The notes below the pieces were generated by a model. That model was not told the origin of the DNA. It did no database searches and was given only the letters and a program-made list of their open reading frames with translations. A program made the position numbers and the translations under genes. A stretch of DNA of 64,000 nucleotides, taken from Polyangium jinanense (GTDB taxonomy: Bacteria; Myxococcota_A; Polyangia; Polyangiales; Polyangiaceae). This document shows positions 1 through 64,000 of the stretch, piece after piece (within the stretch, counting starts at the first letter, position 1; every line of letters starts with the position of its first letter). The stretch spans positions 102,900 through 166,899 of the forward strand of contig NZ_JAGTJK010000012.1 of assembly GCF_028435265.1 (NCBI RefSeq), written 5' to 3'.

Positions 1-136
1 CGGCGGGCTCGGGCGCGAGGAGCGGGGCGTTCGCTTGCGAATCGGACTTCGGCGTGGGGGAGCACGCGGCGAAGCCGAGGAGGGCGAAGCGGGCGAGGGA
101 CCGGGGCGCGAATCGAGGGGCCGAGGGGAAGGCCAT
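1..136 (-). CDS. Lipoprotein precursor, N-terminal part only; the gene runs leftwards out of the window
   Basis: Not in the ORF track because there is no stop in the window. The reverse complement from the ATG at 136 reads MAFPSAPRFAPRSLARFALLGFAACSPTPKSDSQANAPLL. That gives a basic n-region, a hydrophobic core and a lipobox-like FAAC. It is divergent from the HAD gene across a 167-bp spacer. Confidence 0.4.
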   Translation of the reverse strand, partial: MAFPSAPRFAPRSLARFALLGFAACSPTPKSDSQANAPLLAPEPA

Positions 137-169
137 GTGGCCGTGAGCGTGGATCGAATCGAGCAGGCG

Positions 170-300
170 CGCTCGCGCCTTGGAGCGGCTTTTGCGTGTG
201 GAAATGGCGAATGCCTCACCGTGTTACCATGATGTCGTGAAAATGGTGTTCACGGGATTCGAGCTTTCCGTGGTAGGGTGATCTCAGAAAGGGGATCCTT
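170..300. repeat. Copy 1 (U1) of a ~130-bp upstream-region repeat, directly 5' of the HAD lipoprotein gene
   Basis: Aligns by eye with 2058..2197. Shared blocks are ggagcggcttt, gtgtggaaat, gtgttacca(t/c)gatgt, ttcac(g/c)ggattcgagctttc and (a/t)gggga. It lies in a divergent promoter region. Confidence 0.6.
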
Positions 301-303
301 GCC

Positions 304-1758
304 ATGATCAAGATTCGATCTTTTCTTCCCGTCGCGCTCGTTGTGGGGATGGCGACGCTCTCGGCGGCTTGCACGGACGAGGGAGAGAACGGCTCCGGAG
401 GCAACGGGGGAGCAGGCGCGACCGGTGGCACGGGCGGTACGGGCGGCACCGGTGGAATGGGCGGCACGGGCGGAATGGGCGGGGCCGGGGGAATGGGCGG
501 CGCGGGTGGAATGGGCGGCGTCGGCGGGATGGGCGGCGCGGGAGGCGCGATGGCCGCGCCGGACCTGGATTCGAATCTGATGTGGTACGGCCAGAACCGC
601 GAAGCGCTCGACAAGATGATCGACGAGGTCGGGGTGAACAGCGCGTCGTACGATCCGGCGCAGAAGCCCGTCGCGATTTTCGACTGGGACAACACGGTCA
701 TCAAGAACGACGTGGGGGATCTCGTGTTCTTCTGGCTCGTGAAGAACGACAAGATCATGCAGCCGCCGAACAAGGATTGGCGCACGACGAGCCGTTTCCT
801 GACGAATGACGCGCGGAACGCGCTGAACCAGGCGTGCGGAGCGCTGGTCGACGCGGGGATGCCGCTGCCAACGAGCACGAACGCGGAATGCGCGGACGAG
901 ATCCTCGCGGTGTATACGACGGGGAAGACGGTGGACGCGAAGGCGGCGTTCGAGGCGTGGAACTATCGCACGATGGAGCCTGCGTACGCCTGGGCCGCAG
1001 AGGTGCAGGCGGGATACACGCCGGCCGAGATGAAGGCATTCGCGAACACGGCGATCGAAGAGGGGCTCGCCGCGGCGGAGGGGACGAAGCAGACGATCGG
1101 GACGACGTCGGTCAATGCGTACGTGCGGATCTACGAGCAAATCAACGATCTGATCGACGTGATGCAGAAGAATGGGCTCGACGTGTGGGTGATTTCAGCA
1201 TCGCCGCAGCCGAACGTGGAGGCGTTCGCGGAGCGCGTGAACGTGGGCGCGGATCACGTGATCGCGATCCGGAACCTGCTCGACGGGGCCGGGAAGCTGA
1301 CGTACGACTTCGAGGGATGCGGATCGGTCGTGGATGGGTCGGGGAACGGCGCGAATCCCGTCGGCAATACGATGATCACGTACATCGAGGGCAAACGCTG
1401 CTGGATGAACAAGGTGATCTACGGGGTGACCGGGGCCGACGCGGAGAAGCCGAACGCGGACATGAAGAAGCGGCCGGTGTTCGGCGCGGGCGACTCGGAT
1501 ACGGACATCTCGTTCCTGCACGACGCGACGGTGCTGAAGCTCGCGGTGAACCGCAACAAGAACGAGCTCATGTGCAACGCATACGCGAACTACATGAACA
1601 AGTGGCTCGTGAACCCGATGTTCATCCTCCCAAACCCGCAGAAAGCCGCGCCGTACCCGTGTGCGACGACGGGCTGCAAGGACGCGTCGGGCGCCTCCGT
1701 TTCGTGCGTGAACGAGGTGGGTGAGGGGATCCCGGATCAGATGGATACGGTGTTCTGA
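304..1758 (+). CDS. Secreted HAD-superfamily (HAD-IB/SerB-like) phosphatase lipoprotein with a Gly-rich linker
   Basis: 484-aa ORF. The signal peptide plus lipobox reads LSAAC. A GGTGG/GGMGG low-complexity linker is encoded by short tandem repeats at ~400..545. HAD motifs are FDWDNT (DxDxT), ISASPQP, and K...GAGDSDTDISFL. Confidence 0.85.
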   Translation: MIKIRSFLPVALVVGMATLSAACTDEGENGSGGNGGAGATGGTGGTGGTGGMGGTGGMGGAGGMGGAGGMGGVGGMGGAGGAMAAPDLDSNLMWYGQNREALDKMIDEVGVNSASYDPAQKPVAIFDWDNTVIKNDVGDLVFFWLVKNDKIMQPPNKDWRTTSRFLTNDARNALNQACGALVDAGMPLPTSTNAECADEILAVYTTGKTVDAKAAFEAWNYRTMEPAYAWAAEVQAGYTPAEMKAFANTAIEEGLAAAEGTKQTIGTTSVNAYVRIYEQINDLIDVMQKNGLDVWVISASPQPNVEAFAERVNVGADHVIAIRNLLDGAGKLTYDFEGCGSVVDGSGNGANPVGNTMITYIEGKRCWMNKVIYGVTGADAEKPNADMKKRPVFGAGDSDTDISFLHDATVLKLAVNRNKNELMCNAYANYMNKWLVNPMFILPNPQKAAPYPCATTGCKDASGASVSCVNEVGEGIPDQMDTVF

Positions 1759-1773
1759 TCGCGGAAACGAAAA

Positions 1774-1799
1774 GGGAGGGCTCCGCGCGGGGCCCTCCC
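1774..1799. terminator. GC-rich hairpin between the convergent HAD gene and the FGE fragment (candidate bidirectional terminator)
   Basis: GGGAGGGC (1774..1781) pairs with GCCCTCCC (1792..1799). It starts 16 nt after the HAD stop. There is no U-tract, which is common in high-GC genomes. Confidence 0.45.
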
Positions 1800-1806
1800 C
1801 GGGTGT

Positions 1807-2053
1807 TCACGGGTTCCGGACGCAACGAAAGCCGAGCCCGGGGACCTCGTAGGTGTGAATGGCGGCGCCGCGGAAGGCGGTCTGGATGCCGAGGTTCGAT
1901 CGATTCCAGCCGCCGCCACGCACGACGTGCACGAGCACGCCGGGCTTTTGCACGTGGGGATCCGTGACGGCGTCGGCGCCATATTTGGCATAGGTGTCGT
2001 CGCACCACTCCCAGACGTTGCCCGCGAGGTCGTGGAGCGTGCCGGTGGGCCAG
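1807..2053 (-). pseudogene. 3' fragment of the FGE/SUMF1-family gene (duplicate of the C-terminal ~82 codons of 3328..4371)
   Basis: Lies inside repeat A copy 1. It encodes ...HDLAGNVWEWCDDTYAKYGADAVTDPHVQKPGVLVHVVRGGGWN...GFRCVRNP. Homology to the intact gene stops abruptly at 2053/2054. Confidence 0.85.
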
Positions 2054-2057
2054 ATGC

Positions 2058-2197
2058 GGTCGCGCCCTGGAGCGGCTTTGGGCGTGTGGAGTGCGTGTGG
2101 AAATAGGGAATGGTTCAGCGTGTTACCACGATGTAAATAAAATTACGTTCACCGGATTCGAGCTTTCTGGCGCGGGATGACCTCTTGGGGGAGTGGG
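2058..2197. repeat. Copy 2 (U2) of the ~130-bp upstream-region repeat, 5' of the small lipoprotein ORF
   Basis: Diverged copy of 170..300, with an extra gtgcgtgtgga (a local duplication of gtgtgga). It begins right at the breakpoint of the FGE fragment. Confidence 0.6.
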
Positions 2198-2235
2198 CGC
2201 GACCAGCTGCACGAACACATATCAATTGTTCAGTG

Positions 2236-2265
2236 TTGTGGCGCATGTCTGTTCCATACTATAGT
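2236..2265 (+). promoter_or_regulatory. Candidate sigma-70-type promoter for the small lipoprotein ORF
   Basis: TTGTGG (2236..2241), an 18-nt spacer, then TATAGT (2260..2265), inside a conspicuously AT-richer patch at 2100..2360. This is a pattern match only. Confidence 0.3.
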
Positions 2266-2361
2266 TCCTTGCCTCTCTGCGAGGGCGTAGTGCTAGGTGG
2301 CACGGGGCGCAGCGCAGCCAGGTGCGGTCAGGATGATCGATAGCAGAGGACGAGGTGAATC

Positions 2362-2793
2362 ATGCCTTCGAGCAAGATCGACGCGATGATGTTCACGGTT
2401 CTCATCGGAATGGTGTCGGCAGGCTGCATCGCCGAGGACGGCTCCGTCCAAGACGAGTATGCGATGCGTGCAGAGGAAGAGGTCGAGGCGGTTGAGGAGG
2501 CCGCGCAGGCGCTCGATACATGCACGACGACCGGCGGCGGCACCTGGGGAAACATCATTACCCTCTGCAGGACGTCGAACAACAGCCTCTACGTCAAGAA
2601 ACGCGACGGTGGGGCGTTTACGTCTTCGGGGACGATGAAGCTCAAGACGTGGTTGGGTACCATCGACACGAGGCCCGTATACGTCGGACAAAAGGAGGTC
2701 TGGTTCGGCCCCCCGGGGCCGGGATGGTATTCTGCTCTCTACGAGTCTAATGCGCCCGGGACGGCTTATACGGGCGAGATTCAGGTCCAGTAA
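2362..2793 (+). CDS. Small hypothetical lipoprotein (143 aa) carried on the low-GC insert
   Basis: A gaggacgagg RBS-like purine run precedes the ATG. The signal/lipobox reads MMFTVLIGMVSAGC. An acidic stretch is followed by a Gly/Thr/Tyr-rich ~90-aa domain with 2 Cys. A perfect hairpin follows the gene. No family was recognised. Confidence 0.55.
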   Translation: MPSSKIDAMMFTVLIGMVSAGCIAEDGSVQDEYAMRAEEEVEAVEEAAQALDTCTTTGGGTWGNIITLCRTSNNSLYVKKRDGGAFTSSGTMKLKTWLGTIDTRPVYVGQKEVWFGPPGPGWYSALYESNAPGTAYTGEIQVQ

Positions 2794-2803
2794 TGATCGT
2801 CTG

Positions 2804-2832
2804 CCCAGCGCCGCTACCCAAGCGGCGCTGGG
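2804..2832 (+). terminator. Perfect 12-bp stem hairpin after the small lipoprotein ORF
   Basis: CCCAGCGCCGCT, loop accca, then AGCGGCGCTGGG, starting 10 nt after the TAA stop. Its 3' arm overlaps the start of direct repeat B. Confidence 0.55.
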
Positions 2833-3047
2833 CGGGTGGGATCAGTCGAGGCCGAGGCGCGCGCGGGCGTCGGCGTACGCGTCGCTCACCGAGAACACGA
2901 TGAGCTCGCGGGCCTCGGCATTGCGACCGATCCAGGTGAGGCGCTCCTTGCCGGACGCCGGAGGCTGGTTCGTGTGGCCGCCAGCCCAGGCAATGCCCGT
3001 GAGCGCGATGTTGGGATCACCGACCGCGAGCAAGCCCGCGCGCGCAC
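2830..3047 (-). pseudogene. 3' fragment of the giant TPR gene (direct repeat B, copy 1, 218 bp)
   Basis: Identical to 4331..4548 apart from 2 mismatches seen by eye. It encodes ...AVGDPNIALTGIAWAGGHTNQPPASGKERLTWIGRNAEARELIVFSVSDAYADARARLGLD, which is the C-terminus of the 4343..9343 protein. Confidence 0.85.
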
Positions 3048-3279
3048 GACGGTGCTGAAGCTCGCGGTGAACCGCAACAAGAACGAGCTCATGTGCAACG
3101 CATACGCGAACTACATGAACAAGTGGCTCGTGACCCCGATGTTCATCCTGCCAAACCCGCAGAAAGCCGCGCCGTACCCGTGTGCGACGACGGGCTGCAA
3201 GGACGCGTCGGGCGCCTCCGTTTCGTGCGTGAACGAGGTGGGTGAGGGGATCCCGGATCAGATGGATACGGTGTTCTGA
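3048..3279 (+). pseudogene. 3' fragment of the HAD phosphatase gene (last ~76 codons)
   Basis: Encodes TVLKLAVNRNKNELMCNAYANYMNKWLV(T)PMFILPNPQKAAPYPCATTGCKDASGASVSCVNEVGEGIPDQMDTVF. It is fused in the ORF track (2836..3279) to the antisense of the TPR fragment, so the ORF is a chimera with no HAD catalytic motifs. Confidence 0.85.
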
Positions 3280-3294
3280 TCGCGGAAACGAAAA

Positions 3295-3320
3295 GGGAGG
3301 GCTCCGCGCGGGGCCCTCCC
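3295..3320. terminator. Second copy of the GC-rich hairpin (between the HAD fragment and the intact FGE gene)
   Basis: Same sequence as 1774..1799, offset by 1521 bp. Confidence 0.45.
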
Positions 3321-3327
3321 CGGGTGT

Positions 3328-4371
3328 TCACGGGTTCCGGACGCAACGAAAGCCGAGCCCGGGGACCTCGTAGGTGTGAATGGCGGCGCCGCGGAAGGCG
3401 GTCTGGATGCCGAGGTTCGATCGATTCCAGCCGCCGCCACGCACGACGTGCACGAGCACGCCGGGCTTTTGCACATGGGGATCCGTGACGGCGTCGGCGC
3501 CATATTTGGCATAGGTGTCGTCGCACCACTCCCAGACGTTGCCCGCGAGGTCGTGGAGCGTGCCGGTGGGCCAGCTTCGCGCGCCCTTCGGATGCGAACG
3601 CACGGGCGAGGTGCCACCGCCGTGGCAGCCGGAGTCGCCTCCGGGCGAGACGAGGACACCAATGGTGAAATCGGCGTGCTCGCAGGTGGGTTCGTCGTTG
3701 CCCCAGGGCCATTTGCGTCCGTCGCCGCCGGTCGCCGCCCATTCCCATTGCGCCTCGGTGGGGAGGTCTTTGCCTTGGGCCTTGCAATACTTCTTGGCCT
3801 TGTCCCAGGAGACCTCGTTGGCGGGGTGATCGGGGCGGCGCGGATAGTTCGCAAAGACTTCGAGGGTCTTCGGCGGGTCGCAGGTCTTTTCGTCGACGCA
3901 TGGTTTCATGGCGGCGACGGTGACCTCGGTCTCGTCCATGCAAAACGGGCGCGTGAGGACGACGCGGTGCGGGCGATCGGAGTCGGGCTGGTGTCCCTTG
4001 CGGAGGCGGCGCGCGCCGCCATTCAAGGTAAAACCTTTGCCCATGACGAATCCGTCAGGGCCGGTTTTCGGGATGTAAACCTCGCCCGCAGGGCAATGCG
4101 GGACACACGCGCCCGTGGCCTCGTCGCAGCGCTCGATCGAGGCGCAGGTGACGCCAGCGCAGCGGGAAGGTTCGGGCGGGGGCGCGGCCGAGGGGAGGGG
4201 CGTGGGCGCCGGCGGCGGAGATGCCGCAGACGCGGGTGGGGTGGGCGCGGGGGAGGCGTCCGGGGAGGAGCAGGCGGCGGCCCCGAGGAGGAGGGCCGCC
4301 GCAGAGGAGAGCAGGCGCGAGGCCAAGCGAGGGCGGGTGGGATCAGTCGAGGCCGAGGCGCGCGCGGGCAT
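3328..4371 (-). CDS. Formylglycine-generating-enzyme (FGE/SUMF1) family lipoprotein
   Basis: 347 aa. The signal/lipobox reads LLLGAAAC, followed by a Pro/Ala-rich linker. C-terminal motifs GNVWEWCDD, VVRGGGWN and GFRCVRNP are typical of the FGE-sulfatase domain. Its start overlaps the stop of the upstream TPR gene by 29 nt. Confidence 0.85.
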   Translation of the reverse strand: MPARASASTDPTRPRLASRLLSSAAALLLGAAACSSPDASPAPTPPASAASPPPAPTPLPSAAPPPEPSRCAGVTCASIERCDEATGACVPHCPAGEVYIPKTGPDGFVMGKGFTLNGGARRLRKGHQPDSDRPHRVVLTRPFCMDETEVTVAAMKPCVDEKTCDPPKTLEVFANYPRRPDHPANEVSWDKAKKYCKAQGKDLPTEAQWEWAATGGDGRKWPWGNDEPTCEHADFTIGVLVSPGGDSGCHGGGTSPVRSHPKGARSWPTGTLHDLAGNVWEWCDDTYAKYGADAVTDPHVQKPGVLVHVVRGGGWNRSNLGIQTAFRGAAIHTYEVPGLGFRCVRNP

Positions 4372-4548
4372 CGGCGTACGCGTCGCTCACCGAGAAGACG
4401 ATGAGCTCGCGGGCCTCGGCATTGCGACCGATCCAGGTGAGGCGCTCCTTGCCGGACGCCGGAGGCTGGTTCGTGTGGCCGCCAGCCCAGGCAATGCCCG
4501 TGAGCGCGATGTTGGGATCACCGACCGCGAGCAAGCCCGCGCGCGCAC
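4331..4548. repeat. Direct repeat B, copy 2 (218 bp; covers the TPR gene 3' end and the FGE gene 5' end)
   Basis: See 2830..3047. Confidence 0.9.
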
Positions 4549-7500
4549 CCCAGCCGTTCACCGCGGTGTTGAGGGTCGAGGCGCGGTTGCCGATGTTGGC
4601 GATGACGTCGGTCGCGAGCGTGCGCACCTGCGGATCGAGGCTCGCCGGGAGCGCCTTGGCGACGCGCGCCGACGCATCGTTGAGCTTGGCCGGGTCGACA
4701 CCTTGCGGGGCAAACCCGGGGCTCAGCGCCTTGAGGTACGCGGCGAGCAGCGGCCAGAGGTCGATCGGCGCGGTGCGCGCGAAGGCCGTGGCATTCGCCT
4801 GGACGACCTTGAGCGCGCGGTGAACGAGGAACGTGCGGACAGCCTCGTTCGTCGCGGCCACGAGCGGCGCGCCGAGCACGATCGTCGGTGGATGCGCGCT
4901 CGCTGCGACGCACACCGAGCCGAGCGTGGACGACTGCAGCACCTTGAGATCCTCGATCCCGTAGGCGCGTGCGAGCTCCTTGATCTCCTCGGCGAGGTGC
5001 GCCTGCGGGGGCGGGAAGGGCGTCGCGCGGACCGACGTGACGTCGAACGGCACGGCCGTGTCGAGCATCGGCCCAGTGCGCTGCAGGAGGTCGCGGAACG
5101 CAGGCGTCATCACGTCGGGCGCGACCAGCTCGTCGAGCGAGAGGTCGCCGGCCGCCACGCCCGCGCCCGGAAGATCGACCGCGCCGCCGTCGAGGGCCGC
5201 CACGCTGCCACGCGCGATGCGCGCGACCTCGGGCCTTCCGCGTAGATCGGCGACGGTGGCGACGGTGCTGAAGAGGTACGGCTCGAAGCGGCCGGTGCCG
5301 AGCGCGCGGCGCGCGTCGGCGACGGCACGATCGAGCAGGACGTTCGCAGCCTGCGCCTGATCGGTGCGCTGGTAGAAGCTCGCGAGCGCGCCGAGCGCGA
5401 CGTCGTCCTTGGGCCAGGTCTTGCGCGCCTGGAGCAAGGTCTGCTCGGCCTTCTTGAGGTCGCCCATCGCCTCGTAGATCTCGGCGAGCTGCGTCGTGCG
5501 ACGGCACTTCGCCTCGGGCTCCTCGACGTTGTTGATGAGGATCGTCTGCTGCTCGAGGGCCTTCGCCGTGTCGCCGAGGTTCTTGTAGAGGTCGACGAGG
5601 CGCTCACGCGCGGGCTCGTTGTTCGCGAAGCGCTTCAAGACCTCCTGGTAGGAGAGCTCGGCGCGCTCGGCGTTCGGCAACGGTCCGTTGTAGAGGTCGC
5701 CGAGGCGCATGTAGAGCTCGGCCTGGCGCTCGGGCTCCGCGACGAGGCGCGCGAGCCGGATCCAGGCCTGCTCCGCGCCGCCCCAGTCGTCTTCCCTCGC
5801 GCAGACGTCGGCAAACGCCGTCAGAGCCTCGACGTGGTCGGGGTTCTGATCGAGCGCCGCCGCGAGAGCCTGCTTCGCCGCCGCCGCGTCGCCGACGTCG
5901 GCGAGCGCGCGGCCACGCAGGACCTCCATCTCGACACGCTCGGCCGGATCGGTGACGGCGTCGAGGCGACGTTCGAGGAGCGCGGCGAGCTCGGCCCGCG
6001 CGCCACTCGCGACGTAGATCGCCTGTAAGCGCTGGAAGACGTCGAGGTACGAGGGATCAACCGCGAAGACGCTCTCGAAGGCGCCACGCGCGCGCTCGGT
6101 CTCGCTCGTCTTGTCGGCCCAGAGGACCGCGGCGAGGTAGAGGTTGCGCACGCGCTCCTCGGCCGTCGCGCTGGTCTGCGCGGCAGCTTCGAGCGTGGTC
6201 GCAGCCCCGACGAAGTCGCCGCTCTGCTCGAGGGCGCGGGCACGTTCGAGGTGCACCACGAGGTGACCAGGCACGAGCTCGATCGCCTTTTCGAGGAGCT
6301 CGCGGGCCTTCTCGGTTTGCCCCGCACGCGTCGCGGACTCGGCAGCGCGCAGCGAGAGCGTGGCGATCTCGGAGGCGCGCTCGGTGCGGTTCGCGAGCTC
6401 GAGGTCGGCTTCGAGCGCCGTCGCCTCGTCGCCGCGCGCGCGAGCATGCGCCGCCGTTTGGCGGAGCGCCCAGAGCCCGCGAGGCTCGTTGCGATAGGCG
6501 ATCTCGACCGGCTCGCGCGTCTCGTCCCAGCCGTGGATGCGGAGGCGGAGGCGCGCGGAGAGGTGCGCATGCGCGATGGCCTCGGGGCCTTCGAGCGTCC
6601 TCGCGAGCGTGAAGACGACCGGCTCGAGCTCCTCGTCGCGGCCGCCCGCGATGAGGGCGCTCGCCACGCGGCGGAGCGTCGGCAGGTGCGTAGGCGTCTC
6701 TTCGAGGATCGTGCGGCGCCAGAGCAGGCCGCTCGCCGCGTCGCCACGGCCGATCTCGTCGAGCTCGGCGAGGCGCTCGTACGCCTGGAGCCGCTCGACG
6801 GAATCCTCCGTCGCGCGGGCGTACTGCAAGAGGCCGTCGACGAGATCACTCGTGCCATGGCCCGCGAGCGCGGCGCGGTACGCGCAGAGCGGCGCGAGGA
6901 GCGTCTCGCCCGCGGCGATGGCTTGCCGCGAGAGGGCCGCGGCCTTCTCGAGGTCGCCGTCGCGCTCGTACTCGAGCGCGGCTTCGAGCGAGAAGCGCGC
7001 GGCGTCGGAGCCCGTGGAGGCAGCCGCGCGCTCGGCACGCCAGGCCGCGCGATCCGCGGGGCGCTCCGGCGAGAGGCGCTCGTAGAGCTCGCGCAGGCCG
7101 ATGTCGTCGGGACGCGCCGTGAGCGCCTGCGCGAGCAGGCCCGCCGCATGCGCCGCGCCTTCCGGCGTGATGAGGGCTTCGCGCACGAAGTCGCGGGCCT
7201 GCTCGATCGGATCCTCGCTCGCCTGACGGCGGAGGTGGAGCCACTCGATGAGGCCGTCGCGATCGCCCACGCCGCGCGCCGTGCGCTCGCCGAGGTGCAC
7301 GGAGAGCGGGAGGCGCGCGTCGATCTCGGCCGCGCCGCGGAGGAGTTTGTCGCGTTCGTCGTCGATCGAGGTGTCGGGGACCTCGACCTCGAGCAAGCGG
7401 ATCGCCGCCTCCGTGAGCAAGAGCGCGGCGCGCGTGCCAGGCTCGATCGACTGCGCGAGGCCGGCGAGGACACTCGAAGCGGTCGCGGCGTCGGCGCCCG

Positions 7501-9343
7501 TCGCGCGAGCGCGCGTGGCGCCTTCGTGGGCCGGATCCGATTGGCGCGCGCGATCGTACCCTTCGGCCGCGAGCTCCGCGTCGCCCGCGAGCTCGGCGAG
7601 GAGCGCGCTCGCCAGCGCGCTGTCGCGATCCCCGTCCTCTGCACCGCGCCACGCGGCGACGGCGCGGGCGACGTTCGCGCCAGCCTTCGACTCGAGGTCG
7701 AGCTCGAGCTTGAGCGCGCGGCCCGTGCCGCTGTCGGCGGCGTGCTCGGTGTAGCCGAGGATCGCCGCCGCGAGGGCGTCGTTCTCGCCGAGGGGCTTGC
7801 CGTCGGGGCGAGCGTCGGCGAGGGCGCGGCCGAGCGCCGCGGAAGCACGCGCGCTCGGGCTGCCAGCGCCGATGACGCTGCTCGAAGACGCGTCGGTTTC
7901 GCGGGAGGCCGCGCTCGCCGCGGCGAGCAGCGGCGCGAGCTCGTCGTCGCCCGCGGCCGCGTCGACGGCCTGGTCGAAGAGCTCGCGCGAGCCTCCGGTG
8001 AGCGCCGTCAAGGAGAGGCGGTCGGCAGCCGAGAACGCGATCGTGTCGCTGCCCTCGACGGCCGCGCGCGCCGCGGCGGCGTCGCCGAGCTCGATCGCGC
8101 GGGCCGCGAGGGCGCGCCGCGCGTCGGCGTCGTGCGTGCCGTCGAGCGCGCCGCGCAGGGCCTCGATCGAGCCCGGACGCGTGTCCTTGCGCGCGGCCGC
8201 GAGCATGCCCGCGAGCCAGCCCGCGCCGCCCTTGAGGGAGGCGGTGCTGCGCAGGCGCCCGAGGCTCGACACCGCGAGGGACACGTCGCCCGCTTCGAGC
8301 GCGGCGCGCGCGCGGAGGAGCGCGTCGTACGCGGAGACGACACCGCGGATGCCACGCGGCACCACGCCGCGGTGGATCGCGACCTGCGTGAACGCGTCGC
8401 GCAGCGCCGAGAGCTCGCTCGTTTCCGGCGCGCGAACCTTCGTGAAGGCGTCGTCGGCGCTGCCGAGCGCCTCGGAGAAGCGCTGCACGTGCGGGCGCGG
8501 ATCCGTGGGCAGCGAGCGCTGCGCGAGGTCCATGCGCTTCTGGGCGCCTTCCTCGTCCTCCTGGCGGATGCGCAGGACCTCGGCGCCGAGCACGGCGGCG
8601 TGGGCCCGCGCGGCCGGCGTCGGCGCGATGCGCGCCTCGGTGTCGAGCACCTCGATCGTGCCTTGCCAGTCCTGATCACGCGCGAGGAGCCCGCGGATCT
8701 GGCGATGCGCGAGCGGAGAGCTCGGCGCGAGCTCGCGCGCCTCGGCCGCGATCGCGCGCGCTGTCTGCTCCTCGCCCGCCATCGCGTAGATCTCGGACAC
8801 CGCCACGAGCGCTCGCGCGCGCGCGGCCTTGTCCTCCATCGCCTCGGCTTCGGCGCGCAGCCACGCGGCCCGCTCGGCCCACGCGTCACGCTGCTGCGTG
8901 CGCACGAGGTGCGCGCTCGCGTCCTGCTCGTCGTCGAACGTGGGCGCTCCCGCGACGGGCGCGCGCTCGCGCCGCGACGGCGCGATCGGCACGTCGTCCT
9001 CGGCTTCCACCTCGGCCACGACCGCGGCCACCGGCGTCTCCACGACGGAAGGTCCCGCGGGCGTCACCGCGTCGTGGGCGCTCGTGTCCGCGGCCGGCAG
9101 CGTGTTCGTCTCGTCGACGAGGGCCTCCACGAGCCCGTCGTCCTCGGGCCTCGTGGGCAACTCGTGCCGCACGTCCTCCTTCATGCGCGCGGTCACCTCG
9201 CCGATCTCCGGCTCGCTGCCGGAGTTCCGCAGCGACGCCATCAGCTCGTCGGGCACGTGCGCCATGATGGTCGCAGCGTCGTCGTCGTCGTCTTCGATCG
9301 CGTCCTCTGCGAGGTCGATCTCGTCGTCTTGGGGCTCGCTCAC
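4343..9343 (-). CDS. Giant TPR-repeat protein (~1666 aa) with an acidic N-terminus and a non-TPR C-terminal domain
   Basis: The ORF-track ORF 4343..11602 is trimmed. Upstream of 9343 its translation is Arg/Gly junk that overlaps the next gene in another frame. A GTG at 9343 is preceded by aaggatcaagg; an alternative ATG lies at 9265. The body consists of TPR-like A/L/E/R helical repeats. No signal peptide. Confidence 0.75.
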   Translation of the reverse strand: MSEPQDDEIDLAEDAIEDDDDDAATIMAHVPDELMASLRNSGSEPEIGEVTARMKEDVRHELPTRPEDDGLVEALVDETNTLPAADTSAHDAVTPAGPSVVETPVAAVVAEVEAEDDVPIAPSRRERAPVAGAPTFDDEQDASAHLVRTQQRDAWAERAAWLRAEAEAMEDKAARARALVAVSEIYAMAGEEQTARAIAAEARELAPSSPLAHRQIRGLLARDQDWQGTIEVLDTEARIAPTPAARAHAAVLGAEVLRIRQEDEEGAQKRMDLAQRSLPTDPRPHVQRFSEALGSADDAFTKVRAPETSELSALRDAFTQVAIHRGVVPRGIRGVVSAYDALLRARAALEAGDVSLAVSSLGRLRSTASLKGGAGWLAGMLAAARKDTRPGSIEALRGALDGTHDADARRALAARAIELGDAAAARAAVEGSDTIAFSAADRLSLTALTGGSRELFDQAVDAAAGDDELAPLLAAASAASRETDASSSSVIGAGSPSARASAALGRALADARPDGKPLGENDALAAAILGYTEHAADSGTGRALKLELDLESKAGANVARAVAAWRGAEDGDRDSALASALLAELAGDAELAAEGYDRARQSDPAHEGATRARATGADAATASSVLAGLAQSIEPGTRAALLLTEAAIRLLEVEVPDTSIDDERDKLLRGAAEIDARLPLSVHLGERTARGVGDRDGLIEWLHLRRQASEDPIEQARDFVREALITPEGAAHAAGLLAQALTARPDDIGLRELYERLSPERPADRAAWRAERAAASTGSDAARFSLEAALEYERDGDLEKAAALSRQAIAAGETLLAPLCAYRAALAGHGTSDLVDGLLQYARATEDSVERLQAYERLAELDEIGRGDAASGLLWRRTILEETPTHLPTLRRVASALIAGGRDEELEPVVFTLARTLEGPEAIAHAHLSARLRLRIHGWDETREPVEIAYRNEPRGLWALRQTAAHARARGDEATALEADLELANRTERASEIATLSLRAAESATRAGQTEKARELLEKAIELVPGHLVVHLERARALEQSGDFVGAATTLEAAAQTSATAEERVRNLYLAAVLWADKTSETERARGAFESVFAVDPSYLDVFQRLQAIYVASGARAELAALLERRLDAVTDPAERVEMEVLRGRALADVGDAAAAKQALAAALDQNPDHVEALTAFADVCAREDDWGGAEQAWIRLARLVAEPERQAELYMRLGDLYNGPLPNAERAELSYQEVLKRFANNEPARERLVDLYKNLGDTAKALEQQTILINNVEEPEAKCRRTTQLAEIYEAMGDLKKAEQTLLQARKTWPKDDVALGALASFYQRTDQAQAANVLLDRAVADARRALGTGRFEPYLFSTVATVADLRGRPEVARIARGSVAALDGGAVDLPGAGVAAGDLSLDELVAPDVMTPAFRDLLQRTGPMLDTAVPFDVTSVRATPFPPPQAHLAEEIKELARAYGIEDLKVLQSSTLGSVCVAASAHPPTIVLGAPLVAATNEAVRTFLVHRALKVVQANATAFARTAPIDLWPLLAAYLKALSPGFAPQGVDPAKLNDASARVAKALPASLDPQVRTLATDVIANIGNRASTLNTAVNGWGARAGLLAVGDPNIALTGIAWAGGHTNQPPASGKERLTWIGRNAEARELIVFSVSDAYADARARLGLD

Positions 9344-9375
9344 GGGACCTTGATCCTTTGCTCCAGAGTCGTGGC

Positions 9376-12300
9376 TCACCGGACACCCATGCCGAGCTTC
9401 TTGCGCAGCTCGAGGTAGCTGGGGGAAAGCACGAACGAGAGAAGGCGACGCGAGCGCTCGCTCTCGGTGACCACCGAGCCGAGCTGATCCCGCGGCACGC
9501 TCACGATGTCGCTCAGAACGATCGAGACGTCGCCGGCGGCGATCACCGCCATGCGATCCAGGCTGCGACGCGCCGCGTTCGTCCACGCGCGTGCATCCTG
9601 CTTGCTCGACACGACCTTCTGGCAGACCTCGCCGATGCTCTTGCGGATCTTGCGCGAGATCTCCTTGTGCACCGCGCGCTGGATCTCGCCGTAGACCGCG
9701 TAGCCGGGGTTTTGGACCTTGATGTCGACCTCGTTGCACGCCGCGATGACCACGGACGCGACCGTGGCCTCGTCGCGCGTGCGGAGCGAGGTGATCCCGC
9801 GCCGCAGGGCGAAGACCGTGCGTGCGATGGCCGAGCGCGCCGCCGCGTCGAGCGGCGTCGTGATCCCGGGCCCGACGACGATCGCGGGCACCTCGCCGGC
9901 GACGCCGTGCACGCCCTTCGGCTCGGGGCCGCCCACGTAGAGCTCGAAGTCGCCCTCGAAGCCCACCGCGCCCATCCACTCGGCGACCGCCACGCGCAGC
10001 GGGTGGCCGCCGCGCGAGTCGATGCGCTCCTTCTTGCCGACGTTCAGCGAGCCGAGCGTCGGGCCGAGCGCGAGCGTCACCGTCTCGGCCATGAGCACGA
10101 AGAGCTCCGCGATCGGGCCGTTGTCCTCCGGATCGGCGATCTCGGCCATGGCCTTCGCGTCGAGCACGATCTGCGGCCGCGTCGCGACGCGACCGTCGAT
10201 CCGTTTGAGCTCCGTCGAGATCGCGTCGTCGTCGCGACCGAGCGAGACGAGGCAGCCGAGCGTCGCCTGGCGGAGCGCCGCGTCCTGCCCGGCCTGCGCG
10301 ATCTTCGCGAGCCGCTCGACGCGGTCGGCGTCGCACGGATCCTCGGAGAGCTTCTGCACGAGCACGTTCTTCGCGCGGCCGAGCAGGCGCTGACGGAGCG
10401 ACGCCTCGTAGCTCGTGGTGAGCACGAGATCGAGCGCCTCGCCGTCGTCCGGCGACTCGTCGAGCAGCTTCACGACCGCGCTCTCGGCCTTGAGCGGATC
10501 GTTCTGCTTGTCGCGCCAGATGGCCATCGCGAGCCGCGCGGCCTCCATGCGACCCTCGCGCTTGTCGCGCTCCTGCATGAGCTGCTCGAGGATCGACGTC
10601 GCGCGCGACCACGCGCCCGTCTTCGCCGCGACGCGCGCGAGGCGCTCGCGCACGGGCGGCGTGGACAGGCCCGCCTCGTGGAGACCCACGAGCACCTTGA
10701 GCGCCTTCTCCGGGGCGTTCAGCTTGTTCTCGTAGATGTCCACCGCCGCGACGCCGGACATCAGCCGCTGCTGCGCCGGCGCCTCGCCGATGCCCGAGAG
10801 CCGACCGAGCAGGTCCGCCGCCTCGGCGAACTTGCCCATCGTGATCGAAATCTCGCCGGCGAGCGCGAGCGCGCCGACGTGATCGGGCTCGAGCATCGTG
10901 ACGTTCTCGAGCGCCGACAGCGCGCCCTCGCGATCGCCCTTCTTGCGAAGCACGCGCGCGCGCTCCCAGAAGAGCTTGCCGATTTCCGCCTCGTCGTCGG
11001 CCACGTCGAGACGGCGCCCGATGATGTCGAGCAGCTTGTCGTCCTCGTTGCGCGAACGGACGCGGCGGAAGAGTTTGTCGAAGGCGACCGAACGGCTCGG
11101 ATCCCGATCGAATGCGCGGGCGAACGCGATCTCCGCGTCGTCGTGCGCGTCGGTGTGATCGAGCAGGATGATGCCCGCGGACTCCCAGAACGCCGCGCCG
11201 CGCGTGTCGTCCTTGCTGAGGGCGCCGAGCTGCGCGAGCGCGAGCGCCGTGGAGACGTGGTCGCCGAGCGCCTCGCTCGCCGCGCGCACGCCCTCCCACG
11301 ACACGATGTCGTCCTGGCGGCGCTCGACGGCCGCGCGGAAGGTGGCGAGCGCCGCCTCCACGTTGCCCGCCGCGAGCTCCGACCAGCCGGAGAGCGCCGA
11401 AGCGTCGCTGCCCGCATCCTCGCCGAGCGCCCCGCCCACGTTCTGCAGGGCGAAGGCGCGGCGGCGCGGATCGCAGCCGGGCATCGCGAGCTCCAGGTTC
11501 GCGAGGCGCGTCGCGTCCGACGTGCCGGCGAGCAGGGGCTGCGGCGTGCTCGGCTGATCCAGCATCGCCACGAGCGCGGCCGACGCGTCCATCGCCGACC
11601 ACGGCTCGTCGTCGAGGAACGTTCCCACCGCGCGGCGCGCGGCCACCTCGGCATCACGATCCTTCGCGGCGAGCGCCGCCCCGAGCCACTCGAGCGCGGC
11701 GTAGAGCTTCGGCTCCGCGTCCGCCCAGGCCGCCGCGCGCGACACCGCCGCGCCCGGGTCCTGATCGACCGTGCGCGCAAGGCGATACCGCTCCGCGCGG
11801 GCGATCGCCGTCGCTTCGTCGCCCTGGTCTTCCAGACGATCGAGCGCGCGATCGATCGCCCCACGATCACTCTGCGCCTCGGGCCACGTCAGGCGCGCGA
11901 GCCCCGCGGCGACCGTGATGTCGCCCGAGCCCTCGGCCTCCGCCGTCTCCAGCGCCGTGAGCGCCTCGGGGCGGTCACCCGCCTCGCCCTGGCCCACCTC
12001 CAGGCCGAAGCGCTCGATCGCGATGCTCGCCGGATCGGCGCCCGCCTCCGCTGCCGTGAGCAGCGCGCGGCGACGACCGTCGAGGCTGTCGGGATCGGCC
12101 CCGCGCAGCGCCCACGCGAGCAGCGCCGCGGCCGCCTTCGACGCGCTGCCGCGCGCCTGCTCGATGAGCTCGATCGTCTTCTGCCGATCGCCGATCCGCC
12201 ACGTGAGAAGCGCGGCTTCCAGGTAGAGCGCGGCGCCGAGGTCGATGTCCTCGGTCGCCGTCGCGCATGCCGACAGGATGTTCGACGCGGCCGCGAGGTC

Positions 12301-14178
12301 CCCTGCGCGGCGCTCGAGGTCCGCGAGGAAAAGCGCCACCACCTCGTCCGACGGCTGCGCCTCGTGCAGCTCGCGCAGTCGCGCGCGCGCCGCATCGAGG
12401 TTGCCCGCGCGCGTGCTGCGCAGTGCAGCGACCACCCAGAGGCCCCGCGCGAGGCTCGGGTCCGTCTCGACCTTCGCGAGCTCCTCGATCGTCGCCGCGA
12501 TCGGGCGGAACGCGCTCACCTCGCCCGGCGCCGGCTTCTTCGCGCCGAGCGCGTAGGCCGCGAGCACACGCCCGAGCCACGTGGAGGCATCACCGTCGAG
12601 CGCCGCGAGCTTCGAGAACGCCTCGGCCGCGCCGTCCGCATCGCCTCGGATCGAGCGGCTCCGGCCGAGCTCGAACCAGAGGCTCGCCTCTTCGCCCGGC
12701 TCCGCGCCGCTCGCCACGAGCTCCGCCGTCACCTGCTCGTACCACGCCGCATCGCCCCGAACCGACGCGAGCGTGCGGGCGATCCGCGCGAGCAGCGGCG
12801 CCGGCGTACCGAGCGCCGCGGCCCGACCGAGCGCCGCCTTCGCGGCGTCCGAGTCTCCGGCCTGGCAGGCCCACACGTAGGCCGCGATGATCTCCGCGCG
12901 CGCCTTCGCCTCGTTCGTCGGGCACGACGCGCCCGAAGCTTCGAGCGATCGCGCGAGCGCCGCCGGATCCTGCGCGTCGCTCAAGAGGTCGAGCTCGAGC
13001 GCGCGCGCCATGATCGACGCCGGGTCTGCTTCGAGCGCGCTGCGCAGCGCGGCGAGTGCGCCATCCCGGTCGTTGTCGAGCATCGCCGCCTCGGCGATAC
13101 GCAGCCACAGCGCCGCCGCGGCCGGGCCCGGGGTGCCGCGCTCGAGCTCGGCCCGCGCGAGATCCGCCGCGCCCTTCGCGTCGCCGTTCGTCTCCAGCGA
13201 TGCGAGCCGCGAGCGCGCGATGAGCGACGACTGCGGGAGCTGCTCGGCGGCTCGCGCGAGCAGCTTCACCCAGCCTTCTTGATCCCCCGCGCGCCGCTTC
13301 AGCTCTGCCGCGCGCAGCCACGCGTCGGCTGCGTACTCGGCGCGCCGCGCGTAGCGGGGCACGCCGCTCGCGTCACCGCGCTCTGCGTCTTCGAGGGCCT
13401 CCTCGATGAGCTGCGCTTGACCTTCGAGGGCCCGCGCGAGCGCCGTCGTGTTGTCCTCCCGCGCCGCGATCGCTTCGAGCGTCACCTGCGACCGGAAACG
13501 GCCCTGACCATCCAGCGCGGCGGCGGCGTCGATCAGATCGTAGGCGCGCTGCGTGTCGCCGGCCTTCGCCGACAGCTCCGCGAGCTCGATGAACAGGAAC
13601 GCCTTCCACGTCGGATCGGATGCGAGCTCGGCGCGCGCCTCGATGGCGCGCATGCGGCCGGGCAGATCACCGTCCTTCGCCGCGATGAGCTCGAGCTCGA
13701 GCCACGGCGTCGGGTCCTCGGGGCTCGCGCCGACGGCCTCTTCGAGCGCTTCTTTTGCGCCCGGAAGATTCTGCTCGTAGTCCTGCAAGAACGCGGCGCG
13801 CTCCCAGAACGCGCGGGCACGCTCCTCCGGGGTCACGGAGGCGCGCGTCAGCGCTTCGAGCAGTTTCCCGAGGTTCTTGATGGACTTGCGTCGGGTCAAG
13901 ATCCGGACGAGAGCCTCGAGCGACTCGCGGTTTTGCGGATCCGCGTTGAAGGCGGCGAGGTAGTCCCGCGCGGCGGACGGCTCCTCCCCGTGCTTCTCTT
14001 CGAGGACGCCGCACTCGTGCAGGAGCAGCGCTTGGAGCGCGTTGTCCTCCTGCGCGGCGTGCTCGGACCGTAAACGATTGAGGAAGGCCGCCGCATCCTC
14101 GGCCTGCCCCGTGGGCATGGGTGTCTCTACCGTCATTGGGCTCGACGCGCCTCCCGCGGAGACGGGTTTCTGGTCCAT
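9376..14178 (-). CDS. Giant TPR-repeat protein (~1600 aa), paralogue of the downstream gene
   Basis: ORF 9376..14205 opens on TTG. The first ATG is at 14178 (MDQKPVSAGG...). The body is TPR-like repeats throughout. The C-terminal ~300 aa align by eye with the C-terminal domain of the 4343..9343 protein. The stop lies 32 nt upstream of the next start. Confidence 0.75.
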   Translation of the reverse strand: MDQKPVSAGGASSPMTVETPMPTGQAEDAAAFLNRLRSEHAAQEDNALQALLLHECGVLEEKHGEEPSAARDYLAAFNADPQNRESLEALVRILTRRKSIKNLGKLLEALTRASVTPEERARAFWERAAFLQDYEQNLPGAKEALEEAVGASPEDPTPWLELELIAAKDGDLPGRMRAIEARAELASDPTWKAFLFIELAELSAKAGDTQRAYDLIDAAAALDGQGRFRSQVTLEAIAAREDNTTALARALEGQAQLIEEALEDAERGDASGVPRYARRAEYAADAWLRAAELKRRAGDQEGWVKLLARAAEQLPQSSLIARSRLASLETNGDAKGAADLARAELERGTPGPAAAALWLRIAEAAMLDNDRDGALAALRSALEADPASIMARALELDLLSDAQDPAALARSLEASGASCPTNEAKARAEIIAAYVWACQAGDSDAAKAALGRAAALGTPAPLLARIARTLASVRGDAAWYEQVTAELVASGAEPGEEASLWFELGRSRSIRGDADGAAEAFSKLAALDGDASTWLGRVLAAYALGAKKPAPGEVSAFRPIAATIEELAKVETDPSLARGLWVVAALRSTRAGNLDAARARLRELHEAQPSDEVVALFLADLERRAGDLAAASNILSACATATEDIDLGAALYLEAALLTWRIGDRQKTIELIEQARGSASKAAAALLAWALRGADPDSLDGRRRALLTAAEAGADPASIAIERFGLEVGQGEAGDRPEALTALETAEAEGSGDITVAAGLARLTWPEAQSDRGAIDRALDRLEDQGDEATAIARAERYRLARTVDQDPGAAVSRAAAWADAEPKLYAALEWLGAALAAKDRDAEVAARRAVGTFLDDEPWSAMDASAALVAMLDQPSTPQPLLAGTSDATRLANLELAMPGCDPRRRAFALQNVGGALGEDAGSDASALSGWSELAAGNVEAALATFRAAVERRQDDIVSWEGVRAASEALGDHVSTALALAQLGALSKDDTRGAAFWESAGIILLDHTDAHDDAEIAFARAFDRDPSRSVAFDKLFRRVRSRNEDDKLLDIIGRRLDVADDEAEIGKLFWERARVLRKKGDREGALSALENVTMLEPDHVGALALAGEISITMGKFAEAADLLGRLSGIGEAPAQQRLMSGVAAVDIYENKLNAPEKALKVLVGLHEAGLSTPPVRERLARVAAKTGAWSRATSILEQLMQERDKREGRMEAARLAMAIWRDKQNDPLKAESAVVKLLDESPDDGEALDLVLTTSYEASLRQRLLGRAKNVLVQKLSEDPCDADRVERLAKIAQAGQDAALRQATLGCLVSLGRDDDAISTELKRIDGRVATRPQIVLDAKAMAEIADPEDNGPIAELFVLMAETVTLALGPTLGSLNVGKKERIDSRGGHPLRVAVAEWMGAVGFEGDFELYVGGPEPKGVHGVAGEVPAIVVGPGITTPLDAAARSAIARTVFALRRGITSLRTRDEATVASVVIAACNEVDIKVQNPGYAVYGEIQRAVHKEISRKIRKSIGEVCQKVVSSKQDARAWTNAARRSLDRMAVIAAGDVSIVLSDIVSVPRDQLGSVVTESERSRRLLSFVLSPSYLELRKKLGMGVR

Positions 14179-14385
14179 TGCATGCTGCGTGTGGAGACTA
14201 GCCAAACGGTGCGTCGGGAGTAAAGCGTGCTCGCGACGGATCGCGACGATCGCGCGCCTTGCCGCGATGCGCGGGTATTCCCGTGCGGCACGTGTTCGAC
14301 GCGGCCGGTCCCGATCGTGGGCGAGAGCCCCGCCCGTGGACCCCGGTGGGGGCGCCTTCCCGGCCTCGCCTGCTCGCTTGCTCGC

Positions 14386-14682
14386 TCAGGCCTTGCCGAG
14401 CATCGCGTCGAGCTTTTCGTGCAGCTTCGACTCGACCACGGGGCGCATCGCGCGGAGCAGGAGCGGCAGCTCCACCCGGATCCGCACGGCCTCCGCGGTC
14501 ACGCGCACCGACCCCCGCGTCCCCTTCGCAGGCCCGTTTGGCGCGTCGAGCCGGAGCTCGTCGCCCTCCCAGCGCCAGCGCACCCCGCGGCGTTGTTCCA
14601 GCCGCCTCGCCAGGTCCTCGGCGCGCCGCCGCGCCGCGTCCTCGCTCATGCCGTGGGGCCTCAGGATGTCGATCTGCGCCAT
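14386..14682 (-). CDS. Small polyhydroxyalkanoic-acid-system family protein-like (98 aa)
   Basis: The pattern MAQIDILRPHGMSEDAARRRAEDLARRLEQRRGVRWRWEGDELRL...VRVTAEAVRIRVELPLLLRAMRPVVESKLHEKLDAMLG matches my recollection of the putative PHA system protein family (H...A....E....L......W.W.GD.L.F.....G.i.v....v.i...L). Confidence 0.55.
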   Translation of the reverse strand: MAQIDILRPHGMSEDAARRRAEDLARRLEQRRGVRWRWEGDELRLDAPNGPAKGTRGSVRVTAEAVRIRVELPLLLRAMRPVVESKLHEKLDAMLGKA

Positions 14683-14707
14683 CGCGTCCGTCCCCTTCGT
14701 ATCGTGC

Positions 14708-15298
14708 CTACTCGATCCGTGTCACGATCCAGTAGCCGCGCGGCGTGTCGACGACCTCGCTCACCGCGCCCTTGGCCAGGCTGAAGAGAACATACTCCGG
14801 CGCGGGCTCCAAAATTCCGCGCGGCAGCCGCCCCGCGTTCTCCATCGAGCCCTTGTCGCCCTTCGCCACCGCCGCCTTGAAGTCCGTCTTCGCCTCCTCG
14901 GCGAGCTGCTTGGCGAGCGTCAGCGCCTCCTCGCGCGGCCGCGCGTTCGGGAGCGCGCCCTGCGCGCCCTTGTACTGCACGAGGATCACCCCGAACACGA
15001 CCGACTTCGGCACCTCACCCGCGAGGGGCGGCGGCGCCTCGCCCGTGAGCAGCAACGTCCCGCCCGCGTCGACCGGACCCGCCGGTTCCACCTCGCTGCC
15101 AGGCTCGCCGCTCGCGCCTGCATCCGAGGGCTCCGCGCCTCCGTCCGCCGCCGTCGCCGCGCCCGCGTCGCTCGGCGCGCCTGCATCGGCCGTCGCCGTC
15201 TCGGTGGACGGGCTTCCGCCGCGACCGCGCGGGACGACGACGAGCGCGATGGCCCCGAGGACCAACACGGCGAAGAGGAAGGCGGTCGCTTTCTGCAT
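14708..15298 (-). CDS. Secreted parvulin-type peptidyl-prolyl isomerase (PpiC/SurA-like rotamase domain)
   Basis: 196 aa with an N-terminal TM/signal segment (FLFAVLVLGAIALVVV) and an Ala/Gly/Asp-rich linker. The C-terminal VILVQYKGA...DFKAAVAKGDKGS...AGRLPRGILEPAPEYVLFSLAKGAVSEVVDTPRGYWIVTRIE resembles a parvulin domain. Confidence 0.6.
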   Translation of the reverse strand: MQKATAFLFAVLVLGAIALVVVPRGRGGSPSTETATADAGAPSDAGAATAADGGAEPSDAGASGEPGSEVEPAGPVDAGGTLLLTGEAPPPLAGEVPKSVVFGVILVQYKGAQGALPNARPREEALTLAKQLAEEAKTDFKAAVAKGDKGSMENAGRLPRGILEPAPEYVLFSLAKGAVSEVVDTPRGYWIVTRIE

Positions 15299-15482
15299 GG
15301 GGCGAGCGCGTTAGCATATTTCCCCGGCCCAGCGGAAGCGAGAGGCGCGAATCCACGCCGCTCGGCCGCCCGCTCGGCCCGCGCTCGCCGCCCTCCTCGT
15401 GTCGCAAAAGAGCCGCGAAGCCTCAAACCCTGGTAGAAGTGAGCAACGCGAACCATCGCGCGCCCCAGGGCCCCTCGAAGGC

Positions 15483-18400
15483 ATGAGCATGGTCAAGGTC
15501 GAGTGCGACTCCTGTAAGTCGCCGTACCAGGTGGAGGAACGACGGATCCCGGCGACGGGGCTCAAGATGCGCTGCTCGAAGTGCGGCACGAGCCTCTTGG
15601 TCCGCAAGCCCTCGGAGCCGGCGGAGGAGGAGATCGATCTCCCCTCGCCGGTCGCGCCGCGCGCGAAAGGTGGCTCCGAGCCGCTGCTCCCGCGCCCCGT
15701 GGCGGGCAAGGCGCCTGCCGCTCCGCTCGCGCCGAAGCCGCCCGTGCTCCCCGCCCAGCCGAAGCCGGCCGCGCCCGCAAAGCCCGCCGCGCCCGCAAAG
15801 CCTGTCGCGCCCGCAAAGCCTGTCGCGCCGGCGAAGCCCGTCGCGTCCGCGCCCGCGCCGAAGCCCGCCGAAGCCACGGAGCTCGATCTGTGGGGCGAAG
15901 GCGACGATCCGGGGTTCGGCGAGATCGATCTTCCCTCGCCCGCGAAGCCGACGGTGCGGCAGATGCCGGCGTCCTTGCCCGCGGCCGAAGAGGAAGAGCT
16001 CGTGGATCTGCCGGTGCCCGCGAAGCCCACGGTCCGGCAGATGCCCGCGGCGGCCGTGAACGAGTTCCCCCTCGATGAGGAAGAGGAGGAAGACGCCGCG
16101 CTCGCGGCGATCGAGCTGCCCCCCGGGATGCCCTCGACCAAGCCGACGGTCCGGCAGATGAAGGCCGTGGCGGCGACGACGTCGCTCGAAGTGGATCTGC
16201 CGTCGCCGTCGCCCTCGCCGACGCGCGCGGCCGCGTCCAAGCCGGGTCCTCCGAAACCGGAGGACAAACCGACCGCGCCCGCGCGTCCCGCGACGAAGGG
16301 GTTCGGCGAGATCGACCTGCCCTCGCCCGCGCGCCCCGCCGCGCCGAAGCCGCCGCCGAAGCCGGACGAAAAGCTCCCCGCGCCCGCGCGTCCCGTCGCG
16401 AAGAGCGCGCCCGAACCGGAGATCGATCTGCCGAGCCCGGCGCGCGCTGCGAAGAAGAGCACGCCCGAGCTCGATCTGCCGGCCCCCGCGCGCCCCGCGC
16501 CCGCGGCCAAGGGCTTCGGCGAGATCGACCTCCCCGCGCCGGCGAGGCCCGCCGCCGCGCGCCCCGCGCCGCCTGCGGCGAAGGGGTTCGGCGAGATCGA
16601 TCTCCCCGCGCCGGCGCGGGCTCCCGCGAAGAACGAGCCCCCCGATCTCCCCGCGCCGGCCCCGCCCGGCCCGAAGCACCGCTCCTCGGGCGCGATGACG
16701 GCGCTGCGCGGAAAACCCTTGAGCAGCTTCGACCTGCCCGCCGTTACCGCCGACACCGACCTCGGCAATTTCGGCGAGATCGATCTCCCGGCGCCCGATC
16801 TCGGCGGCTTCGGCGAGCTCGACCTGCCCGCGCCCGAAGGCCCGTCGTTCGGCGACCTCGAGCTCCCGCTGCCGCCGACCGCGGGCTCCGCGACACGGAA
16901 CGACGTGACCCGCAGGATGGATCCTGGCGCGACCGTCCCGTCCAGCGCGATCGCGGCCTTTGATCCGGGCGACCTCGGCGAGCTCGAGTTTCCCCTCGCG
17001 AGTGACCCTCCGCCTGCGCCCGCCGCCGCGCCCGCCGCGCCTCCGCGCGCCGCTCAGCCCTCGACGCCCAGCTTCGAGCTCGACGACGCGGCCTTCGACG
17101 CCGCGTTCGCCGATCCCCCGCCGAACAGGACCGCTGCCGCGCCCAAGACCACGCCGCATCCGCCGAACAGCACGCGTGCCGCGGCCCCTGTCTCCAAGCC
17201 GGGCGAGGAGTTTTCCCTCGAGCCGGCCATCGACCTCGCGGTGAGCGCGCCGATCAGCACGGGCGCGCCGACCCAGCGCGCCGAGGTCGACCTCGGCGCC
17301 GCGCCCGAGCCGCCTCCGGACGACAGCGCGGGCATCGGCGACGAGGTCGACCTTGCGCCGGGCGAGTCCGACGGAGCTGATGCGCCGCTCGCCAAGCGCG
17401 ACAAACCTCCGAAGAGCGTCGCCAGACCCGCGAGTGAAACGCGTCCCCGCGGCCGTGGCCGCGTCTATGGCATCGGCGCGGCCGTCCTCATCGCGATCGG
17501 CGGCGGCGCGCTCGCGCTCCTGCCCGACATCGGCCCGTTCGGCGTGCACGCCGTGAGTGATCTCGTGAATGCCTCCGCGCACGCCGAGGCGCTCACCGGC
17601 CTCGAAAAGAACACGCAGGCCACGCTCGACGAGGACACCGCCGCGGCCGCCGCGCGCGCGCTCGAAGCTGCCAAGGCCGCGCAGGTCTCGCGCCCGCGCC
17701 ACCGCGCGACGGCTGCGTACGCCGCGTACGTCGCCTTCGCGCGTAGCCTCCGCCATGGCCGCCGTGGCGACGACGAGACCCTCGGCAAGCAGCTCCTCGG
17801 ACAGACCGAGAGCCCGAGCCGCGAGCGCACCCTCGCGGTTGCCGCAGAGCACGCGCTCGCGGGCCGCCTTGAACCAGCCCGTCGCCTCGCCAAGGACGCG
17901 CTCGACGCCAATACGAACGACATCGACGCCGCGGTTCTGATCGGCGAGATCGAGCTCGCCTCCGGCGCCGCCGCCGACGCGCTCGTCGCGTGGAAACGCG
18001 CCGTCTCCCTTCACAAGGGCGCCCGCTCCCTTTATGGCCTCGCCCGCGCCGAGCTCGCCAAGGGCGACGCCGCGAGCGCCGAAAAGACTGCCCGCGCCGC
18101 GCTCGAAGCCTCCCCCAAGCACGCCGGCGCGCGCACCTTGCTCGCCTCGATCCTCGGCCGCGACCCTGCCAAAGAAACCGAGGCCCTCGATCTCCTCGGC
18201 AAGGTCACCGCCGACGGCGACATTCGCGCCTCTGCCAGCGAACGCGAGCTCGTCGAGGCCTACATCGAAATCGGCCGCATTCACCTCGGTCGCTCCCGCA
18301 TCACCGCGGCCGAGCAGGCCTTTGCTGCGGCGCTCAAGATCGACCCGCGCAGCGCGGCCGCGCTCATCGGCGACGGCGAGCTCTTTTATCGATCGAGCCG

Positions 18401-19898
18401 CTTCTCCCAGGCGCTCCTCCGCTTCGAGGAGGCCATGCGCGTCGACGAGACCAGCCTTCCGGCCCGCATCGGCGCCACGAAAACCCTCCTCGCGCTCGAA
18501 CGCCTCAAGGACGGAAAGGCCCTCGCCGAAAAACTCCGCGCCGACAAACCCGACGCCGCCGCCTCCGCCTACTGGCTCGGCCGCGTCGAGGATGCGCTTG
18601 GCAACAAGAAAGAAGCCGAGGCCCTTTACGCCCAGGCCATCAAGCTCGGCGGCGTGCAGACCGAGGCCGTCGAGGCCTACGTCGCGCTCGCCTCGCTCCT
18701 CTCGGCGGCCGGCCGCAATGACGAGGCGCAGGCCAAGCTTGGCGAGGCCAGCACCAAGTTCCCCGATCTCCCGGCGCTCCACCGCGCCAAGGGCGAGGTC
18801 TTCTCGCAGGCGGGCCGTTATTCCGAGGCGCGCACCGAATTCGAGGCTGCGCTCGCCAAGGAGGACGACCTCGGCACGCGCTTCCGCCTCGGCGTCACGC
18901 TCCGCCGCATGGGCTCGTTCGAGGAATCGCAGAAGGTCTTCGACCAGATCGCGACCATCGACAAGGAATTCCCGGGCCTCTCGCTCGAGCGCGGCCTTCT
19001 TTACGAGGAGACGGGCCAGAGCGAGCGCGCGCTCGAGATGTATGCGGCGGCGCTGGAGAAGGCGCCGAATGACATCGACCTCAAAATGCGCGTCGGCTCG
19101 GCGCAGGTCATGGCGGGCCATGCGGCGCAAGCCGAGCCGATTTTGCGTGAGGTCTTGAAGGAGCGCGGAAGCTCCTCGGACGCGAACCATTTCCTCGGCC
19201 GCGCGCTCCTCTTGAAGGGTGGCTCGACGGCGGCGGGGGATGCGATCCGCTTCCTCGAGCGGGCCACGGAGATCGACGGCAATCGCGCTGAATATTACCT
19301 GTACGTCGGCTGGGCGGCGAACGTCCTCGGCCAGTTCCCGAAGGCCGAGGCGGCCTTGAAGCGCGCGCTCGAGCTCGACCGCGAGCTCGCGGACGCCTAC
19401 TGGCAACGCGGCGTCTTGCTCCACAAGCAAGGCCGCACGCTCGATGCCCTCGCGGACCTCGAGATTGCCTTGCAAAAGCGCCCCTCCCGGCACGAGGCGC
19501 ACGCCACGATGGCGCTCTGTTATCAGGAGCTCGGCCGCTGGCCGGAGGCGCAGACGGCGTGGCAAAAGGCGATCGCCGGCAATGGCTCGGTCGCCGAGTG
19601 GCATTATCGGCTCGGGAAGATCTTCGAATCGAACGGGAACAAGCACGCGGCAACGCCGGAGCTCGACAAGGCCGTGGAGCTGCTCCTGCAGAAGGGCGGA
19701 CCGGCGGAGAGCTGGCACGCCGACGCGTATTTCCTCCACGGCGAGGCGATGCGCGCGACGGGGCAAAAGGACAAGGCCGTGAAGAGCTTCCTCCGATTCA
19801 AGGACGTGGCGGCGATGGATAATGCGTACCGCACCGACGTGGAGCGGGCGCTCGTGTCGCTGGGGCAGGGGGGAACCCCCCCTCGCCCCAATCCTTGA
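15483..19898 (+). CDS. MJ0042-type zinc-ribbon / Pro-rich FGEIDLP-repeat / single-TM / TPR protein (~1471 aa)
   Basis: The ATG at 15483 is in frame with track ORF 15399..19898. MSMVKVECDSCKSPYQVEERRIPATGLKMRCSKCGTSLLV is a CxxC...CxxC ribbon. At least 8 copies of (G)FGEIDLP(S/A)PA(K/R)P and 3 of KPTVRQM(P/K)A follow. A predicted TM helix reads VYGIGAAVLIAIGGGALALLP. The C-terminal ~800 aa is TPR-like. Confidence 0.8.
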   Translation: MSMVKVECDSCKSPYQVEERRIPATGLKMRCSKCGTSLLVRKPSEPAEEEIDLPSPVAPRAKGGSEPLLPRPVAGKAPAAPLAPKPPVLPAQPKPAAPAKPAAPAKPVAPAKPVAPAKPVASAPAPKPAEATELDLWGEGDDPGFGEIDLPSPAKPTVRQMPASLPAAEEEELVDLPVPAKPTVRQMPAAAVNEFPLDEEEEEDAALAAIELPPGMPSTKPTVRQMKAVAATTSLEVDLPSPSPSPTRAAASKPGPPKPEDKPTAPARPATKGFGEIDLPSPARPAAPKPPPKPDEKLPAPARPVAKSAPEPEIDLPSPARAAKKSTPELDLPAPARPAPAAKGFGEIDLPAPARPAAARPAPPAAKGFGEIDLPAPARAPAKNEPPDLPAPAPPGPKHRSSGAMTALRGKPLSSFDLPAVTADTDLGNFGEIDLPAPDLGGFGELDLPAPEGPSFGDLELPLPPTAGSATRNDVTRRMDPGATVPSSAIAAFDPGDLGELEFPLASDPPPAPAAAPAAPPRAAQPSTPSFELDDAAFDAAFADPPPNRTAAAPKTTPHPPNSTRAAAPVSKPGEEFSLEPAIDLAVSAPISTGAPTQRAEVDLGAAPEPPPDDSAGIGDEVDLAPGESDGADAPLAKRDKPPKSVARPASETRPRGRGRVYGIGAAVLIAIGGGALALLPDIGPFGVHAVSDLVNASAHAEALTGLEKNTQATLDEDTAAAAARALEAAKAAQVSRPRHRATAAYAAYVAFARSLRHGRRGDDETLGKQLLGQTESPSRERTLAVAAEHALAGRLEPARRLAKDALDANTNDIDAAVLIGEIELASGAAADALVAWKRAVSLHKGARSLYGLARAELAKGDAASAEKTARAALEASPKHAGARTLLASILGRDPAKETEALDLLGKVTADGDIRASASERELVEAYIEIGRIHLGRSRITAAEQAFAAALKIDPRSAAALIGDGELFYRSSRFSQALLRFEEAMRVDETSLPARIGATKTLLALERLKDGKALAEKLRADKPDAAASAYWLGRVEDALGNKKEAEALYAQAIKLGGVQTEAVEAYVALASLLSAAGRNDEAQAKLGEASTKFPDLPALHRAKGEVFSQAGRYSEARTEFEAALAKEDDLGTRFRLGVTLRRMGSFEESQKVFDQIATIDKEFPGLSLERGLLYEETGQSERALEMYAAALEKAPNDIDLKMRVGSAQVMAGHAAQAEPILREVLKERGSSSDANHFLGRALLLKGGSTAAGDAIRFLERATEIDGNRAEYYLYVGWAANVLGQFPKAEAALKRALELDRELADAYWQRGVLLHKQGRTLDALADLEIALQKRPSRHEAHATMALCYQELGRWPEAQTAWQKAIAGNGSVAEWHYRLGKIFESNGNKHAATPELDKAVELLLQKGGPAESWHADAYFLHGEAMRATGQKDKAVKSFLRFKDVAAMDNAYRTDVERALVSLGQGGTPPRPNP

Positions 19899-20017
19899 CC
19901 CGCGTTTCCTTCCTCGCCGAGCCAGACCCCAGAAAGCACTTCCTTCCATCCGCTGGCACGTGGTACAGGACCCTACCACGATTGTGCAGTGTGTACTGCT
20001 ACAGTGGATGAGGGGTT

Positions 20018-23000
20018 ATGTCTGGACTCGTATCTTCGTGTCCGAGAAAGGGAGCCGCGTCCGGTGTCGCGGCTCGTGATCGTATTCGGCGCGGCATCGG
20101 GGCCGCGCTCGTCGTCTGGCTCGTCGCGCTCGTCGCGTCGTGCTCCGCCCGCGATGCGGAGCTCTCGATGGGCGAGACCGCGCCTCCGGAGCCGGCGCCT
20201 CTGCGCGCGCCGGGGAAACGCACGCAGACGTCCGCTCCGTTTGATCTCGACGGGGTCATGCGGCAGGTCCATTTCGCTTTCCGGAAGGACGGCGAACGCT
20301 GGACGGGCGGGCACAGCACCTACGAGGTGCGCGCCTCGACCTCGGCCTTCGCGGTTCGGCCCGCGTCTACCGAGGCGCAGGGCGCGGAGGCCACGTTCGA
20401 AACCGTCTCGATGACCCGCGGCGCGGCCCGCAACCTTCGTGGCGTCGAAGGGCGCGTCGAGCAGGATGGCCACCTCGCCATCGCGCGGGGCGACGTCACC
20501 GAGCACCTGCGGAACGACGACGAGGGCGTCGAGCAGAGCTTCTCGTTCGAGGCGCAGCCGAAGGGCCGCGGCGATCTCGAAATCCGCGTCCGGGTCACGG
20601 GCCAGGCCTACGCGGGCGAGACCGCGGCGGGGCACCATTTCGTCGATCCGGCGACGGGCCTCGGGCTTCGGTATGGCCTGGCGACGTGGATCGACGGGCG
20701 CGGGGAACGGACGGCGGTCCCGGTGCGGTATGCCAAGGCCGGGGGCGAGCTCGTCTTGACCGTGCCCGCGGCCGTCGTGGAGGGCTCCGCTTACCCTGCG
20801 GTGCTCGACCCGACGATTGGCCCGGAGTTTGGCCTGGATGCCCCCATTTATTTCCCGGTGTCCGCAGCGCAGACGTACCCGCAGGTCGCCTTCGACGGGA
20901 CGAACTTTCTCGTTACCTGGCTCGACGCGCGGCAGATCAACAAAGTCGGCCTGCAAACGGTCGTGGGCGTCCGCGTCACGCCCGCGGGCGTGATCCTCGA
21001 CCCGGGGGGCTTCGAGATCGGAAACGCGGTACACTCCAACGGCCCAACCAAGGGGCCGGCCGTGGCCTTCACCGGCACCCATTACCTCGTGGTATGGGCG
21101 GGGGGCAGCGCCGAGGGCGGCGTCGTGGTAGGCGCGCGCGTCACGCCGGACGGCGCCGTGCTGGACCCGAAGAAATTGGGAAGCCAGACCGCCGGGGTAA
21201 GCGCGATCGACGTGGCCGCCGCGGGCGCGAATTCCCTTGTCGTCTGGGCGGCCGACGGGAAGGTGCAAGCTGTGCGCGTCGACGCGACGGGCGCGGCCGT
21301 CGGCAGTCAATTCCCCGTCCTCGCGAGCACGGCCAAGATCGAGTCCAACCCCGTGGTGGGGTCGAATGGAACCGACTTCCTCGTCGCGTGGGAAGACACG
21401 CGAAACAACGCCATCGCGGACATCTACGGCGCGCGCGTGACAGCGGCCGGGGCCGTGCTCGATCCCACTGGCTTTGCCATCTCGCTCGGGGCGCAGACCC
21501 AGCTCCTCCCCTCCGTCGCCTCCAATGGAACGGACTACTTCGTCGCCTGGGAAGACGGCAGGTGGGGAAACAAAGACATCTACGGCGCGCGGGTCTCGTC
21601 GTCCGGAGCCTTGCTGGATCCGATCGGCGTGCAGGTTTCCAAGAACGCGGGAACGCAGACGTCCCCCGCTGTCGCGTTCGACGGCAGCGGGTACGTCGTC
21701 GTCTGGAACGACAATCGCACGGGCGACTCCGACATCTGGCAGGGGCGGGTCTCGGTCGCCGGCGCTGCGCTCGATGGGACCGGGACCGCGGTCGCCGTCG
21801 CCACGAACCAGCAATCCCGGCCGAGCGTCGCGTGCGCGGGCGGCGCTTGTTTCGCTGCCTGGGAAGACCTGCGCGCCGGCGGCAATGCGGCCGCCTATGG
21901 TGCGCGCTTCACGGGGAGCACGGTCGACGATGCGGGCGGCCTGATGCTCCTCTCGGCCGCCAACCAGCAGGACGCGCCCTCCCTCGCCTACGACGGCACG
22001 AACTACCTGGTCGTCTGGCAGGACCTGCGCAACAACACGAACCTCGACATCTATGGCGCGCGGGTCTCGCCGGCCGGCGACGTGCTCGATCCCTCGGGCA
22101 TCCAGGTGTCGGCCGCGACCGGCGATCAATCCTCCCCGAAGGTCGTTTGGGGCGGCAGCCAGTACATGATCGTCTGGGAAGACAAGCGCTCGGGGACCTA
22201 TTACGACCTCTACGCCGCGCGCATGACCGCGGCCGGCGTCATCACCGATCCCAGCGGGATCCCCCTCGTCGCCGTCGCCAACCGGCACGAACAAGCCCCG
22301 CAGCTCGCGTTTGACGGCACGAATTACCTCGTCACCTGGCAGGACAATCGTTCGAGCGCCTCCTCCTTCAGCGTCTACGGCGCCCTGCTGACCCAGGCCG
22401 GCACGCTGCTCCAGCCGACCGGCTTCCAGATCGGATCGCTCGGCGTGGCCGGTTTCTCTCACGCCATGGCGTTCGGCGGGGGCCAATACTTCGTGGCATG
22501 GTATACTCCGGGTATCTTGGGCGGCGTGGGGGGCTTCCGAGGGGGGCGCGTCACGACCGCCGGGGCGCTCCTGGACAACACGGCGATCGTCATTCGTAAC
22601 ACCACGACCAACGGCCCCGTTGCGACGGCGTACGACGGGCTGAACTTCACCGTCGCGTACACCAGCACTCGCGTCTTTCTGGCCCGCGTGACGGGCGCCG
22701 GGGTCCTCATCGACACCCTCGACGTCGAGCTGACCCCCTCCAATATCTACAGCAGCCATCCCGCCATCGCCTTCGACGGGACCGATTGCCTCCTCGTCTG
22801 GCGTGACGGGAGGCATGGCAACAATGGTGCCATTTACGGCAGTTGGGTGACCGAGGCCGGCGACGTCCTCACCCCCGGCGGCCAGCCCTTCGCGGGCAAT
22901 GGCGCCATGTTCCACGGTCGCCCGGCGCTCGCGAGCGACGGCGCGGGCCACCTGCTCCTCGCTTATACGAAGGGCGATACCGCGCCTCCCTTCGGAAGCA

Positions 23001-23725
23001 ACCGCATCCGCGCCCGTCTCCTCACGACCTCCCAGCCCCTCGGCGCCGCCTGCTCCGCATCGACCGATTGCGCGAGCGGCTTCTGCGCCGACGGCGTCTG
23101 CTGCAACACGAGCTGCGGCGGCTCCGCGCCCGATTGCCAGGCCTGCGCGGCCGCGCTCGGCGCCTCCGCCGACGGCACCTGCACGCCGCTCACGGGCGCG
23201 ACCTGCAACGACGACAATGCCTGCACGCAAAGCGACACCTGCAATGCGGGCGCGTGCGTCGGCGCCGCTCCCGTCGTCTGCACGGCCCAGGACGAATGCC
23301 ACGATCCCGGCACCTGTGATCCGGCGACGGGCACCTGTGACGACCCGGCGAAGGCGGACGGCGAAGCCTGCGCGGGCGGCACCTGCATGGGCGGGGTTTG
23401 CCAGAGCAGCGGAGCCGGCACGGGCGGGAGTGGCGGCAATGGTGGGAGCGGCGGCAATGGTGGAAGCGGCGGGAGCGGCGGAAGCGGCGGAAGCAGTGAA
23501 TCCAGCTCCTCGGGCACCGGCGTGACCACGACCGGCGCGGGCGGTGGAAACGACCTGGCCCCGGGCGGCGGAGCCGACCAGGCCAAGGGCTCGGCCGTAT
23601 CCGTCGGCTGCCAGGCCGCGAATGCGCCTGCGACGGGCGCTCCGATCGCCGCGCTGATGCTCGCCGCCGGGCTCCTCGCTCGTCGACGCGTCACCTCGCG
23701 CCGCCGCGCCGCCTCTCTCGCCTGA
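20018..23725 (+). CDS. Repeat (beta-propeller-like) surface lipoprotein with a Cys-rich module, Gly/Ser linker and MYXO-CTERM-type tail (1235 aa)
   Basis: The lipobox reads LVALVASC. About 15 repeats of ~50 aa follow the pattern (D)IYGARV(T/S)..G.VLDP.G..(V/I)S....Q..P.VA.(D)G..YLVVW.D.R. The Cys-rich part is CSASTDCASGFCADGVCCNTSCGG...CQAC. The linker is (GGS/GGN)n. The tail is SVGCQAANAPATGAPIAALMLAAGLLARRR. Confidence 0.8.
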   Translation: MSGLVSSCPRKGAASGVAARDRIRRGIGAALVVWLVALVASCSARDAELSMGETAPPEPAPLRAPGKRTQTSAPFDLDGVMRQVHFAFRKDGERWTGGHSTYEVRASTSAFAVRPASTEAQGAEATFETVSMTRGAARNLRGVEGRVEQDGHLAIARGDVTEHLRNDDEGVEQSFSFEAQPKGRGDLEIRVRVTGQAYAGETAAGHHFVDPATGLGLRYGLATWIDGRGERTAVPVRYAKAGGELVLTVPAAVVEGSAYPAVLDPTIGPEFGLDAPIYFPVSAAQTYPQVAFDGTNFLVTWLDARQINKVGLQTVVGVRVTPAGVILDPGGFEIGNAVHSNGPTKGPAVAFTGTHYLVVWAGGSAEGGVVVGARVTPDGAVLDPKKLGSQTAGVSAIDVAAAGANSLVVWAADGKVQAVRVDATGAAVGSQFPVLASTAKIESNPVVGSNGTDFLVAWEDTRNNAIADIYGARVTAAGAVLDPTGFAISLGAQTQLLPSVASNGTDYFVAWEDGRWGNKDIYGARVSSSGALLDPIGVQVSKNAGTQTSPAVAFDGSGYVVVWNDNRTGDSDIWQGRVSVAGAALDGTGTAVAVATNQQSRPSVACAGGACFAAWEDLRAGGNAAAYGARFTGSTVDDAGGLMLLSAANQQDAPSLAYDGTNYLVVWQDLRNNTNLDIYGARVSPAGDVLDPSGIQVSAATGDQSSPKVVWGGSQYMIVWEDKRSGTYYDLYAARMTAAGVITDPSGIPLVAVANRHEQAPQLAFDGTNYLVTWQDNRSSASSFSVYGALLTQAGTLLQPTGFQIGSLGVAGFSHAMAFGGGQYFVAWYTPGILGGVGGFRGGRVTTAGALLDNTAIVIRNTTTNGPVATAYDGLNFTVAYTSTRVFLARVTGAGVLIDTLDVELTPSNIYSSHPAIAFDGTDCLLVWRDGRHGNNGAIYGSWVTEAGDVLTPGGQPFAGNGAMFHGRPALASDGAGHLLLAYTKGDTAPPFGSNRIRARLLTTSQPLGAACSASTDCASGFCADGVCCNTSCGGSAPDCQACAAALGASADGTCTPLTGATCNDDNACTQSDTCNAGACVGAAPVVCTAQDECHDPGTCDPATGTCDDPAKADGEACAGGTCMGGVCQSSGAGTGGSGGNGGSGGNGGSGGSGGSGGSSESSSSGTGVTTTGAGGGNDLAPGGGADQAKGSAVSVGCQAANAPATGAPIAALMLAAGLLARRRVTSRRRAASLA

Positions 23726-23815
23726 TTCGCTCCCCCCTCATTCTTGTGCGCTCGATTTGCCATCCCGTAACCTGGGTCGCCACGGGACTCCTGCGGCCTG
23801 TAGGGAGGGCTTGTC

Positions 23816-25396
23816 ATGACCTCGCACCGTGCGCTCTCACCCTCGTCGAATGCTCGCCTTTGGGGCAACGGTGCCGCCCTGATGCTCGTGGGCGCTGCTG
23901 TGCGGTTTCTTCGGCTTGCGTTTCCGCTGCTCTTCGCTGTTTGCGTCTCGGTATGGCTCGTCGGGTGCGGGGCGGCGGGCGTGCGCGCGGAGGGATGGGC
24001 GCAGGAGCTCCAGGGCAAGAGCTTGTTTCGCGTCTGCCGGCGTCATCCCCGCGTCGGCCCGCATGCGCGCTACTGGTACGAGCTCGGGGACGGAGTGCAT
24101 CGACCGGCGTTCGAACCGCTCGAAAAGCTCCTGGAAAACCCTTCGGTCAAGGCCGTCTTCATCCATGACCCCCACGCGCCGCCCGAGAGCCGGAGGCTTT
24201 TGGGGCTCGCGTATCAGGATCTGCCCTGCGACAAGCCGCCGCCGCCGCCGCCGCCGCCGCCCGAGAAGATTGCGGCGGAAGAGCCGGAAGCCGGGCCGGC
24301 CAAGCGCACCACGGTCCGAACCGAGACGCGGACGTCGGCGATGAGGCCCTGCGAGAGGCCGCGCAAGAGGCCACCCGATCAGCGTTTCCTCGGGCAAACG
24401 GCGCCCACGCCCGCTCCGATGCCTGGGACGAGGGTGCCGTGTCCGCCGCCTCCTCCGGGGAAGACATACGAAGAACAGAAAGTCAACCTGGCGCGGAGGG
24501 ACGCCGAGGAGGAGGCGAGGCGCACGGGGGAGCGGATCGGGCGCGAGTGGGGGGCGACGCTCGGCAAGGCGGCTGGAGTGAAGGACTCCATCGACGTCAC
24601 GTATTTAGGAAACTTCGATTATGACATTCGGGACAAACCTGATGCCGAAGTCTTCGAAGTCATCCGGACCAATCTTGCCAAACAACTCGATGCAATCCCT
24701 GACCTGCCGACATACGACGACGAGCGGCTCGCCACGATCGCCTGGGAGGGCTTCCTCAAGGGGTATGGGCGAGGCTGGGCGGACGCCGAGCTGAAATTCG
24801 CGATCGTGAACGCCCTGGCGGACACCTTGTTGATGGTCGCCTCCGGGGGAGCGGCGGCCCTGGAGACCGTGGGGGCGAGGGTGCTGCGGGGCGCCCAGCA
24901 GAGGCTACGAAGTATGCCGGTGTTCCTGCCGAGCGCGGCGGGCGGACCGGGCGGGTTCTTGCGGCGGCCGAAGCTGCCGAGTCCGCCGGCCGCGAGCACG
25001 CCGAAGGCAGTGGCACCGCCCAGCGCGACGACAGTCACGACGACGACGAAGCCGGTCAGGGCGCCGAACGGCGCGGCGGGGCAGGCGGGGGCGCCGAAAA
25101 TTCGGAACCAGCACCTCGCGGGCAAGAACCACCCCAAGACCGGGGTGCCCTTCGATGCCGAGGGGTATCCGGATTTCAAGGCTGCTGGCGTCGTAAAAAG
25201 GGAGGTAAAGATCACCCAGACGGGGGACCGGCCTCATGATTACCGGCTCGCGAATGAGGCAGCGGGAGAGAAAGTAACGCCCAAAGACCATACGTGGCAC
25301 CATCACCAGGACGGGAAGACGATGCAGCTCGTGCCCACACAAATTCATGCGGACACAGGACATACCGGCGGGGTCGCAACGAAGGGGAGACCATGA
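23816..25396 (+). CDS. Polymorphic-toxin lipoprotein with a C-terminal HNH/EndoVII-fold nuclease domain (WHH / GH-E-like)
   Basis: A GGGAGGG RBS lies 7 nt upstream. The signal/lipobox reads FAVCVSVWLVGC. The middle is Pro-rich (PPPPPPPPP). The C-terminal ~100 aa reads HLAGKNHPKTGVPFDAEGYPDFK...DYRLANEAAG...HTWHHHQDGKTMQLVPTQIHADTGHTGG, the signature of the WHH/GH-E clade of HNH/EndoVII toxin domains. Confidence 0.75.
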   Translation: MTSHRALSPSSNARLWGNGAALMLVGAAVRFLRLAFPLLFAVCVSVWLVGCGAAGVRAEGWAQELQGKSLFRVCRRHPRVGPHARYWYELGDGVHRPAFEPLEKLLENPSVKAVFIHDPHAPPESRRLLGLAYQDLPCDKPPPPPPPPPEKIAAEEPEAGPAKRTTVRTETRTSAMRPCERPRKRPPDQRFLGQTAPTPAPMPGTRVPCPPPPPGKTYEEQKVNLARRDAEEEARRTGERIGREWGATLGKAAGVKDSIDVTYLGNFDYDIRDKPDAEVFEVIRTNLAKQLDAIPDLPTYDDERLATIAWEGFLKGYGRGWADAELKFAIVNALADTLLMVASGGAAALETVGARVLRGAQQRLRSMPVFLPSAAGGPGGFLRRPKLPSPPAASTPKAVAPPSATTVTTTTKPVRAPNGAAGQAGAPKIRNQHLAGKNHPKTGVPFDAEGYPDFKAAGVVKREVKITQTGDRPHDYRLANEAAGEKVTPKDHTWHHHQDGKTMQLVPTQIHADTGHTGGVATKGRP

Positions 25397-25397
25397 C

Positions 25398-25916
25398 ATG
25401 GAAATCACAGACCGCGGAGAACCTTTGAGCGAGCAGGCCCTCCGAGAGTTGGAGGAGAAGCTCGGCGTGCGCCTGCCCGAACCCTATCGCCGGTTTTTGC
25501 AAGAGTACAATGGAGGCCGGCCAGACCCGGACATACTCGACATCGCCGGAGCCCCCTTCAAGGGCGCGGACGTCCACGTATTCTTTGGCCTAGGACGAGA
25601 GTACGAATCCGAGGATCTCTTGTGGAACAATGAGGACTGGAAGCGGCCCAGCTTGGGCAATGATGTCCTCGCAATCGCGTGTGATTCAGGCGGAAGCCTC
25701 TTCGGCATCGTCACCGAGGGGGAGCAGCGAGGCCGCGTGTACTATTTCGACTACTATGCGGACTGGGAGCCCTACTTCGTCGCCAGCGACTTCGACGCGT
25801 TCCTCCAGAAACTGCGAGCGTGGACGCCCGAGGAGCTAGCCGAGATCAAAAAGCTCGCGGCGGAGAACGCGGCGGCGAACGCCGCGGAGCTTGACCCCGA
25901 CAAACCTGCCGAGTAG
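25398..25916 (+). CDS. SMI1/KNR4 (SUKH-1) family immunity protein
   Basis: The ATG lies 1 nt after the toxin stop, preceded by gaaggggaga. LSEQALRELEEKLGVRLPEPYRRFLQEYNGG...VLAIACDSGGSLFGIV...GRVYYFDYY...FVASDFDAFLQKL is the classic SUKH-1 pattern. Confidence 0.8.
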   Translation: MEITDRGEPLSEQALRELEEKLGVRLPEPYRRFLQEYNGGRPDPDILDIAGAPFKGADVHVFFGLGREYESEDLLWNNEDWKRPSLGNDVLAIACDSGGSLFGIVTEGEQRGRVYYFDYYADWEPYFVASDFDAFLQKLRAWTPEELAEIKKLAAENAAANAAELDPDKPAE

Positions 25917-25932
25917 GATTCGCGGCAGAGAC

Positions 25933-26616
25933 ATGGACGACCAACTCGACCTCGGTCCGGCGTACGCGCCGTCCGCCGCGTCGCCGCCCGCCGCGCCCCT
26001 CCCCAGCGTGGTCGCGCCCTACGAAAGGGTGGTGATGTTCTCTTTCCCGGTCGGCGTCGTGGTCGGGCTGGTTGTAGGCTCTGTGGAGTATCTCCGGTTC
26101 GCCTACGCGCTGAGCTTCTTCGATCCGGACAAGCTCCTCCCGTATTTCACGGGCATCGCCGTGCTCCGCGTGATAGGCCCCTCCAGCGCCATGATCGCCG
26201 CATCGATCACGGCGGTCCTCGTCCTTCATCGCGCCGGGCGCAGGGCAAGCGGACCCATCGAGATCGATCACGCGCGCGTGCTCCTCGTCCTGGCGGCGCT
26301 CCCACATCTCACGGTCGTGACGATGCCATTCTGCGTCCTCGGCGCCCTGCTGGTGTGGCTTGCAAGAACCGCGGGAGCCGTGACCGTGTTTTTGAAAGCC
26401 ATGCTCGACGTCGGGGTGATATGGACCCATTTCGCTTTCGGCCTGGCCTTCACCGCGCTCTGCGGGCTTTGGCTCACGTACCTGCTCCGCATCGGGGCAA
26501 ACTGGCTCACCACGAAGAAGCACGGCCTCGCCCTGAAGCTCTTCGTCGCATTCGCCTCGCTCGCCATACCCAATGCTGTTCTACGGGCTGTCCTTTCGCT
26601 CGTGGATCCGGTTTGA
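25933..26616 (+). CDS. Hypothetical polytopic membrane protein (~227 aa)
   Basis: ATG at 25933 (MDDQLDLG...), in frame with track ORF 25891..26616. About 5-6 hydrophobic helices. No family was recognised confidently; any MlaE-like resemblance is too weak to call. Confidence 0.5.
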   Translation: MDDQLDLGPAYAPSAASPPAAPLPSVVAPYERVVMFSFPVGVVVGLVVGSVEYLRFAYALSFFDPDKLLPYFTGIAVLRVIGPSSAMIAASITAVLVLHRAGRRASGPIEIDHARVLLVLAALPHLTVVTMPFCVLGALLVWLARTAGAVTVFLKAMLDVGVIWTHFAFGLAFTALCGLWLTYLLRIGANWLTTKKHGLALKLFVAFASLAIPNAVLRAVLSLVDPV

Positions 26617-26644
26617 GCCCGCTCTTCCGGTTGCACACCTCAGC

Positions 26645-26926
26645 TACCCAGCGGGTCGTCCTCAGCGAGCCGGCAGGCCGTCCTCGTCCTTCCGCAGGCC
26701 GTCGTCACCTACGCGGCAAGCCGTCCTCGTCCTTCCGTAGGCCGTTCTCATCTACGCGGCAGGCCGTCCTCACCTAACCGGAAGGCCGTCCTCACCTACC
26801 CGGCAGGCCGTCCTCGTCCTCCCGCAGGCCGTCGCCACCTACCCGGCAGGCCATCCTCAGCCTCCGAGAGCCTGGCCTCAGCGAGGCAAAAGCCCATCCT
26901 CGTCCTCCCGCACCCCGTCCTCAACC
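26645..26926. repeat. Non-coding array of ~13 degenerate tandem repeats (20-23 bp; alternating long/short units give a ~43-bp super-unit)
   Basis: Example units are tacgcggcaggccgtcctcacc, tacccggcaggccgtcctcgtcc and tcccgcaggccgtcgccacc, sharing the core GGCCGTC(C/G)TC. The array fills most of the 393-bp gap between 26616 and 27010. Stops interrupt the frames I read through the array and no track ORF spans it. Confidence 0.85.
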
Positions 26927-27009
26927 TCCGCCCCTGACGAGATCGTGCTGCCCCTGAAGGAAATATCCGGCGTCAGCGTCTCTCGCGCACCCCTAACCGG
27001 AGGTGCTCG

Positions 27010-27510
27010 ATGACGACGGATACGTTCTCTCCTTATGCTGGCCCTTATGATGTGACCCTCGCTGACGTGAAGGACGATCTCGTCGATCTCCCCGCTGGAT
27101 CCTCCAAGGGCTTCCGTGGCGTGCAGCCTGGCATCGAGGACGTCGTCGACGAGCTTGCCGGCGCCATTCCCGTGTTCGGTGATGCCGCGGGGATCCCCGC
27201 GAAGGTCTACGAGCGCTTCACCGTCGAGACGATGAGCATCGACGCCCTCACCAGGAAGGAGGCGCTCCTCGAAAAGATGCTCGAGGCCACCCGCGAGTCG
27301 AGGCGCCTCAAGGTCCACCAGCGCGAGAACACCATCGCCCAGATGGTCGACATCGCCAAGTCCACCGCCCAGCGCACCCGCAACAAGGGCATCCTCGCGC
27401 CCTTCGAGAAGACCGTCCGCTACAACGCCCAGACCGCGCTCAAGGCCGTGAAGACCCGCCGCAAGAACGAAGCCGCGAAAGCCGCGGCCACGTCAAGCCT
27501 CGAAAAGTAG
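27010..27510 (+). CDS. Hypothetical protein (166 aa), no signal peptide, immediately upstream of the T6SS operon
   Basis: A GGAGG RBS lies 7 nt upstream of the ATG. The N-terminal half is acidic. The C-terminal half is a Lys/Arg-rich helix (RKEALLEKMLEATRESRRLKVHQRENTIAQMVDIAKSTAQRTRNKG...). No family was recognised. Confidence 0.55.
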   Translation: MTTDTFSPYAGPYDVTLADVKDDLVDLPAGSSKGFRGVQPGIEDVVDELAGAIPVFGDAAGIPAKVYERFTVETMSIDALTRKEALLEKMLEATRESRRLKVHQRENTIAQMVDIAKSTAQRTRNKGILAPFEKTVRYNAQTALKAVKTRRKNEAAKAAATSSLEK

Positions 27511-27692
27511 CCCTTCGTTCGACGCTCGGGGGCTACGCGCGGGCAAGCCGAGCTACGCCCCCAAACCCCCGCCCCCTCCTCGGCCATCCCACAGCCGTCC
27601 CCCCTAACCCATCGATTCCGCTCTCCTCTGTAGTCTACCTTCGCGAGTTTGTAGACCCGTCCCGCACGATCGCTCTACCCTATACGACACTC

Positions 27693-28190
27693 ATGGGTTC
27701 GTGTAGGCACGCTCGGGGCGGAGCGAGGGGCAGGGCGCGATGGATCGCAGCGCTTGCCCTGGTCTTGCCTTTGGGCCTCGGGTGCTCCGCGGGTCCCCCG
27801 CCGACCCGGTTTCTCGTCGAGGTCGCAATCACCGCCAAGGCGAACCGGAATTCGCCCGTCCCCATGACCCTCGTCGCGGTCCAGGACGCGAAGCTCTTCG
27901 ACCAGATCATCAAGCTCACCGCCAAGCAGTGGTACGAGCAGCGCGAGCAGATGCGCCGGGATTTCCCGAGCGGCACCGCGTTCACCGAGTGGGATTGGGA
28001 ATTCGTCCCGGGCCAGGCCCCACCACCCATGGTCGTCGAGGTCGACGGCAAGGCCCTCGGCGCCGTCATCTTTGCAAACTACCGCTCGCCCGGCGATCAT
28101 CGCTTTCGTATTGGCCCGCAACGCCGGATGCGGGTCGACCTCGGCGACGACGACCTCGTCGTGAGCCCCCTCGATGCTCCGGAGGATTGA
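27693..28190 (+). CDS. tssJ: T6SS outer-membrane lipoprotein TssJ
   Basis: 165 aa with lipobox LPLGLGC. The fold pattern EVAITAKANRNSPVPMTLVAVQDAKLF...AVIFANYRSPGDHRFRI resembles SciN/TssJ. Its position directly 5' of tssK-tssL-tssM supports the call. Confidence 0.75.
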   Translation: MGSCRHARGGARGRARWIAALALVLPLGLGCSAGPPPTRFLVEVAITAKANRNSPVPMTLVAVQDAKLFDQIIKLTAKQWYEQREQMRRDFPSGTAFTEWDWEFVPGQAPPPMVVEVDGKALGAVIFANYRSPGDHRFRIGPQRRMRVDLGDDDLVVSPLDAPED

Positions 28191-28191
28191 C

Positions 28192-29520
28192 ATGCGCGCC
28201 GACGACATTCCGCTCGCGATTCAATGGCACGACGGGATGCTCCTGTCGCCGCAGCACTTCCAGGAAGCCGATCGCAGATCCGAACGCCTGCTCGCCTATC
28301 ACCTCGGACAAGCCGCGCCGTATCACCACGGCATCGTCGAACTCAAGCTCGCCGAAGGCACGCTCGGCAGCGGTCTCCTCCGTGTTCAGAAGGTCGAAGC
28401 CATCATGCCCGATGGCACCCTCGTCCATCACGCCGGCGGCAAACACGACCTCTCCGTCGACCTCCGCCCCCAGGCCGCGCTCGTCCGCGACGCACCCGCC
28501 ACCGTCTTCCTCGCCGTCCCGCGCGCGCAGGCCGCCGTCTCCGCCTCCGCCGCGGACCTTGCGCGCCACCGCTCCGCCGAAGGCGCGGCCGTCGTCGACG
28601 AACACACCGGCGAAGATCCCCTCGAGATCCCGCGCATCGCCCCGAGCGTCCGCCTCCTCGTCGCGGCCGAACCTCCGCCGCGCCTCGTCTGTTTGCGCAT
28701 CGCGCGCGTTCGCCTCGAAGGCGAGGCGTTCGTCGCGACCGACTACATCCCGCCGACCCTCGGCGTCGCCCCGGGCTCGCCCCTCGACGAGATGTGTCAA
28801 CGCCTTGCCGGTCGCCTCCGCGAGAAGGCCATGCGCCTCGCCGAAAAGGCGAACTTCCTCTCACGCACCACCGATCGCGAGCTCATCGGCGAGATCCGCC
28901 GCCAGATCCAGTGCCTCGTCGCCGCGCTCCCTCCCTTCGAGGCCGTCCTCTACTCCGAGCGCCCGCATCCGTTCTCCCTGTTCGTCACGCTCACGGGCCT
29001 CGTCGGCCAGATCTCCTCGCTCGCGCGCACGCCCGTGCCGCCGCTCCTGCCGAGGTACCGGCACGACGACCTCCGCGCGACCTTCGAGAATGCCCGCGAT
29101 CACATCTTCCGCATGGTCGACGAGGGCATCATCGAGTCGTTCACGGCCTATCCGTTCGACCTCAAGGAGGGCAAGTACAACGTCCTCTTCCAGCGCGAGT
29201 TCCGAACGCGCGCCGTCGTCATCGCCGTCCGCGCCCCGCGTGGCGTGCGCGAGGATCAGCTCCTCAACTGGATGAACGGCGCGCTCATCGGCGCCCCGGG
29301 GCGCCTGCGCACCATGCAGGAGAGCCGCATCCTCGGCGCTGGCAGGAAGCGCGTCGAGCGCCACGGCGACCTCGTCGCCACGCCCGGCACCTTGCTCTTC
29401 GAGCTCGAAGAGCAGAGCGTCTACCTCGACCCGGGCGAGCCGCTCACCTTGTGCAACACGGCCGATCCGACGGGCCAGAGCGGACCGTCCGAGGCGGTCC
29501 TCTACGTGAAGAGCGGGTAG
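28192..29520 (+). CDS. tssK: T6SS baseplate subunit TssK
   Basis: The ATG at 28192 follows a ggagga RBS. The N-terminus MRADDIPLAIQWHDGMLLSPQHFQEADRRSERLL is the canonical TssK start (W.eGm.L.PqHFQq.dr). ~442 aa. Confidence 0.9.
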   Translation: MRADDIPLAIQWHDGMLLSPQHFQEADRRSERLLAYHLGQAAPYHHGIVELKLAEGTLGSGLLRVQKVEAIMPDGTLVHHAGGKHDLSVDLRPQAALVRDAPATVFLAVPRAQAAVSASAADLARHRSAEGAAVVDEHTGEDPLEIPRIAPSVRLLVAAEPPPRLVCLRIARVRLEGEAFVATDYIPPTLGVAPGSPLDEMCQRLAGRLREKAMRLAEKANFLSRTTDRELIGEIRRQIQCLVAALPPFEAVLYSERPHPFSLFVTLTGLVGQISSLARTPVPPLLPRYRHDDLRATFENARDHIFRMVDEGIIESFTAYPFDLKEGKYNVLFQREFRTRAVVIAVRAPRGVREDQLLNWMNGALIGAPGRLRTMQESRILGAGRKRVERHGDLVATPGTLLFELEEQSVYLDPGEPLTLCNTADPTGQSGPSEAVLYVKSG

Positions 29521-29527
29521 GGGCGCG

Positions 29528-30283
29528 ATGGCTGCTTCTCCGGGACGCTTTGCGCTCGGCCCCAAACAGGCCGCCCTGCGGGACCAGCGCGTCCTCGTCG
29601 ACGCGTTCTGCAACTTCCACGCGGACGTCGTCACGCAGAAGCGCATCGTCGTCGCCTCGGGCGGCGTCATGCCCTACGACGCCGTCCAGCAGCGCCTCCT
29701 CGACGCCTTCGAACAGCAGGCCGGCAAGATCCAGAGCTCGCTCCCCGAGCACGAACGCCGCCTCTTCGAGGAGACCCGCTACGTCATGATCGCCATGGCC
29801 GACGAGGTCTTCCTCCACCTCGACTGGTTTGGCAAAGAGTACTGGGCAGACAAACCGCTCGAATCGATCGTCTTTCAGACCCGCGACTCGGGCGATCGTT
29901 TCTTCAATCGCATCGACGACGCCCTCAACGGACGCACCCCGGCGTCGTCGCAGCTCCTCACGGTGTACCTCACGGCCCTCGCGCTCGGCTTCCGCGGCCG
30001 GTACGCGCCCCTCGGCACCGGCGAGCCCGAGACCTACCGCGCGCGTATCGTCGACTTCCTCGCCCGCACCGATCCCGAGATCGTCCGCGGCGAAGACCTC
30101 TGCCCCCAGGCGCACGAGCACACCGCGACCGATACGCCCCAGAAACGTTTGCCCTCCCTCTCCCGAGGCATCCTGCCGTTCCTCGTCGTCATCCTCGGCT
30201 GGATCGTCATCGGTGAGATCCTCTGGCTTTATCGCACGGCCGAGCTCGACACCGTGCTCGACCGCATCGAGGACGCCACGTGA
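29528..30283 (+). CDS. tssL: T6SS membrane-complex protein TssL (DotU/IcmH family), without a peptidoglycan-binding extension
   Basis: YVMIAMADEVFL...SGDRFFNRIDDAL...LLTVYLTALALGFRGRY followed by a C-terminal TM helix (ILPFLVVILGWIVIGEILWLY) is the DotU pattern. 251 aa. Confidence 0.9.
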   Translation: MAASPGRFALGPKQAALRDQRVLVDAFCNFHADVVTQKRIVVASGGVMPYDAVQQRLLDAFEQQAGKIQSSLPEHERRLFEETRYVMIAMADEVFLHLDWFGKEYWADKPLESIVFQTRDSGDRFFNRIDDALNGRTPASSQLLTVYLTALALGFRGRYAPLGTGEPETYRARIVDFLARTDPEIVRGEDLCPQAHEHTATDTPQKRLPSLSRGILPFLVVILGWIVIGEILWLYRTAELDTVLDRIEDAT

Positions 30284-33200
30284 CCGTCGGCACCCTCCTC
30301 AAGATCGTCGCCGGCCTGATCGCGCTCGCCGTCGTTGGCGTCGGGATCTACGCGTTCGTCCTCGCGCAGAAAAAGAAAGCGCAGAAGGCCGCGGAGCTCG
30401 CGAGGCAGGGCGGCGCGCCCGATCCCATCGCCGAGATCCGCGCCTCCGTGGCCAAGGCCAAAGCCGCGCTCGTCAAGAAGGTCCAGGACAAGACCGCGCG
30501 CGAGGAGATGCCGCGCTACCTCGTCCTCGGCGAACCCTCGTCCGGAAAAACCACGCTCCTCGGCGGCTCGGGCCTCAGCGTCCAGCTCATGGAGGGCGGC
30601 GATCCCGCGCCCGGCGATACGTCGTCCGTCAACCTCTGGATGCTCGGCAAGGCCCTCATCGTCGACGTCGCCGGCCGCCTCCTCTTCGGCGAGGGCGGCA
30701 CGGCCGCGCCCGATCCGCCGTATCGCGCCCTGCTCCAGGAGCTCAAGCGCCTCCACCCCGATCGCCCCATCGACGGCATCCTGCTCACGGTCCCTTGCGC
30801 CGAGGTCATGCAGACGGCGCGCTCCACGCCCGCCGAGCGCAAGCGCAAGGCCACGATCCTGCGCGCCGCCATCTCCTTGGCGCAGCAGACCCTCGGCATG
30901 AACGTCCCGGTCTACGTGATCGTCACGCAGACCGATCGCCTCGCCGGTTTCCGTAGCCTCGGCATGGAGGTCGCGCAGACCCGTCGCGACGACATCCTCG
31001 GCTGGTCGAGCCCGCACCCGCCCTTCACCGACGGCTCCGAGGACTGGGCCTCCGAAGCGCTCGGCACCGTCCGCGATGCACTCCTCCGTTACCAGGCGCG
31101 ACGCTTCGCCGGCCCCTCCGTCGTCCGCGCGCCTGACGACTTTTTCCTGTTCCCGAGCGAGATCGAGGCGCTCACCGACGGCCTGCAAACCTACGTCGAC
31201 CCCGTCTTTCTCGAAGGCGCCGGCCAGGACACGCTCACCCTCCGCGGCATCTACTTTTGCGGCCTCGCCGATCCGCCCGGTCCTCCGCAGCTCACGGCCC
31301 CGGGCGCCACGCCCGCCGCGCTCGCGCCGCCGCCCGCGGCCGCGGCTGGGTCGGGCAAGGTCCTCTTCTCGAAGGACCTCTTCGAGCACAAAGTGTTTGC
31401 CGAGCGGAACCTCGGCCAGCCCGCGGCCGCCGCGCTCAGGAGCCGCCGGCGTATCAACCTCGCGCTCCAGATCGCGGCGTGTTGCCTCGGCGGCGCCTTC
31501 CTCGCGGCCCTCTGGATCGACGCCTCGCGCCTCGAACGCCGCACGAACGCGCTGATGCCGTTCCTCCGCGACGTGCAGAGCAACGTCCTTTCGGCGAAGA
31601 GCGAGGCCCCGGGCACCGAGGCGAACTTCGACGCCAAGAAGCTCCGCGCCAAGGCCCTGATCGAAAAACTCGAAACGATCGAAGAGTCGGGCCGCCTCCG
31701 CTCCCCGCTGAACCCCTCTTCCTGGTGGGGCCGCCTCGATCGCCGCGTCGATCAGGCGTTCGTCGTGGCCCTCGAGAGTGTCCTCGTCGACACCTTCCGC
31801 GCCGGCCTCAACGAGGAGGCCGCGCACCTCTTGCGCCCGCTCCCGCCGCAGCCCCCGCCCGACGCGTTTTTCCCCCTCAGCGTCGAGAAGAGCCAGGAGT
31901 ACATCAACCTGGAGACGTGGCTGCGCGAGCTCACCGCGTTCGAGGCCCACGTCGCGCGCCACGACGGCCTGCTCGGCGAGTTGCCCAAGGACGCCACGCC
32001 CGACGCCCGCATGCAGAGCGTCGCCGACCTCTCGGATTACCTGCTCGGCTACAAGACTTCGCCCACGATCGCGGTCGACTACTACCGCAACGCCCTCGCG
32101 CGCGGCGCGCGCCGTCAGCCCTTTGACGTCGCCCCGCGCCGCGATCCGGCTCGGGAGAAGGCCACGGCGCTCTTCAAGGGCCTGCAGGATCGGGTCCTCG
32201 AAGCCTACAGCGACGCCGTCGTCCGCGCCGACGTCGAGCAGCTCGTGCAGAGCCTCAAGGACCTCGAAACGAAGGGCGCCGAGTACACCGTGCAGGACCT
32301 CTGGACCTTGCGCGACACGATCGCCCGGGTCGAAGCGCACCTCGGCGCGCCCACGCTCTCCTGGGTCTCGGGCGAGTCGCTCCCGCCGAACGAGGGCATC
32401 GCGAACCTGCTCAAGACCGTCAAGAATTCGCGCCTCCTCGGCCCCGACGTCGAGGCGTCCTTGCGCGGCGGCGTCGACGCGCGCCTGCTCGACCTCAAGA
32501 CCTACGTCGCGAGCGCGGGCGCGCCCCTCTCCGGGCCCATCCTGGAGCGCAAGGGCGGCGTCCTGCTCATGCGCCTCTCGCCCTTCATCCTCGGGCTCAA
32601 GGCGCCCATCGACGCGCTCCGCCAGCAGACGTTCATGACGGCCGAGGAGGAGAAGACCCTCACGCCCGACGTCGATCGCTCGCGTGTCGACTGGGACGGC
32701 GAGGTGCTCAAAGAGGCCGCGCGTTTGCCCAAGGACTACGAGGCCTTCGTCCAGGGCGGCGTCCTCAAGACGGTCGATTCGCGCATCCGCAACACCATCT
32801 CCGACCTCACGGTCCGCCAGGTCAAGGCGAACACCCTCGGCGCCGTCGCCCGCGCCGCGCGCCCGGCCACGCCGCTGTCGGGGAACAACAATCGCCAGTT
32901 CGAGAACGTCCGCGCCGACGCCGCGAACCTCGGCCAGGCGATGGCGCCCATTCGCGAGATGATCGGCGCGTTCGTGCGCCTGCGCATGGACGACGCCCGC
33001 GATCGCCTGCGCGAGGTCTTGCGTGGCCAGGGCTCCGAGGTCCTCGGCCGCGGCGCCGACGTCCTGCGCGCCGAGAACCTCTACGGCCTCAAGAAGGGCG
33101 GCTTCACCTGGTGGGATGGCAAATCGACGCCGGCGTTCGAGGCGTTCAGCGTCCCCGACGCCGGGCGTTTGTCCGAGTATGCCGCGGCCCAGCGCACGCG

Positions 33201-34326
33201 CGCGGCCACGTTGCACAAGGAGCTCGCCGAGCCGCTGCTCACGGCCATGGAGAGCCCCGAGGTCGCGGGCGACGCGAGCGGTGATCCCAACGTCTCGCTC
33301 TGGCAGAACGTCGCCTGGCCGCTCAAGGATTACGAGAACAAGAAGGCGGGCAACGGGGTCTCGAACCTGGAGACCTTCATGCTCTCGGATCTCCCGCTCA
33401 TCACGGCGAAGAACTGCATCGCCGAGCTCGACAAACGCGCCGGCGTCGACGGCTCGGGCGGCTTCTTCGCGGGCAAGCAGAAGTACATCGTCGAGGAGCT
33501 GCGCGAGCGGTGCCGCGTCCTTGCCGGCGAGGAGATGCGTGATCGTTATGCCGCGCTCCGCCGCACCTTCAACCGCGAGCTGTCGGGCAAGTTCCCCTTC
33601 GTGAAGATCGAGCCGGGCATCCGCGTCGAGGACGCGCGGCCCGAGACCGTGCGGCGTTTCCTCCAGGACGCCGCCGATTTCCGTTCCGATTTCGGCTACG
33701 TCCTCGGCAAGGACACGAAGGCCTCGGCCGGCGAGGTCGGGCGATTCCTCGAAAAGATCGAGGCTGTCCGCGCCTTCATGATGCCCATGTGGGCGCAGGT
33801 CGAGTCGGCCGAGGACGGCATCTACGACGTCAAGGTCGAGTTCCGCGTCAATCCCGGCCTCGAGGTCGGCGGCAACCGCATCGCCGAGTGGGCCGTGCGC
33901 CTCGCGGACGAACGCCTGTGGCGCGACGGCCCCAAGGCCGAGGCGAGCTGGCGCGTGAACGACTCGGTCCGCCTCGATCTGCGCTGGGCGAAGAGCAGCC
34001 TCGACGTCCCGCTGCCGACGCAGGGCCCCAATGTCTTCGTCAATGATCGGACCGTCACGTTCGAGGAGCGCGGCCCCTGGGCGCTCTTGCGCATGATCGC
34101 GTTCCATCAGACCGCGGCGCGCGACGGCTCGCAGAAGACCGAGGGGGGCTCGCACGTGCTCGGCTTCGTCGTGCAATCGTCGCCCGATCCGACGGGTGGC
34201 TTCATCGAGCGCGTCGGCACCGACGCCAACACCGTCCGTGTCTTCATCCGCGTCGCGCTCACCGGCGTCGAGAAGGACCGGCTCCTCCGATACCCCGAGT
34301 TTCCGGCGATCGCCCCGAACCTTTAG
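30280..34326 (+). CDS. tssM: T6SS membrane-complex protein TssM (IcmF family)
   Basis: A GTG start overlaps the tssL stop (GTGA). There is an N-terminal TM helix and a Walker A motif LGEPSSGKTTLL. 1348 aa, in the syntenic position after tssL. Confidence 0.9.
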   Translation: MTVGTLLKIVAGLIALAVVGVGIYAFVLAQKKKAQKAAELARQGGAPDPIAEIRASVAKAKAALVKKVQDKTAREEMPRYLVLGEPSSGKTTLLGGSGLSVQLMEGGDPAPGDTSSVNLWMLGKALIVDVAGRLLFGEGGTAAPDPPYRALLQELKRLHPDRPIDGILLTVPCAEVMQTARSTPAERKRKATILRAAISLAQQTLGMNVPVYVIVTQTDRLAGFRSLGMEVAQTRRDDILGWSSPHPPFTDGSEDWASEALGTVRDALLRYQARRFAGPSVVRAPDDFFLFPSEIEALTDGLQTYVDPVFLEGAGQDTLTLRGIYFCGLADPPGPPQLTAPGATPAALAPPPAAAAGSGKVLFSKDLFEHKVFAERNLGQPAAAALRSRRRINLALQIAACCLGGAFLAALWIDASRLERRTNALMPFLRDVQSNVLSAKSEAPGTEANFDAKKLRAKALIEKLETIEESGRLRSPLNPSSWWGRLDRRVDQAFVVALESVLVDTFRAGLNEEAAHLLRPLPPQPPPDAFFPLSVEKSQEYINLETWLRELTAFEAHVARHDGLLGELPKDATPDARMQSVADLSDYLLGYKTSPTIAVDYYRNALARGARRQPFDVAPRRDPAREKATALFKGLQDRVLEAYSDAVVRADVEQLVQSLKDLETKGAEYTVQDLWTLRDTIARVEAHLGAPTLSWVSGESLPPNEGIANLLKTVKNSRLLGPDVEASLRGGVDARLLDLKTYVASAGAPLSGPILERKGGVLLMRLSPFILGLKAPIDALRQQTFMTAEEEKTLTPDVDRSRVDWDGEVLKEAARLPKDYEAFVQGGVLKTVDSRIRNTISDLTVRQVKANTLGAVARAARPATPLSGNNNRQFENVRADAANLGQAMAPIREMIGAFVRLRMDDARDRLREVLRGQGSEVLGRGADVLRAENLYGLKKGGFTWWDGKSTPAFEAFSVPDAGRLSEYAAAQRTRAATLHKELAEPLLTAMESPEVAGDASGDPNVSLWQNVAWPLKDYENKKAGNGVSNLETFMLSDLPLITAKNCIAELDKRAGVDGSGGFFAGKQKYIVEELRERCRVLAGEEMRDRYAALRRTFNRELSGKFPFVKIEPGIRVEDARPETVRRFLQDAADFRSDFGYVLGKDTKASAGEVGRFLEKIEAVRAFMMPMWAQVESAEDGIYDVKVEFRVNPGLEVGGNRIAEWAVRLADERLWRDGPKAEASWRVNDSVRLDLRWAKSSLDVPLPTQGPNVFVNDRTVTFEERGPWALLRMIAFHQTAARDGSQKTEGGSHVLGFVVQSSPDPTGGFIERVGTDANTVRVFIRVALTGVEKDRLLRYPEFPAIAPNL

Positions 34327-34340
34327 GAGACAGAGCCTCG

Positions 34341-35420
34341 ATGTCGACGAAGGCCCCGCTCATCGATCTGGAGATCCTGCTCCAGCCCATCTCCGAGGAG
34401 GCGCCTTGTGGCACGTCTCTCCGGTACGAAGGCACCTACGATCGGGTCCGCGAGGCGCGCCGCGAGGACGACCCCTCGCTGCCGATGGGCGAATGGGAGA
34501 CCAAGCTCAAGGTCTCCGACCTCGCGCTCGTGGACAAACTTTGCCAGGAAGCGCTGCGCAAGAAATCGAAGGACCTCCAGATCGCGGCCTGGCTCGTGGA
34601 GGCGTGGCTCCGGCGTTACCGCGTGAAGGGCCTCGGCCATGGTTTGTCCCTCGTCACCGGGCTCTGCGAGCGATTCTGGGACGGCCTCTTCCCCGAGGTG
34701 GGCGACGACCCCGACGCCGCGGCGCGCGCCGCGCTTTACGAGTGGATGGACGACGTCCTCTCCGATCGCCTGCGCCGCACGCCTTTCACGGAGGGCGACG
34801 GATCCTTTTCGCTGCTCGATTGGGAGCTCGGCGGCGCGTCTGTGTCCGCCGACGGGGAAGGGGAGGGCGCGCGGCCCACGCGAGAATCGCTGCTCGCCAA
34901 GATCTCGCTCGGCGGCGCGGGCACGCGCTGGACCGACATCGCGCTCGACGCGGGCACGGCCATCATGGCGGCCGAGGCGGCCGAGGCGGCGATCGCCGCG
35001 CAGATCTCGCGCCCGCCCACGCTCCGCCGCGTGCGGGAGGTCCTCACGCAGATCGAGCTCCTCGCGCGCGAAACGGCGCGTATCAACGGCGAGAGCGTGC
35101 CCGTGGCGAGCGCGCCCGCGGCGAGCCCGCCGCCGCTCGGATCGGCCGCTGCGGCTGCGGCGGCGTTCACGGCGCCTTCCGGGGGAGGGGCGGGCGGCTC
35201 GTTTGCGATCACGAGCCGCGCCGACGCCTATTATCGGCTCGCCGAGGCGGCCGAGTACCTCATGCGGACCGAGCCGCACAGCCCTGTGCCGTACCTGGTC
35301 AAACGTGCGGTGCAGTGGGGCAACATGTCGCTCGCCCAGCTCCTCTACGAGTTCGTAGGAAACCCCGATGATCTCGTGGCGATACAGCGCTTGCTCGGGA
35401 TGCGCGGGAGGGAGGAGTAA
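34341..35420 (+). CDS. tssA: T6SS protein TssA (ImpA N-terminal domain)
   Basis: PISEEAPCGTSLRYEGTYDRVREARREDDPSLPMGEWETKLKVSDLALVDKLCQEALRKKSKDLQIAAWLVEAWL...GLCERFWDGLFP is the ImpA_N signature. 359 aa. Confidence 0.9.
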   Translation: MSTKAPLIDLEILLQPISEEAPCGTSLRYEGTYDRVREARREDDPSLPMGEWETKLKVSDLALVDKLCQEALRKKSKDLQIAAWLVEAWLRRYRVKGLGHGLSLVTGLCERFWDGLFPEVGDDPDAAARAALYEWMDDVLSDRLRRTPFTEGDGSFSLLDWELGGASVSADGEGEGARPTRESLLAKISLGGAGTRWTDIALDAGTAIMAAEAAEAAIAAQISRPPTLRRVREVLTQIELLARETARINGESVPVASAPAASPPPLGSAAAAAAAFTAPSGGGAGGSFAITSRADAYYRLAEAAEYLMRTEPHSPVPYLVKRAVQWGNMSLAQLLYEFVGNPDDLVAIQRLLGMRGREE

Positions 35421-35593
35421 CGCCGGGGGGAAAAAGGGGGGGTGCGAGAGAGCGCCCCTACGAGGGTGTTGTGTTGACGAGCCTGGGCACGGTAAAAGGG
35501 TAATGCGCCAGCCTTACGCGCCGTGCGCGGGCGGGTTTTCGGAGAGTTCGCAAGCCGCGGCGCCGCCGCGAGAGCCGAGGAAGGGAGCCATCG

Positions 35594-36094
35594 ATGGCAG
35601 AGAGCAAGCAGCACTGGCTGGACCGAAACCGTCCGCCGCGTGTGCAGATCACCTATGACGTCGAGACGGGCAACGCAATCGAGAAGAAAGAGATCCCGTT
35701 CGTGGTCGGCGTGCTCAGCGACCTGGGGCGGAACGAGGCAAACCCGCTGCCCAAGCTGAAGGATCGCAAGTTTGTCGAGATCGACCGCGACAATTTCAAC
35801 GACGTCCTCGCCTCGACGAAGCCCGAGATCACGGTGAAGGTCGACGACGTCCTCAAGGGCACCGGCAAGATCGGGATTCCGCTGACGTTCACGCACCTCG
35901 ACGATTTCCGGCCCGAGCGTCTCGTCGAGCGGATCCCGGAGCTCCGCAAGCTTCTTCGCGCGCGCGAGCGCCTGAACGATCTTCTCGCCAAGCTCGAGGG
36001 CAACGACGAGCTTTCGGCGGCGCTGCGTGAGGTCATGGAGAGCACGGATGCTCTCCAGAAGATCACGGCGGAAGTCTCCAAGGATCAGAGCTAG
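35594..36094 (+). CDS. tssB: T6SS contractile sheath small subunit TssB (VipA)
   Basis: RPPRVQITYDVETGNAIEKKEIPFVVGVLSDL... is the canonical TssB pattern. 166 aa, followed 20 nt later by tssC. Confidence 0.92.
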   Translation: MAESKQHWLDRNRPPRVQITYDVETGNAIEKKEIPFVVGVLSDLGRNEANPLPKLKDRKFVEIDRDNFNDVLASTKPEITVKVDDVLKGTGKIGIPLTFTHLDDFRPERLVERIPELRKLLRARERLNDLLAKLEGNDELSAALREVMESTDALQKITAEVSKDQS

Positions 36095-36114
36095 GCCGCG
36101 CGGAGGGTACGAAC

Positions 36115-37617
36115 ATGCCGGAAACTGTAAGCGTCAAGCAACTCATCGCCTCGAGCGCGGACGGCTCTGCCATCATCGATCAGATCCTCTCCGAGGGCGC
36201 GATGGTTCGCGGGGACAACCCCGTTCAGAAGAAGCACGCGCGCGACATCATCGGGGAGTTTTGCCAGCAGATCCTCGACGAGCGGGATCCGAACGACAAG
36301 CAGCGGGCCCTCGATCTCGGCGCGGTCGCGGCCATTCAGGATCGCATCAACGAGATCGACGAGATCATCGGCAAGCAGCTCGACGCGATCCTGCACGCGC
36401 CCGAGTTCCAGTATCTCGAGTCGCGTTGGCGGGGGCTTCACTACCTCGTCATGAACACGGAGACGAGCACGCGTCTCAAGATTCGCGTGATGAACGTCCG
36501 CAAGGACGAGCTACGCAAGGATTTTGAAGCCTCGCCCGAGTTCGATCGCAGCTCGCTTTTCAAGAAGGTGTACGAGGAGGAGTACGGCACGTTTGGCGGC
36601 GCGCCCTACGGCCTGCTTCTCGGCGACTACGAGTTCGACGGTTCGAATCCGGACGTCGGCCTTTTGACCGAGCTTTCGAAGGTCGCGGCGGCGGCGCACG
36701 CGCCCTTCATCTCGGCGGCGAGCCCGCACCTCTTCGACATGGAGAACTTCGGCCAGATCGGCGTGCCCGGTGATCTCGCCAAGCTCTTCGAGAGCACGCA
36801 GCTCATCAAGTGGAAGGAGTTCCGCGAGAGCGAGGACAGCCGTTATGTCGGCCTCGTCCTGCCGCACGTCCTCGTGCGCCTGCCGTATGGCCCGAAGGGC
36901 GTCCCCGTGGACGGGTTCGTCTACGAGGAGAACGTCGGCGCCGAGGACAAGAACTTCCTCTGGGGCAACGCGGCGTACGCGCTCGGCCAGCGCATCACGA
37001 ACGCGTTCGCGCATTATGGCTGGTGCGCGGCGATCCGCGGCGTCGAGGGCGGCGGCCTCGTCGAGAACCTCCCGGTGCACGTCTTCAAGACGAGCGAGGG
37101 CGATCTCGCGGTGAAGACGCCGACCGAGGTGGCGATCACCGATCGCCGCGAGAACGAGCTCTCGGAGCTCGGCTTCATCGGGCTTTGTTATCGCAAGAAC
37201 AGCGGCCAGGCCGCGTTCTTCGGCGGCGCGACCGCGAACAAGCCCAAGGTGTACAACCTGCCCTCGGCGACGGCGAACGCCCGTTTGTCGGCGCAGCTCC
37301 CGTACATCCTCGCGACGAGCCGGTTCGCCCATTACATCAAGGTCATGATGCGCGACAAGATCGGCAGCTTCATGACGAAGGACAACGTGTCGTCGTACCT
37401 CAACAACTGGATCGCGGACTACGTGCTCCTGAACGACGACGCGGGTCAGGACACGAAGGCGCGACTGCCTTTGCGTGAGGCGCGGATCGACGTGACGGAC
37501 GTGCCCGGCAAGCCCGGCGCGTACCGTGCTGTCGTTTTCTTGAAGCCGCACTTCCAGCTCAACGAGCTCACGGTCTCGATGCGCCTCGTGGCGGATCTTC
37601 CGCCTCCGGCTGCGTGA
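36115..37617 (+). CDS. tssC: T6SS contractile sheath large subunit TssC (VipB)
   Basis: 500 aa. Motifs are ILHAPEFQYLESRWRGLHYLV, EEEYGTFGGAPYGLLLGDYEF and LPLREARIDV. Confidence 0.92.
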   Translation: MPETVSVKQLIASSADGSAIIDQILSEGAMVRGDNPVQKKHARDIIGEFCQQILDERDPNDKQRALDLGAVAAIQDRINEIDEIIGKQLDAILHAPEFQYLESRWRGLHYLVMNTETSTRLKIRVMNVRKDELRKDFEASPEFDRSSLFKKVYEEEYGTFGGAPYGLLLGDYEFDGSNPDVGLLTELSKVAAAAHAPFISAASPHLFDMENFGQIGVPGDLAKLFESTQLIKWKEFRESEDSRYVGLVLPHVLVRLPYGPKGVPVDGFVYEENVGAEDKNFLWGNAAYALGQRITNAFAHYGWCAAIRGVEGGGLVENLPVHVFKTSEGDLAVKTPTEVAITDRRENELSELGFIGLCYRKNSGQAAFFGGATANKPKVYNLPSATANARLSAQLPYILATSRFAHYIKVMMRDKIGSFMTKDNVSSYLNNWIADYVLLNDDAGQDTKARLPLREARIDVTDVPGKPGAYRAVVFLKPHFQLNELTVSMRLVADLPPPAA

Positions 37618-37720
37618 CGGGCCTCGCGAATCGGTGTAGGGTACATCAGGATGTTGCCGTCCCGCGCTCGAAGGGAGCGCGCGGGCGGCGACGGTCGACG
37701 GGGACGCGGAGGATTGCACG

Positions 37721-38215
37721 ATGGAAACTAGTTTCTTGGAGATCGAGGGCGTCAAAGGCGAGAGCACGGCGAGCCAGGGGAAGGACAAGATCGAGATCCT
37801 TTCCTTCAGCCACACCGTCGCGATGCCTCTGACGGCGGGCGGCTCGGCGAACGCGCGCGCGCACGGCCGCACGGTTCATTCGGACTTCACGTTCAGCAAG
37901 TATCTCGACATCTCGTCGCCCACGCTGAACCTCAAGTGCAGCGGCGGCGACAACATCAAGAAGGCCGAGCTCACCGTCTTCCAGGCCGACAAGAATGACG
38001 GCGACATGGTTCTTTATTACAAGATCACGTTCGAGGACGTGATCCTGACGAACGTCGCGGTGAGCGGCGGCAGCGGCGGTCGTCCGGTCGAGACGGTCAC
38101 GTTCAACTACCGCAAGATCAAGTGGTCGTACGCCCAGCAGGGCCAGCCTTCGCCGGCCGGCAAGAAGGGCACGGCCGAGGCGGGGTGGACGCTCGAGGAA
38201 AACAAGAAGCTCTAA
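37721..38215 (+). CDS. hcp: T6SS inner tube protein Hcp (TssD)
   Basis: 164 aa. FLEIEGVKGESTASQGKDKIEILSFSHTV...FTFSKYLDISSPTLNLKCSGGDNIKKAELTVFQA...YYKITFEDVILTNV is the Hcp pattern. Confidence 0.92.
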   Translation: METSFLEIEGVKGESTASQGKDKIEILSFSHTVAMPLTAGGSANARAHGRTVHSDFTFSKYLDISSPTLNLKCSGGDNIKKAELTVFQADKNDGDMVLYYKITFEDVILTNVAVSGGSGGRPVETVTFNYRKIKWSYAQQGQPSPAGKKGTAEAGWTLEENKKL

Positions 38216-38251
38216 CCCGAGGACGATTCGGCGTCCCAGGGGAACGACAGA

Positions 38252-38728
38252 ATGGCGAAAGCGTGGGGAGCCACGAGCGCGGGCAGGGTTCCCCTGTTCG
38301 ACCGGCTGGTCGACGAGAACCCTGCTCAAAAACAGGAAGCCGTCCCCTATTGCACCCTCGATCGAGACGGGCTGCGCGCCTCGGTGGCCCGCGAGCTCGG
38401 TCGAATCCTCGGCACCCGCAGCCCCATCTCCGGCGACGAGGCTCTCTCCCGGCAGCGCACGACCATCGATTATGGTTTGCCCGACCTCGAGCTCGGCGGC
38501 CGTGCGCTCGTCCCGGAGGAGCTTCGCCGTCTCGTGCGCCTCGTGCAAAAGACGATCGAGGCGTACGAGCCGAGGCTCCAGAACGTACGCGTGGAAATCA
38601 AGCGATGCGAGGACGCGCCGCCGCATGCGCGCCTCGTGGTCGCGCTCTCGGCGACGCTCGTCACCGACGAGGTGCGTGAGCCCCTCTCGTTCGAGGCGCC
38701 GCTCGAAGGAGGCCCGGGGGCCGCATGA
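38252..38728 (+). CDS. tssE: T6SS baseplate subunit TssE (gp25-like)
   Basis: 158 aa. PLFDRLVDE...LRASVARELGRILGTRS...TTIDYGLPDL is the GPW/gp25-like signature. The stop overlaps the tssF start by 4 nt. Confidence 0.88.
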   Translation: MAKAWGATSAGRVPLFDRLVDENPAQKQEAVPYCTLDRDGLRASVARELGRILGTRSPISGDEALSRQRTTIDYGLPDLELGGRALVPEELRRLVRLVQKTIEAYEPRLQNVRVEIKRCEDAPPHARLVVALSATLVTDEVREPLSFEAPLEGGPGAA

Positions 38729-40533
38729 GCAAGGGTGATCCGGATCGGGAAATGCTCGAGCTGTATGCGCGTGAGCTCGCGTATCTGCGCGAGCGTGGCG
38801 CCGAGTTCGCCAAGGATTATCCGAAGATCGCGGCGCGCCTCGGCACCTCGAACCAGGCCTCGTCCGATCCACACGTCGAGCGCCTGGTCGAGGCATTCGC
38901 GTTCCTCTCGGCGCGCCTCACGCGCGACATCGAGGCGGAGCTGCCGATTTACACGACCTCGCTGCTCGGCACCCTTTATCCGCAGCTCGCGTGTCCCGTG
39001 CCGGCGATGGCGATCGCCGGGTTCGAGATCGACCCGAAGGAGGCCAAGCTCGGCTCCGGGTACACGGTCGAGAAGCACACGCCGCTTTTCGCGGCCTCGC
39101 AAACCGGGCCGGTCTGTCATTTCCGCACCGCGTATCCGGTCACGCTCTGGCCGATCGAGATCGTCAATGCGGGCATGGTCCCGCCCGAGAACCTCGACGT
39201 TCCCTCGTGGCTGCTCACGAACGCGGCGGCGGCGCTGGAGATCGAGATCGCGACGGGCGGCGTTCCGCTCGACAAACTCGGCATGCGCTCGCTCCGCTTC
39301 CACATCACGGGCGGGGGCATGGGCGCGGCGCGCCTCTACGATCTGCTCGCGGCGCACGCCGTGCAGGTCCTCGTGGTCGGGGAAAAACCCTCGGAGGACT
39401 GGGCCTACGGAAAGATCCGGCCCGTCGGCTTCGAGGCGAACGAGGACGTCCTGCCGTATCCGCCGCACGCGCACCGCGGCCATCGCCTCGTGCAGGAGTA
39501 TTTCGCGTTCCCGGAGAAGTTCCATTTCTTCGACCTCGAACTGCCGAAGCTCCCGCCGCGCAAGAACGCGAAGATCCTCGTCCTCTTCGATCAGAAGCCG
39601 CCGGCCGGCGTCGCGGTTCGCCCGACGACGTTGAAGCTCGGCTGCACCCCGATCATCAACCTCTTCCCGCGCAGCGCCGAGCCCATCCGCGTCGATCACA
39701 CCCGGCCCGAATATCGCCTCGTCGCGGACGCGCGTCGCGAGCGGACCACGGAGATCCATTCGATCACGCGCGTCGCGGCCACGGCGCCCGGCGAGCCCAA
39801 GCAGATCGATTACGCGCCTTTCTTCTCGTTCGTGCACCACCGCGCGGGCGAAAGACCCCGCGCGTTCTGGCACGCGCGCCGCGTCGCCACGGGCCGCAAG
39901 GATCTGCCGGGCACCGACGTCTGGCTCACGTTCGTCGACACCGATTTCAAGCTCTCACGTCCCCCGTCGGAGACCGTTTACGCCGGCGTCCTCTGCACGA
40001 ACCGCGACCTCGCGAACGAGATCGCCAAGGACACGCAGCTCTCCCCCGAGCGCCCCGTCCCGGCCAAGAAAATCGTTTGTCTGACGAAACCAACCCCCCA
40101 GCGCGCCGCGCCGATGGGCGGCGAAGCGCTCTGGCGGCTCGTCTCGAACCTTTCGCAGAACCACCTCTCGATCACGGACGGCAAGACCGGCGTCGCCGCG
40201 CTCCGCGAGATCCTGCGCGCCTACGTCTTCGGCGATTCGCCCGACGCCGAGCGCCAGATCGACGCGCTCCTCGAAATTTCGAGCCGCGTGGTCACGCGTC
40301 GCCTCGGCAATGACGCGTGGCGGGGGTATTGCCGGGGCCTCGAGATCACGCTCACGCTCGCGGACGAGCAGTTCGCCGGATCGAGCCCGGTCCTTTTGGC
40401 CTCGGTCTTGAGCCGATTTTTCGCCTTGCAGGCGCACATCAATGCGTTCACCGAGCTCGTCCTGAAGCGCGCCTCGCGCGCGGAGGTCTGGAAACGATGG
40501 CCGCCCACGGCTGGCGAAAGAGCCCTTCTGTAG
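38725..40533 (+). CDS. tssF: T6SS baseplate subunit TssF
   Basis: 602 aa. LELYARELAYLRERGAEFAKDYPKIAARLG...DPHVERLVEAFAFLSARL is the canonical TssF N-terminus. Confidence 0.9.
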   Translation: MSKGDPDREMLELYARELAYLRERGAEFAKDYPKIAARLGTSNQASSDPHVERLVEAFAFLSARLTRDIEAELPIYTTSLLGTLYPQLACPVPAMAIAGFEIDPKEAKLGSGYTVEKHTPLFAASQTGPVCHFRTAYPVTLWPIEIVNAGMVPPENLDVPSWLLTNAAAALEIEIATGGVPLDKLGMRSLRFHITGGGMGAARLYDLLAAHAVQVLVVGEKPSEDWAYGKIRPVGFEANEDVLPYPPHAHRGHRLVQEYFAFPEKFHFFDLELPKLPPRKNAKILVLFDQKPPAGVAVRPTTLKLGCTPIINLFPRSAEPIRVDHTRPEYRLVADARRERTTEIHSITRVAATAPGEPKQIDYAPFFSFVHHRAGERPRAFWHARRVATGRKDLPGTDVWLTFVDTDFKLSRPPSETVYAGVLCTNRDLANEIAKDTQLSPERPVPAKKIVCLTKPTPQRAAPMGGEALWRLVSNLSQNHLSITDGKTGVAALREILRAYVFGDSPDAERQIDALLEISSRVVTRRLGNDAWRGYCRGLEITLTLADEQFAGSSPVLLASVLSRFFALQAHINAFTELVLKRASRAEVWKRWPPTAGERALL

Positions 40534-41558
40534 AGGCCTGGCTCTTCGACGAGGGGCACGCCTTCGATTTTTATCAGGCCGTCTCCCTCCTCGAACGCTT
40601 TCGGGAAGGCGACGCCGTCCCCGTCGGCGAGGGCTCCGATCCTTCGCGCGAGTCCGTGCGATTCGCCGGGAGCATCGCGCTCGCCTTCCCCGAGACCGAC
40701 GTCGCGCGCATTCGCCCGCCGCACCGCGAACGCGAGCCCGCGCAGATGCTCGTGAACTTCCTCGGTCTCGGCGGCGCCCTCGGCCCACTGCCGCCGCCGA
40801 TCGTCGAGTCGATTTACATGCGCGCCGTCCGCGGCGACACCGCGGCGCGGGATTTCCTCGACATCTTCAACCATCGCCTCGTCTCGTTCGCATATCGCAT
40901 CCGCAAGAACCATCGCCTCGGCCTCGGCATCTCCTCGCCCGAAAAAGACGGCGCGGCGCGGCACCTCTTCGCGCTCATGGGCCTCGGCTTTCAGGCGCTC
41001 GAAGGCCGCCTCGCGGTCCAGGATCGCGCCCTGCTCGAACACGCGGCAAACCTCGGAAGCGAGTCCCGTTCGCTCGAAGGCCTCGTCGCCATTCTCCGCC
41101 GGCATTTCGGCGTCCCCATCGAGCCCATCCCGCTCACAGGCGCCTTTCACCCGATCGAGGAAAACGATCGCACGGCGATCGGCCGATCCGGTCAGAACCG
41201 CGCACTCGGCCGCGACGCATGTCTGGGGGGCCGTTTCTGGGATCAGGAGTCCACGTTCGATCTGCGCATCGGGCCCATGAAGCTCGATGAATTCCTGCGA
41301 TTCCTCCCGGACGGCGACGCGCTCCGGCCTCTCTGCTCCCTCGTCCGTTTTTATGCAGGCGCACGATTCCACTTTGGCCTCATCCTCGTGCTGGCCGAGG
41401 GCGAGGCGCCGCGGATCGAGCTCGGCCGCGCCACGTGCGCGCTCCTCGGCCAAATCGCCTGGCTCGGAAACGTGAACAAGCACGGCGGCAGGGTGCGCGA
41501 GGTGCGTTTGTCGCGTGCGGCCATTCGGAAAGGCCTCGGTGAGGCGCCGGGCGGCTGA
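40497..41558 (+). CDS. tssG: T6SS baseplate subunit TssG
   Basis: The ATG at 40497 is in frame with track ORF 40317..41558 and overlaps tssF by 37 nt. FDFYQAVSLLERF...VRFAGSIALAFPETDV...MLVNFLGLGGALGPLP is the TssG pattern. Confidence 0.88.
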   Translation: MAAHGWRKSPSVEAWLFDEGHAFDFYQAVSLLERFREGDAVPVGEGSDPSRESVRFAGSIALAFPETDVARIRPPHREREPAQMLVNFLGLGGALGPLPPPIVESIYMRAVRGDTAARDFLDIFNHRLVSFAYRIRKNHRLGLGISSPEKDGAARHLFALMGLGFQALEGRLAVQDRALLEHAANLGSESRSLEGLVAILRRHFGVPIEPIPLTGAFHPIEENDRTAIGRSGQNRALGRDACLGGRFWDQESTFDLRIGPMKLDEFLRFLPDGDALRPLCSLVRFYAGARFHFGLILVLAEGEAPRIELGRATCALLGQIAWLGNVNKHGGRVREVRLSRAAIRKGLGEAPGG

Positions 41559-41611
41559 AACACTCCCTTGTCAACCGTCTGCGCGCCGGGATATCGTTCT
41601 GCTGAGGCCTT

Positions 41612-44600
41612 ATGACGACTGCAGAACAGAGCCAGGGCGCCACGGAGAGCATTCCGAGCAAGCTCGGGAAGTTCGCCACGGAGCAGATCGACAAGGCCGA
41701 GGTCACGGTCACGAAGGGCGTCTCTACCGTCCGTGACTCCACGAACCAGATCATCAGCAAGGCCGAAGAGCAGATCCTCAAGCTCAACAAGGCCCTCTAC
41801 GAGACCAAGAACGGCATCTCGTCCGGCATCGACACGGCCATCAAGGAGACGGAAGGCCAGCTCAAAGGGATCACGCCCGAGCTCAAGAAGATGGGCGAGG
41901 ATGCGATCAAGACGGCCAAGGACAAACTCGACGGACTCGTCGACGAGGTCGAGGGCAAGCTCGAATCGCAAAAAGACTCGCTCGTCAAGACGGCGCAGGA
42001 TCAGATTCGGAACGCGGCCGATCAGGCGAAGGGCAAGATCGACGAGATCGGACAGCTCGGCGAGGATCAGGCGAAGAAGGTCCTCGATGCGGTCAAGACG
42101 CAGGCCGACACCGTCGATCAGAAGCTCGGCGATCTCGAGGGGCAGATCGACGGCAAGATCCAGGCGATCGGCGACGACGTGCGCGGCAAGTTCGAAGCGG
42201 CGCTCGCCAAGGTGCCGGATCACGACGGCGCGAAGGTCGAGATGTCGGCGAACGTCGACGCCGTCGTCGCGGAGCTGCGTAGTGCCACGAAGGACTCGAT
42301 CGAGCAGGCGCGCGAGACGCTCAAGTCGCTGGTCAAGCAGACCGACGACACGATCATGCAGACGATCGGCGACGTGCGGCGCGCGATCGGCGAGGTCCCC
42401 GCTCGCATCAACCAGTGTGCGCAGGACATCCTCGCGAAGGTCAATGACGCGATCCAGAAGACGATCGACGAGATCTCGAACCTCGCGCACGGGCTCGTGG
42501 CGCGCACGGCGGAGCTGCTCAACCAGGCGCTGCTCACGATCACGAGCACCGTCGACAAACTCCTCGCCGACGGCTTCGCGCTCGTGCGTGGGATCAAGGC
42601 GGATCTCGATCGTCTCCTCGACAAACTGCTCGAACAGATCCGGGATCTGACGCTCGGCACGCTGGAGGACGTCCGCAAGGCGGCGAACGAGCTACTCGGC
42701 ACGTTCGAGGCTGAATGCAAGAAGATCCTCCAGACGATGGAGGAGTCCGTCATCGGCTCGGTCGAGGAGCTCGGCGGCAAGATGAACGCCTCGATCAAGG
42801 CGCTCCAGGCCGACCTGAACCTCGATGCCGACAAGATCGTCCGGGACCTCGTGGCCGAGGGCGCGAAAGGGCACGACGACGCGCTCGCCGACTTCATCAG
42901 CGCTGGTTATTCCGAGGACACCTCGGTCATCCCCAAGATCCGGGCCAAGGGCGAGGCTGCGATCAAGCAGATCGAGGCCAAGACGAAGGCCCAAGGGGAG
43001 AAGCTGATCAAGGACTTCGAGATGCAGGCGACCCTGCTGAAGCCCAAGATCCAGGCGCAGGGTATCAAGGTCGTCGCGCAGATCGCCGCGCTCGGACCGA
43101 AGCTTGCGATGCAGGCGGTCCAGATTGCGACGAGCATCGCGTCGTCCATCAAGGACAAGGGCGAGGCGGTCAAGAAGACGTTCGAGGAGCTGCAAAAGAC
43201 GCTCGTCGACGCGATCACGAAGAAGATCCCCGATTACCTCGAAAACTGCAAGAAGCAGATCAAGGCCGCGGCCGATGCGCTCGTCGAGGCGGGCAAGACG
43301 TTCTACGAGAAGACGCTCGCCGACATCATGGGGGCGATCAAGGCGGCCGAGGCGCGGTTCAAGCAGCTTGCCTCGGAGATGAAGGACCTCATCGAGACGC
43401 AGGTCCTCGCGCTCGTGGCCTCCATTCGCAGGACGGTGGAGACGTCCATCCAGCGCTTCAAGGATCTCGGCGCCGCGTTCGAGGAAAAGACGAATGCGCT
43501 CGTCAACGACATCCCGGCGCGGCTCATCAAGCTGGAGCAGGTCGCGCGGCTCGCGGTCGAGCGCGAGATCACGCTGGCGAAGGGGCTCGCCAATGCGACG
43601 AAGGACGACATTCTCCTGAAGGCGCGGACGACGCTGTCGGAGATCAAAAAAGCGGCGTACGGGGTCCTCGGCGGCATCCGGGGCGATTTCGGCGCGGTGC
43701 AGGGATCGCTCGCGCTCATCGTCCCGGCGGGCGCGGGGCTCGACGCGGCGGGCGCGATCAACCTCGCGGTCTCGGGCGGGCTCGAAGGGATGATCGCGTC
43801 GGCGGCGAATGCGGCGCAGGCCGCGGTGACGGCGGGCGTGAATGCGGCCGAGGCCGTGAACAATGCAGCCGAGCAGGCGGCGGCCGCGATGAGCGCGGCT
43901 GGATTCGACGGCGCGGCGAAGTCATTGACGGACGTGCTCTCGCAGCAGATGGGCGAGGTGCGGACGGAGGGCGAGAAGGCCAAGAACGTCATTGCCGCGG
44001 CGAAGGAGAAGATGACGGCGGTCGCCAAGGAGGCGACGGACACCTGCACGCAGGCGGCGCAGGCGGCGCAGGCCGCGGCCGCGGAGGTCGTGGCGGCCGC
44101 GAATTCGACGGGCGACGCGATCAAGGCGTCGGCGGAGAACCTGACGAAGGGCCTCGAAAAGGCGAAGGACATCGTCAAGGATGCCGGCAAGGCCGCGATG
44201 CAATCGATGAAAGAGGCCCAGGACGTGCGCAAGGGAGGCGACGGCGCGCAAGCCGGCGCGGGTGCGCAGGCCAAGGCCGGCGGGGCGGATGGCGCGGCGG
44301 CGGGCGCGGATGCGGGCGGCGCGGATGGCTTGGCGGTGCCCGAGGGCGAGGCGGCGGCTCCGGAAGGGGAGGCGGCCGCGGCTCCGGGCGGCGCGGAGGC
44401 GGCTCCGGACGGCGCGGCGGCGGCTCCGGATGTCAAGGCAGCGGCTCCGGATGCCAAGGCGGCGGTTCCGGATGCCAAGGTGGCGGTTCCGGATGCCAAG
44501 GTGGCGGTTCCGGATGCCAAGGTGGCGGCTCCGGATGCCTCGAAATCGGCGCCGGATGTCCCGAAATCGGCGCCGGATGTCTCGAAACCGGAACTGGACG

Positions 44601-45289
44601 TCTCGAAACCGGAACCAGGCGCCGATGTAGCGGCGGTGGCCGCCAAGGTACCGGATCCGGCTGCCAAGGTAGCGGCTCCGGCCGCCAAGGTAGAGGTGCC
44701 GGCCGCCAAGGTAGAGGCGCCGGCCGCCAAGGTAGAGGCGCCGGCCGCCAAGGTAGAGGCGCCGGCCGCCAAGGTAGAAATTCCGGGCGCCCCGAAAGCG
44801 GCGCCGGCCGCCAAGGTAGAAATTCCGGCCGCCCCGAAGGCGGCGCCGGCCGCCAAGGTAGACATTCCGGCTGCCAAGGTAGACGTTCCGGCTGCCAAGG
44901 CGGTGCCCGGCGTGCCGGAAGGCAAGGCTCCGGCGCCCCCAGGCAAAGCTGCGATGCCGGAAGGCAAACCGCAGGTGCCCGAAGGCGGCATGCCCGGGGT
45001 GCCAAAAACCGGCGAAAAGCCCGCCTTTCCTCCCGCCCCCGCGCCTCAGGCCCCCGCGCCTCCCGCTCCGGCGGACGTGGCCCCCTTCGCGCCCGCGCCG
45101 AAGCCGCCGGCCGCGCCCGCCGTCCCTGCCGGCGCGAAACCCGCGCCCGCCGCGCCCGCCGCCCCCGTGATCCCTGCCGGCGCGAAACCCGCGCCCGCCG
45201 CGCCCGCGCCGCCCGCCACGCCCGCGGCCAAGCCCGTCGTTCCCGCCGCCCCCGGCAGCAAATGGCCTGGCAGCGGCAACAAGCCTTGA
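41612..45289 (+). CDS. Uncharacterised 1225-aa helical-repeat protein with a Pro/Ala/Lys-rich tandem-repeat C-terminus, last gene of the T6SS core operon
   Basis: It starts 53 nt after tssG on the same strand. No signal peptide or TM helix is evident. The first ~870 aa are K/E/D/A/Q-rich amphipathic-helix-like sequence (for example KAEEQILKLNKALYETKNGISSGIDTAIKETEGQLKGITPELKKMGEDAIKTAKDKLDGLVDEVEGKLES). The last ~350 aa contain AVPDAKV, SAPDV(P/S)K and PAAKVE(A/V/I) heptad repeats and then an AP-rich tail. No enzymatic motif was recognised. Confidence 0.75.
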   Translation: MTTAEQSQGATESIPSKLGKFATEQIDKAEVTVTKGVSTVRDSTNQIISKAEEQILKLNKALYETKNGISSGIDTAIKETEGQLKGITPELKKMGEDAIKTAKDKLDGLVDEVEGKLESQKDSLVKTAQDQIRNAADQAKGKIDEIGQLGEDQAKKVLDAVKTQADTVDQKLGDLEGQIDGKIQAIGDDVRGKFEAALAKVPDHDGAKVEMSANVDAVVAELRSATKDSIEQARETLKSLVKQTDDTIMQTIGDVRRAIGEVPARINQCAQDILAKVNDAIQKTIDEISNLAHGLVARTAELLNQALLTITSTVDKLLADGFALVRGIKADLDRLLDKLLEQIRDLTLGTLEDVRKAANELLGTFEAECKKILQTMEESVIGSVEELGGKMNASIKALQADLNLDADKIVRDLVAEGAKGHDDALADFISAGYSEDTSVIPKIRAKGEAAIKQIEAKTKAQGEKLIKDFEMQATLLKPKIQAQGIKVVAQIAALGPKLAMQAVQIATSIASSIKDKGEAVKKTFEELQKTLVDAITKKIPDYLENCKKQIKAAADALVEAGKTFYEKTLADIMGAIKAAEARFKQLASEMKDLIETQVLALVASIRRTVETSIQRFKDLGAAFEEKTNALVNDIPARLIKLEQVARLAVEREITLAKGLANATKDDILLKARTTLSEIKKAAYGVLGGIRGDFGAVQGSLALIVPAGAGLDAAGAINLAVSGGLEGMIASAANAAQAAVTAGVNAAEAVNNAAEQAAAAMSAAGFDGAAKSLTDVLSQQMGEVRTEGEKAKNVIAAAKEKMTAVAKEATDTCTQAAQAAQAAAAEVVAAANSTGDAIKASAENLTKGLEKAKDIVKDAGKAAMQSMKEAQDVRKGGDGAQAGAGAQAKAGGADGAAAGADAGGADGLAVPEGEAAAPEGEAAAAPGGAEAAPDGAAAAPDVKAAAPDAKAAVPDAKVAVPDAKVAVPDAKVAAPDASKSAPDVPKSAPDVSKPELDVSKPEPGADVAAVAAKVPDPAAKVAAPAAKVEVPAAKVEAPAAKVEAPAAKVEAPAAKVEIPGAPKAAPAAKVEIPAAPKAAPAAKVDIPAAKVDVPAAKAVPGVPEGKAPAPPGKAAMPEGKPQVPEGGMPGVPKTGEKPAFPPAPAPQAPAPPAPADVAPFAPAPKPPAAPAVPAGAKPAPAAPAAPVIPAGAKPAPAAPAPPATPAAKPVVPAAPGSKWPGSGNKP
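44420..44900 (+). repeat. In-frame 21-bp tandem repeat blocks inside the 1225-aa gene
   Basis: Block 1 (~44420..44625) has units like gcggttccggatgccaaggtg and ggcgccggatgtcccgaaatc. Block 2 (~44655..44900) has units like ccggccgccaaggtagaggcg. Several adjacent units are identical. Confidence 0.85.
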
Positions 45290-45296
45290 AGAGCGC

Positions 45297-45686
45297 TCAG
45301 GGCACCTGCACCGTGACCTGCCCGGGGAACGAGATCTGAATCACCCCGCCCCACATGCACATCAGCTTCGAGCTGTTGTTCAGCGCGGGCATGTTCGCGA
45401 GCAGCACCGTTGGGGCACCGACGATCCACGGCGCCGGCGTGTTCGGAATGCACGGCATTGGCGTGAGCACGCCCATCGCCGCCGCCGTCGCCGCGGCCAC
45501 CGTCGGGTTCGCCAGGCTCTGACACATCCCGAACGGCAGCACGTTCAGCATGGGCTTGCCGTCCATGATGTTCGCCAGCGGCCCCGCGCTGTTCATCGTC
45601 CGGTTCGCGGGAAGCACCGTGAGCGAGCTCGGCGCCACGCCGAAGCTGCATTGCATCATCGCCCCCATGCATACGTGCTGGCCCAT
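45297..45686 (-). CDS. DUF4280 (PAAR-like) spike-tip protein, stand-alone
   Basis: 129 aa. GAMMQCSFGVAPSSLTVLP...NVLPFGMCQSLANP...PCIPNTPAPWIVGAPTVLLANMPALNNSSKLMCMWGGVIQISFPGQ matches the DUF4280 pattern (C.FG...L.V...FG.C...C.P...W...C..GG.I.I...GQ). It is the last gene of the vgrG operon. Confidence 0.8.
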   Translation of the reverse strand: MGQHVCMGAMMQCSFGVAPSSLTVLPANRTMNSAGPLANIMDGKPMLNVLPFGMCQSLANPTVAAATAAAMGVLTPMPCIPNTPAPWIVGAPTVLLANMPALNNSSKLMCMWGGVIQISFPGQVTVQVP

Positions 45687-45688
45687 CG

Positions 45689-46441
45689 TCAGCCTCCCGC
45701 GAGCTTGTTCACGACCTTGTCGAAGAAGGACTCTTTTTTCTCCTCCTTCGCCTTCGGAATGCCCTTGTCGTCGTACTCGACCTCGCCGCGCTTCTCGCCG
45801 TCCTTGTACGTCGCCTTCGCCTTCAGCTTGCCCTGCACGTCGTAGCTGAACGCGTCGCCTTGCTTCTTGCCGTTGTCATAGATGGCGCGCTCGCGGACCT
45901 CGCCGTTCGGGAAGTACTCGATCACCTCCCCGTGCAGTTTGTCGGCCTTGTAGCTCGCTTTGCGCAGGGTGTTGCCCTTGCCGTCGAGGAACAAGGATTC
46001 CCCTTCGAGCTTGCCGTTCTTGTAGAACGACCGGACGACCTCGTTGCCCTGCTCGTCGAACGACATGAACGGGCCGTTCTGCTTGCCCTTCTCGAAATGC
46101 ATGAGCGTCCGGAGCCGGCCGTCGTCGTAGAGCCGCGTCGGCCCGTGCTGCTCGCCCTTCGCGAACGTGACGATCTGCGAGACCTTGCCGTTCTCGTCTA
46201 CGATCTTCGTCTCGCCGTGGAGCACGCCGTCCTGGAATGACGAACGCTCGACCTCGCGTCCTTCCGGATCGTACGTGATCGACAAACCGTGCAGCTTGCC
46301 GTTCTTGTAATTCGCCCGGTGCGCGATCTGCTTTTCGGTCTCCCCGTACTGGACGAACTCGCCGTGGAGCACGCCGTCTTCCATCTCGAACCGGGAGATC
46401 AGCTTGCCGTTCTCGTCGCGCTCTTCGTGGTCGGTCGGCAT
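45689..46441 (-). CDS. MORN-variant repeat protein (YwqK-family-like)
   Basis: 250 aa with ~9 repeats of the form Y.NGK.HG....Y...G (NYKNGKLHGLSITYDPEG, FQDGVLHGETKIVDENG, FYKNGKLEGESLFLDGKG, YKADKLHGEVIEYFPNG...) and a Lys-rich tail. It lies between vgrG and the DUF4280 gene with 10- and 2-nt spacers. Confidence 0.75.
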   Translation of the reverse strand: MPTDHEERDENGKLISRFEMEDGVLHGEFVQYGETEKQIAHRANYKNGKLHGLSITYDPEGREVERSSFQDGVLHGETKIVDENGKVSQIVTFAKGEQHGPTRLYDDGRLRTLMHFEKGKQNGPFMSFDEQGNEVVRSFYKNGKLEGESLFLDGKGNTLRKASYKADKLHGEVIEYFPNGEVRERAIYDNGKKQGDAFSYDVQGKLKAKATYKDGEKRGEVEYDDKGIPKAKEEKKESFFDKVVNKLAGG

Positions 46442-46451
46442 CGGATCCTCG

Positions 46452-48452
46452 CTAATTGATCTTCACCATGCCGCCCTTCAAGGTCAGCATGCCGCCGCCC
46501 TCCACCGCCGCCTGCGCGCCGCCCTTCGCCTTCAGCGCGATCGCGCCCTCGAGCGTCATGTTCGTCCCGCCCTTGGCCTTGAAATCGGTGCCGGCCTTCA
46601 GGTCCATCGCCGTCCCGGACTCGGCCTTGAAATCCGTGCCCGCCTTCATCGAAAACGCCTGCTTGGCCTTGATCGTGACGCTCTTCGCCTCGATCACGAG
46701 GTCGCCGTCGACCTTGATCGTGTAGTTCTTCGTCACCTTGTAATCGAGGTTCGCCTTGTTCGTGTGCGCCTCGTCCTTGGTGACCGTGAGCGTGCGTTTG
46801 CCCTTCACGCTGTGCGTCTCGTCGCCCTTGTCGACCTTGATCGTGCGGTTGCCCTTGGTGACCGTGAGCGTCTCGTCGCCCTCCTCGATCGTCACCTTCC
46901 GCTCGTTTTTGACGTTCTTCGTGTAATCGTGGAGGACCTTGACCGTCCAGTCGTTCTCCACCTCGAAGAGCATGTCCTTCTGGGCGTGCGCGTAAAACTC
47001 CTCGTTATCCTTCTTGTCGTCGAAGCGCAGTTCGTTCCCCGCCTCGCCCTCCTTCGACGATCGGCTCAGGATCGTGCTCTTCGTCTGCGCGCCCGGCAGC
47101 CCATAAGGCACCGTCTGCTCGGCGTTGTACACCGAGCCCGTCACGAGCGGCCTGTCCGGGTCGCCGTCGATGAAGCTCACGACGACCTCCTGCCCGATGC
47201 GCGGCAAGAACCACGCGCCCCAGCTCTTGCCCGCCCACGCCTGCACGACGCGCACGAAGCACGAGCTCTTGTCGTCCTTCGCGCCCTTGCGATCCCAGTG
47301 GAACTGGACCTTGATGCGCCCGTATTCGTCGGTCCACTGCTCCTCGCCGCTCTTGCCCACGACGACGGCCGTCTGCGTGCCGGGGATCGCGGGCTTCGGC
47401 GTGATGCGCGGCGGGCGGTACGACGTCTTCTTCGGGAACGCCTCGAAGGTATTCGTGTACCCCTCCTGGCTTGCGCGGTGCATGATCGAGGTGAGAACCC
47501 AGTCCGTGTTCGCGTCGTCCCGATCGTGCTCGTCGAGCTTGAACGCGTGCCCCGCCGTGAAGGCGCGGCAGCTCGATGTACCCGACAAACGCACCGCCCG
47601 CGCCTCCTCGGCCTCGATGCGGAGCTTCGCGCGCGTGTCGCCCGGGCTTTTCTCGATGTGCCCGCCCGGGTACTCGAAGAGCTCGAGCTTGGCCGTTTCG
47701 CCCGAGACCTCCGCGAGCAGCGACGTGCTCGGCATCTCGAAGTTGTAATCCGTCGACGCGTACTTTCCCGCGACGATCTCCTCTTCGAGCGTGCACTCGA
47801 GGACGGCGTCCTCGTCCGTCGACGTGGAGAACTGCTCGACGAACCGCGCCTTGTCGAGGTTCGGGCACGGCGCGGCCGACGCGCTGTCGTCCGAGAGCAC
47901 CATCACGTGCTTGCCGTCCTCGTGCTTGAAATAATAATGGATCCCCTCGTCCTCCATGAGCCGCGACACGAAATCGAGCGCGGTCTCCTGGTACTGCACG
48001 CAGTAGGGGCGCGGGGTGTAGGAGCCCTTCAGCGAATCCTTGAAGTGCTCGCCCGACGAGAAGCCGAGCTCCTGGAAGAGCGCCTTCAGGATGTCGGGCA
48101 CGCTCTTCTCCTGGAAGATCCGGCAATCGCTGGTCTTGCCGAGCAGCCATAACCACGGGTGCAGCTCCGCGCGGTAACGCGTCTGCTTGCCGACGCGCCC
48201 CGCCTGGACGAACCGCGTGCAGATCCCGTGGATGAAGCGCGGCTTCTCCTTGGCCATGCCCCGGATCGTCAAGGTCACGCCCTTGCCGACGATCGCCTTG
48301 AAGTCGAGCGCCTTCTCCGGCGACAAAAGCTCGAGCTCGAAGCGGAAGAGCCCCGAGATCCGCTCTTCGCCATGCAGATCGACGAGCAGCACCGCGTCCG
48401 CGCCGAAGGGCGTCGAGATGGCGATGCCGAGGGTGCCCTGCGGATAAGGCAT
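46452..48452 (-). CDS. vgrG: T6SS spike protein VgrG (TssI), no C-terminal effector extension
   Basis: 666 aa. LLVDLHGEERISGLFRFELELLS..., YRAELHPWLWLLGKTSDCRIFQEKSVPDILKALF and RVVQAWAGKSWGAWFLPRIGQEVVVSFIDGDPDRPLVTGSVYN are followed by gp5-like beta-helix repeats (HSVKGKRTLTV.., DYKVTKNYTIKVDGDL..). Confidence 0.92.
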   Translation of the reverse strand: MPYPQGTLGIAISTPFGADAVLLVDLHGEERISGLFRFELELLSPEKALDFKAIVGKGVTLTIRGMAKEKPRFIHGICTRFVQAGRVGKQTRYRAELHPWLWLLGKTSDCRIFQEKSVPDILKALFQELGFSSGEHFKDSLKGSYTPRPYCVQYQETALDFVSRLMEDEGIHYYFKHEDGKHVMVLSDDSASAAPCPNLDKARFVEQFSTSTDEDAVLECTLEEEIVAGKYASTDYNFEMPSTSLLAEVSGETAKLELFEYPGGHIEKSPGDTRAKLRIEAEEARAVRLSGTSSCRAFTAGHAFKLDEHDRDDANTDWVLTSIMHRASQEGYTNTFEAFPKKTSYRPPRITPKPAIPGTQTAVVVGKSGEEQWTDEYGRIKVQFHWDRKGAKDDKSSCFVRVVQAWAGKSWGAWFLPRIGQEVVVSFIDGDPDRPLVTGSVYNAEQTVPYGLPGAQTKSTILSRSSKEGEAGNELRFDDKKDNEEFYAHAQKDMLFEVENDWTVKVLHDYTKNVKNERKVTIEEGDETLTVTKGNRTIKVDKGDETHSVKGKRTLTVTKDEAHTNKANLDYKVTKNYTIKVDGDLVIEAKSVTIKAKQAFSMKAGTDFKAESGTAMDLKAGTDFKAKGGTNMTLEGAIALKAKGGAQAAVEGGGMLTLKGGMVKIN

Positions 48453-48570
48453 GGATCTTCAGACGAGAGCGTACCGGGCTTCTCGGGTTTTCGGCAAGAG
48501 GCTTGATCTCCGGCGCACACTCATCGATGATCGAGCGCGCTGTGGTGTGCTTTCAGGAAGAGACCTGCCG

Positions 48571-49860
48571 ATGACGTTCTTCCGAACGGGCCATGGTCTC
48601 TTCCAGTTCGGGAGGCCGAAGCGCCTCGACAGGCACGGGATCCTCGCCTTTCTGCGCAGCGTCGCGACCGATCGTGGAGGCATGCTGGAGCTTCGGCGCA
48701 TCCTCGCCGACGAGCTGCATCGCACGTCGATCCACAACATGCGCGACGAGCTCGTGATCGAGCAGCTCGCGGACCGTTACCTGCGCGGCTCGCTCACGCT
48801 CGTCCACGTGCGCCCGCTCGACATCGGGATCGAGCTCGAGGGCTTCCTCGTCGAAGGCGCGGACGCCACGCCTTTGACCGGCCCGAAGAACGAGGCCGGC
48901 GACCTGCGCCCCGCGCCCGAGGTCCCACCCGAATATCCGGTCCTCGCGCGTGTCGAGTCCGATCAGATCATCGACTCCACGCTGAAGCTCGTCGCGAAAC
49001 TCGGCGATCTGCTCTTCGGGGCGTTTGGCCTGCAAAAACGTCCCTCGACGCTCGCGAAGGAGCTCGTGCTGCTCGCCGCCGAAGAGGCGAGCGGCGTGAA
49101 GCTCGCGAACACGAAGGTCGATCTCGATCTCGGGTTGCAACTGCATCCGCAGGGCAAGATCCTGCTGCCCGATCCGCAAGTGAAGGACGCGTACGTCGCC
49201 GCGGCGGCCGAGATCGCGGCGGGGCCGCGTCCGGCGGCAAAGGGTCTCATCGATTTGATGTGGCCGCTCACGCGGGTCGACACGAACCGCCGCTTCGACA
49301 ATCCCGTCGGGGCCGGGCCGGTGAAGAGCGATCAAAGCGACGGGAAGAAGGGCCCCGAGGCCGCGCTGGATTGGGTCGAAATCGAGCTCGTCGACGACGG
49401 CGATCCGCCGAAGCCCTACGCCGGCGCGCGGTATCGAATCGAGCTCGAGGGCGGCAAGGTGATCGAGGGGACGCTCGACGACGACGGCAAGGCGCGCGTC
49501 GATGGGATTCCGTCGGGCAGCGGGACCGTCACGTTCCCGGACATCGACGCCGGGTTTTGGGGGACGAACGGCGCAGGCAGCGCAGGCGCCGCCGCGCCGC
49601 CGCCTCCGTCTTCGTCGTCGTCCTCCGCGGTCTCCGCGGACGAGGCGTGGGTCGAGATCGAGCTCGTCGACGACGACGACCCGCCGAAGCCCCGCGCCGG
49701 CGCGCGATATCGTATCGAGCTCGAGGGCGGCAAGGTGGTCGAGGGGACGCTCGACGACCAAGGGAAAGCGCGCGTCGACGGGATTCCGTCGGGCAGCGGG
49801 ACCGTCACGTTCCCGGATATCGATGGCAGCACGTGGGGGCCGGGAGAACGAGGCACATGA
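48571..49860 (+). CDS. Hypothetical protein (~429 aa) with two copies of a ~59-aa beta-rich module; first gene of the putative effector operon divergent from vgrG
   Basis: The ATG at 48571 follows caggaagag and is in frame with track ORF 48451..49860, whose first 40 codons would overlap the vgrG start. No signal peptide. The C-terminal modules read WVEIELVDD(G/D)DPPKP.AGARYRIELEGGKV.EGTLDD.GKARVDGIPSGSGTVTFPDID. Confidence 0.65.
   Translation: MTFFRTGHGLFQFGRPKRLDRHGILAFLRSVATDRGGMLELRRILADELHRTSIHNMRDELVIEQLADRYLRGSLTLVHVRPLDIGIELEGFLVEGADATPLTGPKNEAGDLRPAPEVPPEYPVLARVESDQIIDSTLKLVAKLGDLLFGAFGLQKRPSTLAKELVLLAAEEASGVKLANTKVDLDLGLQLHPQGKILLPDPQVKDAYVAAAAEIAAGPRPAAKGLIDLMWPLTRVDTNRRFDNPVGAGPVKSDQSDGKKGPEAALDWVEIELVDDGDPPKPYAGARYRIELEGGKVIEGTLDDDGKARVDGIPSGSGTVTFPDIDAGFWGTNGAGSAGAAAPPPPSSSSSSAVSADEAWVEIELVDDDDPPKPRAGARYRIELEGGKVVEGTLDDQGKARVDGIPSGSGTVTFPDIDGSTWGPGERGT
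49372..49824 (+). repeat. Internal duplication: two 177-bp units (49372..49548 and 49648..49824) separated by a Ser/Pro/Ala linker
   Basis: The two units align colinearly without gaps, with most positions identical at the nucleotide level by eye. Confidence 0.85.
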
Positions 49861-50072
49861 GCGACGAAGTCCTTTACTCCGATCTCGGGATTCCCGAGTG
49901 GGATCCGGACCGCGAACCTGCGGCGGAGCCCGAGGCCGGCGCGTCCCCCCCGGGGCCGCCCGCGCAGGGCTCCATCGAGGATATGGGCGTGCGCTGCGTG
50001 GCGCGGTCGGCGGACGGGACACGAGCGGTGTGTACGCTCGAAGTGCTGCGGCCGTTTGTCCTGTCCGCTTGA
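49857..50072 (+). CDS. Small hypothetical protein (71 aa), start overlapping the upstream stop (ATGA)
   Basis: MSDEVLYSDLGIPEWDPDREPAAEPEAGASPPGPPAQGSIEDMGVRCVARSADGTRAVCTLEVLRPFVLSA. It is in frame within track ORF 49260..50072. The ATGA overlap suggests translational coupling. No family, signal peptide or TM was recognised. Confidence 0.4.
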   Translation: MSDEVLYSDLGIPEWDPDREPAAEPEAGASPPGPPAQGSIEDMGVRCVARSADGTRAVCTLEVLRPFVLSA

Positions 50073-50098
50073 GCTGACGACGCATCCTGGAGAACGCC

Positions 50099-53000
50099 AT
50101 GAGCAAGAAGATGCCGACGAAAGGGGTGCTCACGTTCGAGGCCGAGGGCAGCGACTCGAGCAGCTCGCCTTATTACTCGCGCGTGCTCCACCACCCGACG
50201 ATGGGGTCGGGCGTGACGATCGGCCGCGGCTACGACATGAAGGACCGTTCGTCCGCGGACGTCGAAAAAGATTTCGTCGCGGCGGGTCTGTCCGCGGATG
50301 TCGCGAAGAAGTATGCCAAAGGCGCGGGGCTCACGGGGTCCGAGGCGCGGACGTTCGTCACGAACAACAAGGGCGTCTTGCCCGAGCTCACGTGGGACCA
50401 GCAGCTCGCGCTCTTCGAGTCCACGTATGCGTGGCACGAGAAGGACGTCAAGCGCATCTGCGACAAGGAAGATTGTCAGAACATCTACGGCGTCGTGGAC
50501 TTCAAGACGCTCCACCCGCGCATCCTCGACGTGCTCGTGGATCTCAGGTTCCGCGGCGACTACACGCCCGCGTCGCGCAAGCGCATCCAGAAGCTCGTCG
50601 TCGAGAACGATTATGCGCGCTTCCGCGCGGACCTCTCCAATCGGTCGAACTGGAGCGCGGTGCCGGAGGACCGTTTCGATCGGCGGAGCAAGTACCTGAA
50701 GGACGCGCCGCAGACGGACGACACGGCCGATCACGAGGATGTGACGTACAGCACGCCGACCAAATCGTTTGACCTCAAGACGATGGGCGAGGCAGAGCTC
50801 TACGATCACCTCCGGAGCGTGTGGAAGGCGGAGCAGAAGGCGTTCGGCAACGAGGGCAAACCCGAATTCGACTTCCAGGACGAGGAGGGCCGCGTGAACC
50901 TGCTCGGCGCGCGCGGGTTCGACGCCGACCAGATGGTGCCCGTGCCGAGCACGAACACGAAATACGACGACACGCTTTTCCTCGTCTACAAGAAGGACGG
51001 CGCGAAGCACGTCGAGAAGTTCCACTACTCGAGCGAGTGGACGAGGACGGGCTCGAAGGGGGCCGTGATCATCCTCGGGCAGCACAAGTACTGCCTGGCG
51101 ATCCACAAGAAGCTCAAGGAAGACGGCACGCCCTACCCGTACAACAAGCTCCCCGCGTGGCGCGATTACTACAACACGAACAAGACGCAGCCGCCGGGAG
51201 CCGGTTACCGCGCATTGAACCCGGACCCGACGGTCGGCATCGTCCGCGTGCACGATGCAAGCGCGGCAGGATCCGTGGGCGCTGAGACCACGGGGGTCAC
51301 GCAGAACGCCTCGATCAACATCCATTACGGCGGCGAGGTGCCGAGCGGCTGGACGCCCAGCAAGGGGTGGTCCGACGGGTGCCAGGTCCTCATGCGCGGC
51401 GACCGGTACCTGCGGTTCATGGAGGTCATCGAGTCCGATCACTCCCTGAAGGGCACGATCAACAACGAGCTCGCGCCCAAGCCTTCGGCCGACGGGAAGC
51501 GGTCGCTCATCTACACGCTCGTCAAGGGCGACTCCCTCGCGCCGAGGGACGCGCCGTCCATGGGGTTCCCCGTGGACATCGGCAAAGGGAAGAAGATCGA
51601 CAATTCGACCACGCTCGCGATGTTCGAGCACACCGAGAAGACGATCGACAGCGGCTATTTCCCTCTCGGGACGAATACGACCTGGCACGGCGGCGCCCAT
51701 TTGCACGTCGCCGAGGGGACCGCGGTCCACGCGATGTTCGACGGGCGGATCGTCGCCGCGCGGCTGCCCGCGGCGGCGGACAAATCGAAGGGGGCCTTCG
51801 GCAGCAGGAACTTCATCCTGATCCGGCACGAGATCGACGGGGATCGCTTGAACAAGGCGAATGCCCTGCTCAAGCGCACCCTCATCGGGTACACGATCCG
51901 CGCCGAGACGCTCGTGCTCCGCAAGGAGCCGGGCAACGCCGCGGCCGTCGTCGATACCTTGAAGGTGGGCGACGAGGTGCTGCTGAAGACCGTCCCCCAT
52001 CCGAAGAAGGACGGCGTCTCGTGGGCGCACGTCGTCGTTTCCAAATCGGCGAAGGAAGGCCTGAAGGACAAGGTCGGCTATGTGGCCGCCACGTCCTTGC
52101 TCGTCACGCCCAGGTACGCGCCGCCGAAGGAGCGCGTGAAGCCGTCCGAGACGCGGGTGGTGTATTCGCTCTACATGCACCTCGGGCCCCAGGCGCTCGA
52201 CACGACGAACTCCGTCCTCGCCTCGATCCCCTGGGTCTCGGGGGCGCAGTGGAGCGTGTCGGACGACGTCCGGCTCCGCAGCGCGCCGGGCGTCCCGGAT
52301 CCGGACAAGACGCAGATCGGTACGCTCGTCTCCGGCGACACGTTCGTGCAGCTCACCCCCGACCTCGTGACCGCGGGGAGTTATCAGTGGATGAAGGTCC
52401 GCGTCACCAAGGCGAAAGACGCGAAGCTCGCGAACAAGGAGGGGTTCGTCGCGAAGCTCGACAAACGCATGAGCCTCACGAAGGCGCCGAGCGCGGAGAT
52501 CCTCGACAAGCTCAAGTCCGGCGACGTGGTCAAGCTCGACAAACCGGTGGTCGCGGGGGAGCAGATCTGGACGGCGGGCACGATGACGGGGGCCTCGGGT
52601 GGGGCGCAGGCGGGCATTCACTGGGAGGTCTTCTCGGAGCAGCCCCTCTTCCCGGACTGGCCGTCCGCCGACGATCCCGACGAAAATCTGAACATGGACG
52701 TGAAGAAGATTTTCGACATGATCGAGCAGGAGTTCTGGGGGTACAACGACACGATCTCCGCGTCCGAGCTGAACGATTTCTACAAGAACAATCCCAAGGC
52801 GAAATCGCTGCGATACTACGCGTGCCGGTTCATGAGCGAGTGGGGCTGCGACATCGACAAGGCCGTCGCGCAGATCCAATCGAGGGGGCTCTACAGCGTC
52901 TCGGGGCTCGCCGACAAGATGCGGCCCTACCTGTGGTGGAAGGAGGCGGAGGGCAAGAAGGTGGAGCTGCCGAAGAGCCCGATCGTCTGGCACTACAACC

Positions 53001-53986
53001 CGATCGGGTTCGTCTACGCGATGACCAAGATCGAGGAGACCCCCGCCCCGCGCACCGAGCCGGCGCAGACGAAGGAGGATCCGAAGGTCGCCACGGAGAC
53101 GCAATGGTCCGGCGTCGCGTACGGCGATTACGTGCTGAAGAAGGGCGACGACGACGGCAAGCAGACCTGGGGCGGCCTCGCGCGCAAGGAGAAGGGCACA
53201 TACGTGGTCGAGCTGCAGAAGGATCTGCTCGAGCTCGGCTACTGGATCAGCGCCGCGAGCTCGAACAAGGGGATGAACGCCGACGGCAATTTCGGCGGCA
53301 CGGTGCGCGGCGCCGTCATGCTCTTCCAGCGCGAGCACGGGTTGAAGGAGACGGGGGAGGTCGACGCGGCGACGGCGAAGCTCATCAAGGAAAAGACGAA
53401 GGTAGCGAACTACGAGCGGCCCGGGCACAAGGCGGGCGATTACGGTCAGTTTTATCAGCTCCCGCCTTCGGAGAACTACGAGCGGTACGACGAGGTGCGC
53501 GACGACAATTGCATCCCGAAGGACAACTGGGGCACGAAGGAGATGATCAAGATGCTCACCTCCGCGGGCAAGGCCTGGAAGGAGCAAGGAAAGTCGCTGT
53601 TCCTGGTCGGGGACGTCTCGCTCTACAACGGTGGCAAGATGGACCCGCACAAGTCCCACCAGGACGGCACCGGCGTGGACCTCGACTCCGATGAGCTGTG
53701 CAGCATCAACCGGGCGACGTTCAAGAAAGAGGAGTCCCTGTCGCTCACGCAGCTGCTCATCAAGCACGGCGCGAAGCGCGTCCTCTTCAATTGCAAGTAC
53801 GTGACCGACCAGGTGCCCGAGGCGTTCGCGTTATCGGGGCACCACCACCATTACCACGTCGACGTGAAGCCGGGGCTGAAGACGAACGAGCACCCCGAGG
53901 AGGAGTGCAAGTGGTGCCACAAGTCGGTGTACAAGAAGTGCGACTACGCCAAGAAGGCGAAGCGCTCGGACTCGGAGCTCACCTGA
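50099..53986 (+). CDS. Multi-domain peptidoglycan-hydrolase protein (1295 aa), candidate T6SS antibacterial effector
   Basis: No signal peptide. Modules read by eye, in order:
- A lysozyme/pesticin-like N-terminus (FEAEG...GVTIGRGYD, ~50100-50700).
- A region with INIHYGG...WSDGCQV (~50900-51500), reminiscent of the YkuD-fold H...(S)xGC active site.
- An M23/LytM-like domain split by two SH3b-like inserts (WHGGAHLHVAEGTAVHAMFDGRIV, FILIRHEIDG, YSLYMHLGP, AGIHWEVF; ~51660-52650).
- PG_binding_1 (VVELQKDLLELGYW...DGNFGGTVRGAVMLFQREHGLKETGEVD, ~53190).
- A MepA/LAS-type metallopeptidase (DPHKSHQDGTGVDLD ... GHHHHYHVD, ~53500-53900). Confidence 0.8.
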   Translation: MSKKMPTKGVLTFEAEGSDSSSSPYYSRVLHHPTMGSGVTIGRGYDMKDRSSADVEKDFVAAGLSADVAKKYAKGAGLTGSEARTFVTNNKGVLPELTWDQQLALFESTYAWHEKDVKRICDKEDCQNIYGVVDFKTLHPRILDVLVDLRFRGDYTPASRKRIQKLVVENDYARFRADLSNRSNWSAVPEDRFDRRSKYLKDAPQTDDTADHEDVTYSTPTKSFDLKTMGEAELYDHLRSVWKAEQKAFGNEGKPEFDFQDEEGRVNLLGARGFDADQMVPVPSTNTKYDDTLFLVYKKDGAKHVEKFHYSSEWTRTGSKGAVIILGQHKYCLAIHKKLKEDGTPYPYNKLPAWRDYYNTNKTQPPGAGYRALNPDPTVGIVRVHDASAAGSVGAETTGVTQNASINIHYGGEVPSGWTPSKGWSDGCQVLMRGDRYLRFMEVIESDHSLKGTINNELAPKPSADGKRSLIYTLVKGDSLAPRDAPSMGFPVDIGKGKKIDNSTTLAMFEHTEKTIDSGYFPLGTNTTWHGGAHLHVAEGTAVHAMFDGRIVAARLPAAADKSKGAFGSRNFILIRHEIDGDRLNKANALLKRTLIGYTIRAETLVLRKEPGNAAAVVDTLKVGDEVLLKTVPHPKKDGVSWAHVVVSKSAKEGLKDKVGYVAATSLLVTPRYAPPKERVKPSETRVVYSLYMHLGPQALDTTNSVLASIPWVSGAQWSVSDDVRLRSAPGVPDPDKTQIGTLVSGDTFVQLTPDLVTAGSYQWMKVRVTKAKDAKLANKEGFVAKLDKRMSLTKAPSAEILDKLKSGDVVKLDKPVVAGEQIWTAGTMTGASGGAQAGIHWEVFSEQPLFPDWPSADDPDENLNMDVKKIFDMIEQEFWGYNDTISASELNDFYKNNPKAKSLRYYACRFMSEWGCDIDKAVAQIQSRGLYSVSGLADKMRPYLWWKEAEGKKVELPKSPIVWHYNPIGFVYAMTKIEETPAPRTEPAQTKEDPKVATETQWSGVAYGDYVLKKGDDDGKQTWGGLARKEKGTYVVELQKDLLELGYWISAASSNKGMNADGNFGGTVRGAVMLFQREHGLKETGEVDAATAKLIKEKTKVANYERPGHKAGDYGQFYQLPPSENYERYDEVRDDNCIPKDNWGTKEMIKMLTSAGKAWKEQGKSLFLVGDVSLYNGGKMDPHKSHQDGTGVDLDSDELCSINRATFKKEESLSLTQLLIKHGAKRVLFNCKYVTDQVPEAFALSGHHHHYHVDVKPGLKTNEHPEEECKWCHKSVYKKCDYAKKAKRSDSELT

Positions 53987-53990
53987 GCCG

Positions 53991-54665
53991 CTAGAGCCCG
54001 TACACCTTCGCGAGCGCCTTCTGCGTCGTCGCGTCGTACTTGCCCGTCACGGAGATCTTTTCGGCGCGCTGGAAGGCCTCGATCGCCGCGGTCGTCGCCT
54101 CGTCGAGCGTGCCGCTCGGCTCGTCGGCATGAAGCCCGAGGTTCTTGAGGCGCGTTTGCGCCCCGCGGATCGTGTCGATCGGCTCGAGCTCGCCGAGCGC
54201 GAGCTTGTACGTTTGTCGCCGGTTCGGCAGCTTCAGCACCGCCTCGGCCTGATCCGCCGGCACCTCGGCTTCCAGTGTCCCGTCGTCCCCTGTCGTCCCC
54301 TCGAGCTTGCGCTCGCCGCACTCGATCTCCCAGGGCTCGTTCGCGAGCGGCTCCTGGCCCGCGGTGAGCTTCAGGTAGACCCGGACCTTTTCGCGCTTGA
54401 CCACGAACCTGTGCGACTTGCCCGTCTCGATCGGCGACGGCTTCGGCTTCGGCTGCGGCACCGTCACCTTGTCGCCCGGCGCGAGCACGTTCGGATCCTT
54501 GCGCAGCTTGCGCAGCGCCGCGTTCTCCGGCGCCTCCCATACCGTCTTCCACGGAAGACCGTATTTCGCCGCGATCGTCGCGATGCACTCCCCCGCCTGG
54601 ACGTCGTGTGTCGTGCCTGCCATGGCGATTCCCAGGCGATGATACACGTCGCGCTGTCCGATCAC
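53991..54665 (-). CDS. LysM plus PG_binding_1 peptidoglycan-binding protein with a central beta-rich module
   Basis: The LysM domain reads THDVQAGECIATIAAKYGLPWKTVWEAPENAALRKLRKDPNVLAPGDKVTVP. The C-terminal IRGAQTRLKNLGLHADEPSGTLDEATTAAIEAFQRAEKISVTGKYD is PG_binding_1-like. A GTG at 54665 overlaps the upstream stop (GTGA); an alternative ATG is at 54623. No signal peptide. Confidence 0.75.
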   Translation of the reverse strand: MIGQRDVYHRLGIAMAGTTHDVQAGECIATIAAKYGLPWKTVWEAPENAALRKLRKDPNVLAPGDKVTVPQPKPKPSPIETGKSHRFVVKREKVRVYLKLTAGQEPLANEPWEIECGERKLEGTTGDDGTLEAEVPADQAEAVLKLPNRRQTYKLALGELEPIDTIRGAQTRLKNLGLHADEPSGTLDEATTAAIEAFQRAEKISVTGKYDATTQKALAKVYGL

Positions 54666-56206
54666 TCCATCAAAAAGCCCATCCGCGCAAAGCGCAGGAG
54701 CTTCTGCTCGGTGATCTCGGCGAACACCTCCGCATCCGTGCAGGGCGCGCCGTTCATCTCCACCGACACCACACAGCGACGCGCGTCCTCGAGCGCCGCC
54801 TCCGTGAGCGCCGAAGCGTCACGCGTCCCATCCATGCGCGCGAGGATCGCCCGATCGAACGTGTCGACCTGCACGCCCTCGTGCAGGAGCGTGGTGCAAA
54901 ACGGGCTGCCCACGCTCGCCTGATAACGCGCGAACGGGAAGACGCGCGGGCGCTCGGCGGGCGCCTGGGCCACGGGCTTTGGCGAGGCCCAGAGCCGGAT
55001 CGCGCCTTTCGTGTAGAGCCCGAGGAGGTTTCGCGCGAGCCGCGCCCGCGCCTCGCCCTCGAACGCCGCGAGCCCGAGCTTCTCGCCGGTTTGCCACGCG
55101 AGCGCGTCGAACGGGAGCCCGCCGGGCGTGTATTCGGAGAGCGTGACGAGCGCGGCCTTGAGCGTGGCCTGATCGGTGCCGATCGCCCCGCCTGGCCCGA
55201 TGAACGTTTCCTCCACGCCCTCGGCGAGGTTTGGCGCCGTGACCCCCGGCGCGAGCGGCGAGGCGAGCACGAGCGAAAAGATTCGATCGGCCGAGACGCG
55301 GGGCGAGAGCGGGGCGTCGTCGCGGCAAAGGACGGCGCGGCGAAAACACCGGAGCTCGAGGAGGTCGAGCGATTGCTGGAGGGAGACGAGGTCGCCACTG
55401 CCTGCCCGCGCCCGGACGGCCTCGTCGGCGGCGGGCCCGAGGCGCTCGGGAAACACGAGCGGCACGTGGGCGTCGGTGACGAACGCGAGCCCCGCGCCTT
55501 CCATGTCGCGGACGAAGTCGGCGAAATACTCGGCGTGGTTGTTCGGGGCGAGGTGCTCACCGATCAGGTAGTGGTCCGAGAGCTCGGCGAGGGTTTGCAG
55601 CTCGCTCGCGAGCCAGGCGCGCGTGGGATCGGAGCCTGTGGCCTCGGTGCCGAGGAAACGCAAAAAAGCGCGCGCCTTCGCGACGCGCTCGGCGGCGGAT
55701 CCTTCCGTGCCGACCTCACGCCGTAGCATGTCGCGGATCGCGCCGCGCAGGTGCCAGCCGGGCAAGGTATTGAAGCTGATGTAGGCGAGGCCGTGGGGCG
55801 CGAGGTGCCGGCGGACGACGCGGCGAATGGCTTCGCGGGCGTCGTCGGGGACCCACGAGTAGACGCCGTGGCAGACGATGTAATCGAAGGAGCCGGGTTC
55901 GTCCTCGAATTCGCGGATGTCGGCGAGGTGGAGGGCGAGGTTTGCGAGCCGGGCGCCCTCGGCGTGTTTTCGAGCGACGGCGAGCGAGTCTTCGGCGCGA
56001 TCGAGGGCGACGAAGCGGCTCTCGGGGAAGGCGGCGGCCATGGGAAGGACGTTGCCGCCGGTGGCGGTGCCGATCTCGAGGACGCGGCATCGAGCGGGCG
56101 GGGCGGGCCGGAGGCCAAAGAGGACGCCGATCGCGCCGAGGTGGTCGGGGTGCGTCTCGGCGAAGGGCAGGGCCTCGTAGAAATAATCCTCGTTCGCGTC
56201 GGCCAA
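54662..56206 (-). CDS. Class I SAM-dependent methyltransferase fused to a C-terminal methyltransferase-regulatory-type domain (~514 aa)
   Basis: Track ORF 54662..56902 is trimmed; its first ~230 codons are the antisense of the coiled-coil gene. A TTG at 56206 is preceded by GGAGGA with a 5-nt spacer. YEALPFAETHPDHLGAIGVLFGLRPAPPARCRVLEIGTATGGNVLPMAAAFPESRFVALD is motif I (E.G...G). The C-terminal ~300 aa resemble the predicted methyltransferase regulatory domain family. Confidence 0.75.
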   Translation of the reverse strand: MADANEDYFYEALPFAETHPDHLGAIGVLFGLRPAPPARCRVLEIGTATGGNVLPMAAAFPESRFVALDRAEDSLAVARKHAEGARLANLALHLADIREFEDEPGSFDYIVCHGVYSWVPDDAREAIRRVVRRHLAPHGLAYISFNTLPGWHLRGAIRDMLRREVGTEGSAAERVAKARAFLRFLGTEATGSDPTRAWLASELQTLAELSDHYLIGEHLAPNNHAEYFADFVRDMEGAGLAFVTDAHVPLVFPERLGPAADEAVRARAGSGDLVSLQQSLDLLELRCFRRAVLCRDDAPLSPRVSADRIFSLVLASPLAPGVTAPNLAEGVEETFIGPGGAIGTDQATLKAALVTLSEYTPGGLPFDALAWQTGEKLGLAAFEGEARARLARNLLGLYTKGAIRLWASPKPVAQAPAERPRVFPFARYQASVGSPFCTTLLHEGVQVDTFDRAILARMDGTRDASALTEAALEDARRCVVSVEMNGAPCTDAEVFAEITEQKLLRFARMGFLME

Positions 56207-56312
56207 GCGCGTCCTCCGGAAGGGCCGCCACCTTGGCGGGATCGGGAGGCGGGCGCAAGTGTTTGCCTTGAAGGGCCTGCCTGCCCCATGCTGGGCGCGC
56301 GCCGGTGCGCGT

Positions 56313-57233
56313 ATGGATGGGCTCTCGTTGATTCTGGTCGCGGTGGTCTGCGCGCTCGCGCTCGTGATCGGAGTGCTTTTGCGATCACGAGGCGCGCTCG
56401 CGCGGGAGCTCGGGGCCGCGCGGGAAGAGGCGCGGGCGCTCGGGAAAGCCGCCGCCGAGGCGAAGCGGGCTCTGCCGCAGGCGGAGGCGGAAGCGGGAGC
56501 GGCGGCGGCAGCGGAGGCGGCGGCGGCAGCGGAGGCGGCGGCGGCAGCGGAGGCGCGCGCGAGATCCGCGGAGCTGGAAAGCGAGCTCCGGGAAGCGCGC
56601 GAGCGGTCCGAAGAGCTGTCCCGAGTGGTCGGGGAGGCGCGCAAGAGCGCCGAAGAGCTGTCCCGAGACGTCAGGGAGGCGCGCAAGAGCTCCGAAGTGC
56701 TGTCCCAAGAGGTCGGGGAGGCGCAAAAGAGGTCCGAAGAGCTGTCCCGCGACGTCGGGGAGGCTCGCAAGAGCTCCGAAGCGCTGTCCGGAGAGCTCCG
56801 GGAGGCGCGCGCAAGGGCCGAGGCGCTCGAACGTGAGCTCGCCGAGGCCCGCAGCAAGACCGATGACAGGGGAGGGGACCTCGCCGCCGCGATGCGCCGC
56901 ATCGAGGAGCTTTCGCGCGCCTATCGGCAAGCCGAGCAGGACGTCGAGGCCCTCTCGATACAAAAGGACGCCTTTGCCGCCGAGGTGCGCGCCCTCAGGG
57001 ACGAACTCGAGCGCCGCAAGAAGGCCGCGGAGGCCGCAGCCGCCGTCGAAGGAAAACCGCTCGCCGCGCCGCCGTCCCGGCAGCCAGCCAAGAAGCCGCC
57101 GCCGCCCGAGCCTATCACCGCGTTTTTCTGTCTCATTTGCGGGGAGGGGAGCTCGGGGGCAAAGCCGCACCGCTGCCTCGTCGAGGAGGCGGAGCTCGCG
57201 AAGAAGAAAGCTGCGGCGACAGTGAAGCGGTAG
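56313..57233 (+). CDS. Membrane-anchored coiled-coil protein with 14-aa tandem repeats and a C-terminal Cys/His cluster (~306 aa)
   Basis: ATG at 56313 (MDGLSLILVAVVCALALVIGVLL is the TM anchor). An (AAAAEA)3 tract is followed by 7 repeats of the form EELSRDVGEARKSS. The C-terminus reads FFCLICGEGSSGAKPHRC. Confidence 0.65.
   Translation: MDGLSLILVAVVCALALVIGVLLRSRGALARELGAAREEARALGKAAAEAKRALPQAEAEAGAAAAAEAAAAAEAAAAAEARARSAELESELREARERSEELSRVVGEARKSAEELSRDVREARKSSEVLSQEVGEAQKRSEELSRDVGEARKSSEALSGELREARARAEALERELAEARSKTDDRGGDLAAAMRRIEELSRAYRQAEQDVEALSIQKDAFAAEVRALRDELERRKKAAEAAAAVEGKPLAAPPSRQPAKKPPPPEPITAFFCLICGEGSSGAKPHRCLVEEAELAKKKAAATVKR
56568..56861 (+). repeat. Seven in-frame 42-bp tandem repeats
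   Basis: The units start at 56568, 56610, 56652, 56694, 56736, 56778 and 56820. An example is gaagagctgtcccgagacgtcagggaggcgcgcaagagctcc. Confidence 0.85.
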
Positions 57234-57346
57234 GCGGCGGGGTGCGGCGCGTATCGCCTGGATCGGCCGCAACACTCTTGTAAGGAGGTCCTCGCTGCGG
57301 ATACGATGGGACCGCCCTCTCACCTTTTTATCAGGCAGGCAGCCCT

Positions 57347-60300
57347 ATGACGCGGCGGACCGGGTACTCCTTGCTGGGGCTCTTGATGGCGGCGATGACC
57401 ATCCTGAGCTGCACCACGATCCTCGGCATTGATACCGAGAGCGACGAGAACCCGTGCAGCGCCGGGGACCTGCCGCCGCTCGAGTGCGGCGTCGGCGCCT
57501 GCCGCACGATCCGGCCCGCGTGCGTGAACGGCCTGCCGATGACCTGTCCGCCCGTCGACTCCCAGGCCGACGAGATCTGCGACGGCATCGACAACAACTG
57601 CGACGGGCTCATCGACGAGGGGTGTCCCTGCATGGAAGGGGCGGTCCAGAGTTGTTATAGCGGCGCGCCCCTCACCCGGAACGTCGGTATCTGCGTCACC
57701 GGCATCCAGACCTGCACGAACGGCATCTGGCTCGATTGCACCGGCGAGGTGCTACCGGGCCTCGAGAACTGCGACGACAGCTTCGACAACGATTGCAACG
57801 GCAAGGTCAACGACAACTGCGCCTGCACCGAGGGGCAGACCCGCAAGTGTTACGGCGGCCCGCCGATCACGCAGGGCGTCGCGAACTGCAAGGAAGGTGA
57901 TCAGACCTGCCTGAACGGCTTCTGGGGCGACTGCAAGGCGGACGTCATCCCCGGCGGCGAGGTCTGCGACGGCGTCGACAACAACTGCGATGGCGCCATC
58001 GACGAGATTTCCGGCTGCGAGTGCTCCGGGGATCAGACGAAGGAGTGTTACACGGGCGACGACAAGTTCGTCGGCATCGGCGTCTGCAAGAAGGGGTATT
58101 ACCCCTGCAAGGGCGGCAAGTTCGACGAGACGAAGTGCCTGACCGAGGTGCTCCCCGGCGCCGAGGTCTGCAATGGCCTCGACGACGATTGCAACGGCCT
58201 GCCCGACGACGCGATGGGCCTCGGCCTCGATTGCACGACGAAGCTGCCCGGCATCTGCAAGTTCGGCAAGACGGATTGCGGCATCGACGAGGAGACGGGC
58301 AAGCCGGGCACGATCTGCACGCCCGACGTCAAGCCCTTCCAGAACCCCGAGCAGGGCTGCAACCTGGTCGACGACAACTGCGACGGCGTCATCGACGAGG
58401 GCGTCCTCTGCTGCCCGGAAGACGGCATTCAGAACGGCAGCGAGACCGACGTCAACTGCGGCGGCACCTGCGTGATCAAGTGCCCCGACGGCAAGAAGTG
58501 CAACACGGGCGACGACTGCGTCTCGCAGGTCTGCGTGAGCGGCATCTGCGTCGGCGACACGTGCGACGACGCGACGGAGAACGGCACGGAGACGGACGTC
58601 GATTGCGGCGGCTCCGCCTGCCCCGGCTGCCAGCCCACGAAGAACTGCGAGTACGGGTCCGACTGCCTCTCGAACGTGTGCGTCGGCGGCAAGTGCCAGG
58701 CGCCGACCTGCTTCGACGGCGTGGAGAACGGTAACGAGAGCGACAAGGACTGCGGCGACGCCTGCAAGCCTCTGCTCTGCGTCAACCTCCAGAATTGCAA
58801 CAGCGCGCTCGATTGCGTGAGCCTCTCCTGCAAGGACAAGGTCTGCCAGGCGGCGACCTGCGGCGACACCACGAAGAACGGCAGCGAGACGGACATCGAT
58901 TGCGGCGGTGGCCAGTGCCAGGGCTGCGGCACGGGGCAGGGCTGCAACGTCGGCGCCGATTGCAAGGAGAAGGTCTGCGGGGCGAACAAGACGTGCCTCG
59001 CGCCGACGTGCACCGACAGCGCGGCGAACGGGCAGGAGACGGACGTCAACTGCGGCGGCCCCGACTGCGTCGCCCGCTGCGACACGGGCCAGAAGTGCCT
59101 CGTGGCGACCGACTGCCAGAGCAAGATCTGCACGAACAACATCTGCGCCCCCTCGCAGTGCACGGACTTCGTGCAGAACGGGACCGAGACGGACGTCGAT
59201 TGCGGCGGCGGTTGTCCGGAGAAATGCGACCCGTCCGAGAAGTGCAAGACCAACGTCGACTGCAAGAGCGACGTCTGCACGGGCGGCATCTGCCTTTCGC
59301 CGACCTGCTCGGACAACAAGAAGAACGGCGCCGAGACGGACCTCGACTGCGGCGGCCCGTGCGTGCAGGAGCAGAAGAAGTGCTCGGACGGCAAGCAGTG
59401 CCAGTTCGCCGGCGACTGCCAGAGCGGCGTCTGCACGGGCGGCATCTGCGTGCCCGCGCAGTGCAACGATCAAACGAAGAACGGCAACGAGACGGACATC
59501 GACTGCGGCGGCGGCCTGCCCTGCCAGGCCTGTGACATCGGCAAGAATTGCCTGAACGCCATCGACTGCAAGACGAACATCTGCTCGGCCGGCAAGTGCG
59601 CGCCGAAGCCGATCGGCGAGTTCTGCCTCTCGGCGCTCGAGTGCGCGAGCGGCAACTGCGTCGACGGGTTCTGCTGCAACAGCTCCTGCGACGGCACCTG
59701 CTTCGCGTGCTCGGCCGCCAAGAAAGGCCAGGGCAACAACGGCTTCTGCCAGGCGATCGTCGGCAACGCCGATCCGGACAACGAGTGCGCGTCGGACAAC
59801 CCGAGCAGCTGCGGCAACACGGGCTTCTGCAACGGCGCCGGGGCGTGCGCGAAATACAGCAATAGCGTCGAGTGCGTGGTGGCGACGTGCAAGGACATCA
59901 CGACGGCGAAGCTGCCGCAGTTCTGCAACGGCAACGGCGCGTGCCTGACGAGCGCCGAGCAGTCGTGCGTGCCGTACACGTGCAGCGCCGGCCAGTGCAA
60001 CACGAGCTGCGCGATCGACGCGCAATGCGCGGGCGGGTACTACTGCAACAATAGCCAGTGCATTCCGAAGGGCACCATCAGTTCGTCGTGCCAGACGAAC
60101 AACCAGTGCGCGAGCGGCAACTGCGTCGACGGCGTCTGCTGCGACTCGGCCTGCACGGGCACCTGCTACGCGTGCTCGGCGGGCAAGAAGGGCCAGGGTA
60201 GCGACGGCATCTGCGGGCCGGTCGTGAACAACGGAGACCCCGACAACGAGTGCGCGACGACGTCGATCGCGAGCTGCGGGACGACGGGCGTCTGCGACGG

Positions 60301-63300
60301 CACGGGCAAATGCGCCCTGCACCCGAACGGCGCCCCCTGCGCCGCGGCGGAGTGCCTCAACGCGACGACCCTGAGCCCGAGCTCGACCTGCAACGGCTCC
60401 GGCACCTGCACGGCCACGTCGCAGATCTCGTGCGCGCCATACCTCTGCAAGAACAACGCGTGTTCGAGCACGTGCGTGGGCGACGTGGACTGCGCGACGG
60501 GCAACTACTGCCTGCTTTCGTCTTGCCAGGCGAAGAAGGCGGACGGCAACTCGTGCATTGGCAACAACGAGTGCGCGAACGGCAACTGCGTCGACGGCGT
60601 CTGCTGCAACAACGCGTGCACGGGCCTCTGCCAGGCCTGCTCGGCGGGCAAGAAGGGCAGCGGCGCGGACGGTACGTGCGGGCCGATCGCGAACGGCCAA
60701 GACCCCGACAACGATTGCATGGACGGCCAGTGCGCGGACAGCACCACGCTCAACGTGACGCAGGTCTGCAACGGCGCGGGTGCGTGCAAGGCCGGGGTCA
60801 CGGCGAGCTGCACGCCCTACGTGTGCGCGCCGGGCGTCTCCTGCCCGACGACGTGCACGAGCGACGCAAACTGCGCGTCGACGCATTATTGCAACGCCTC
60901 GAACCAGTGCGTCTCGAAGAAGGCGACGGGACAGACCTGCACGAACCCGACCGGCAACGAGTGCACGAGCGGCAACTGCGTCGACGGCTATTGCTGCAAT
61001 GAGGCGTGCGCGGGGACGTGCCGGGCGTGCTCGATCGCGGCGGGCGCGGCGACGAACGGCTCCTGCGCGAACATCCAGAACGGCGGCACGGACGCGAACC
61101 CGGTCTGCGGCGGGCTCAACACGTGCGACGGCGGGGGCGTCTGCAAGAAGGCGCTCGGTCAGGCGTGCGGCGTGGGGAGCGATTGCTCGAGCGGTTTCTG
61201 CGCGGACGGCGTCTGCTGCAACGAGGCGTGCGGCGGGACGTGCCGGGCCTGCACGCTGGCGAAGAAGGGCGCCGGGACCGACGGGCAATGCGGCAACATC
61301 GCGTCGGGCAGCACGGATGACGCGCCCGTTTGCGGCGGCGCGAACGTGTGCGACGGGACCGGCGCGTGCAAGAAGAAGATGGGCGAGGCTTGCGTCGTCG
61401 GGACGGAGTGCGTGAGCGGCTCCTGCGTCGACGGCGTTTGCTGCAGCTCGGGGTCGTGCTCGACGTGCCAGACCTGCAACAAGAACATCATGACCGCCGG
61501 CACGTGCCAGAACATCAACGCCGGCACGACGGACAACAACCCCGTCGGCGCCTGCACCGGCACGAACACCTGCGACGGGAGCGGGACCTGCAAGAAGAAC
61601 GACGGGCAGGTCTGCGGGAACGCCAGCGAATGCCTGAGCGGCAACTGCGTGGACGGGGTCTGCTGCAACGGCACGTGCACCGGTGAATGCCAGGCGTGCT
61701 CGGTGGCGGCGGGCGCCGCGACGAACGGCGTTTGCGGCAACATCACGTCGGGCCAGCCCGACAATTACCCCGCGAACACGTGCGCCGCGCCGAAAGCCTG
61801 CGACGGCGGCGGGGTGTGCAAGAGCGCGAATGGCATCGTGTGCGCGACGGGCAGCGACTGCGTCACCGGCAACTGCGTGGACGGGGTCTGCTGCGACACC
61901 TCGTGCACCGGCGTCTGCAAGGCGTGCTCGGTGGCGAAAGGCGCCGCGGCGAACGGCGTCTGCGGGAACATCGCGCCGGGCAGCACGGACGACGCGCCCG
62001 TCTGCGGTGGCTCGAACGTCTGCAACGGCAGCGGCGCGTGCCTGAAGACGAAGGGCGAGGTGTGCTCGACGGCCTCCGAGTGCGCGAGCGGCGCGTGCGT
62101 CGACGGGGTTTGCTGCACGGCGATGGCCTGCGGGTCGTGCCAGACCTGCAACAAGAACATCATGCTCGCCGGCACCTGCACGAACATCGACAGCGGTCAG
62201 CCGGACAATTTCCCGGCGGGCAACTGCACGGGGACGAACGTGTGCGACGGCGCCGGCGTGTGCAAGGAGCTGAACGGCAGCGCGTGCTCCACGGCCGGCG
62301 AGTGCTTCAGCGGCAACTGCATCGACGGGTTCTGCTGCGACTCCGCGTGCAACGGCACCTGCCGGACGTGCGCGGCGGCATCGGGCGCGCCGGCAAACGG
62401 CACGTGCGGCAACGTCACGTCGGGCACGCAGGACACGGTCCCGGCGAACGCCTGCACCGGGACGAACGTGTGCGACGGTACGGGCACATGCAAGAAGTCG
62501 AACGGCGCGGTGTGCGGCGCGGGGAACGAATGCCTGAGCGGCAACTGCGTGGACGGGGTCTGTTGCAACAGCACGTGCACGAGCACCTGTCAGGCGTGCT
62601 CGGCGGCGGCGAAGGGGCAAGGCTCGGACGGCACGTGCGGCAACATCGTGTCGGGCATGCAGGACAACGTCGCGGCGAGCACCTGCGTCGGGATGAACGC
62701 GTGCAACGGCTCGGGCGTCTGCAAGGAGACGAATGGCTCGGCGTGCTCGACGACCGGCGAATGTTTGAGCAACTTCTGCGCGGACGGGGTCTGCTGCAAC
62801 GCGGCATGCACGGGCACCTGTGATGCCTGTTCGATCGCGGCCGGCGGGACCACGGACGGCACGTGCGGCGACATGATCCCCGGCCTGGAGGACACGAACG
62901 CGACGACTGTCTGCAGCGGCGCGAACGCGTGCGGGCCGAGCGGCACGTGCGTCAACAACAAGAAGGAAAATGGCCAGTCTTGCACCATGGCGAACGACTG
63001 CGCCTCGGGGCAATGCGTCGAGGGGGTCTGCTGCAACTCGGCGTGCACTGGCACGTGCCAGTCGTGCAGCGTGACGGGCAATGTCGGTATGTGCTCGCCG
63101 ATCCCGGCAGGACAGCCGGACAACGTGCCAGCGAACACGTGCACGGGGACGAGCGCCTGCGACGGCGCGGGCACCTGTGAAAAGGCCAATGGCCAGACCT
63201 GCTCGACGCCCGACGAATGCGGCAGCGGCAATTGCGTGGACAACGTCTGCTGCAACTCGTCGTGCAACGGGGTCTGCCAGGCGTGCAATACCGCCGGAAA

Positions 63301-63625
63301 CCCGGGCGTGTGCTCGCCCGTCCCCGTGGGCACGTCCGATTCGCTCTGCCCCACGGGCCAGGGCTGCGACGGCGCGGGCGGCTGCAAGAAGCTGAACGGG
63401 CAGGCGTGCGCCAGTGCAGCGGAGTGCAACAGCGGCCACTGCGTGGACGGCGTCTGCTGCAACGGCGCCTGCTCGGGTGTCTGTGAGGCTTGCTCGGCGG
63501 CGGCGAAGGGCAGCGGGGGCAACGGGACCTGTCAACCGATCACCTCGGGTAAGTACGACGACTTCCCGGCGAACACCTGCGTCGCCCCGAGCGCCTGCAA
63601 CGGCGCCGGCGTCTGCTCCCCGTGA
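57347..63625 (+). CDS. Giant Cys-rich modular lipoprotein (2092 aa): MopE-like CDGxDNDCDG motifs, NGxETDVDCGG modules and ~15 CxSGxCVDGVCC modules
   Basis: The lipobox reads MTILSC. There are 5 copies of E(I/V)CDG(I/V)DNNCDG.IDE-type motifs (57.5-58.4 kb), ~8 modules of ~47 aa of the form C.D...NG.ETD(V/I)DCGG..C..C..G..C....DC.S.VC..G.C..P.C (58.4-59.5 kb), then ~15 larger modules each containing G..C....(E/D)C.SG.CVDGVCC...C.G.C.ACS.A..G...G.CG.I..G..D....C (59.6-63.6 kb). Confidence 0.85.
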   Translation: MTRRTGYSLLGLLMAAMTILSCTTILGIDTESDENPCSAGDLPPLECGVGACRTIRPACVNGLPMTCPPVDSQADEICDGIDNNCDGLIDEGCPCMEGAVQSCYSGAPLTRNVGICVTGIQTCTNGIWLDCTGEVLPGLENCDDSFDNDCNGKVNDNCACTEGQTRKCYGGPPITQGVANCKEGDQTCLNGFWGDCKADVIPGGEVCDGVDNNCDGAIDEISGCECSGDQTKECYTGDDKFVGIGVCKKGYYPCKGGKFDETKCLTEVLPGAEVCNGLDDDCNGLPDDAMGLGLDCTTKLPGICKFGKTDCGIDEETGKPGTICTPDVKPFQNPEQGCNLVDDNCDGVIDEGVLCCPEDGIQNGSETDVNCGGTCVIKCPDGKKCNTGDDCVSQVCVSGICVGDTCDDATENGTETDVDCGGSACPGCQPTKNCEYGSDCLSNVCVGGKCQAPTCFDGVENGNESDKDCGDACKPLLCVNLQNCNSALDCVSLSCKDKVCQAATCGDTTKNGSETDIDCGGGQCQGCGTGQGCNVGADCKEKVCGANKTCLAPTCTDSAANGQETDVNCGGPDCVARCDTGQKCLVATDCQSKICTNNICAPSQCTDFVQNGTETDVDCGGGCPEKCDPSEKCKTNVDCKSDVCTGGICLSPTCSDNKKNGAETDLDCGGPCVQEQKKCSDGKQCQFAGDCQSGVCTGGICVPAQCNDQTKNGNETDIDCGGGLPCQACDIGKNCLNAIDCKTNICSAGKCAPKPIGEFCLSALECASGNCVDGFCCNSSCDGTCFACSAAKKGQGNNGFCQAIVGNADPDNECASDNPSSCGNTGFCNGAGACAKYSNSVECVVATCKDITTAKLPQFCNGNGACLTSAEQSCVPYTCSAGQCNTSCAIDAQCAGGYYCNNSQCIPKGTISSSCQTNNQCASGNCVDGVCCDSACTGTCYACSAGKKGQGSDGICGPVVNNGDPDNECATTSIASCGTTGVCDGTGKCALHPNGAPCAAAECLNATTLSPSSTCNGSGTCTATSQISCAPYLCKNNACSSTCVGDVDCATGNYCLLSSCQAKKADGNSCIGNNECANGNCVDGVCCNNACTGLCQACSAGKKGSGADGTCGPIANGQDPDNDCMDGQCADSTTLNVTQVCNGAGACKAGVTASCTPYVCAPGVSCPTTCTSDANCASTHYCNASNQCVSKKATGQTCTNPTGNECTSGNCVDGYCCNEACAGTCRACSIAAGAATNGSCANIQNGGTDANPVCGGLNTCDGGGVCKKALGQACGVGSDCSSGFCADGVCCNEACGGTCRACTLAKKGAGTDGQCGNIASGSTDDAPVCGGANVCDGTGACKKKMGEACVVGTECVSGSCVDGVCCSSGSCSTCQTCNKNIMTAGTCQNINAGTTDNNPVGACTGTNTCDGSGTCKKNDGQVCGNASECLSGNCVDGVCCNGTCTGECQACSVAAGAATNGVCGNITSGQPDNYPANTCAAPKACDGGGVCKSANGIVCATGSDCVTGNCVDGVCCDTSCTGVCKACSVAKGAAANGVCGNIAPGSTDDAPVCGGSNVCNGSGACLKTKGEVCSTASECASGACVDGVCCTAMACGSCQTCNKNIMLAGTCTNIDSGQPDNFPAGNCTGTNVCDGAGVCKELNGSACSTAGECFSGNCIDGFCCDSACNGTCRTCAAASGAPANGTCGNVTSGTQDTVPANACTGTNVCDGTGTCKKSNGAVCGAGNECLSGNCVDGVCCNSTCTSTCQACSAAAKGQGSDGTCGNIVSGMQDNVAASTCVGMNACNGSGVCKETNGSACSTTGECLSNFCADGVCCNAACTGTCDACSIAAGGTTDGTCGDMIPGLEDTNATTVCSGANACGPSGTCVNNKKENGQSCTMANDCASGQCVEGVCCNSACTGTCQSCSVTGNVGMCSPIPAGQPDNVPANTCTGTSACDGAGTCEKANGQTCSTPDECGSGNCVDNVCCNSSCNGVCQACNTAGNPGVCSPVPVGTSDSLCPTGQGCDGAGGCKKLNGQACASAAECNSGHCVDGVCCNGACSGVCEACSAAAKGSGGNGTCQPITSGKYDDFPANTCVAPSACNGAGVCSP

Positions 63626-63634
63626 AATGGCAGC

Positions 63635-63663
63635 GGCCCGGCTCCCTTCGCGGGGGCCGGGCC
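63635..63663. terminator. GC-rich hairpin between convergent genes
   Basis: GGCCCGGCTCCC, loop ttcgc, then GGGGGCCGGGCC. This is a 12-bp stem with one U-G pair, starting 10 nt after the stop at 63625. Confidence 0.5.
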
Positions 63664-63715
63664 GGCAGAAGGCGGGCGCCGCAAGGGCGTCCGCGGTGCT
63701 TCGAGGGACGACCGA

Positions 63716-64000
63716 TCAGAACTTCGCGCGGAACGACGCGATCATGCGCATCCCCTCGGTACGCGTCGACTCCGGCGCGCTCTTCTCGAACAGATAAAAG
63801 ACGAAGGTCTTCTCCTCGCGTCCCGCGTCGACGACGGCATACTGGAAGCCCGCTTCGCCCATGGCGATGCGGCATGCGCCGTCGCTCGCCTTCGCCTCGA
63901 GCTGCCCCTCACCCACGCGAATCGAGCGTTCCTCGGCGAGACGCACCTCGGTCGCGCCGAACACGGCGAGCGCGGCGTCGCGCTTGCCGGCCAGGGTGTC
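63716..64000 (-). CDS. C-terminal part of a protein ending in an outer-membrane beta-barrel-like signature; the gene starts beyond the window
   Basis: The frame stays open to the window edge; track ORF 63716..63964 merely begins at an internal GTG. The protein ends ...TEGMRMIASFRAKF. A terminal Phe with alternating hydrophobics is typical of OMP C-termini. The functional call is weak. Confidence 0.35.
   Translation of the reverse strand, partial: DTLAGKRDAALAVFGATEVRLAEERSIRVGEGQLEAKASDGACRIAMGEAGFQYAVVDAGREEKTFVFYLFEKSAPESTRTEGMRMIASFRAKF

Follow-up and report, generated by a model that had tools for sequence, protein, structure and literature searches.

It is already documented that T6SS-i operons can lack tssH, as in Campylobacter jejuni, and that case raises the question which also concerns us here, namely whether a distal ATPase or another form of sheath disassembly serves the apparatus (PMC8285248). 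Francisella likewise has no clpV and needs ClpB for the dynamics of its T6SS (PMC5481754, PMC10433429). Scattered T6SS modules of other kinds are known from the Polyangiaceae, with VgrG/DUF2169 islands described in Sorangium and P. fumosum (PMC13392464). Within the same phylum, Myxococcus xanthus DK1622 carries its core genes (MXAN_4800-4813) on one strand in the order tssJ-K-L-M-(A)-B-C-hcp-E-F-G, with clpV (MXAN_4813, COG0542) immediately after tssG. Here we describe a T6SS locus of the soil myxobacterium Polyangium jinanense that has this core order and no clpV, analysed in a 64-kb stretch of DNA (the window) and compared with related loci.

Gene content of the locus

The genes tssJ-K-L-M-A-B-C-hcp-E-F-G follow one another on the + strand and vgrG converges on them (27693-48452; Table 1), with unrelated genes over 27 kb on one side and 15 kb on the other within the window. 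A first-pass annotation of the sequence had described the core genes as tightly packed, and the coordinates agree: J/K (17 nt), L/M (4 nt), E/F (4 nt) and F/G (37 nt) overlap, and the remaining spacers measure 7-173 nt. The sheath is represented by TssB and TssC, the tube and spike by Hcp and VgrG together with a PAAR-like tip (DUF4280), the baseplate by TssE, TssF, TssG and TssK plus TssA, and the membrane complex by the lipoprotein TssJ with TssL and TssM, while TssH/ClpV is not encoded with the system in the 64 kb. The earlier description of a canonical T6SS-i with 12 of the 13 core genes therefore stands, as 11 components are matched by Pfam profiles and TssJ, which has no Pfam match, is recognized by lipobox, position and predicted fold. 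TssM is the sole core protein with a Walker A motif. TssL (251 aa) has DotU as its sole domain and stops some 20 residues past its transmembrane helix; neither Pfam nor inspection of the sequence reveals a peptidoglycan-binding extension, as had been read before.

Table 1. Features of the T6SS locus and its neighbors, in positions of the window
Feature	Position	Strand	Basis
tssJ, divergent outer-membrane lipoprotein	27693-28190	+	lipobox LGLGC, position, predicted fold
tssK, baseplate	28174-29520	+	PF05936, E 1.6e-47
tssL, DotU only	29528-30283	+	PF09850, E 3.4e-29
tssM	30280-34326	+	PF14331, E 1.1e-45; Walker A GEPSSGKT at 30529-30552
tssA (ImpA_N), cap/initiator	34341-35420	+	PF06812, E 3.7e-34
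tssB, small sheath subunit	35594-36094	+	PF05591, E 8.3e-53
tssC, large sheath subunit	36115-37617	+	PF05943 and PF18945
hcp (tssD), inner tube	37721-38215	+	PF05638, E 3.7e-37
tssE (gp25-like), baseplate	38252-38728	+	PF04965, E 1.1e-13
tssF, baseplate	38725-40533	+	PF05947, E 6.3e-196
tssG, baseplate (start of the 353-aa version, as in the deposited gene call)	40497-41558	+	PF06996, E 6.7e-87
ORF X, 1,225 aa, predicted all-alpha, Ala/Pro repeat tail	41612-45289	+	codon-position GC, substitution pattern
PAAR-like spike-tip protein (DUF4280)	45297-45686	-	PF14107, E 1.1e-35; partial IglG similarity
MORN-repeat protein, between vgrG and the PAAR-like gene	45689-46441	-	PF07661, E 1.4e-18
vgrG (tssI), spike	46452-48452	-	PF05954, E 3.5e-97; PF22178 and PF04717
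469-aa protein	48451-49860	+	homolog in the vgrG-MORN-PAAR gene string of MAG L006
1,295-aa protein, PG_binding_1 and M74-like murein endopeptidase region	50099-53986	+	PF01471, E 4.3e-12; PF03411, E 1.8e-7
Second PG_binding_1 protein, just beyond vgrG	53991-54665	-	

The tssJ reading frame gave zero matches to Pfam or NCBIfam, even at E<=10. It has 64 homologs, many of which are named "type VI secretion system protein" by JGI, and an AlphaFold model built on an alignment of 37 homologs reached a pLDDT of 84.6. The ten best PDB matches of this model in Foldseek were all TssJ/Lip/SciN structures (among them 4a1r, 6ixh, 3zhn, 4y7o and 3rx9; E 2.5e-6, probability 1.0). Lipobox and predicted fold thus confirm TssJ and, with it, the count of core genes, and a divergent TssJ family that is missed by sequence profiles emerges as a by-product. 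The core is also well conserved, with 91-99% identity of TssB/C/F across Polyangium and 70-79% identity of TssC to Sorangium and Minicystis, and the locus is therefore under maintaining selection.

The VgrG-MORN-PAAR triad is common to many related loci. Beyond vgrG, the 469-aa protein has no significant Pfam match and is probably T6SS cargo or an adaptor, and the domains of the 1,295-aa protein, a homolog of which adjoins the vgrG module in the Polyangium metagenome-assembled genome (MAG) L006, make it a candidate cell-wall-degrading effector. The DUF4280 gene, the MORN gene and the two PG_binding_1 proteins past vgrG had been omitted from the first-pass annotation.

ClpV in the window and around related loci

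That annotation had also reported the absence of tssH/clpV from the 64 kb, and a Walker-motif scan, tblastn and a ClpV HMM were all negative. The six-frame scan found just three Walker A motifs, one of them in TssM, with no Walker B near any; tblastn with three ClpVs from related loci gave zero matches to the window; and the HMM, run with filters off on all six-frame segments of at least 30 aa from the full 64 kb, scored 0.7 bits at best (E=3.3), so that a hidden AAA+ domain in an unassigned reading frame, raised earlier as something that would make the absence trivial, is rejected. A Clp_N-type N-domain with two AAA+ modules (Walker A and B) is absent from ORF X and all other reading frames, and an Hsp100-type AAA+ module is missing from the whole window. 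Pfam scans of the other sizeable reading frames found no FHA, PpkA/PppA, TagF or AAA+ domains and no TagH-PpkA-PppA or TagF (DUF2094) regulation module, Ser/Thr kinase or phosphatase in the window, which accords with the previous statement that no FHA/TagH, PpkA/PppA or TagF regulators are visible.

This absence extends to relatives. There is no ClpV within 10 kb on either side of tssG in four Polyangium assemblies, three Polyangium/Polyangiaceae MAGs, three complete Sorangium genomes and Minicystis, and 10 kb of sequence upstream of tssJ is free of it in one Byssovorax MAG and two large metagenomic contigs. The lack of clpV around the locus is therefore a family-wide trait of the Polyangiaceae (Polyangium, Sorangium, Minicystis). 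Given this and the long unrelated flanks inside the window, the other condition named earlier as making the absence trivial, a tssH immediately beyond the window, carries little weight. In Acidobacteriota, Thermoanaerobaculia and Nitrospinota, loci L015-L081 fall into this subfamily on the similarity of TssG, TssC and TssF (42-65% identity), and they too have the VgrG-MORN-DUF4280 triad and the N-terminal motif of TssC; many of them encode ClpV, whereas none is visible in the Polyangiaceae loci. Among related systems clpV lies in some cases directly after tssG and in others 2-9 kb downstream, past the VgrG-MORN-PAAR cargo, and in L089 a clpV-vgrG island stands on a 2.09-Mb contig, the core genes being absent for 10 kb on either side. 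The position of ClpV is thus labile among related systems. When a related ClpV is compared with the database, its best 120 relatives all share 59% identity or more and none is named Polyangium or Sorangium, a depth too shallow to rule out a more divergent copy.

The reading frame in the clpV slot

The slot in which M. xanthus and many relatives carry clpV is filled here by ORF X, which starts 53 nt past tssG on the same strand. Codon-position GC supports the + frame, and substitutions against four Polyangium orthologs (e.g., 15/8/91 at codon positions 1/2/3) indicate purifying selection on it across five Polyangium genomes. The NCBI annotation appears to place a gene on the wrong strand at this site, and a conserved 1,225-aa gene hidden by probable strand mis-annotation is a second by-product of the analysis. 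The first-pass annotation did not mention it. Pfam gives only weak Apolipoprotein-type matches, and the predicted structure is entirely helical (pLDDT 61). We considered ORF X as an ATPase or ClpV itself and rejected this on the lack of a Walker A motif, the lack of a ClpV HMM signal and the all-helical prediction.

The tail of ORF X contains a 21-nt tandem array (44295-44938) at which four other Polyangium assemblies break exactly, so that the junction from X to the PAAR-like gene is seen in the present assembly only. A mis-assembly at this repeat could have removed clpV, or the locus could be decaying, and the absence would then be trivial or artefactual. We regard this as highly improbable, as none of the 12 core genes is damaged and all are strongly conserved, no ClpV remnant occurs anywhere in the window, and tssG followed by the convergent vgrG module, again with no ClpV, is contiguous in the Polyangium MAG L006 and in the three complete Sorangium genomes.

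Could ORF X instead be a new accessory factor that has taken over work related to that of ClpV, for example in sheath turnover, in capping or in anchoring? Its position and the purifying selection on it would fit, as would the nature of its family, which is rare (34 representatives among 1.84e9), shares a conserved motif (AGY-ED-SVIP-IR-KGE) and includes two relatives that carry an OmpA-type peptidoglycan-binding domain, in one case with a score under the Pfam cutoff. However, neither Sorangium nor Minicystis has ORF X, nor do the more distant MAGs of Polyangium (L006, L008), and in all of these ClpV is likewise missing from around the locus; T6SS genes do not adjoin the single family member whose flank could be read, over 6 kb upstream only; and a promoter-like site lies in the gap between tssG and X. 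Given this patchy occurrence, the neighborhood of that family member, the promoter-like site and the missing ATPase motif, ORF X is more readily explained as cargo, or as an insertion unrelated to the system, than as a ClpV substitute, and an accessory role is very doubtful. Equally far-fetched is a broader version, a Polyangiaceae T6SS-i without a dedicated Hsp100 in which ORF X of Polyangium would handle or stabilize the sheath, or anchor the apparatus, as an ATP-independent alternative to ClpV.

Sheath disassembly and comparison with known systems

In published structural work, the N-terminal helix of TssC docks into a groove that only the ClpV N-domain has, and this helix is kept here (SAIIDQILSEG). 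Its IIDQIL motif reads LIDQIL in Sorangium and LLDQIL in Minicystis and aligns with LLDEIL in the TssC chain of 5urw (494 aa), which we take to be from M. xanthus. The residues ahead of the helix vary and the helix itself is conserved across family-level divergence. Among related loci the motif is present in all 20 with a visible ClpV, and visible ClpV occurs in 0 of the nine that lack the motif, an association that is not phylogenetically independent because these nine come from a few related Acidobacteriota lineages. The best PDB sequence match of TssC is a solved sheath (9n4v, E 5e-209, 698 bits).

We favor an intact, functional canonical T6SS-i served by a ClpV encoded at an unlinked site, to which we assign a probability of about 0.5. 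We lean this way because the TssC helix is retained and the position of ClpV varies in related systems, including the unlinked clpV-vgrG island. The gene clpV/tssH no longer sits in the locus, although in M. xanthus and many relatives it comes right after tssG, and the ATPase would be encoded elsewhere in the very large Polyangium genome. The standard mechanism would be unchanged: contraction would expose the TssC N-terminal helix, the N-domain of a ClpV-type Hsp100 hexamer would grip it, and the hexamer would thread and depolymerize the sheath. The observations comprise the gene content and the lack of ClpV in the 64 kb, its lack around the loci of the family, the kept TssC helix and the variable ClpV position in related systems, and from them we infer that an unlinked ClpV likely exists and serves the Polyangium T6SS.

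Co-option of ClpB or another Hsp100 paralog for sheath depolymerization, with no dedicated ClpV in the genome, is a possible but rather unlikely alternative. The family-wide lack of ClpV from the locus would suit it, several further COG0542 paralogs are listed with the T6SS region of M. xanthus (MXAN_4823-4825, 4832), and the T6SS-ii of Francisella, in which clpV is absent and ClpB required, offers a precedent (PMC5481754, PMC10433429). Yet the sheath is of the canonical T6SS-i type, TssC scoring 698 bits against 9n4v and 409 bits against the TssC chain of 5urw vs. 241 bits against Francisella IglB (3j9o), and the helix retained is of the kind found together with ClpV in relatives and binds its specific groove. 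T6SS-ii itself was rejected for this locus on the same scores and on the presence of all the canonical Tss families. Alternatively, there may be no unfoldase, firing being rare or one-shot and contracted sheaths being cleared slowly by spontaneous disassembly, dilution or proteolysis. V. cholerae clpV mutants do fire occasionally and keep some killing (PMC10433429), and a slow-growing myxobacterium may tolerate slow recycling. We nonetheless find this improbable, since a ClpV-binding type of helix is conserved while its preceding residues vary, and the helix-less related lineages are exactly those without visible ClpV, which suggests that the helix is lost when unused. Its retention could also be structural within the sheath, or due to the binding of ClpB or another partner.

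Overall, the absence of clpV from this T6SS locus is real but just moderately unusual. If an unlinked tssH exists, as we think likely, the result serves mainly as a warning about automated T6SS calling, in that very large myxobacterial genomes can scatter core genes and such systems are then under-called when completeness is scored by locus. If the Polyangiaceae lack any ClpV, they would join Campylobacter and Helicobacter as a second, phylogenetically remote group whose canonical T6SS-i works without the motor, and one whose sheath still bears the ClpV handle, which would make it useful for asking what the helix does and how sheaths are cleared.

The comparison of gene order with related Myxococcota that had been proposed earlier bears out the missing gene, as the core is collinear with that of M. 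xanthus, whose clpV follows tssG, and TssC aligns end to end with the 5urw chain, including the LLDEIL-type helix. The two loci differ in that M. xanthus has vgrG upstream of tssJ, whereas here it lies downstream and convergent with MORN and DUF4280 genes, and in that ORF X occupies the clpV slot. M. xanthus is not among the 80 closest TssG relatives and the loci are therefore not close orthologs. Francisella resembles Polyangium in that clpV is not in the locus, an unlinked Hsp100 (ClpB) disassembling the Francisella sheath (PMC5481754), but its system is non-canonical (IglA/B, divergent components), whereas all the canonical Tss genes save TssH are present here. A parallel in gene content is the T6SS-i of the Campylobacter jejuni/Helicobacter type, which has all structural core genes and no TssH/ClpV in the operon, and because of this precedent in C. 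jejuni (PMC8285248) the novelty implied by the first-pass annotation was overstated. Campylobacter nevertheless belongs to a different phylum, has a small genome and, in C. jejuni, carries a tagH (FHA) that is absent here, whereas Polyangium is seen at the level of the locus.

Core genes and the search for ClpV

The window has a G+C content of ~68% and holds 216 ORFs of 100 aa or more, many of which are shadow ORFs, and since high-GC DNA is rich in these, genes were chosen among overlapping ORFs by GC at the third codon position. TssK, TssL, TssM, TssA, TssB, TssC, Hcp, TssE, TssF, TssG and VgrG were recognised by Pfam far over the curated cutoffs, in support of all 11 genes where the first-pass annotation had placed them, and their tight packing is likewise borne out (overlaps of 4-37 nt, gaps of 7-173 nt). 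TssL, said to have no peptidoglycan-binding extension, indeed comprises 251 aa with a DotU domain and a C-terminal transmembrane helix. The ORF assigned to tssJ (27693-28190) matched no Pfam or NCBIfam profile even at E ≤ 10, so this assignment needed a separate test. Its product carries a lipoprotein signal terminating in LGLGC, has 64 homologs, several of them with the JGI label type VI secretion system protein, and yields a confident AlphaFold model (pLDDT 84.6, from a 37-sequence alignment). Compared with the PDB, this model returned TssJ in all of its top ten matches (E 2.5e-6, probability 1.0), including Serratia Lip (4a1r), the membrane core complex 6ixh, P. aeruginosa TssJ1 (3zhn), chains of the EAEC TssM entry 4y7o and SciN (3rx9). 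With tssJ identified by lipobox, homologs and predicted fold, 12 of the 13 core components are therefore present, as had been claimed. The Pfam match of TssM (30280-34326) is limited to the N-terminal IcmF-related domain, and the TssJ-TssM periplasmic pair of this subfamily is highly divergent; such a pair would escape profile-based T6SS callers.

The component reported missing was TssH/ClpV, the sheath-recycling AAA+ ATPase, and the searches for it were all negative. Walker A motifs occur three times in the six frames of the window (in TssM, in the 2,092-aa gene and in one non-coding frame), with no Walker B motif downstream of any of them. Three full-length ClpVs from related loci gave no tblastn match in the window at E ≤ 1e-5. 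A ClpV profile HMM made from 50 of 120 retrieved TssH proteins, run with all heuristic filters off on all stop-to-stop segments of 30 aa or more in six frames, reached a top score of 0.7 bits (E = 3.3). According to Pfam, the remaining sizeable ORFs of the window, which include TPR giants, a rotamase, a PHA-granule protein, a WHH/colicin-DNase toxin and a methyltransferase, hold no AAA+ domain and no FHA, PpkA/PppA or TagF regulators, the latter also having been described as absent. A hidden AAA+ domain in the unassigned ORFs was found by neither Pfam, the ClpV HMM nor the Walker scan. The window holds neither a ClpV, nor a pseudogene remnant, nor an Hsp100-type module, and all factual statements of the first-pass annotation stand. 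A related ClpV was also searched against a collection of 5.8 billion proteins; among the matches listed (the best 120 of 8,000, all at least 59% identical), no ClpV was named Polyangiaceae, a result compatible with a more divergent copy. Two high-GC matches (P0073 and P0021) proved to belong to other organisms.

ClpV and the TssC helix in related loci

The closest TssG relatives belong to Polyangium sp. 15x6 (96%), P. fumosum DSM 14668 (93%) and Polyangium sp. y55x31 (93%); Sorangium (57-59%) and Minicystis (50%) come next. Across a comparison set of 80 loci around TssG relatives, clpV lies directly 3' of tssG in many loci of Nitrospinota, Thermoanaerobaculia, Desulfobacterota and Bacteroidota, and 2-9 kb 3', past VgrG-MORN-PAAR and cargo genes, in Acidobacteriota, Thermoanaerobaculia and others. 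Four Polyangium assemblies, three Polyangium/Polyangiaceae MAGs, Minicystis and three complete Sorangium genomes showed no ClpV within ±10 kb, and three further relatives reached via TssJ similarity (a Byssovorax MAG, a 509-kb contig and a 273-kb contig) had no Clp-like genes over 10 kb upstream of tssJ. Because ClpV is absent around the locus in relatives too, the layout without it is a conserved family trait and not the outcome of a recent accident. Being intact and highly conserved, the core proteins argue for a working system, and it is highly improbable that the missing gene reflects an artefact or decay of the locus. In Sorangium a HEAT-repeat gene comes after vgrG, and in two of the three genomes (L011 15103-18094 and L010 15955-19050, both on the minus strand) the next gene encodes a 588-aa single P-loop protein (AAA_22/AAA_16-like); as a ClpV substitute this protein was rejected, being missing from the remaining Sorangium genome (L009) and from the window.

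A 2.09-Mb metagenomic contig (L089) carries a clpV-vgrG pair (10001-14845) with other core T6SS genes absent within 10 kb, and an unlinked ClpV therefore has direct precedent; this ClpV is 69% identical to that of a related locus (L075). Among the neighbours of the pair are eCIS_core-domain genes and one with a PIN domain. VgrG/DUF2169 islands apart from the main T6SS locus are described in Sorangium and P. fumosum (PMC13392464). Literature searches turned up no gene-level account of the T6SS genes that Polyangium or Sorangium carry.

The N-terminal helix of TssC, through a motif that reads SAIIDQILSEG in the window, SLIDQILAQG in Sorangium and SLLDQILSEG in Minicystis, also bears on the missing ATPase; the residues ahead of the motif are variable between these genera. 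The window motif aligns to LSLLDRIIAEG of 9n4v, the closest solved sheath, and to SLLDEILSEA in the TssC chain of 5urw, which we take to be that of M. xanthus. Within the related-locus set the motif is present in 20 of 20 loci with a visible ClpV, and ClpV is visible in none of nine loci without the motif (Pyrinomonadaceae and relatives, with full 10-kb flanks), although this association is not phylogenetically independent. The motif is of the LLDEII type, which Förster et al. connect with ClpV of the V. cholerae class. Loss of the helix thus appears to go with loss of ClpV, and a helix kept in Polyangiaceae TssC therefore suggests a ClpV-type partner. The best explanation would be a functional canonical T6SS-i with a ClpV encoded elsewhere in the genome, to which we assign a probability of roughly one half.

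TssC without an N-terminal LLDxI[ILV] helix occurs in a set of loci from Pyrinomonadaceae and Blastocatellia (L024, L033, L035, L036, L037, L044, L046, L049, L065, L073, L076 and L078), with no ClpV wherever a full 10-kb flank was available. These loci may be better candidates than Polyangium for a truly ClpV-independent T6SS-i.

The reading frame in the clpV slot

The M. xanthus order is vgrG, tssJ, K, L, M, two ORFs, tssB, C, hcp, E, F, G and MXAN_4813 (COG0542), the last given as ClpV by Förster et al. Polyangium is collinear with it over the tssJ-tssG stretch, and its ORF X lies exactly in the M. xanthus clpV slot; next comes a convergent operon of vgrG and the genes for a MORN-repeat protein and a DUF4280 PAAR-like protein. 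Codon-position GC in the + frame of ORF X is about 0.65/0.40/0.90, and in a comparison with four orthologous Polyangium contigs, + strand codon positions 1, 2 and 3 of ORF X differed from one of them (L002) by 15, 8 and 91 substitutions. Both patterns favour ORF X over the deposited 562-aa gene, which was rejected and is probably a strand mis-annotation. The coding signal runs on through 41612-43300, where the + frame is the only open one. ORF X is a real, conserved and rare gene.

In a single-sequence model (pLDDT 61), residues ~1-750 of its product are predicted to form a small number of very long alpha-helices; similarity is weak and of the apolipoprotein type, and residues ~900-1225, rich in Ala and Pro, contain eight PAAKV[ED]x heptads. 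This heptad tail is encoded by a tandem array (44295-44938) with some 30 units of 21 nt; the contigs of all four Polyangium assemblies L002-L005 stop at window position 44,300-44,340, so short-read assemblies break there. Exhaustive HMMER searching of 1.84 billion representatives returned 34 relatives, about nine of them full length (1,054-2,275 aa, 23-28% identity) and sharing an invariant AGY-ED-SVIP-IR-KGE core. Two relatives have an OmpA-family peptidoglycan-binding domain behind the helical part, one over and one under the Pfam cutoff, with neither signal peptide nor transmembrane segment. The transmembrane topology that these domains raised for the family was rejected, as a convincing hydrophobic segment is absent. 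Flank evidence comes from one relative, a single locus from a metagenome scan, with no T6SS genes in its 6-kb upstream flank. By its position ORF X might be thought to play the role of ClpV, but nothing ties its product mechanistically to sheath recycling and Sorangium, Minicystis and the more distant of the Polyangium MAGs lack the gene, which leaves this very unlikely; ORF X is probably cargo or an unrelated insertion.

Features of the locus and its surroundings (window positions unless another contig is named)
Feature	Position	Strand	Description
ORF X	41612-45289	+	1,225 codons; 53 nt 3' of tssG, same strand
Deposited ORF	43303-44991	-	562 aa; TIGR03057 xxxLxxG heptad repeat match, 48.8 bits
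OmpA-bearing distant ORF X relatives	L084 (metagenome contig Ga0075163_10012873) 5932-10881; protein match P0191
Nuclease toxin protein	23816-25396	+	526 aa; C-terminal WHH / colicin-DNase domain
Putative immunity ORF	25891-26616	+	241 aa, hydrophobic; family match absent; after 526-aa toxin gene
Predicted murein endopeptidase protein	50099-53986	+	1,295 aa; PG_binding_1 and M74-like murein endopeptidase region
Convergent PG_binding_1 protein	53991-54665	-	224 aa; weak LysM match and PG_binding_1
469-aa gene adjoining vgrG	48451-49860	+	homolog in vgrG-MORN-PAAR string of Polyangium MAG L006
Three giant TPR-repeat proteins	4343-9370 (-), 9376-14205 (-), 15399-19898 (+)		about 1,500-1,675 aa
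MopE-type metal-binding motif protein	57347-63625	+	2,092 aa

Neighbouring modules and known systems

The triad of VgrG, MORN-repeat and DUF4280 PAAR-like proteins (window 45297-48452) is a conserved unit in many relative loci (L015-L079) and spans Myxococcota, Acidobacteriota, Nitrospinota and other phyla; its MORN-repeat protein may be a conserved spike adaptor. No inverted repeats, a possible cause of inversion, border the vgrG module. The 1,295-aa and 469-aa gene products are likely T6SS cargo because their homologs lie within a vgrG-MORN-PAAR gene string in a Polyangium MAG (L006 4901-10354), and the gene order of the cargo region is rearranged between Polyangium species. A 195-nt direct repeat inside the 469-aa gene (49372-49566 and 49648-49842, 89% identity) indicates a duplicated domain. 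As they lie just upstream of tssJ, the 526-aa toxin and the 241-aa ORF may be a T6SS effector pair, with the latter possibly the immunity protein. A string of minus-strand shadow ORFs, with GC3 likewise very high, was seen in the MopE-type gene.

T6SS loci have been reported to depart from the canonical use of ClpV in more than one way. Francisella uses ClpB (PMC5481754, PMC10433429), and a ClpB co-opted in place of ClpV could serve Polyangium too; we consider this unlikely, the retained TssC helix pointing to a partner of the ClpV type. The use of no unfoldase, for which the tolerance of ClpV loss by the V. cholerae T6SS (PMC10433429) offers a parallel, appears equally doubtful in view of the same helix. 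C. jejuni already offers a documented case of T6SS-i operons that lack tssH (PMC8285248), and given these three precedents, the Polyangium locus is another instance of a known situation.

Follow-up and report, generated by a model that had tools for sequence, protein, structure and literature searches.

The gene between the baseplate and spike operons

Within the window, i.e., the whole 64,000-nucleotide stretch of Polyangium jinanense DNA that was analysed, a T6SS is recognisable by its gene content (TssA, B, C, E, F, G, K, L, M, Hcp and VgrG), and among its genes lies a long open reading frame whose product we call protein X. In Polyangium, X always sits between the baseplate operon (...tssF-tssG) and a convergent spike operon (vgrG-MORN-DUF4280), arranged here as follows:

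40317..41558, + strand: tssG (Pfam T6SS_TssG, 6.7e-87; TIGR03347, 1.1e-82)
41568..41597, + strand: sigma-70-like promoter footprint TTGTCA-N18-TATCGT, in the 53-nt tssG-X spacer (consensus match and conservation)
41612..45289, + strand: coding sequence of protein X, ATG start, 1225 aa
45297..45686, - strand: DUF4280/IglG-like PAAR-like gene, convergent with X (PF14107, 1.1e-35)
45689..46441, - strand: MORN-repeat protein gene, no signal peptide (PF07661, 1.4e-18)
46452..48452, - strand: vgrG (TIGR03361, 3.8e-183)

The 1225-aa reading frame is present exactly as the preliminary description had claimed, and both of the distances given there are borne out: X begins 53 nt after the tssG stop codon (41558) on the same strand, and 7 nt separate its stop codon from that of the convergent DUF4280/IglG-like gene. 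Because both tssG profiles match from residue 80, the true start of that gene is probably later than 40317; the additional match of the DUF4280 gene to NF041248 (3.1e-17) is under the NF041248 cut-off. Judged by its genes, the system in Polyangium otherwise has the make-up of a canonical T6SSi. Elsewhere in the window lie effector-type genes: one encodes a WHH nuclease and is accompanied by an immunity-type gene (SUKH), and another combines PG_binding_1 with an M74-like peptidase.

Codon-position GC (0.70/0.47/0.87, i.e., a GC3 of 0.87) and dN/dS identify X as a genuine gene, as opposed to an ORF kept open by chance in GC-rich DNA. Against its orthologues, residues 1-870 give a dN/dS of 0.08-0.22 (0.13-0.14 at dS ~1.2), and the adjoining tss genes give 0.06-0.40; purifying selection on the helical part of X is as strong as that on T6SS core genes.

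That X is embedded in a T6SS locus holds beyond this genome, its position being kept in at least seven Polyangium-type loci (L001-L005, L015, L016). In every Polyangium-type locus readable through the tail, X is followed by the vgrG-MORN-DUF4280 operon, in the same order in L015 and L016. The L016 contig carries X together with the spike genes, the core operon being absent, and since a sibling contig (94% identical) ends at the L016 junction, it may be an assembly chimera. Orthologues of X in Polyangium and Polyangiaceae are 71-97% identical; those of a sister lineage (L007 and L017, 71-76%) have no tssG upstream and adjoin a MopE-like gene, and in L007 also cydAB.

The footprint in the tssG-X spacer is the sole promoter-like site in 41300-45800, where 0.2 would be expected by chance. 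Its hexamers (cTTGTCAa...gTATCGT) are kept upstream of X in L001-L005, L015 and L016, and around them the spacer sequence, the flanks, the distance from the tssG stop and the length of the 5' UTR (14-80 nt) all vary; L007 has TTGTCT-N18-TATGAT. Sequence comparison thus assigns X a conserved promoter-like element of its own, a call that consists of consensus match plus conservation. Given this footprint, expression of X could be uncoupled from the structural operon, and it would be too simple to call X the last gene of the core operon, as had been proposed: it has its own promoter-like element, and the sister lineage lacks tssG upstream.

Architecture of protein X

Residues 1-870 of X are rich in Ala (16.8%) and Lys (10.3%), and its tail in Ala (33%) and Pro (21%), which agrees with the composition described earlier. 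So does the apparent lack of a signal peptide and of TM helices: Kyte-Doolittle means over 19 residues reach at most 1.57, a peak that sits in an Ala/Gly-rich stretch that also contains Asp and Glu. Profile searches placed X in no curated Pfam, NCBIfam or PDB family, and the label of an uncharacterised protein stands. Its segments are:

41645..41674, + strand: motif ESIPSKLGKF, residues 12-21, common to bacterial relatives (alignment A2)
41651..43582, + strand: hendecad (11/3) amphipathic alpha-helical region, residues 14-657 (periodicity, AF2, alignment)
42905..42952, + strand: invariant family loop G432-Y433-x-E435...I440..I443...G447, motif AGYSEDTSVIPKIRAKG (alignment A2)
43688..43891, + strand: Ala/Gly-rich, weakly hydrophobic, lineage-specific segment, residues 693-760 (composition)
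43892..44221, + strand: C-terminal conserved helical block, residues 761-870, ending AGKAAMQSMKEAQ (alignment)
44222..44326, + strand: Gly/Ala/Asp hinge, residues 871-905 (translation; short 9-20-nt repeats)
44332..44986, + strand: ~30 tandem heptads, 21-nt repeats (TRF period-21 arrays, 3.5-13.4 copies each)
45105..45226, + strand: Ala/Pro-rich distal tail with a 48-nt (16-aa) repeat (TRF; short-period repeats to 45226)
45260..45286, + strand: conserved extreme C-terminus KWPGSGNKP, residues 1217-1225 (L015/L016 comparison)

In alignment A2, ESIPxRLG is common to X, P0009, P0008 and P0006, and in archaeal-type relatives CxCxxCxxGRKA replaces it. From residue 14 to 657, hydrophobicity recurs with a period of 3.66-3.68 residues (11/3, 3.67), at a spectral power of 216-348 vs. 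~60 +/- 13 for shuffled sequences, and its autocorrelation peaks at lags 11, 22, 33, 55, 66 and 99. Prolines are few (9 in residues 14-657 and 10 in 870 residues), and the helical region aligns nearly gap-free with relatives at 22-28% identity. The AF2 model is all-helical (H87-198, H204-430 and H494-657; pLDDT 68, pTM 0.35) and predicts a thin, elongated shape built of 110-230-residue helices, with a tertiary arrangement that is unreliable at this pTM. The sole non-helical break in the centre of the model, residues 431-438, falls at the G432...G447 loop, whose columns are invariant across the 15 sequences of A2. The hydrophobic face of the helices covers ~+/-60-90 degrees, Lys/Arg are most frequent at the interface (90-120 degrees), and acidic residues become commoner toward the opposite pole; this class-A charge pattern is weak, and a soluble helical bundle is also compatible with it.

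The segment at residues 693-760, which contains the hydrophobicity maximum of 1.57 (residues 701-760 are 40% Ala), is not conserved in distant relatives, which are charged there, and AF2 confidence in it drops below 50. The block that follows aligns with ...AG..GKxGMEAAKAA of P0001, P0003, P0004 and P0007. Beyond it, TRF and proline spacing confirm the Gly/Ala hinge and heptad tail of the preliminary description: the heptads form sub-arrays of EAAAPEG, AAAPDAK, SAPDVSK, AAKVEAP and PEGKAPA, the commonest gap between successive prolines is 7 residues, and a period-48 array (2.4 copies) occupies 45105-45218. The repeat tail looks disordered, and every short-read contig with an X orthologue stops in the heptad array. 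The heptad units of L015 and L016 differ from those of X, despite which both tails end in ...KWPGSGKPNA.

The helical part had been likened to apolipoprotein/LEA-style repeats, and as a statement about periodicity this survives for residues 14-657; as homology it does not. The best Pfam and PDB-profile matches (PF01442, PF07464) are to apolipoproteins at 61.7-66.1 bits, and X scored 66.1 bits forward and 60.3 bits reversed, both under the 90-bit cut-off. Similarly, X and its relatives match several PHROG 'tail length tape measure protein' families (E to 1.5e-9 and 4.6e-17), but reversed X matches the same PHROGs more strongly (1.8e-14) and shuffled X none. Because reversed sequences score alike, we regard both resemblances as periodicity artefacts and reject them as evidence of homology.

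A rare family and its relation to the T6SS

An exhaustive search of 1.84 billion representative proteins returned only 31 relatives. The family that X represents in Polyangium is rare and had not been described before; it consists of leaderless giants (~1100-2300 aa). Its members share ~650-860 residues of 11/3-periodic amphipathic alpha-helix around the invariant loop (GY-ED...IP-IR..G), a helical block ending AG..GK.GM.AAKAA, and a lineage-specific tandem-repeat tail of 240-400 residues; full-length relatives align colinearly with X at 22-38% identity. The expectation that homologues would be T6SS-linked outside Polyangium largely failed, in that none of the seven distant-relative loci whose surroundings could be read has a T6SS gene in the 5-10 kb examined on each side. 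Since these loci have no T6SS genes nearby and L007 and L017 lack tssG upstream, the T6SS adjacency of X is essentially one evolutionary event; and since other family members do not lie beside T6SS genes, a T6SS role for X is plausible but lineage-specific.

Four of the seven loci are on archaeal-type contigs, and in all four the family gene is paired with a conserved gene for a ~500-aa partner, the two being the only genes common to these loci. Other relatives bear an OmpA module (P0008, P0010/P0035 and P0006, in loci that are not T6SS), which exceeds the Pfam cut-off of 27.2 bits in P0008 (38.7) and P0035 (49.3). These relatives have neither signal peptide nor TM helix, and a leaderless protein with a peptidoglycan-binding module suggests a site of action for the family in some part of the envelope beyond the reach of Sec.

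As the preliminary description had said, a structural component, a secreted substrate and a disassembly factor are inseparable by sequence. Our tentative preference, which we hold as possible rather than probable, is that in the Polyangium lineage the T6SS spike has co-opted X, a leaderless protein, as a substrate that binds envelopes or membranes. Synthesis in the cytoplasm would yield a long, thin helical hairpin or bundle, which would join the VgrG/DUF4280 spike or a site close to it (or else travel inside the lumen of Hcp) and leave the cell when the system fires. Once outside, X might attach to membrane or envelope surfaces through the straight hydrophobic stripe along its hendecad helices, by analogy with exchangeable apolipoproteins opening onto lipid, and the Pro-punctuated Ala/Lys/Glu heptad tail could serve as a TonB-type extended spacer. 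Consistent with a spike substrate, X is leaderless, has its own promoter footprint, is flanked by T6SS genes on both sides in L001-L005, L015 and L016, and adjoins the PAAR-like/VgrG genes, 7 nt from stop to stop; L016 keeps X with the spike genes even without the core operon (on a possibly chimeric contig). The same reading is favoured by the OmpA domains of leaderless P0008 and P0035, by a coherent 11/3 periodicity over more than 600 residues, by the disposition of hydrophobic, basic and acidic residues around the helices, by the thin all-helical model, and by the other effector-type genes of the window (WHH/SUKH; PG_binding_1 with M74-like).

Several observations argue against export by the spike. 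X contains no MIX, PAAR, Rhs or like T6SS effector marker (Pfam, NCBIfam), no candidate immunity gene adjoins it (the gene 7 nt away is the DUF4280 gene), it is convergent with the vgrG operon and not co-transcribed with it, and its conservation equals that of TssF and TssC, a level atypical of polymorphic effectors. No T6SS gene lies within 10 kb at any of the seven distant loci, four of them on archaeal-type contigs, where no T6SS is expected; the sister orthologues lack tssG, the L016 junction may be chimeric, the weak charge pattern fits a soluble bundle as well, and the AF2 tertiary arrangement is unreliable.

Almost as possible, in our view, is that X is unrelated to the T6SS and placed there by accident, its family being an ancient coiled-coil or amphipathic-helix scaffold, e.g., a rod of the cytoskeletal kind, or a protein that binds lipid or membrane surfaces and carries an entropic-bristle tail. 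Function would then be the same in archaea and Myxococcota, and the Polyangium gene order a lineage-specific accident. Such a scaffold accords with the full-length colinear relatives in seven loci without T6SS genes, four of them archaeal-type, with the MopE-like (and, in L007, cydAB) neighbours of the sister orthologues, with the gene's own promoter-like element, with purifying selection typical of a housekeeping or structural protein, and with the lack of both immunity gene and effector marker. Moreover, because Polyangium genomes are 88-97% identical at the locus, conserved synteny is expected there by descent alone. T6SS clusters, however, seldom contain unrelated genes packed as tightly against their neighbours (53 nt and 7 nt), this arrangement persists to dS ~0.4-0.5, and OmpA modules in leaderless relatives fit poorly with a purely cytoplasmic role. 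The coupling of the family to a specific partner gene in archaeal-type loci also points to a dedicated system rather than a general-purpose scaffold.

The reading named first in the preliminary description, a new structural component (cap, stopper, anchor or length factor), is less likely than was assumed there. We consider it unlikely that X is a non-secreted accessory factor specific to Polyangium, i.e., a long rod that would tether, space or stabilise the baseplate-spike assembly or the distal sheath end. X follows tssG immediately and in the same orientation (no terminator-like site intervenes on the + strand), is conserved like the core genes and occurs in every Polyangium T6SS locus examined, all of which such a factor would show; and the window ORFs tested include no recognisable ClpV/TssH or TssJ, so that non-canonical accessory parts may be in use. 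A 2026 review of T6SS accessory genes nevertheless describes no helical or coiled-coil class, and X matches no TssA-M or Tag family (Pfam, NCBIfam). Accessory and core components normally co-occur with the T6SS across lineages and the X family does not; the gene's own promoter-like element and the missing tssG linkage in the sister lineage point the same way.

It is very improbable that the family is tape-measure-like, with the rod filling the tube lumen of a contractile-injection-type machine and one end in a VgrG/gp27-type hub (in archaea, the partner): the PHROG tape-measure matches, the partner's match to PHROG 4930 'baseplate hub' (E = 1.3e-5 to 5e-3), the restriction of shared genes in archaeal-type loci to this pair, and the adjoining vgrG module favour it, but reversed X outscores X, only two of eight partner homologues reach the hub PHROG, the partner has no match in Pfam, to PDB sequences, to the window VgrG (hhalign) or to phages (tblastn) and its AF2 model failed (pLDDT 38), a set of 2.9 million viral contigs yielded no relative, the archaeal-type loci have no sheath or tube genes nearby, and a canonical T6SSi is not known to employ a tape measure.

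Comparison with known systems

Like the exchangeable apolipoproteins (ApoA-I/A-IV/E, apolipophorin-III), X has long, Lys/Ala/Glu-rich amphipathic alpha-helices of 11-residue (11/3) periodicity with basic residues toward the polar-apolar interface; unlike their Pro-punctuated 22-mers, its helical part is proline-poor, and X is 4-5 times longer, leaderless, and equipped with an invariant loop and a repeat tail. With phage and CIS tape-measure proteins it shares great length, an almost entirely helical build, similar periodicity and composition, and a place near a hub/spike gene (vgrG), but it lies outside a tail-gene order and has a 350-aa Pro-rich disordered tail.

TolA/TonB-type proteins join a long Ala/Lys/Glu-rich helix to a proline-punctuated, charge-alternating extended segment. 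X combines the same two elements, but has neither an N-terminal TM anchor nor a TolA/TonB C-terminal domain (Pfam). Scy, FilP and crescentin are rods of non-heptad (hendecad-containing) coiled-coil repeats. X has no sequence similarity to them and differs in showing no lag-51 repeat signal (z = 0.86) and in its invariant GY-ED loop and long proline-rich tail, filament formation being hypothetical; it resembles these coiled-coil-rich bacterial cytoskeletal proteins (see also PMC9858780) as a hendecad rod of ~1000 residues with no enzymatic domain and no signal peptide.

TagL and TagN are OmpA-type peptidoglycan-binding T6SS accessory proteins (PMC13584744), and relatives of X bear such a module; X itself has no OmpA domain (Pfam), and the relatives that do lie outside T6SS loci and lack the TM anchor of TagL. 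A further comparison is with Francisella, although the Polyangium system is by gene content otherwise a canonical T6SSi and secretion of X is only putative. Francisella PdpC and PdpD are large T6SS substrates that lack a leader and are associated with spikes of the DUF4280 (IglG) type. Like them, X exceeds 1200 aa and is encoded in a T6SS locus with a DUF4280 PAAR-like spike tip (for IglG/DUF4280, see PMC5014421 and PMC5349215).

The gene between tssG and the spike operon

The reading frame that follows tssG lies exactly where the preliminary description had placed it: it occupies 41612-45289 on the forward strand, opens with ATG and comprises 1225 codons, starting 53 nt after the end of tssG (41558) and stopping 7 nt from the stop of a convergent gene for a DUF4280/IglG-like, PAAR-like product. 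As first described, its protein (hereafter X) lacks both a leader and a TM helix and has a heptad tail behind a Gly/Ala hinge; its composition agrees as well. Upstream on the same strand are tssM, tssA, tssB, tssC, hcp, tssE, tssF and tssG, which, like tssK and tssL, have strong Pfam/NCBIfam matches.

Features in and around the gene for X
28174-29520, + strand: tssK, upstream of X, strong Pfam or NCBIfam match
29528-30283, + strand: tssL, upstream of X, strong Pfam or NCBIfam match
41568-41597, + strand: promoter-like site TTGTCA-N18-TATCGT inside the tssG-X spacer, the only one in the region
44332-44986, + strand: ~30 heptads encoded in 21-nt tandem repeats, after the Gly/Ala/Asp hinge
46452-48452, - strand: vgrG, in the convergent operon downstream of X, with a MORN-repeat protein gene and the DUF4280 gene

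Long spurious ORFs are expected in GC-rich genomes, and several of this type overlap the X frame. X itself is encoded by a genuine gene under selection: GC at codon positions 1/2/3 is 0.70/0.47/0.87, and over the first 870 codons dN/dS against close orthologues is 0.08-0.22 (0.13-0.14 at dS ~1.2), values that fall among those of the neighbouring tss genes (0.06-0.40).

Both hexamers of the promoter-like site are kept in the orthologue-bearing contigs L001-L005 and in the long-read metagenomic contigs L015 and L016, while the surrounding sequence, the distance from tssG and the leader length vary; in L007, another orthologue contig, the counterpart upstream of X is TTGTCT-N18-TATGAT. Because no terminator-like site was found between tssG and X, read-through is also possible. 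The proposal that X is the last gene of the core operon is nevertheless weakened by this promoter-like site of its own, by two orthologue contigs that lack tssG upstream (L007 and L017) and by distant loci free of T6SS genes. What survives is that X is novel and embedded in a T6SS locus; membership of the operon is not demonstrated, and X is not a component of T6SSs in general.

Several other genes in the window deserve mention. Giant TPR-repeat proteins of 2419 aa (4343-11602, -) and 1499 aa (15399-19898, +) are encoded upstream of the T6SS locus in a stretch of 72-75% GC. A 1235-aa ORF with no Pfam match (20018-23725, +) precedes a gene (23816-25396, +) whose 526-aa product ends in a WHH/Colicin-DNase nuclease domain and which is overlapped by a SUKH/SMI1_KNR4 immunity-type gene (25347-25916, +); judged by their domains, these two are a classical toxin-immunity pair, situated just upstream of the T6SS membrane-complex genes. 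Near vgrG lies the gene for a 1295-aa protein (50099-53986, +) that combines PG_binding_1 with a C-terminus resembling Peptidase_M74 (murein endopeptidase), a candidate effector of the peptidoglycan-hydrolase kind. Divergent from vgrG is the gene for a 469-aa protein of no family (48451-49860, +), which contains two ~60-aa tandem copies (WVEIELVDD.DPPKP.AGARYRIELEGGKV.EGTLDD.GKARVDGIPSGSGTVTFPDID) and has two paralogous copies in L015 (7273-8936) and L016 (17317-19004). The ORFs scanned in the window include tssA, B, C, E, F, G, K, L, M, hcp and vgrG; neither ClpV/TssH nor TssJ was recognised in this set, and the genes for both may lie in another part of the genome.

Genes for large proteins that carry the MopE metal-binding motif are repeatedly found close to members of the X family (window 57347-63625, +; L007 6201-8126, -; L017 7887-9935, -; L009 2054-5122, -), directly upstream and divergent in L007/L017 and 12 kb downstream in the window. 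Genes with FGE-sulfatase domains recur too, in L017 and in the distant-relative loci L008 and L009/L010. Both MopE-motif and FGE-sulfatase domains are common in Myxococcota.

A rare family with a conserved loop

By sequence comparison, X belongs to a new 'GY-ED loop' giant hendecad family, both defining features of which it possesses; this family is real, is under structural constraint and is very rare. When one genome per species was scanned, seven loci with an X orthologue emerged, all from Polyangium or Polyangiaceae (76-97% identity), and a metagenome scan found one further locus at 71% and two at 35-37% identity. Run exhaustively on 1.84 billion representative proteins, phmmer recovered only 31 relatives, eight of which are long proteins colinear with X at 22-28% identity (E = 3e-78 to 3e-31); relatives P0001, P0003, P0004, P0006, P0007, P0008 and P0009 fall between 3e-78 and 3e-39. 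A word-index protein search gave no match to X itself and, with the family profile, only fragments among its 8000 candidates; plasmid records contained no match, the exact protein is not in the encoding-contig collection, and no relatives occur in 2.9 million viral contigs (IMG/VR). Neither a structure, a domain model nor a publication was found for the family, there being no representative in Pfam, NCBIfam or PDB and nothing comparable in the literature searched.

The family alignment (A2, 15 sequences including X) is almost without gaps over ~690 columns, colinearity spanning about 650-860 residues. Its invariant positions (G417, G432, Y433, E435, I440, I443, G447, F469, Q483, R582) cluster in a loop with the motif AGY-ED-S-IP-IR-KGE. 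Every full-length relative ends in a lineage-specific low-complexity repeat tail of ~240-400 aa, acidic in most. Each of the eight contigs with a close orthologue (L001-L007 and L017) breaks off no more than ~35 residues from residue 870 (X residues ~870-904). Because these contigs end at the tail, we conclude that its 21-nt repeats break the assemblies, as they do in every short-read assembly examined; as a result, full-length X is on record nowhere, hidden from the databases, and its downstream context is lost.

The contigs of four relatives encode proteins characteristic of archaea (archaellins, a TFIIS-type zinc ribbon, geranylgeranyl reductase). Each of these archaeal-type loci pairs its X-family gene with a conserved partner gene of ~500 aa, directly upstream or, in L020, 3 kb away, and these are the only two genes that the four loci have in common. 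The X-family genes are mutually 28-38% identical, the partners 45-58%.

Partner genes paired with X-family genes in the archaeal-type loci
L008, 8427-9917: partner gene
L011, 8215-9930: partner gene
L013, 7027-8634: partner gene
L020, 8711-10204: partner gene

Only eight homologues of the partner were found among 5.8 billion protein clusters. Two of these eight match PHROG 4930 'baseplate hub', weakly, and no support came from Pfam, PDB, hhalign to the window VgrG or phage tblastn; the AF2 model of the partner has a pLDDT of 38. We treat its identification as a baseplate hub as a weak lead. Two of the four loci have, downstream of the X-family gene, one for a ~2000-aa protein with no Pfam domains (faint Por_Secre_tail; L011 13552-19449, +; L020 17897 to locus end, +), the two copies being 77% identical, and two small genes (~170-200 aa) are common to L011 and L013.

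An OmpA peptidoglycan-binding module is present in three bacterial relatives, scoring above the Pfam cut-off in P0008 and P0035, and none of the three has a signal peptide or credible TM helix. This combination hints that the family acts in a compartment of the envelope to which it gains access independently of Sec. Regardless of the T6SS, then, a very rare family with a sharply conserved loop is common to Myxococcota and archaeal-type genomes, and in the latter it has a dedicated partner.

Helical periodicity and apparent resemblances

Residues 14-657 of X have a hydrophobic period of 3.66-3.68, i.e., 11/3 (hendecads), which remains coherent for more than 200 residues at a time; its spectral power lies at 216-348 versus ~60 ± 13 in shuffles, and autocorrelation peaks at lags 11, 22, 33, 55, 66 and 99. 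The helices have a hydrophobic face of about ±60-90 degrees, a Lys/Arg maximum at 90-120 degrees and acidic residues that increase toward the opposite pole, a mildly 'class A' charge pattern that is compatible with a soluble bundle too. The AF2 model, built from a 21-sequence alignment, is entirely helical, with a longest helix of 227 residues and a sole central break at residues 431-438; because its confidence is moderate to low (pLDDT 68, pTM 0.35), we trust its secondary structure alone. Residues 693-760 are Ala/Gly-rich and lineage-specific, and 761-870 form a second conserved helical block. Past the heptads, an Ala/Pro-rich stretch containing a 16-aa repeat leads to the C-terminus KWPGSGNKP; the tails in L015/L016 are of similar character and length (~380-396 aa), are built from other repeat units and keep the KWPGSG terminus. 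The family is new, and its architecture, an amphipathic rod with a disordered tail, is of a known kind.

Neither of the two stretches of highest hydrophobicity attains a TM-like value, residues ~470-520 being amphipathic with Lys and 693-760 lineage-specific and Ala/Gly-rich, and a pore-forming TM segment or hydrophobic hairpin is not supported. A hydrophilic protectant of the LEA-3 type was rejected, since X is rich in large hydrophobic residues and has specific invariant positions, both of which favour a rod that is folded.

Apolipoproteins A1/A4/E (PF01442) share with X an 11/22-residue amphipathic helical periodicity, but their proline-punctuated 22-mers are absent from X, which has 10 prolines in residues 1-870 and AF2 helices of up to 227 residues. 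Against PF01442, X scores 61.7 bits at full length and 66.1 bits for residues 1-870, below the 90-bit gathering cut-off, and it also matches PDB apolipoproteins; reversed X scores 60.3 bits. Several PHROG 'tail length tape measure' families match X and its relatives, with E = 1.5e-9 for forward X and a stronger 1.8e-14 for reversed X. Shuffled X gave no match in either control. Because reversed X scores as well or better, these matches reflect hendecad periodicity and composition, not ancestry. Homology to tape measures, for which the PHROG scores had looked strong, was accordingly rejected, as was homology to apolipoproteins, of which only the physical analogy is retained. The repeats had been called 'apolipoprotein/LEA-style'; their periodicity stands, in hendecad form. 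For hendecad proteins generally, a reversed-sequence control is needed before 'tape measure' or 'apolipoprotein' matches are trusted.

Cytoskeletal proteins of the Scy/FilP type have a period of 3.64, and their 51-residue (7+4x11) repeat is not seen in X (lag 51, z = 0.86, vs z ~2 at lags 11 and 33). Foldseek against PDB with the AF2 model of X returned only the coiled-coil arms of SMC, MukB, Rad50 and JetC, at TM ~0.1, and was uninformative.

Linkage to the T6SS and candidate roles

The order tssA...tssG-X is conserved in five Polyangium genomes, and in L015 and L016 X is followed by convergent DUF4280-MORN-vgrG and then the 469-aa gene, as in the window. Upstream of X in L007 (76% identity) and L017 (71%) is a divergent MopE-like gene, not tssG, with cydAB or a transposase beyond; these contigs end in the X tail, and the view covers the upstream side only. 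None of the seven distant-relative loci (L008, L009/L010, L011, L012, L013, L014, L020) has T6SS genes within 5-10 kb on each side. Linkage of homologues to the T6SS is thus seen in Polyangium-type loci and fails in the distant ones and upstream of X in L007/L017.

In L016, metabolic genes are followed by a 3' remnant of tssG and then by X and the spike genes. L015 1-10776 and L016 10042-20822, from one long-read metagenome assembly, are 94% identical over their overlap and diverge exactly at window ~41310, inside tssG. The L016 junction is within 6 nt of the first base of this sibling contig, in the same error-prone assembly, and reflects either a true rearrangement, leaving the spike genes as an orphan island beside what remains of tssG, or a chimera of the assembly. 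It had at first looked like good evidence that X travels with vgrG; since it coincides with the sibling's end, we down-weighted it. Taken together, these observations put the T6SS adjacency of X at about one evolutionary event.

The reading that we place first, if tentatively and at less than even confidence, is that X is made leaderless and has been co-opted by the Polyangium T6SS as a substrate. It would be recruited close to the VgrG/DUF4280 spike; once outside, its amphipathic hendecad helices would bind membrane or envelope surfaces, and the Pro-punctuated tail would serve as an extended spacer. What the analysis establishes directly is the gene, the selection on it, the family, the periodicity, the promoter footprint and the synteny pattern; secretion, spike recruitment and membrane binding we infer. 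Pfam and NCBIfam reveal in X neither a toxin domain nor a marker of effectors such as MIX, Rhs or PAAR, and no cognate immunity gene was found, no ORF being situated between X and its DUF4280 neighbour. If X is exported by the spike or works with it, it would be a new type of T6SS-associated protein, a non-enzymatic, apolipoprotein-like rod of more than 1200 residues with a disordered spacer, and could account for the effect of myxobacterial T6SSs on the envelopes of prey in the absence of a classical toxin.

An adjacency that arose about once, and the T6SS-free distant loci, would also suit a coiled-coil or lipid-binding scaffold unrelated to the T6SS that came to lie by chance between two T6SS operons; we consider this only slightly less likely than the first reading. 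A non-secreted, lineage-specific accessory rod is the less probable of these two alternatives. Our ranking places these three readings close together.

A more far-reaching reading, which we regard as distinctly improbable, is that the family is a new giant hendecad-helix class working with contractile-injection spike/hub proteins in Bacteria and Archaea: a spike-tethered, lumen-compatible rod would be expelled on firing and open onto the target membrane, the archaeal partner being a very divergent gp27/gpD-like hub and the Polyangium partner the VgrG/DUF4280 spike. If so, X would be an 'apolipoprotein-like' injected membrane binder or a tape-measure analogue, a type that to our knowledge is not known for the canonical T6SS. 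Least probable is that X is itself tape-measure-like or hub-bound, PHROG matches and the weak hub lead notwithstanding; tape measures belong to the tail gene clusters of phages, tailocins and CISs, and no relative was found in the IMG/VR viral contigs and no sheath/tube genes near the distant relatives.

Compared with known T6SS proteins, X matches none of the curated families (TssA-M, Tag), and Pfam/NCBIfam give it sub-threshold helical-repeat matches only. Core and accessory components are expected to co-occur across lineages, whereas homologues of X are T6SS-linked in Polyangium-type loci only. Although X is convergent with DUF4280-MORN-vgrG and does not form one transcription unit with it, T6SS cargo effectors are encoded beside vgrG, PAAR or PAAR-like, or adaptor genes, and X shares this placement, the DUF4280 gene being its immediate neighbour, with the MORN gene and vgrG next in line.

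Follow-up and report, generated by a model that had tools for sequence, protein, structure and literature searches.

The locus described here raises the question of what a 250-aa MORN-repeat protein does when its gene sits between those for a T6SS spike and a PAAR-like tip. The window, that is, the whole 64,000-nt stretch of DNA that was analyzed, comes from Polyangium (Myxococcota) and carries an H3-type T6SS cluster (Table 1). A sequence-only reading of it had offered two answers, namely that the MORN protein was recruited as a spike adaptor or cargo, or that its gene is an immunity gene left orphaned by loss of the toxin. The three-gene vgrG/MORN/DUF4280 set underlying both was borne out by the ORFs and by Pfam, and the intervening gaps of 10 and 2 nt by the sequence itself. 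Third-position GC is 0.91-0.94 in each ORF, so all three are real genes, and together they form one conserved spike module. As argued below, we favor, on balance, the view that the TseF family is represented in Polyangium by this 250-aa protein, which would dock on the spike and leave the cell with it.

Table 1. Features of the T6SS locus, in window coordinates.
Feature	Position	Strand	Basis or remark
Core T6SS operon: putative TssJ lipoprotein, tssK, tssL, tssM, tssA, tssB, tssC, hcp, tssE, tssF, tssG	27693..41558	(+)	Pfam; lipoprotein signal
Coiled-coil (apolipoprotein-like) protein, 1225 aa	41612..45289	(+)	Convergent with triad; Pfam matches weak
Stand-alone DUF4280 PAAR-like spike tip, 129 aa	45297..45686	(-)	Pfam DUF4280, 1.1e-35
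MORN gene 3' end plus 2-nt spacer (45687-45688)	45687..45698	(-)	GGGAGG at 45693-45698
TseF-like MORN_2 repeat protein, 250 aa	45689..46441	(-)	Pfam MORN_2, 1.4e-18
vgrG-MORN spacer, 10 nt	46442..46451	(-)	Shine-Dalgarno-like GAGGA at 46446-46450
vgrG, 666 aa	46452..48452	(-)	Pfam and NCBIfam matches
Intergenic region, vgrG/469-aa-family gene	48453..48570	(.)	Probable divergent promoter region
Variable cargo region, other side of vgrG	48571..54665	(.)	Pfam; includes 469-aa-family gene
Polymorphic peptidoglycan hydrolase, 1295 aa	50099-53986	(+)	Pfam
LysM/PG_binding_1 protein, 224 aa	53991-54665	(-)	Pfam

Both structural partners of the MORN protein are plain. VgrG matches Phage_GPD (3.5e-97), Phage_base_V (1.2e-15) and Gp5_trimer_C (2.7e-25) in Pfam and TIGR03361 in NCBIfam (3.8e-183), and, just as had been read from the sequence, it stops right at its beta-helix (...GGGMLTLKGGMVKIN) without a C-terminal extension, which is the plain gp27/gp5 form (TssI). 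Its end, ...KGGMVKIN, is the same as in P. aeruginosa VgrG3 (locus L023), with which it shares 44% identity end-to-end; identity to its Polyangium orthologues is 86-98%. The DUF4280 protein likewise has neither an N- nor a C-terminal extension (PF14107 covers residues 5-123 of 129), contains 5 Cys and 3% charged residues at a GRAVY of 0.58, and shares 64% identity with PA2375, its P. aeruginosa counterpart, and 90-100% within Polyangium. To judge from these alignments, the two window proteins are the orthologues of VgrG3 and PA2375, respectively. Pfam finds no attached toxin domain in either of them, in agreement with the earlier description.

The GGGAGG motif that precedes the DUF4280 ATG by 6 nt lies inside the last MORN codons, a placement that implies translational coupling of the two genes. 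The module belongs to the core T6SS operon of Table 1, and in two relatives (L018 and L020) the triad directly follows tssG on the same strand. In L018 and L019 a homologue of the 1225-aa coiled-coil protein (tblastn, 47% identity over 863 aa) is encoded after DUF4280 and within one operon with it. Beyond vgrG, the intergenic region showed no consensus sigma-70 site, promoter and terminator scans being uninformative in high-GC DNA; the 469-aa-family gene most likely has its true start at the ATG at 48571, its homologues aligning from residue 41 onward.

Profile searches of the 250-aa protein against Pfam and NCBIfam returned MORN_2 only (PF07661, 65 bits versus a cutoff of 29.6), with no match to the adaptor families DUF4123, DUF1795 and DUF2169. 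The protein combines an N-terminal HEERDENGKL motif, ~9.5 beta-hairpin repeats and a Lys/Glu-rich linker with a short amphipathic helix in its C-terminal part (aa 239-248); the Lys-rich tail that had been noticed before, KAKEEKKESFFDKVVNKLAGG, is indeed present, and there is no signal peptide in the sequence. Its AF2 model (pLDDT 95.3; 19 strands and one helix) predicts a long single-layer beta-sheet of ~9.5 hairpins, after which come a basic linker and one small helix that is amphipathic. The top Foldseek matches to this model are MORN1 and junctophilin, which are scaffolds binding protein and lipid; a PDB sequence search yielded the N-terminal MORN-like domain of SET7/9 only. No enzymatic or pore-forming domain was found by Pfam, by NCBIfam or in the AF2 model, which speaks against the idea that the MORN protein is itself a toxic cargo effector, acting for example by membrane disruption through its sheet and amphipathic tail. 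This slot is often occupied by cargo effectors, and both MORN arrays and basic amphipathic tails are able to bind membranes (PMC5379069); nevertheless, no candidate immunity gene lies beside the MORN gene in any locus, the protein is highly conserved and not polymorphic, and TseF is reported to be non-toxic (PMC5379069, PMC12133291). We therefore consider a toxic function of its own very unlikely.

The slot is kept over a wide range of bacteria. The vgrG-MORN-DUF4280 triad is intact in nine Polyangium or Polyangia-type loci, at VgrG/MORN/DUF4280 identities to the window from 98/94/100% down to 60/47/82%; these include every related Polyangium locus as well as more distant Polyangia-like contigs. 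Across Polyangium the MORN protein is 68-94% identical and its gene fixed in position, 10-13 nt from vgrG in all loci and, among the nine related loci, 2 nt from DUF4280 in eight and 3 nt in one. Paraburkholderia and Cupriavidus have the same gene order; Azospirillum and the P. aeruginosa H3-T6SS have a convergent DUF4280 gene. All of the mapped loci having a VgrG3-like spike gene and a tip gene (16/16) hold a MORN gene in the same slot. An acidobacterial locus, in which a canonical PAAR substitutes for DUF4280, has its MORN gene (41% identical) near or after vgrG, and for this reason the MORN gene seems to track the spike rather than DUF4280 alone. When 72,556 plasmid records were searched by tblastn with the MORN protein, the best 11 matches all lay 80-1700 bp from a DUF4280 gene. 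The family spans Myxococcota, Acidobacteriota and Alpha-, Beta- and Gammaproteobacteria. A dN/dS of 0.22-0.37 shows purifying selection on the MORN gene, and its product evolves faster than either VgrG or DUF4280. On this distribution the arrangement is old and conserved across three phyla. Accordingly, the first of the two original answers survives in part: a spike adaptor or cargo finds support in the synteny and sequence relationship to TseF described below, whereas recent recruitment does not fit an old, cross-phylum arrangement.

The second answer, by which the gene is an orphaned immunity or antitoxin gene of the YwqK type, fares much worse. It draws on the MORN_2 repeats and on the many database homologues named 'antitoxin component YwqK'; yet RefSeq gives TseF the same kind of name ("YwqK family antitoxin"), and the label is a generic one triggered by MORN_2 repeats. 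The YwqK/MORN_2 'antitoxins' of polymorphic toxin systems share this repeat type, but a toxin gene adjoins theirs, and no triad locus has an adjacent toxin gene or domain. Moreover, a gene orphaned by loss of its toxin would not be expected in view of a position kept with structural spike genes across three phyla under purifying selection. The locus-to-locus variation typical of toxin/immunity genes falls elsewhere: the N-terminal ~580 aa of the divergently encoded 1295-aa peptidoglycan hydrolase, which had been mentioned earlier and was recovered by Pfam, are reused elsewhere in Polyangium, where other toxin domains follow at the C terminus, and the flanking cargo changes with the locus (M74, M15_3, Ntox44 or Amidase_2) while the MORN gene stays fixed. 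Finally, since it has no signal peptide, the MORN protein could not guard the periplasm against these hydrolases. An orphan immunity gene is thus hardly credible. In the TseF-family reading that we favor, the real toxins of the spike are the variable peptidoglycan hydrolases beyond vgrG, so that a misleading 'YwqK antitoxin' type of annotation is corrected and attention is moved to the toxins next door.

The P. aeruginosa counterparts of the triad are vgrG3 (PA2373), tseF (PA2374) and the PAAR-like PA2375. TseF is a non-toxic MORN protein that binds VgrG3 and is secreted by the H3-T6SS (PMC5379069); GST-TseF pulled down both VgrG3 and VgrG1b, and TseF release was reduced, albeit not abolished, in clpV3, hsiB3C3 and hcp3 mutants (PMC5379069), although its biology has been termed contentious (PMC12133291). 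Like the window protein, TseF consists of MORN repeats and a C-terminal tail after them, without an enzymatic domain, signal peptide or immunity partner, and its gene directly follows a plain orthologous vgrG and lies beside a stand-alone orthologous DUF4280 gene. The two clusters also have the core gene order tssB-C-hcp-E-F-G ... vgrG in common. They differ in that TseF is smaller (178 aa with ~6 repeats versus 250 aa with ~9.5) and has no EERD-motif repeats at its N terminus, in that the P. aeruginosa DUF4280 gene is not co-transcribed, and in that clpV and two further genes separate tssG from vgrG there. The gap is bridged by uncharacterized slot proteins of Paraburkholderia sp. PGU19, P. 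phymatum, Cupriavidus sp. P-10 and Azospirillum spp., which at 225-240 aa are near the size of the window protein, show 28-33% identity, and share its (V/H)EERDxxGxL N-terminal motif and the short-gap vgrG-MORN-DUF4280 order. The EERDxxGxL motif is common to the slot proteins, and the basic tail with its short helix to most of them, Azospirillum excepted.

Direct comparison of the window protein with TseF gives 29% identity (E 9e-17), with alignments in several registers that are driven by the repeats. To see past this, a profile was built from the proteobacterial slot proteins and tested against the Polyangia-type MORN proteins together with 167 generic MORN_2 proteins. The Polyangia-type proteins (eight from triads plus P0333 of L022) took ranks 5-14, and 166 of the 167 generic ones fell below them, the exception being P0233 at rank 12; the generic homologues examined are not T6SS-linked either. 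With the reverse, Polyangium profile, Azospirillum and Paraburkholderia ranked high, and TseF and the Cupriavidus protein fell outside the top 30. Given this and the repeat-driven identity, orthology to TseF rests mainly on synteny and on the intermediate members. Word-indexed protein searches, whether started from the MORN protein or from aligned orthologues, gave nothing beyond fragments and generic MORN_2 proteins, the full-length orthologues of public contigs lying outside those libraries; an exhaustive phmmer search did the same, P0333 excepted, and a metagenome contig scan gave one irrelevant match. Distant MORN_2 matches (P0002, P0004, P0005, Martelella and Rhodovulum) proved to have contexts unrelated to T6SS, and the giant MORN_2 proteins among the best phmmer matches carry no PAAR, VgrG or toxin domains.

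The finding is largely explained already by the TseF family, soluble MORN-repeat proteins whose genes adjoin the spike genes of H3-type (VgrG3-like) T6SSs, and a course of events can be proposed on this basis. The MORN protein, VgrG and the DUF4280 tip would be made from one transcript, the ribosome-binding site of the tip gene lying in the last MORN codons. The MORN protein would dock non-covalently on the VgrG trimer or the tip complex in the cytoplasm, be carried out by sheath contraction, and outside the cell work by binding or tethering, without being toxic. What this analysis itself shows is the gene anatomy, the fold, the conservation and synteny, and the selection; VgrG binding and T6SS-dependent release come from the literature on TseF, and by analogy the Polyangium protein may behave in the same way. 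Its extracellular ligand, as far as we can infer, would probably be a membrane or vesicle component. It would probably not be PQS, which has been reported from P. aeruginosa and related species only (PMC8776902). Neither this reported TseF ligand nor the TseF receptors FptA and OprF have an obvious Polyangium counterpart, and binding to PQS vesicles, FptA and OprF is probably specific to P. aeruginosa, because the family spans Polyangium, Azospirillum and Acidobacteriota and the reports of PQS do not. Another secreted, non-toxic, vesicle-recruiting effector, TeoL (Reut_A1725) of the Cupriavidus necator T6SS1, is encoded directly 3' of vgrG1 (PMC8776902) and possibly belongs to the same family; its ligands are LPS O-antigen and TonB-dependent receptors.

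It is also conceivable, if rather unlikely in our opinion, that the MORN protein is never secreted and acts as a cytoplasmic chaperone or adaptor, solubilizing the tip and mounting it on VgrG or bridging the large neighboring effectors, in analogy to the Tap/Eag adaptors or to DUF2169 for DUF4150/PIPY tips. DUF2169 is a dedicated chaperone whose gene lies between vgrG and the PAAR-like DUF4150 (PIPY) tip gene with strict co-occurrence (PMC11883445), and it provides a precedent in genomic logic only: its fold and sequence family are wholly different, it is not secreted and its partner is DUF4150, not DUF4280. The MORN gene lies exactly between vgrG and the tip gene, 2 nt from DUF4280 and holding its ribosome-binding site, and a tip gene accompanies it in every locus seen, even in L022, where it adjoins PAAR and no vgrG occurs within 7.3 kb of contig upstream. 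A tseF deletion, furthermore, phenocopies structural H3-T6SS mutants in P. aeruginosa (PMC9866239). This phenotype and the close coupling to the tip gene suit an assembly factor as well as they suit a secreted protein. The hydrophobic, barely charged DUF4280 could likewise seem to call for a partner with 36% charged residues; however, VgrG-DUF4280 pairs without a MORN gene exist (L024, L028, L031) and show that DUF4280 does not generally need one, and since the hydrophobicity of the tips is the same whether or not a MORN gene lies beside them, this property has no discriminating power. A purely cytoplasmic role is also at odds with the detection of TseF in supernatants and on vesicles (PMC5379069), with a MORN sheet fold that is unrelated to known T6SS chaperones and matches no adaptor family, and with the MORN protein evolving faster than either client that it would serve.

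A further, doubtful proposal is that TseF-family MORN proteins are ancient, obligatory parts of VgrG3-type spikes and not species-specific 'iron effectors'. They would then be a clamp or chaperone for the assembly of VgrG and the hydrophobic DUF4280 or PAAR tip, or would couple large cargo. What makes this possible is the spread of the family over all the groups named above, set against PQS, which is reported only from P. aeruginosa and related species (PMC8776902). If true, the H3-T6SS would be disabled in P. aeruginosa tseF mutants, and their phenotypes in iron, PQS and oxidative stress would follow from this indirectly. In any case the TseF family reaches well past Pseudomonas: myxobacteria, acidobacteria and several classes of proteobacteria have members in this slot, and a PQS-specific iron-uptake role is hard to square with such a spread. 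Tractable myxobacteria could cleanly separate a passenger from an assembly-factor role; in M. xanthus, MXAN_4798 and MXAN_4799, which lie beside vgrG1, have been listed as T6SS accessory genes.

The three minus-strand genes of the spike module, vgrG, the MORN_2 gene and the DUF4280 gene (the triad), have exactly the coordinates and lengths that the sequence-only reading had assigned to them, and its gaps of 10 nt (vgrG-MORN) and 2 nt (MORN-DUF4280) were found again. All three are genuine by codon-position GC (the DNA is ~68% GC), and reading of the sequence places a GAGGA motif upstream of the MORN start and GGGAGG inside the final MORN codons, 6 nt ahead of the DUF4280 ATG. The earlier claim that no toxin domain is attached also stands: Pfam and NCBIfam scans revealed neither a toxin nor an adaptor domain in VgrG, the MORN protein or the DUF4280 protein, and the profile search proposed for the MORN gene returned MORN_2 and none of the adaptor families.

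Genes of the triad and its surroundings in the window, with relatives of the hydrolase in other Polyangium loci
Feature	Coordinates	Strand	Product and matches	Position
T6SS core set, complete	27693-41558	+	putative TssJ lipoprotein, tssK, L, M, A, B, C, hcp, tssE, F, G	upstream of triad
Coiled-coil protein gene	41612-45289	+	1225 aa; weak apolipoprotein-like matches	after tssG, convergent with triad
DUF4280 gene	45297-45686	-	129 aa; DUF4280 1.1e-35 over entire length (Pfam)	triad
MORN gene	45689-46441	-	250 aa; MORN_2 1.4e-18 (Pfam)	triad
vgrG	46452-48452	-	666 aa; Phage_GPD, Phage_base_V, Gp5_trimer_C (Pfam)	triad
469-aa-family gene	48451-49860 (as listed)	+		divergent from vgrG; listed start abuts vgrG start
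Multi-domain peptidoglycan hydrolase	50099-53986	+	1295 aa; PG_binding_1, M74; weak pesticin/M23/SH3	
LysM/PG_binding_1 protein gene			224 aa (Pfam)	after hydrolase gene
Methyltransferase gene	54662-56902	-	PKMT-like SAM-methyltransferase	after 224-aa protein gene
Relatives of the 1295-aa hydrolase	L007 476-4192; L008 6292-11076; L010 9795-12509		polymorphic effector family	

A tblastn search with the DUF4280 protein against plasmid records retrieved, among other matches, a P. aeruginosa record holding the end of the H3-T6SS, in which the genes run tssG, clpV, two more genes, vgrG, a gene for a 178-aa protein labelled "YwqK family antitoxin" and, convergent with it, a DUF4280 gene. The last three are vgrG3 (PA2373), tseF (PA2374) and the PAAR-like PA2375 (PMC5379069; PMC9846239). 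VgrG3 is 44% identical to the VgrG of the window end to end and the two DUF4280 proteins share 64% identity, while TseF, a shortened member relative to other proteins encoded in this slot, is 29% identical to the MORN protein over 154 residues. Both the triad arrangement and the MORN family had already been described in P. aeruginosa; homologues adjoining vgrG in diverse bacteria had been noted by Lin et al., and in M. xanthus MXAN_4798 and MXAN_4799, next to vgrG1, are listed as T6SS accessory genes (PMC13310138). No paper naming MORN together with DUF4280 was found in the literature searched. Our modest addition is a cross-phylum view, which argues for a core role of the family that is bound up with the spike rather than with PQS.

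TseF has been described as a non-toxic protein that binds VgrG3 and VgrG1b and is released in a largely H3-T6SS-dependent manner; binding to outer-membrane receptors and to vesicles loaded with PQS has been reported as well (PMC5379069). Its activity is considered contentious (PMC12133291). Its RefSeq name (L023, the P. aeruginosa locus, 7407-7943, WP_033990499.1) is "toxin-antitoxin system YwqK family antitoxin". The label is therefore a generic result of MORN_2 repeats and no evidence of immunity function. The proposal that the MORN gene is an orphan immunity gene whose toxin was lost is rejected. That the MORN protein is a toxin in its own right is unlikely. Neither a signal peptide nor a catalytic motif was found in it.

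The AlphaFold2 model of the MORN protein is of high confidence (pLDDT 95.3) and has 19 strands, about 9.5 hairpins, in a single extended sheet, and a C-terminal helix at 239-248. Its top structural matches are MORN1 and the junctophilins, which are scaffolds for protein and lipid binding. Between the two roles left by the sequence-only reading, spike adaptor or cargo, the TseF-like position, the partners, the fold and the family signal lead us to prefer, with some reservation, an exported spike passenger: the Polyangium MORN protein is probably a TseF-family protein that would dock on the spike and then leave the cell along with it, with a presumed ligand other than PQS. The main rival, less probable in our judgment though still a serious possibility, is that it would act as a non-secreted assembly factor or adaptor, analogous to DUF2169 for DUF4150 tips (PMC11883445). 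The tight coupling of the MORN gene to the tip gene speaks for such a role; against it speak the reported secretion of TseF and the VgrG-DUF4280 pairs of other T6SS types that have no MORN gene. The P. aeruginosa tseF deletion resembles structural H3 mutants (PMC9866239). If TseF-family MORN proteins were obligatory spike-assembly factors, which we consider rather doubtful, TseF would need re-reading.

The association of the family with the spike extends well beyond Polyangium. Paraburkholderia and Cupriavidus carry the triad in the order seen in the window; Azospirillum has a convergent DUF4280 gene. A DUF4280 gene lies 80-1700 bp from the MORN match in all 11 best plasmid matches, and T6SS linkage is absent from the lower-ranked MORN_2 matches. 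The slot proteins are collinear in alignment and have an N-terminal (V/H)EERDxxGxL motif in common; most of them, but not that of Azospirillum, also possess a short amphipathic helix preceded by a basic linker. Scored against a profile of slot proteins from Proteobacteria, all Polyangia-type proteins (eight from triads plus P0333, encoded beside a PAAR gene in an acidobacterial-type locus) fell at ranks 5-14, joined there by only 1 of 167 generic MORN_2 proteins (P0233, rank 12); the reverse test, with the Polyangium profile, was weaker. In a Thermoanaerobaculia (acidobacterial) locus, clpV is followed by vgrG (55% identity), then by a gene of 381 aa and one for a MORN protein 41% identical to that of the window, with a canonical PAAR gene nearby and DUF4280 absent, and on another contig such a MORN gene adjoins a PAAR gene. 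The family therefore tracks the spike, that is VgrG and its tip of either kind, and not DUF4280 specifically.

C. necator TeoL (Reut_A1725), a secreted, vesicle-recruiting T6SS effector, has been described as encoded just downstream of vgrG1; in Cupriavidus sp. P-10 (L027 6280-6996) this slot is occupied by a MORN protein of the present family, and TeoL may itself be a member. In Sorangium sp. So ce448 (L017 8001-17959), a VgrG 60% identical to that of the window has no MORN gene or DUF4280 after it and is followed by a gene for a HEAT_2 protein and by AAA genes; a DUF2169/Tox-PAAR-like/Imm11 cluster lies separately nearby. This orphan spike has a loading system of another kind.

Within Polyangium, the MORN protein turned up in a genome scan, 90-94% identical in Polyangium sp. 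15x6, y55x31 and 6x1 and P. fumosum DSM 14668, and 68-78% identical in Polyangium MAGs. In every such locus, and on the contigs reached via VgrG, the vgrG-MORN-DUF4280 order is unbroken, with VgrG/MORN/DUF4280 identities to the window declining from 98/94/100% to 60/47/82% and a MORN-DUF4280 gap of 2 nt in eight of nine loci (3 nt in the remaining one). Both protein search libraries lacked the full-length MORN orthologues found in public contigs (L007, L008, L010, L018 and L020), and the precomputed Pfam field was empty, so that protein-level searches alone make the family seem almost unique. Purifying selection acts on the MORN gene (dN/dS 0.22-0.37), though less tightly than on VgrG (0.05-0.15) or DUF4280 (0-0.15). 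In Polyangium the triad is oriented opposite to the core operon. Since it directly follows tssF-tssG on the same strand in the distant loci L018 (8001-11230) and L020 (6694-9846), the window represents an inverted form of the ancestral tssG-vgrG-MORN-DUF4280 order.

In contrast to the conserved triad, the flank across vgrG changes between loci, with one or two diverged paralogues of the 469-aa protein, a pattern typical of a fixed spike module next to polymorphic cargo. Large proteins elsewhere in Polyangium match the N-terminal ~580 residues of the 1295-aa hydrolase at 40-50% identity and end in M15_3, Ntox44 or Amidase_2, as opposed to M74 in the window. This hydrolase family probably supplies the real cargo toxins of the spike, and the common N-terminal region may be a loading domain. 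The 469-aa ORF, which probably starts only at the ATG at 48571, has no family match and bears two ~60-aa tandem repeats (WVEIELVDDxDPPKP...GTVTFPDID) at its C-terminal end, roughly 49399-49848.

The stop of the triad lies only 7 nt from that of the convergent coiled-coil gene, a conserved component of the T6SS cluster that recurs at 47% identity in L018 and L019, in the same operon and after DUF4280 (L018 11284-14073); its product may serve as a structural accessory or act on membranes as an effector. Unlike in proteobacterial and acidobacterial relatives, which have clpV between tssG and vgrG, ClpV/TssH is absent from the entire 64-kb window (zero tblastn matches with P. aeruginosa ClpV3). 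SAM-methyltransferase genes recur near spike genes: in the Polyangium loci L008 (597-2177) and L010 (1151-2716) a PKMT-like gene immediately precedes vgrG, in the window one lies close by, and in the acidobacterial-type loci L022 (5679-6737) and L034 (741-1799) one of 352 aa adjoins the PAAR gene. This proximity may be coincidental or may reflect a functional link. Finally, at 57347-63625 eight minus-strand ORFs (100-345 aa) overlap a plus-strand ORF of 2092 aa. Four of the eight were tested and had no Pfam match; the more gene-like codon-position GC pattern belongs to the minus-strand ORFs.
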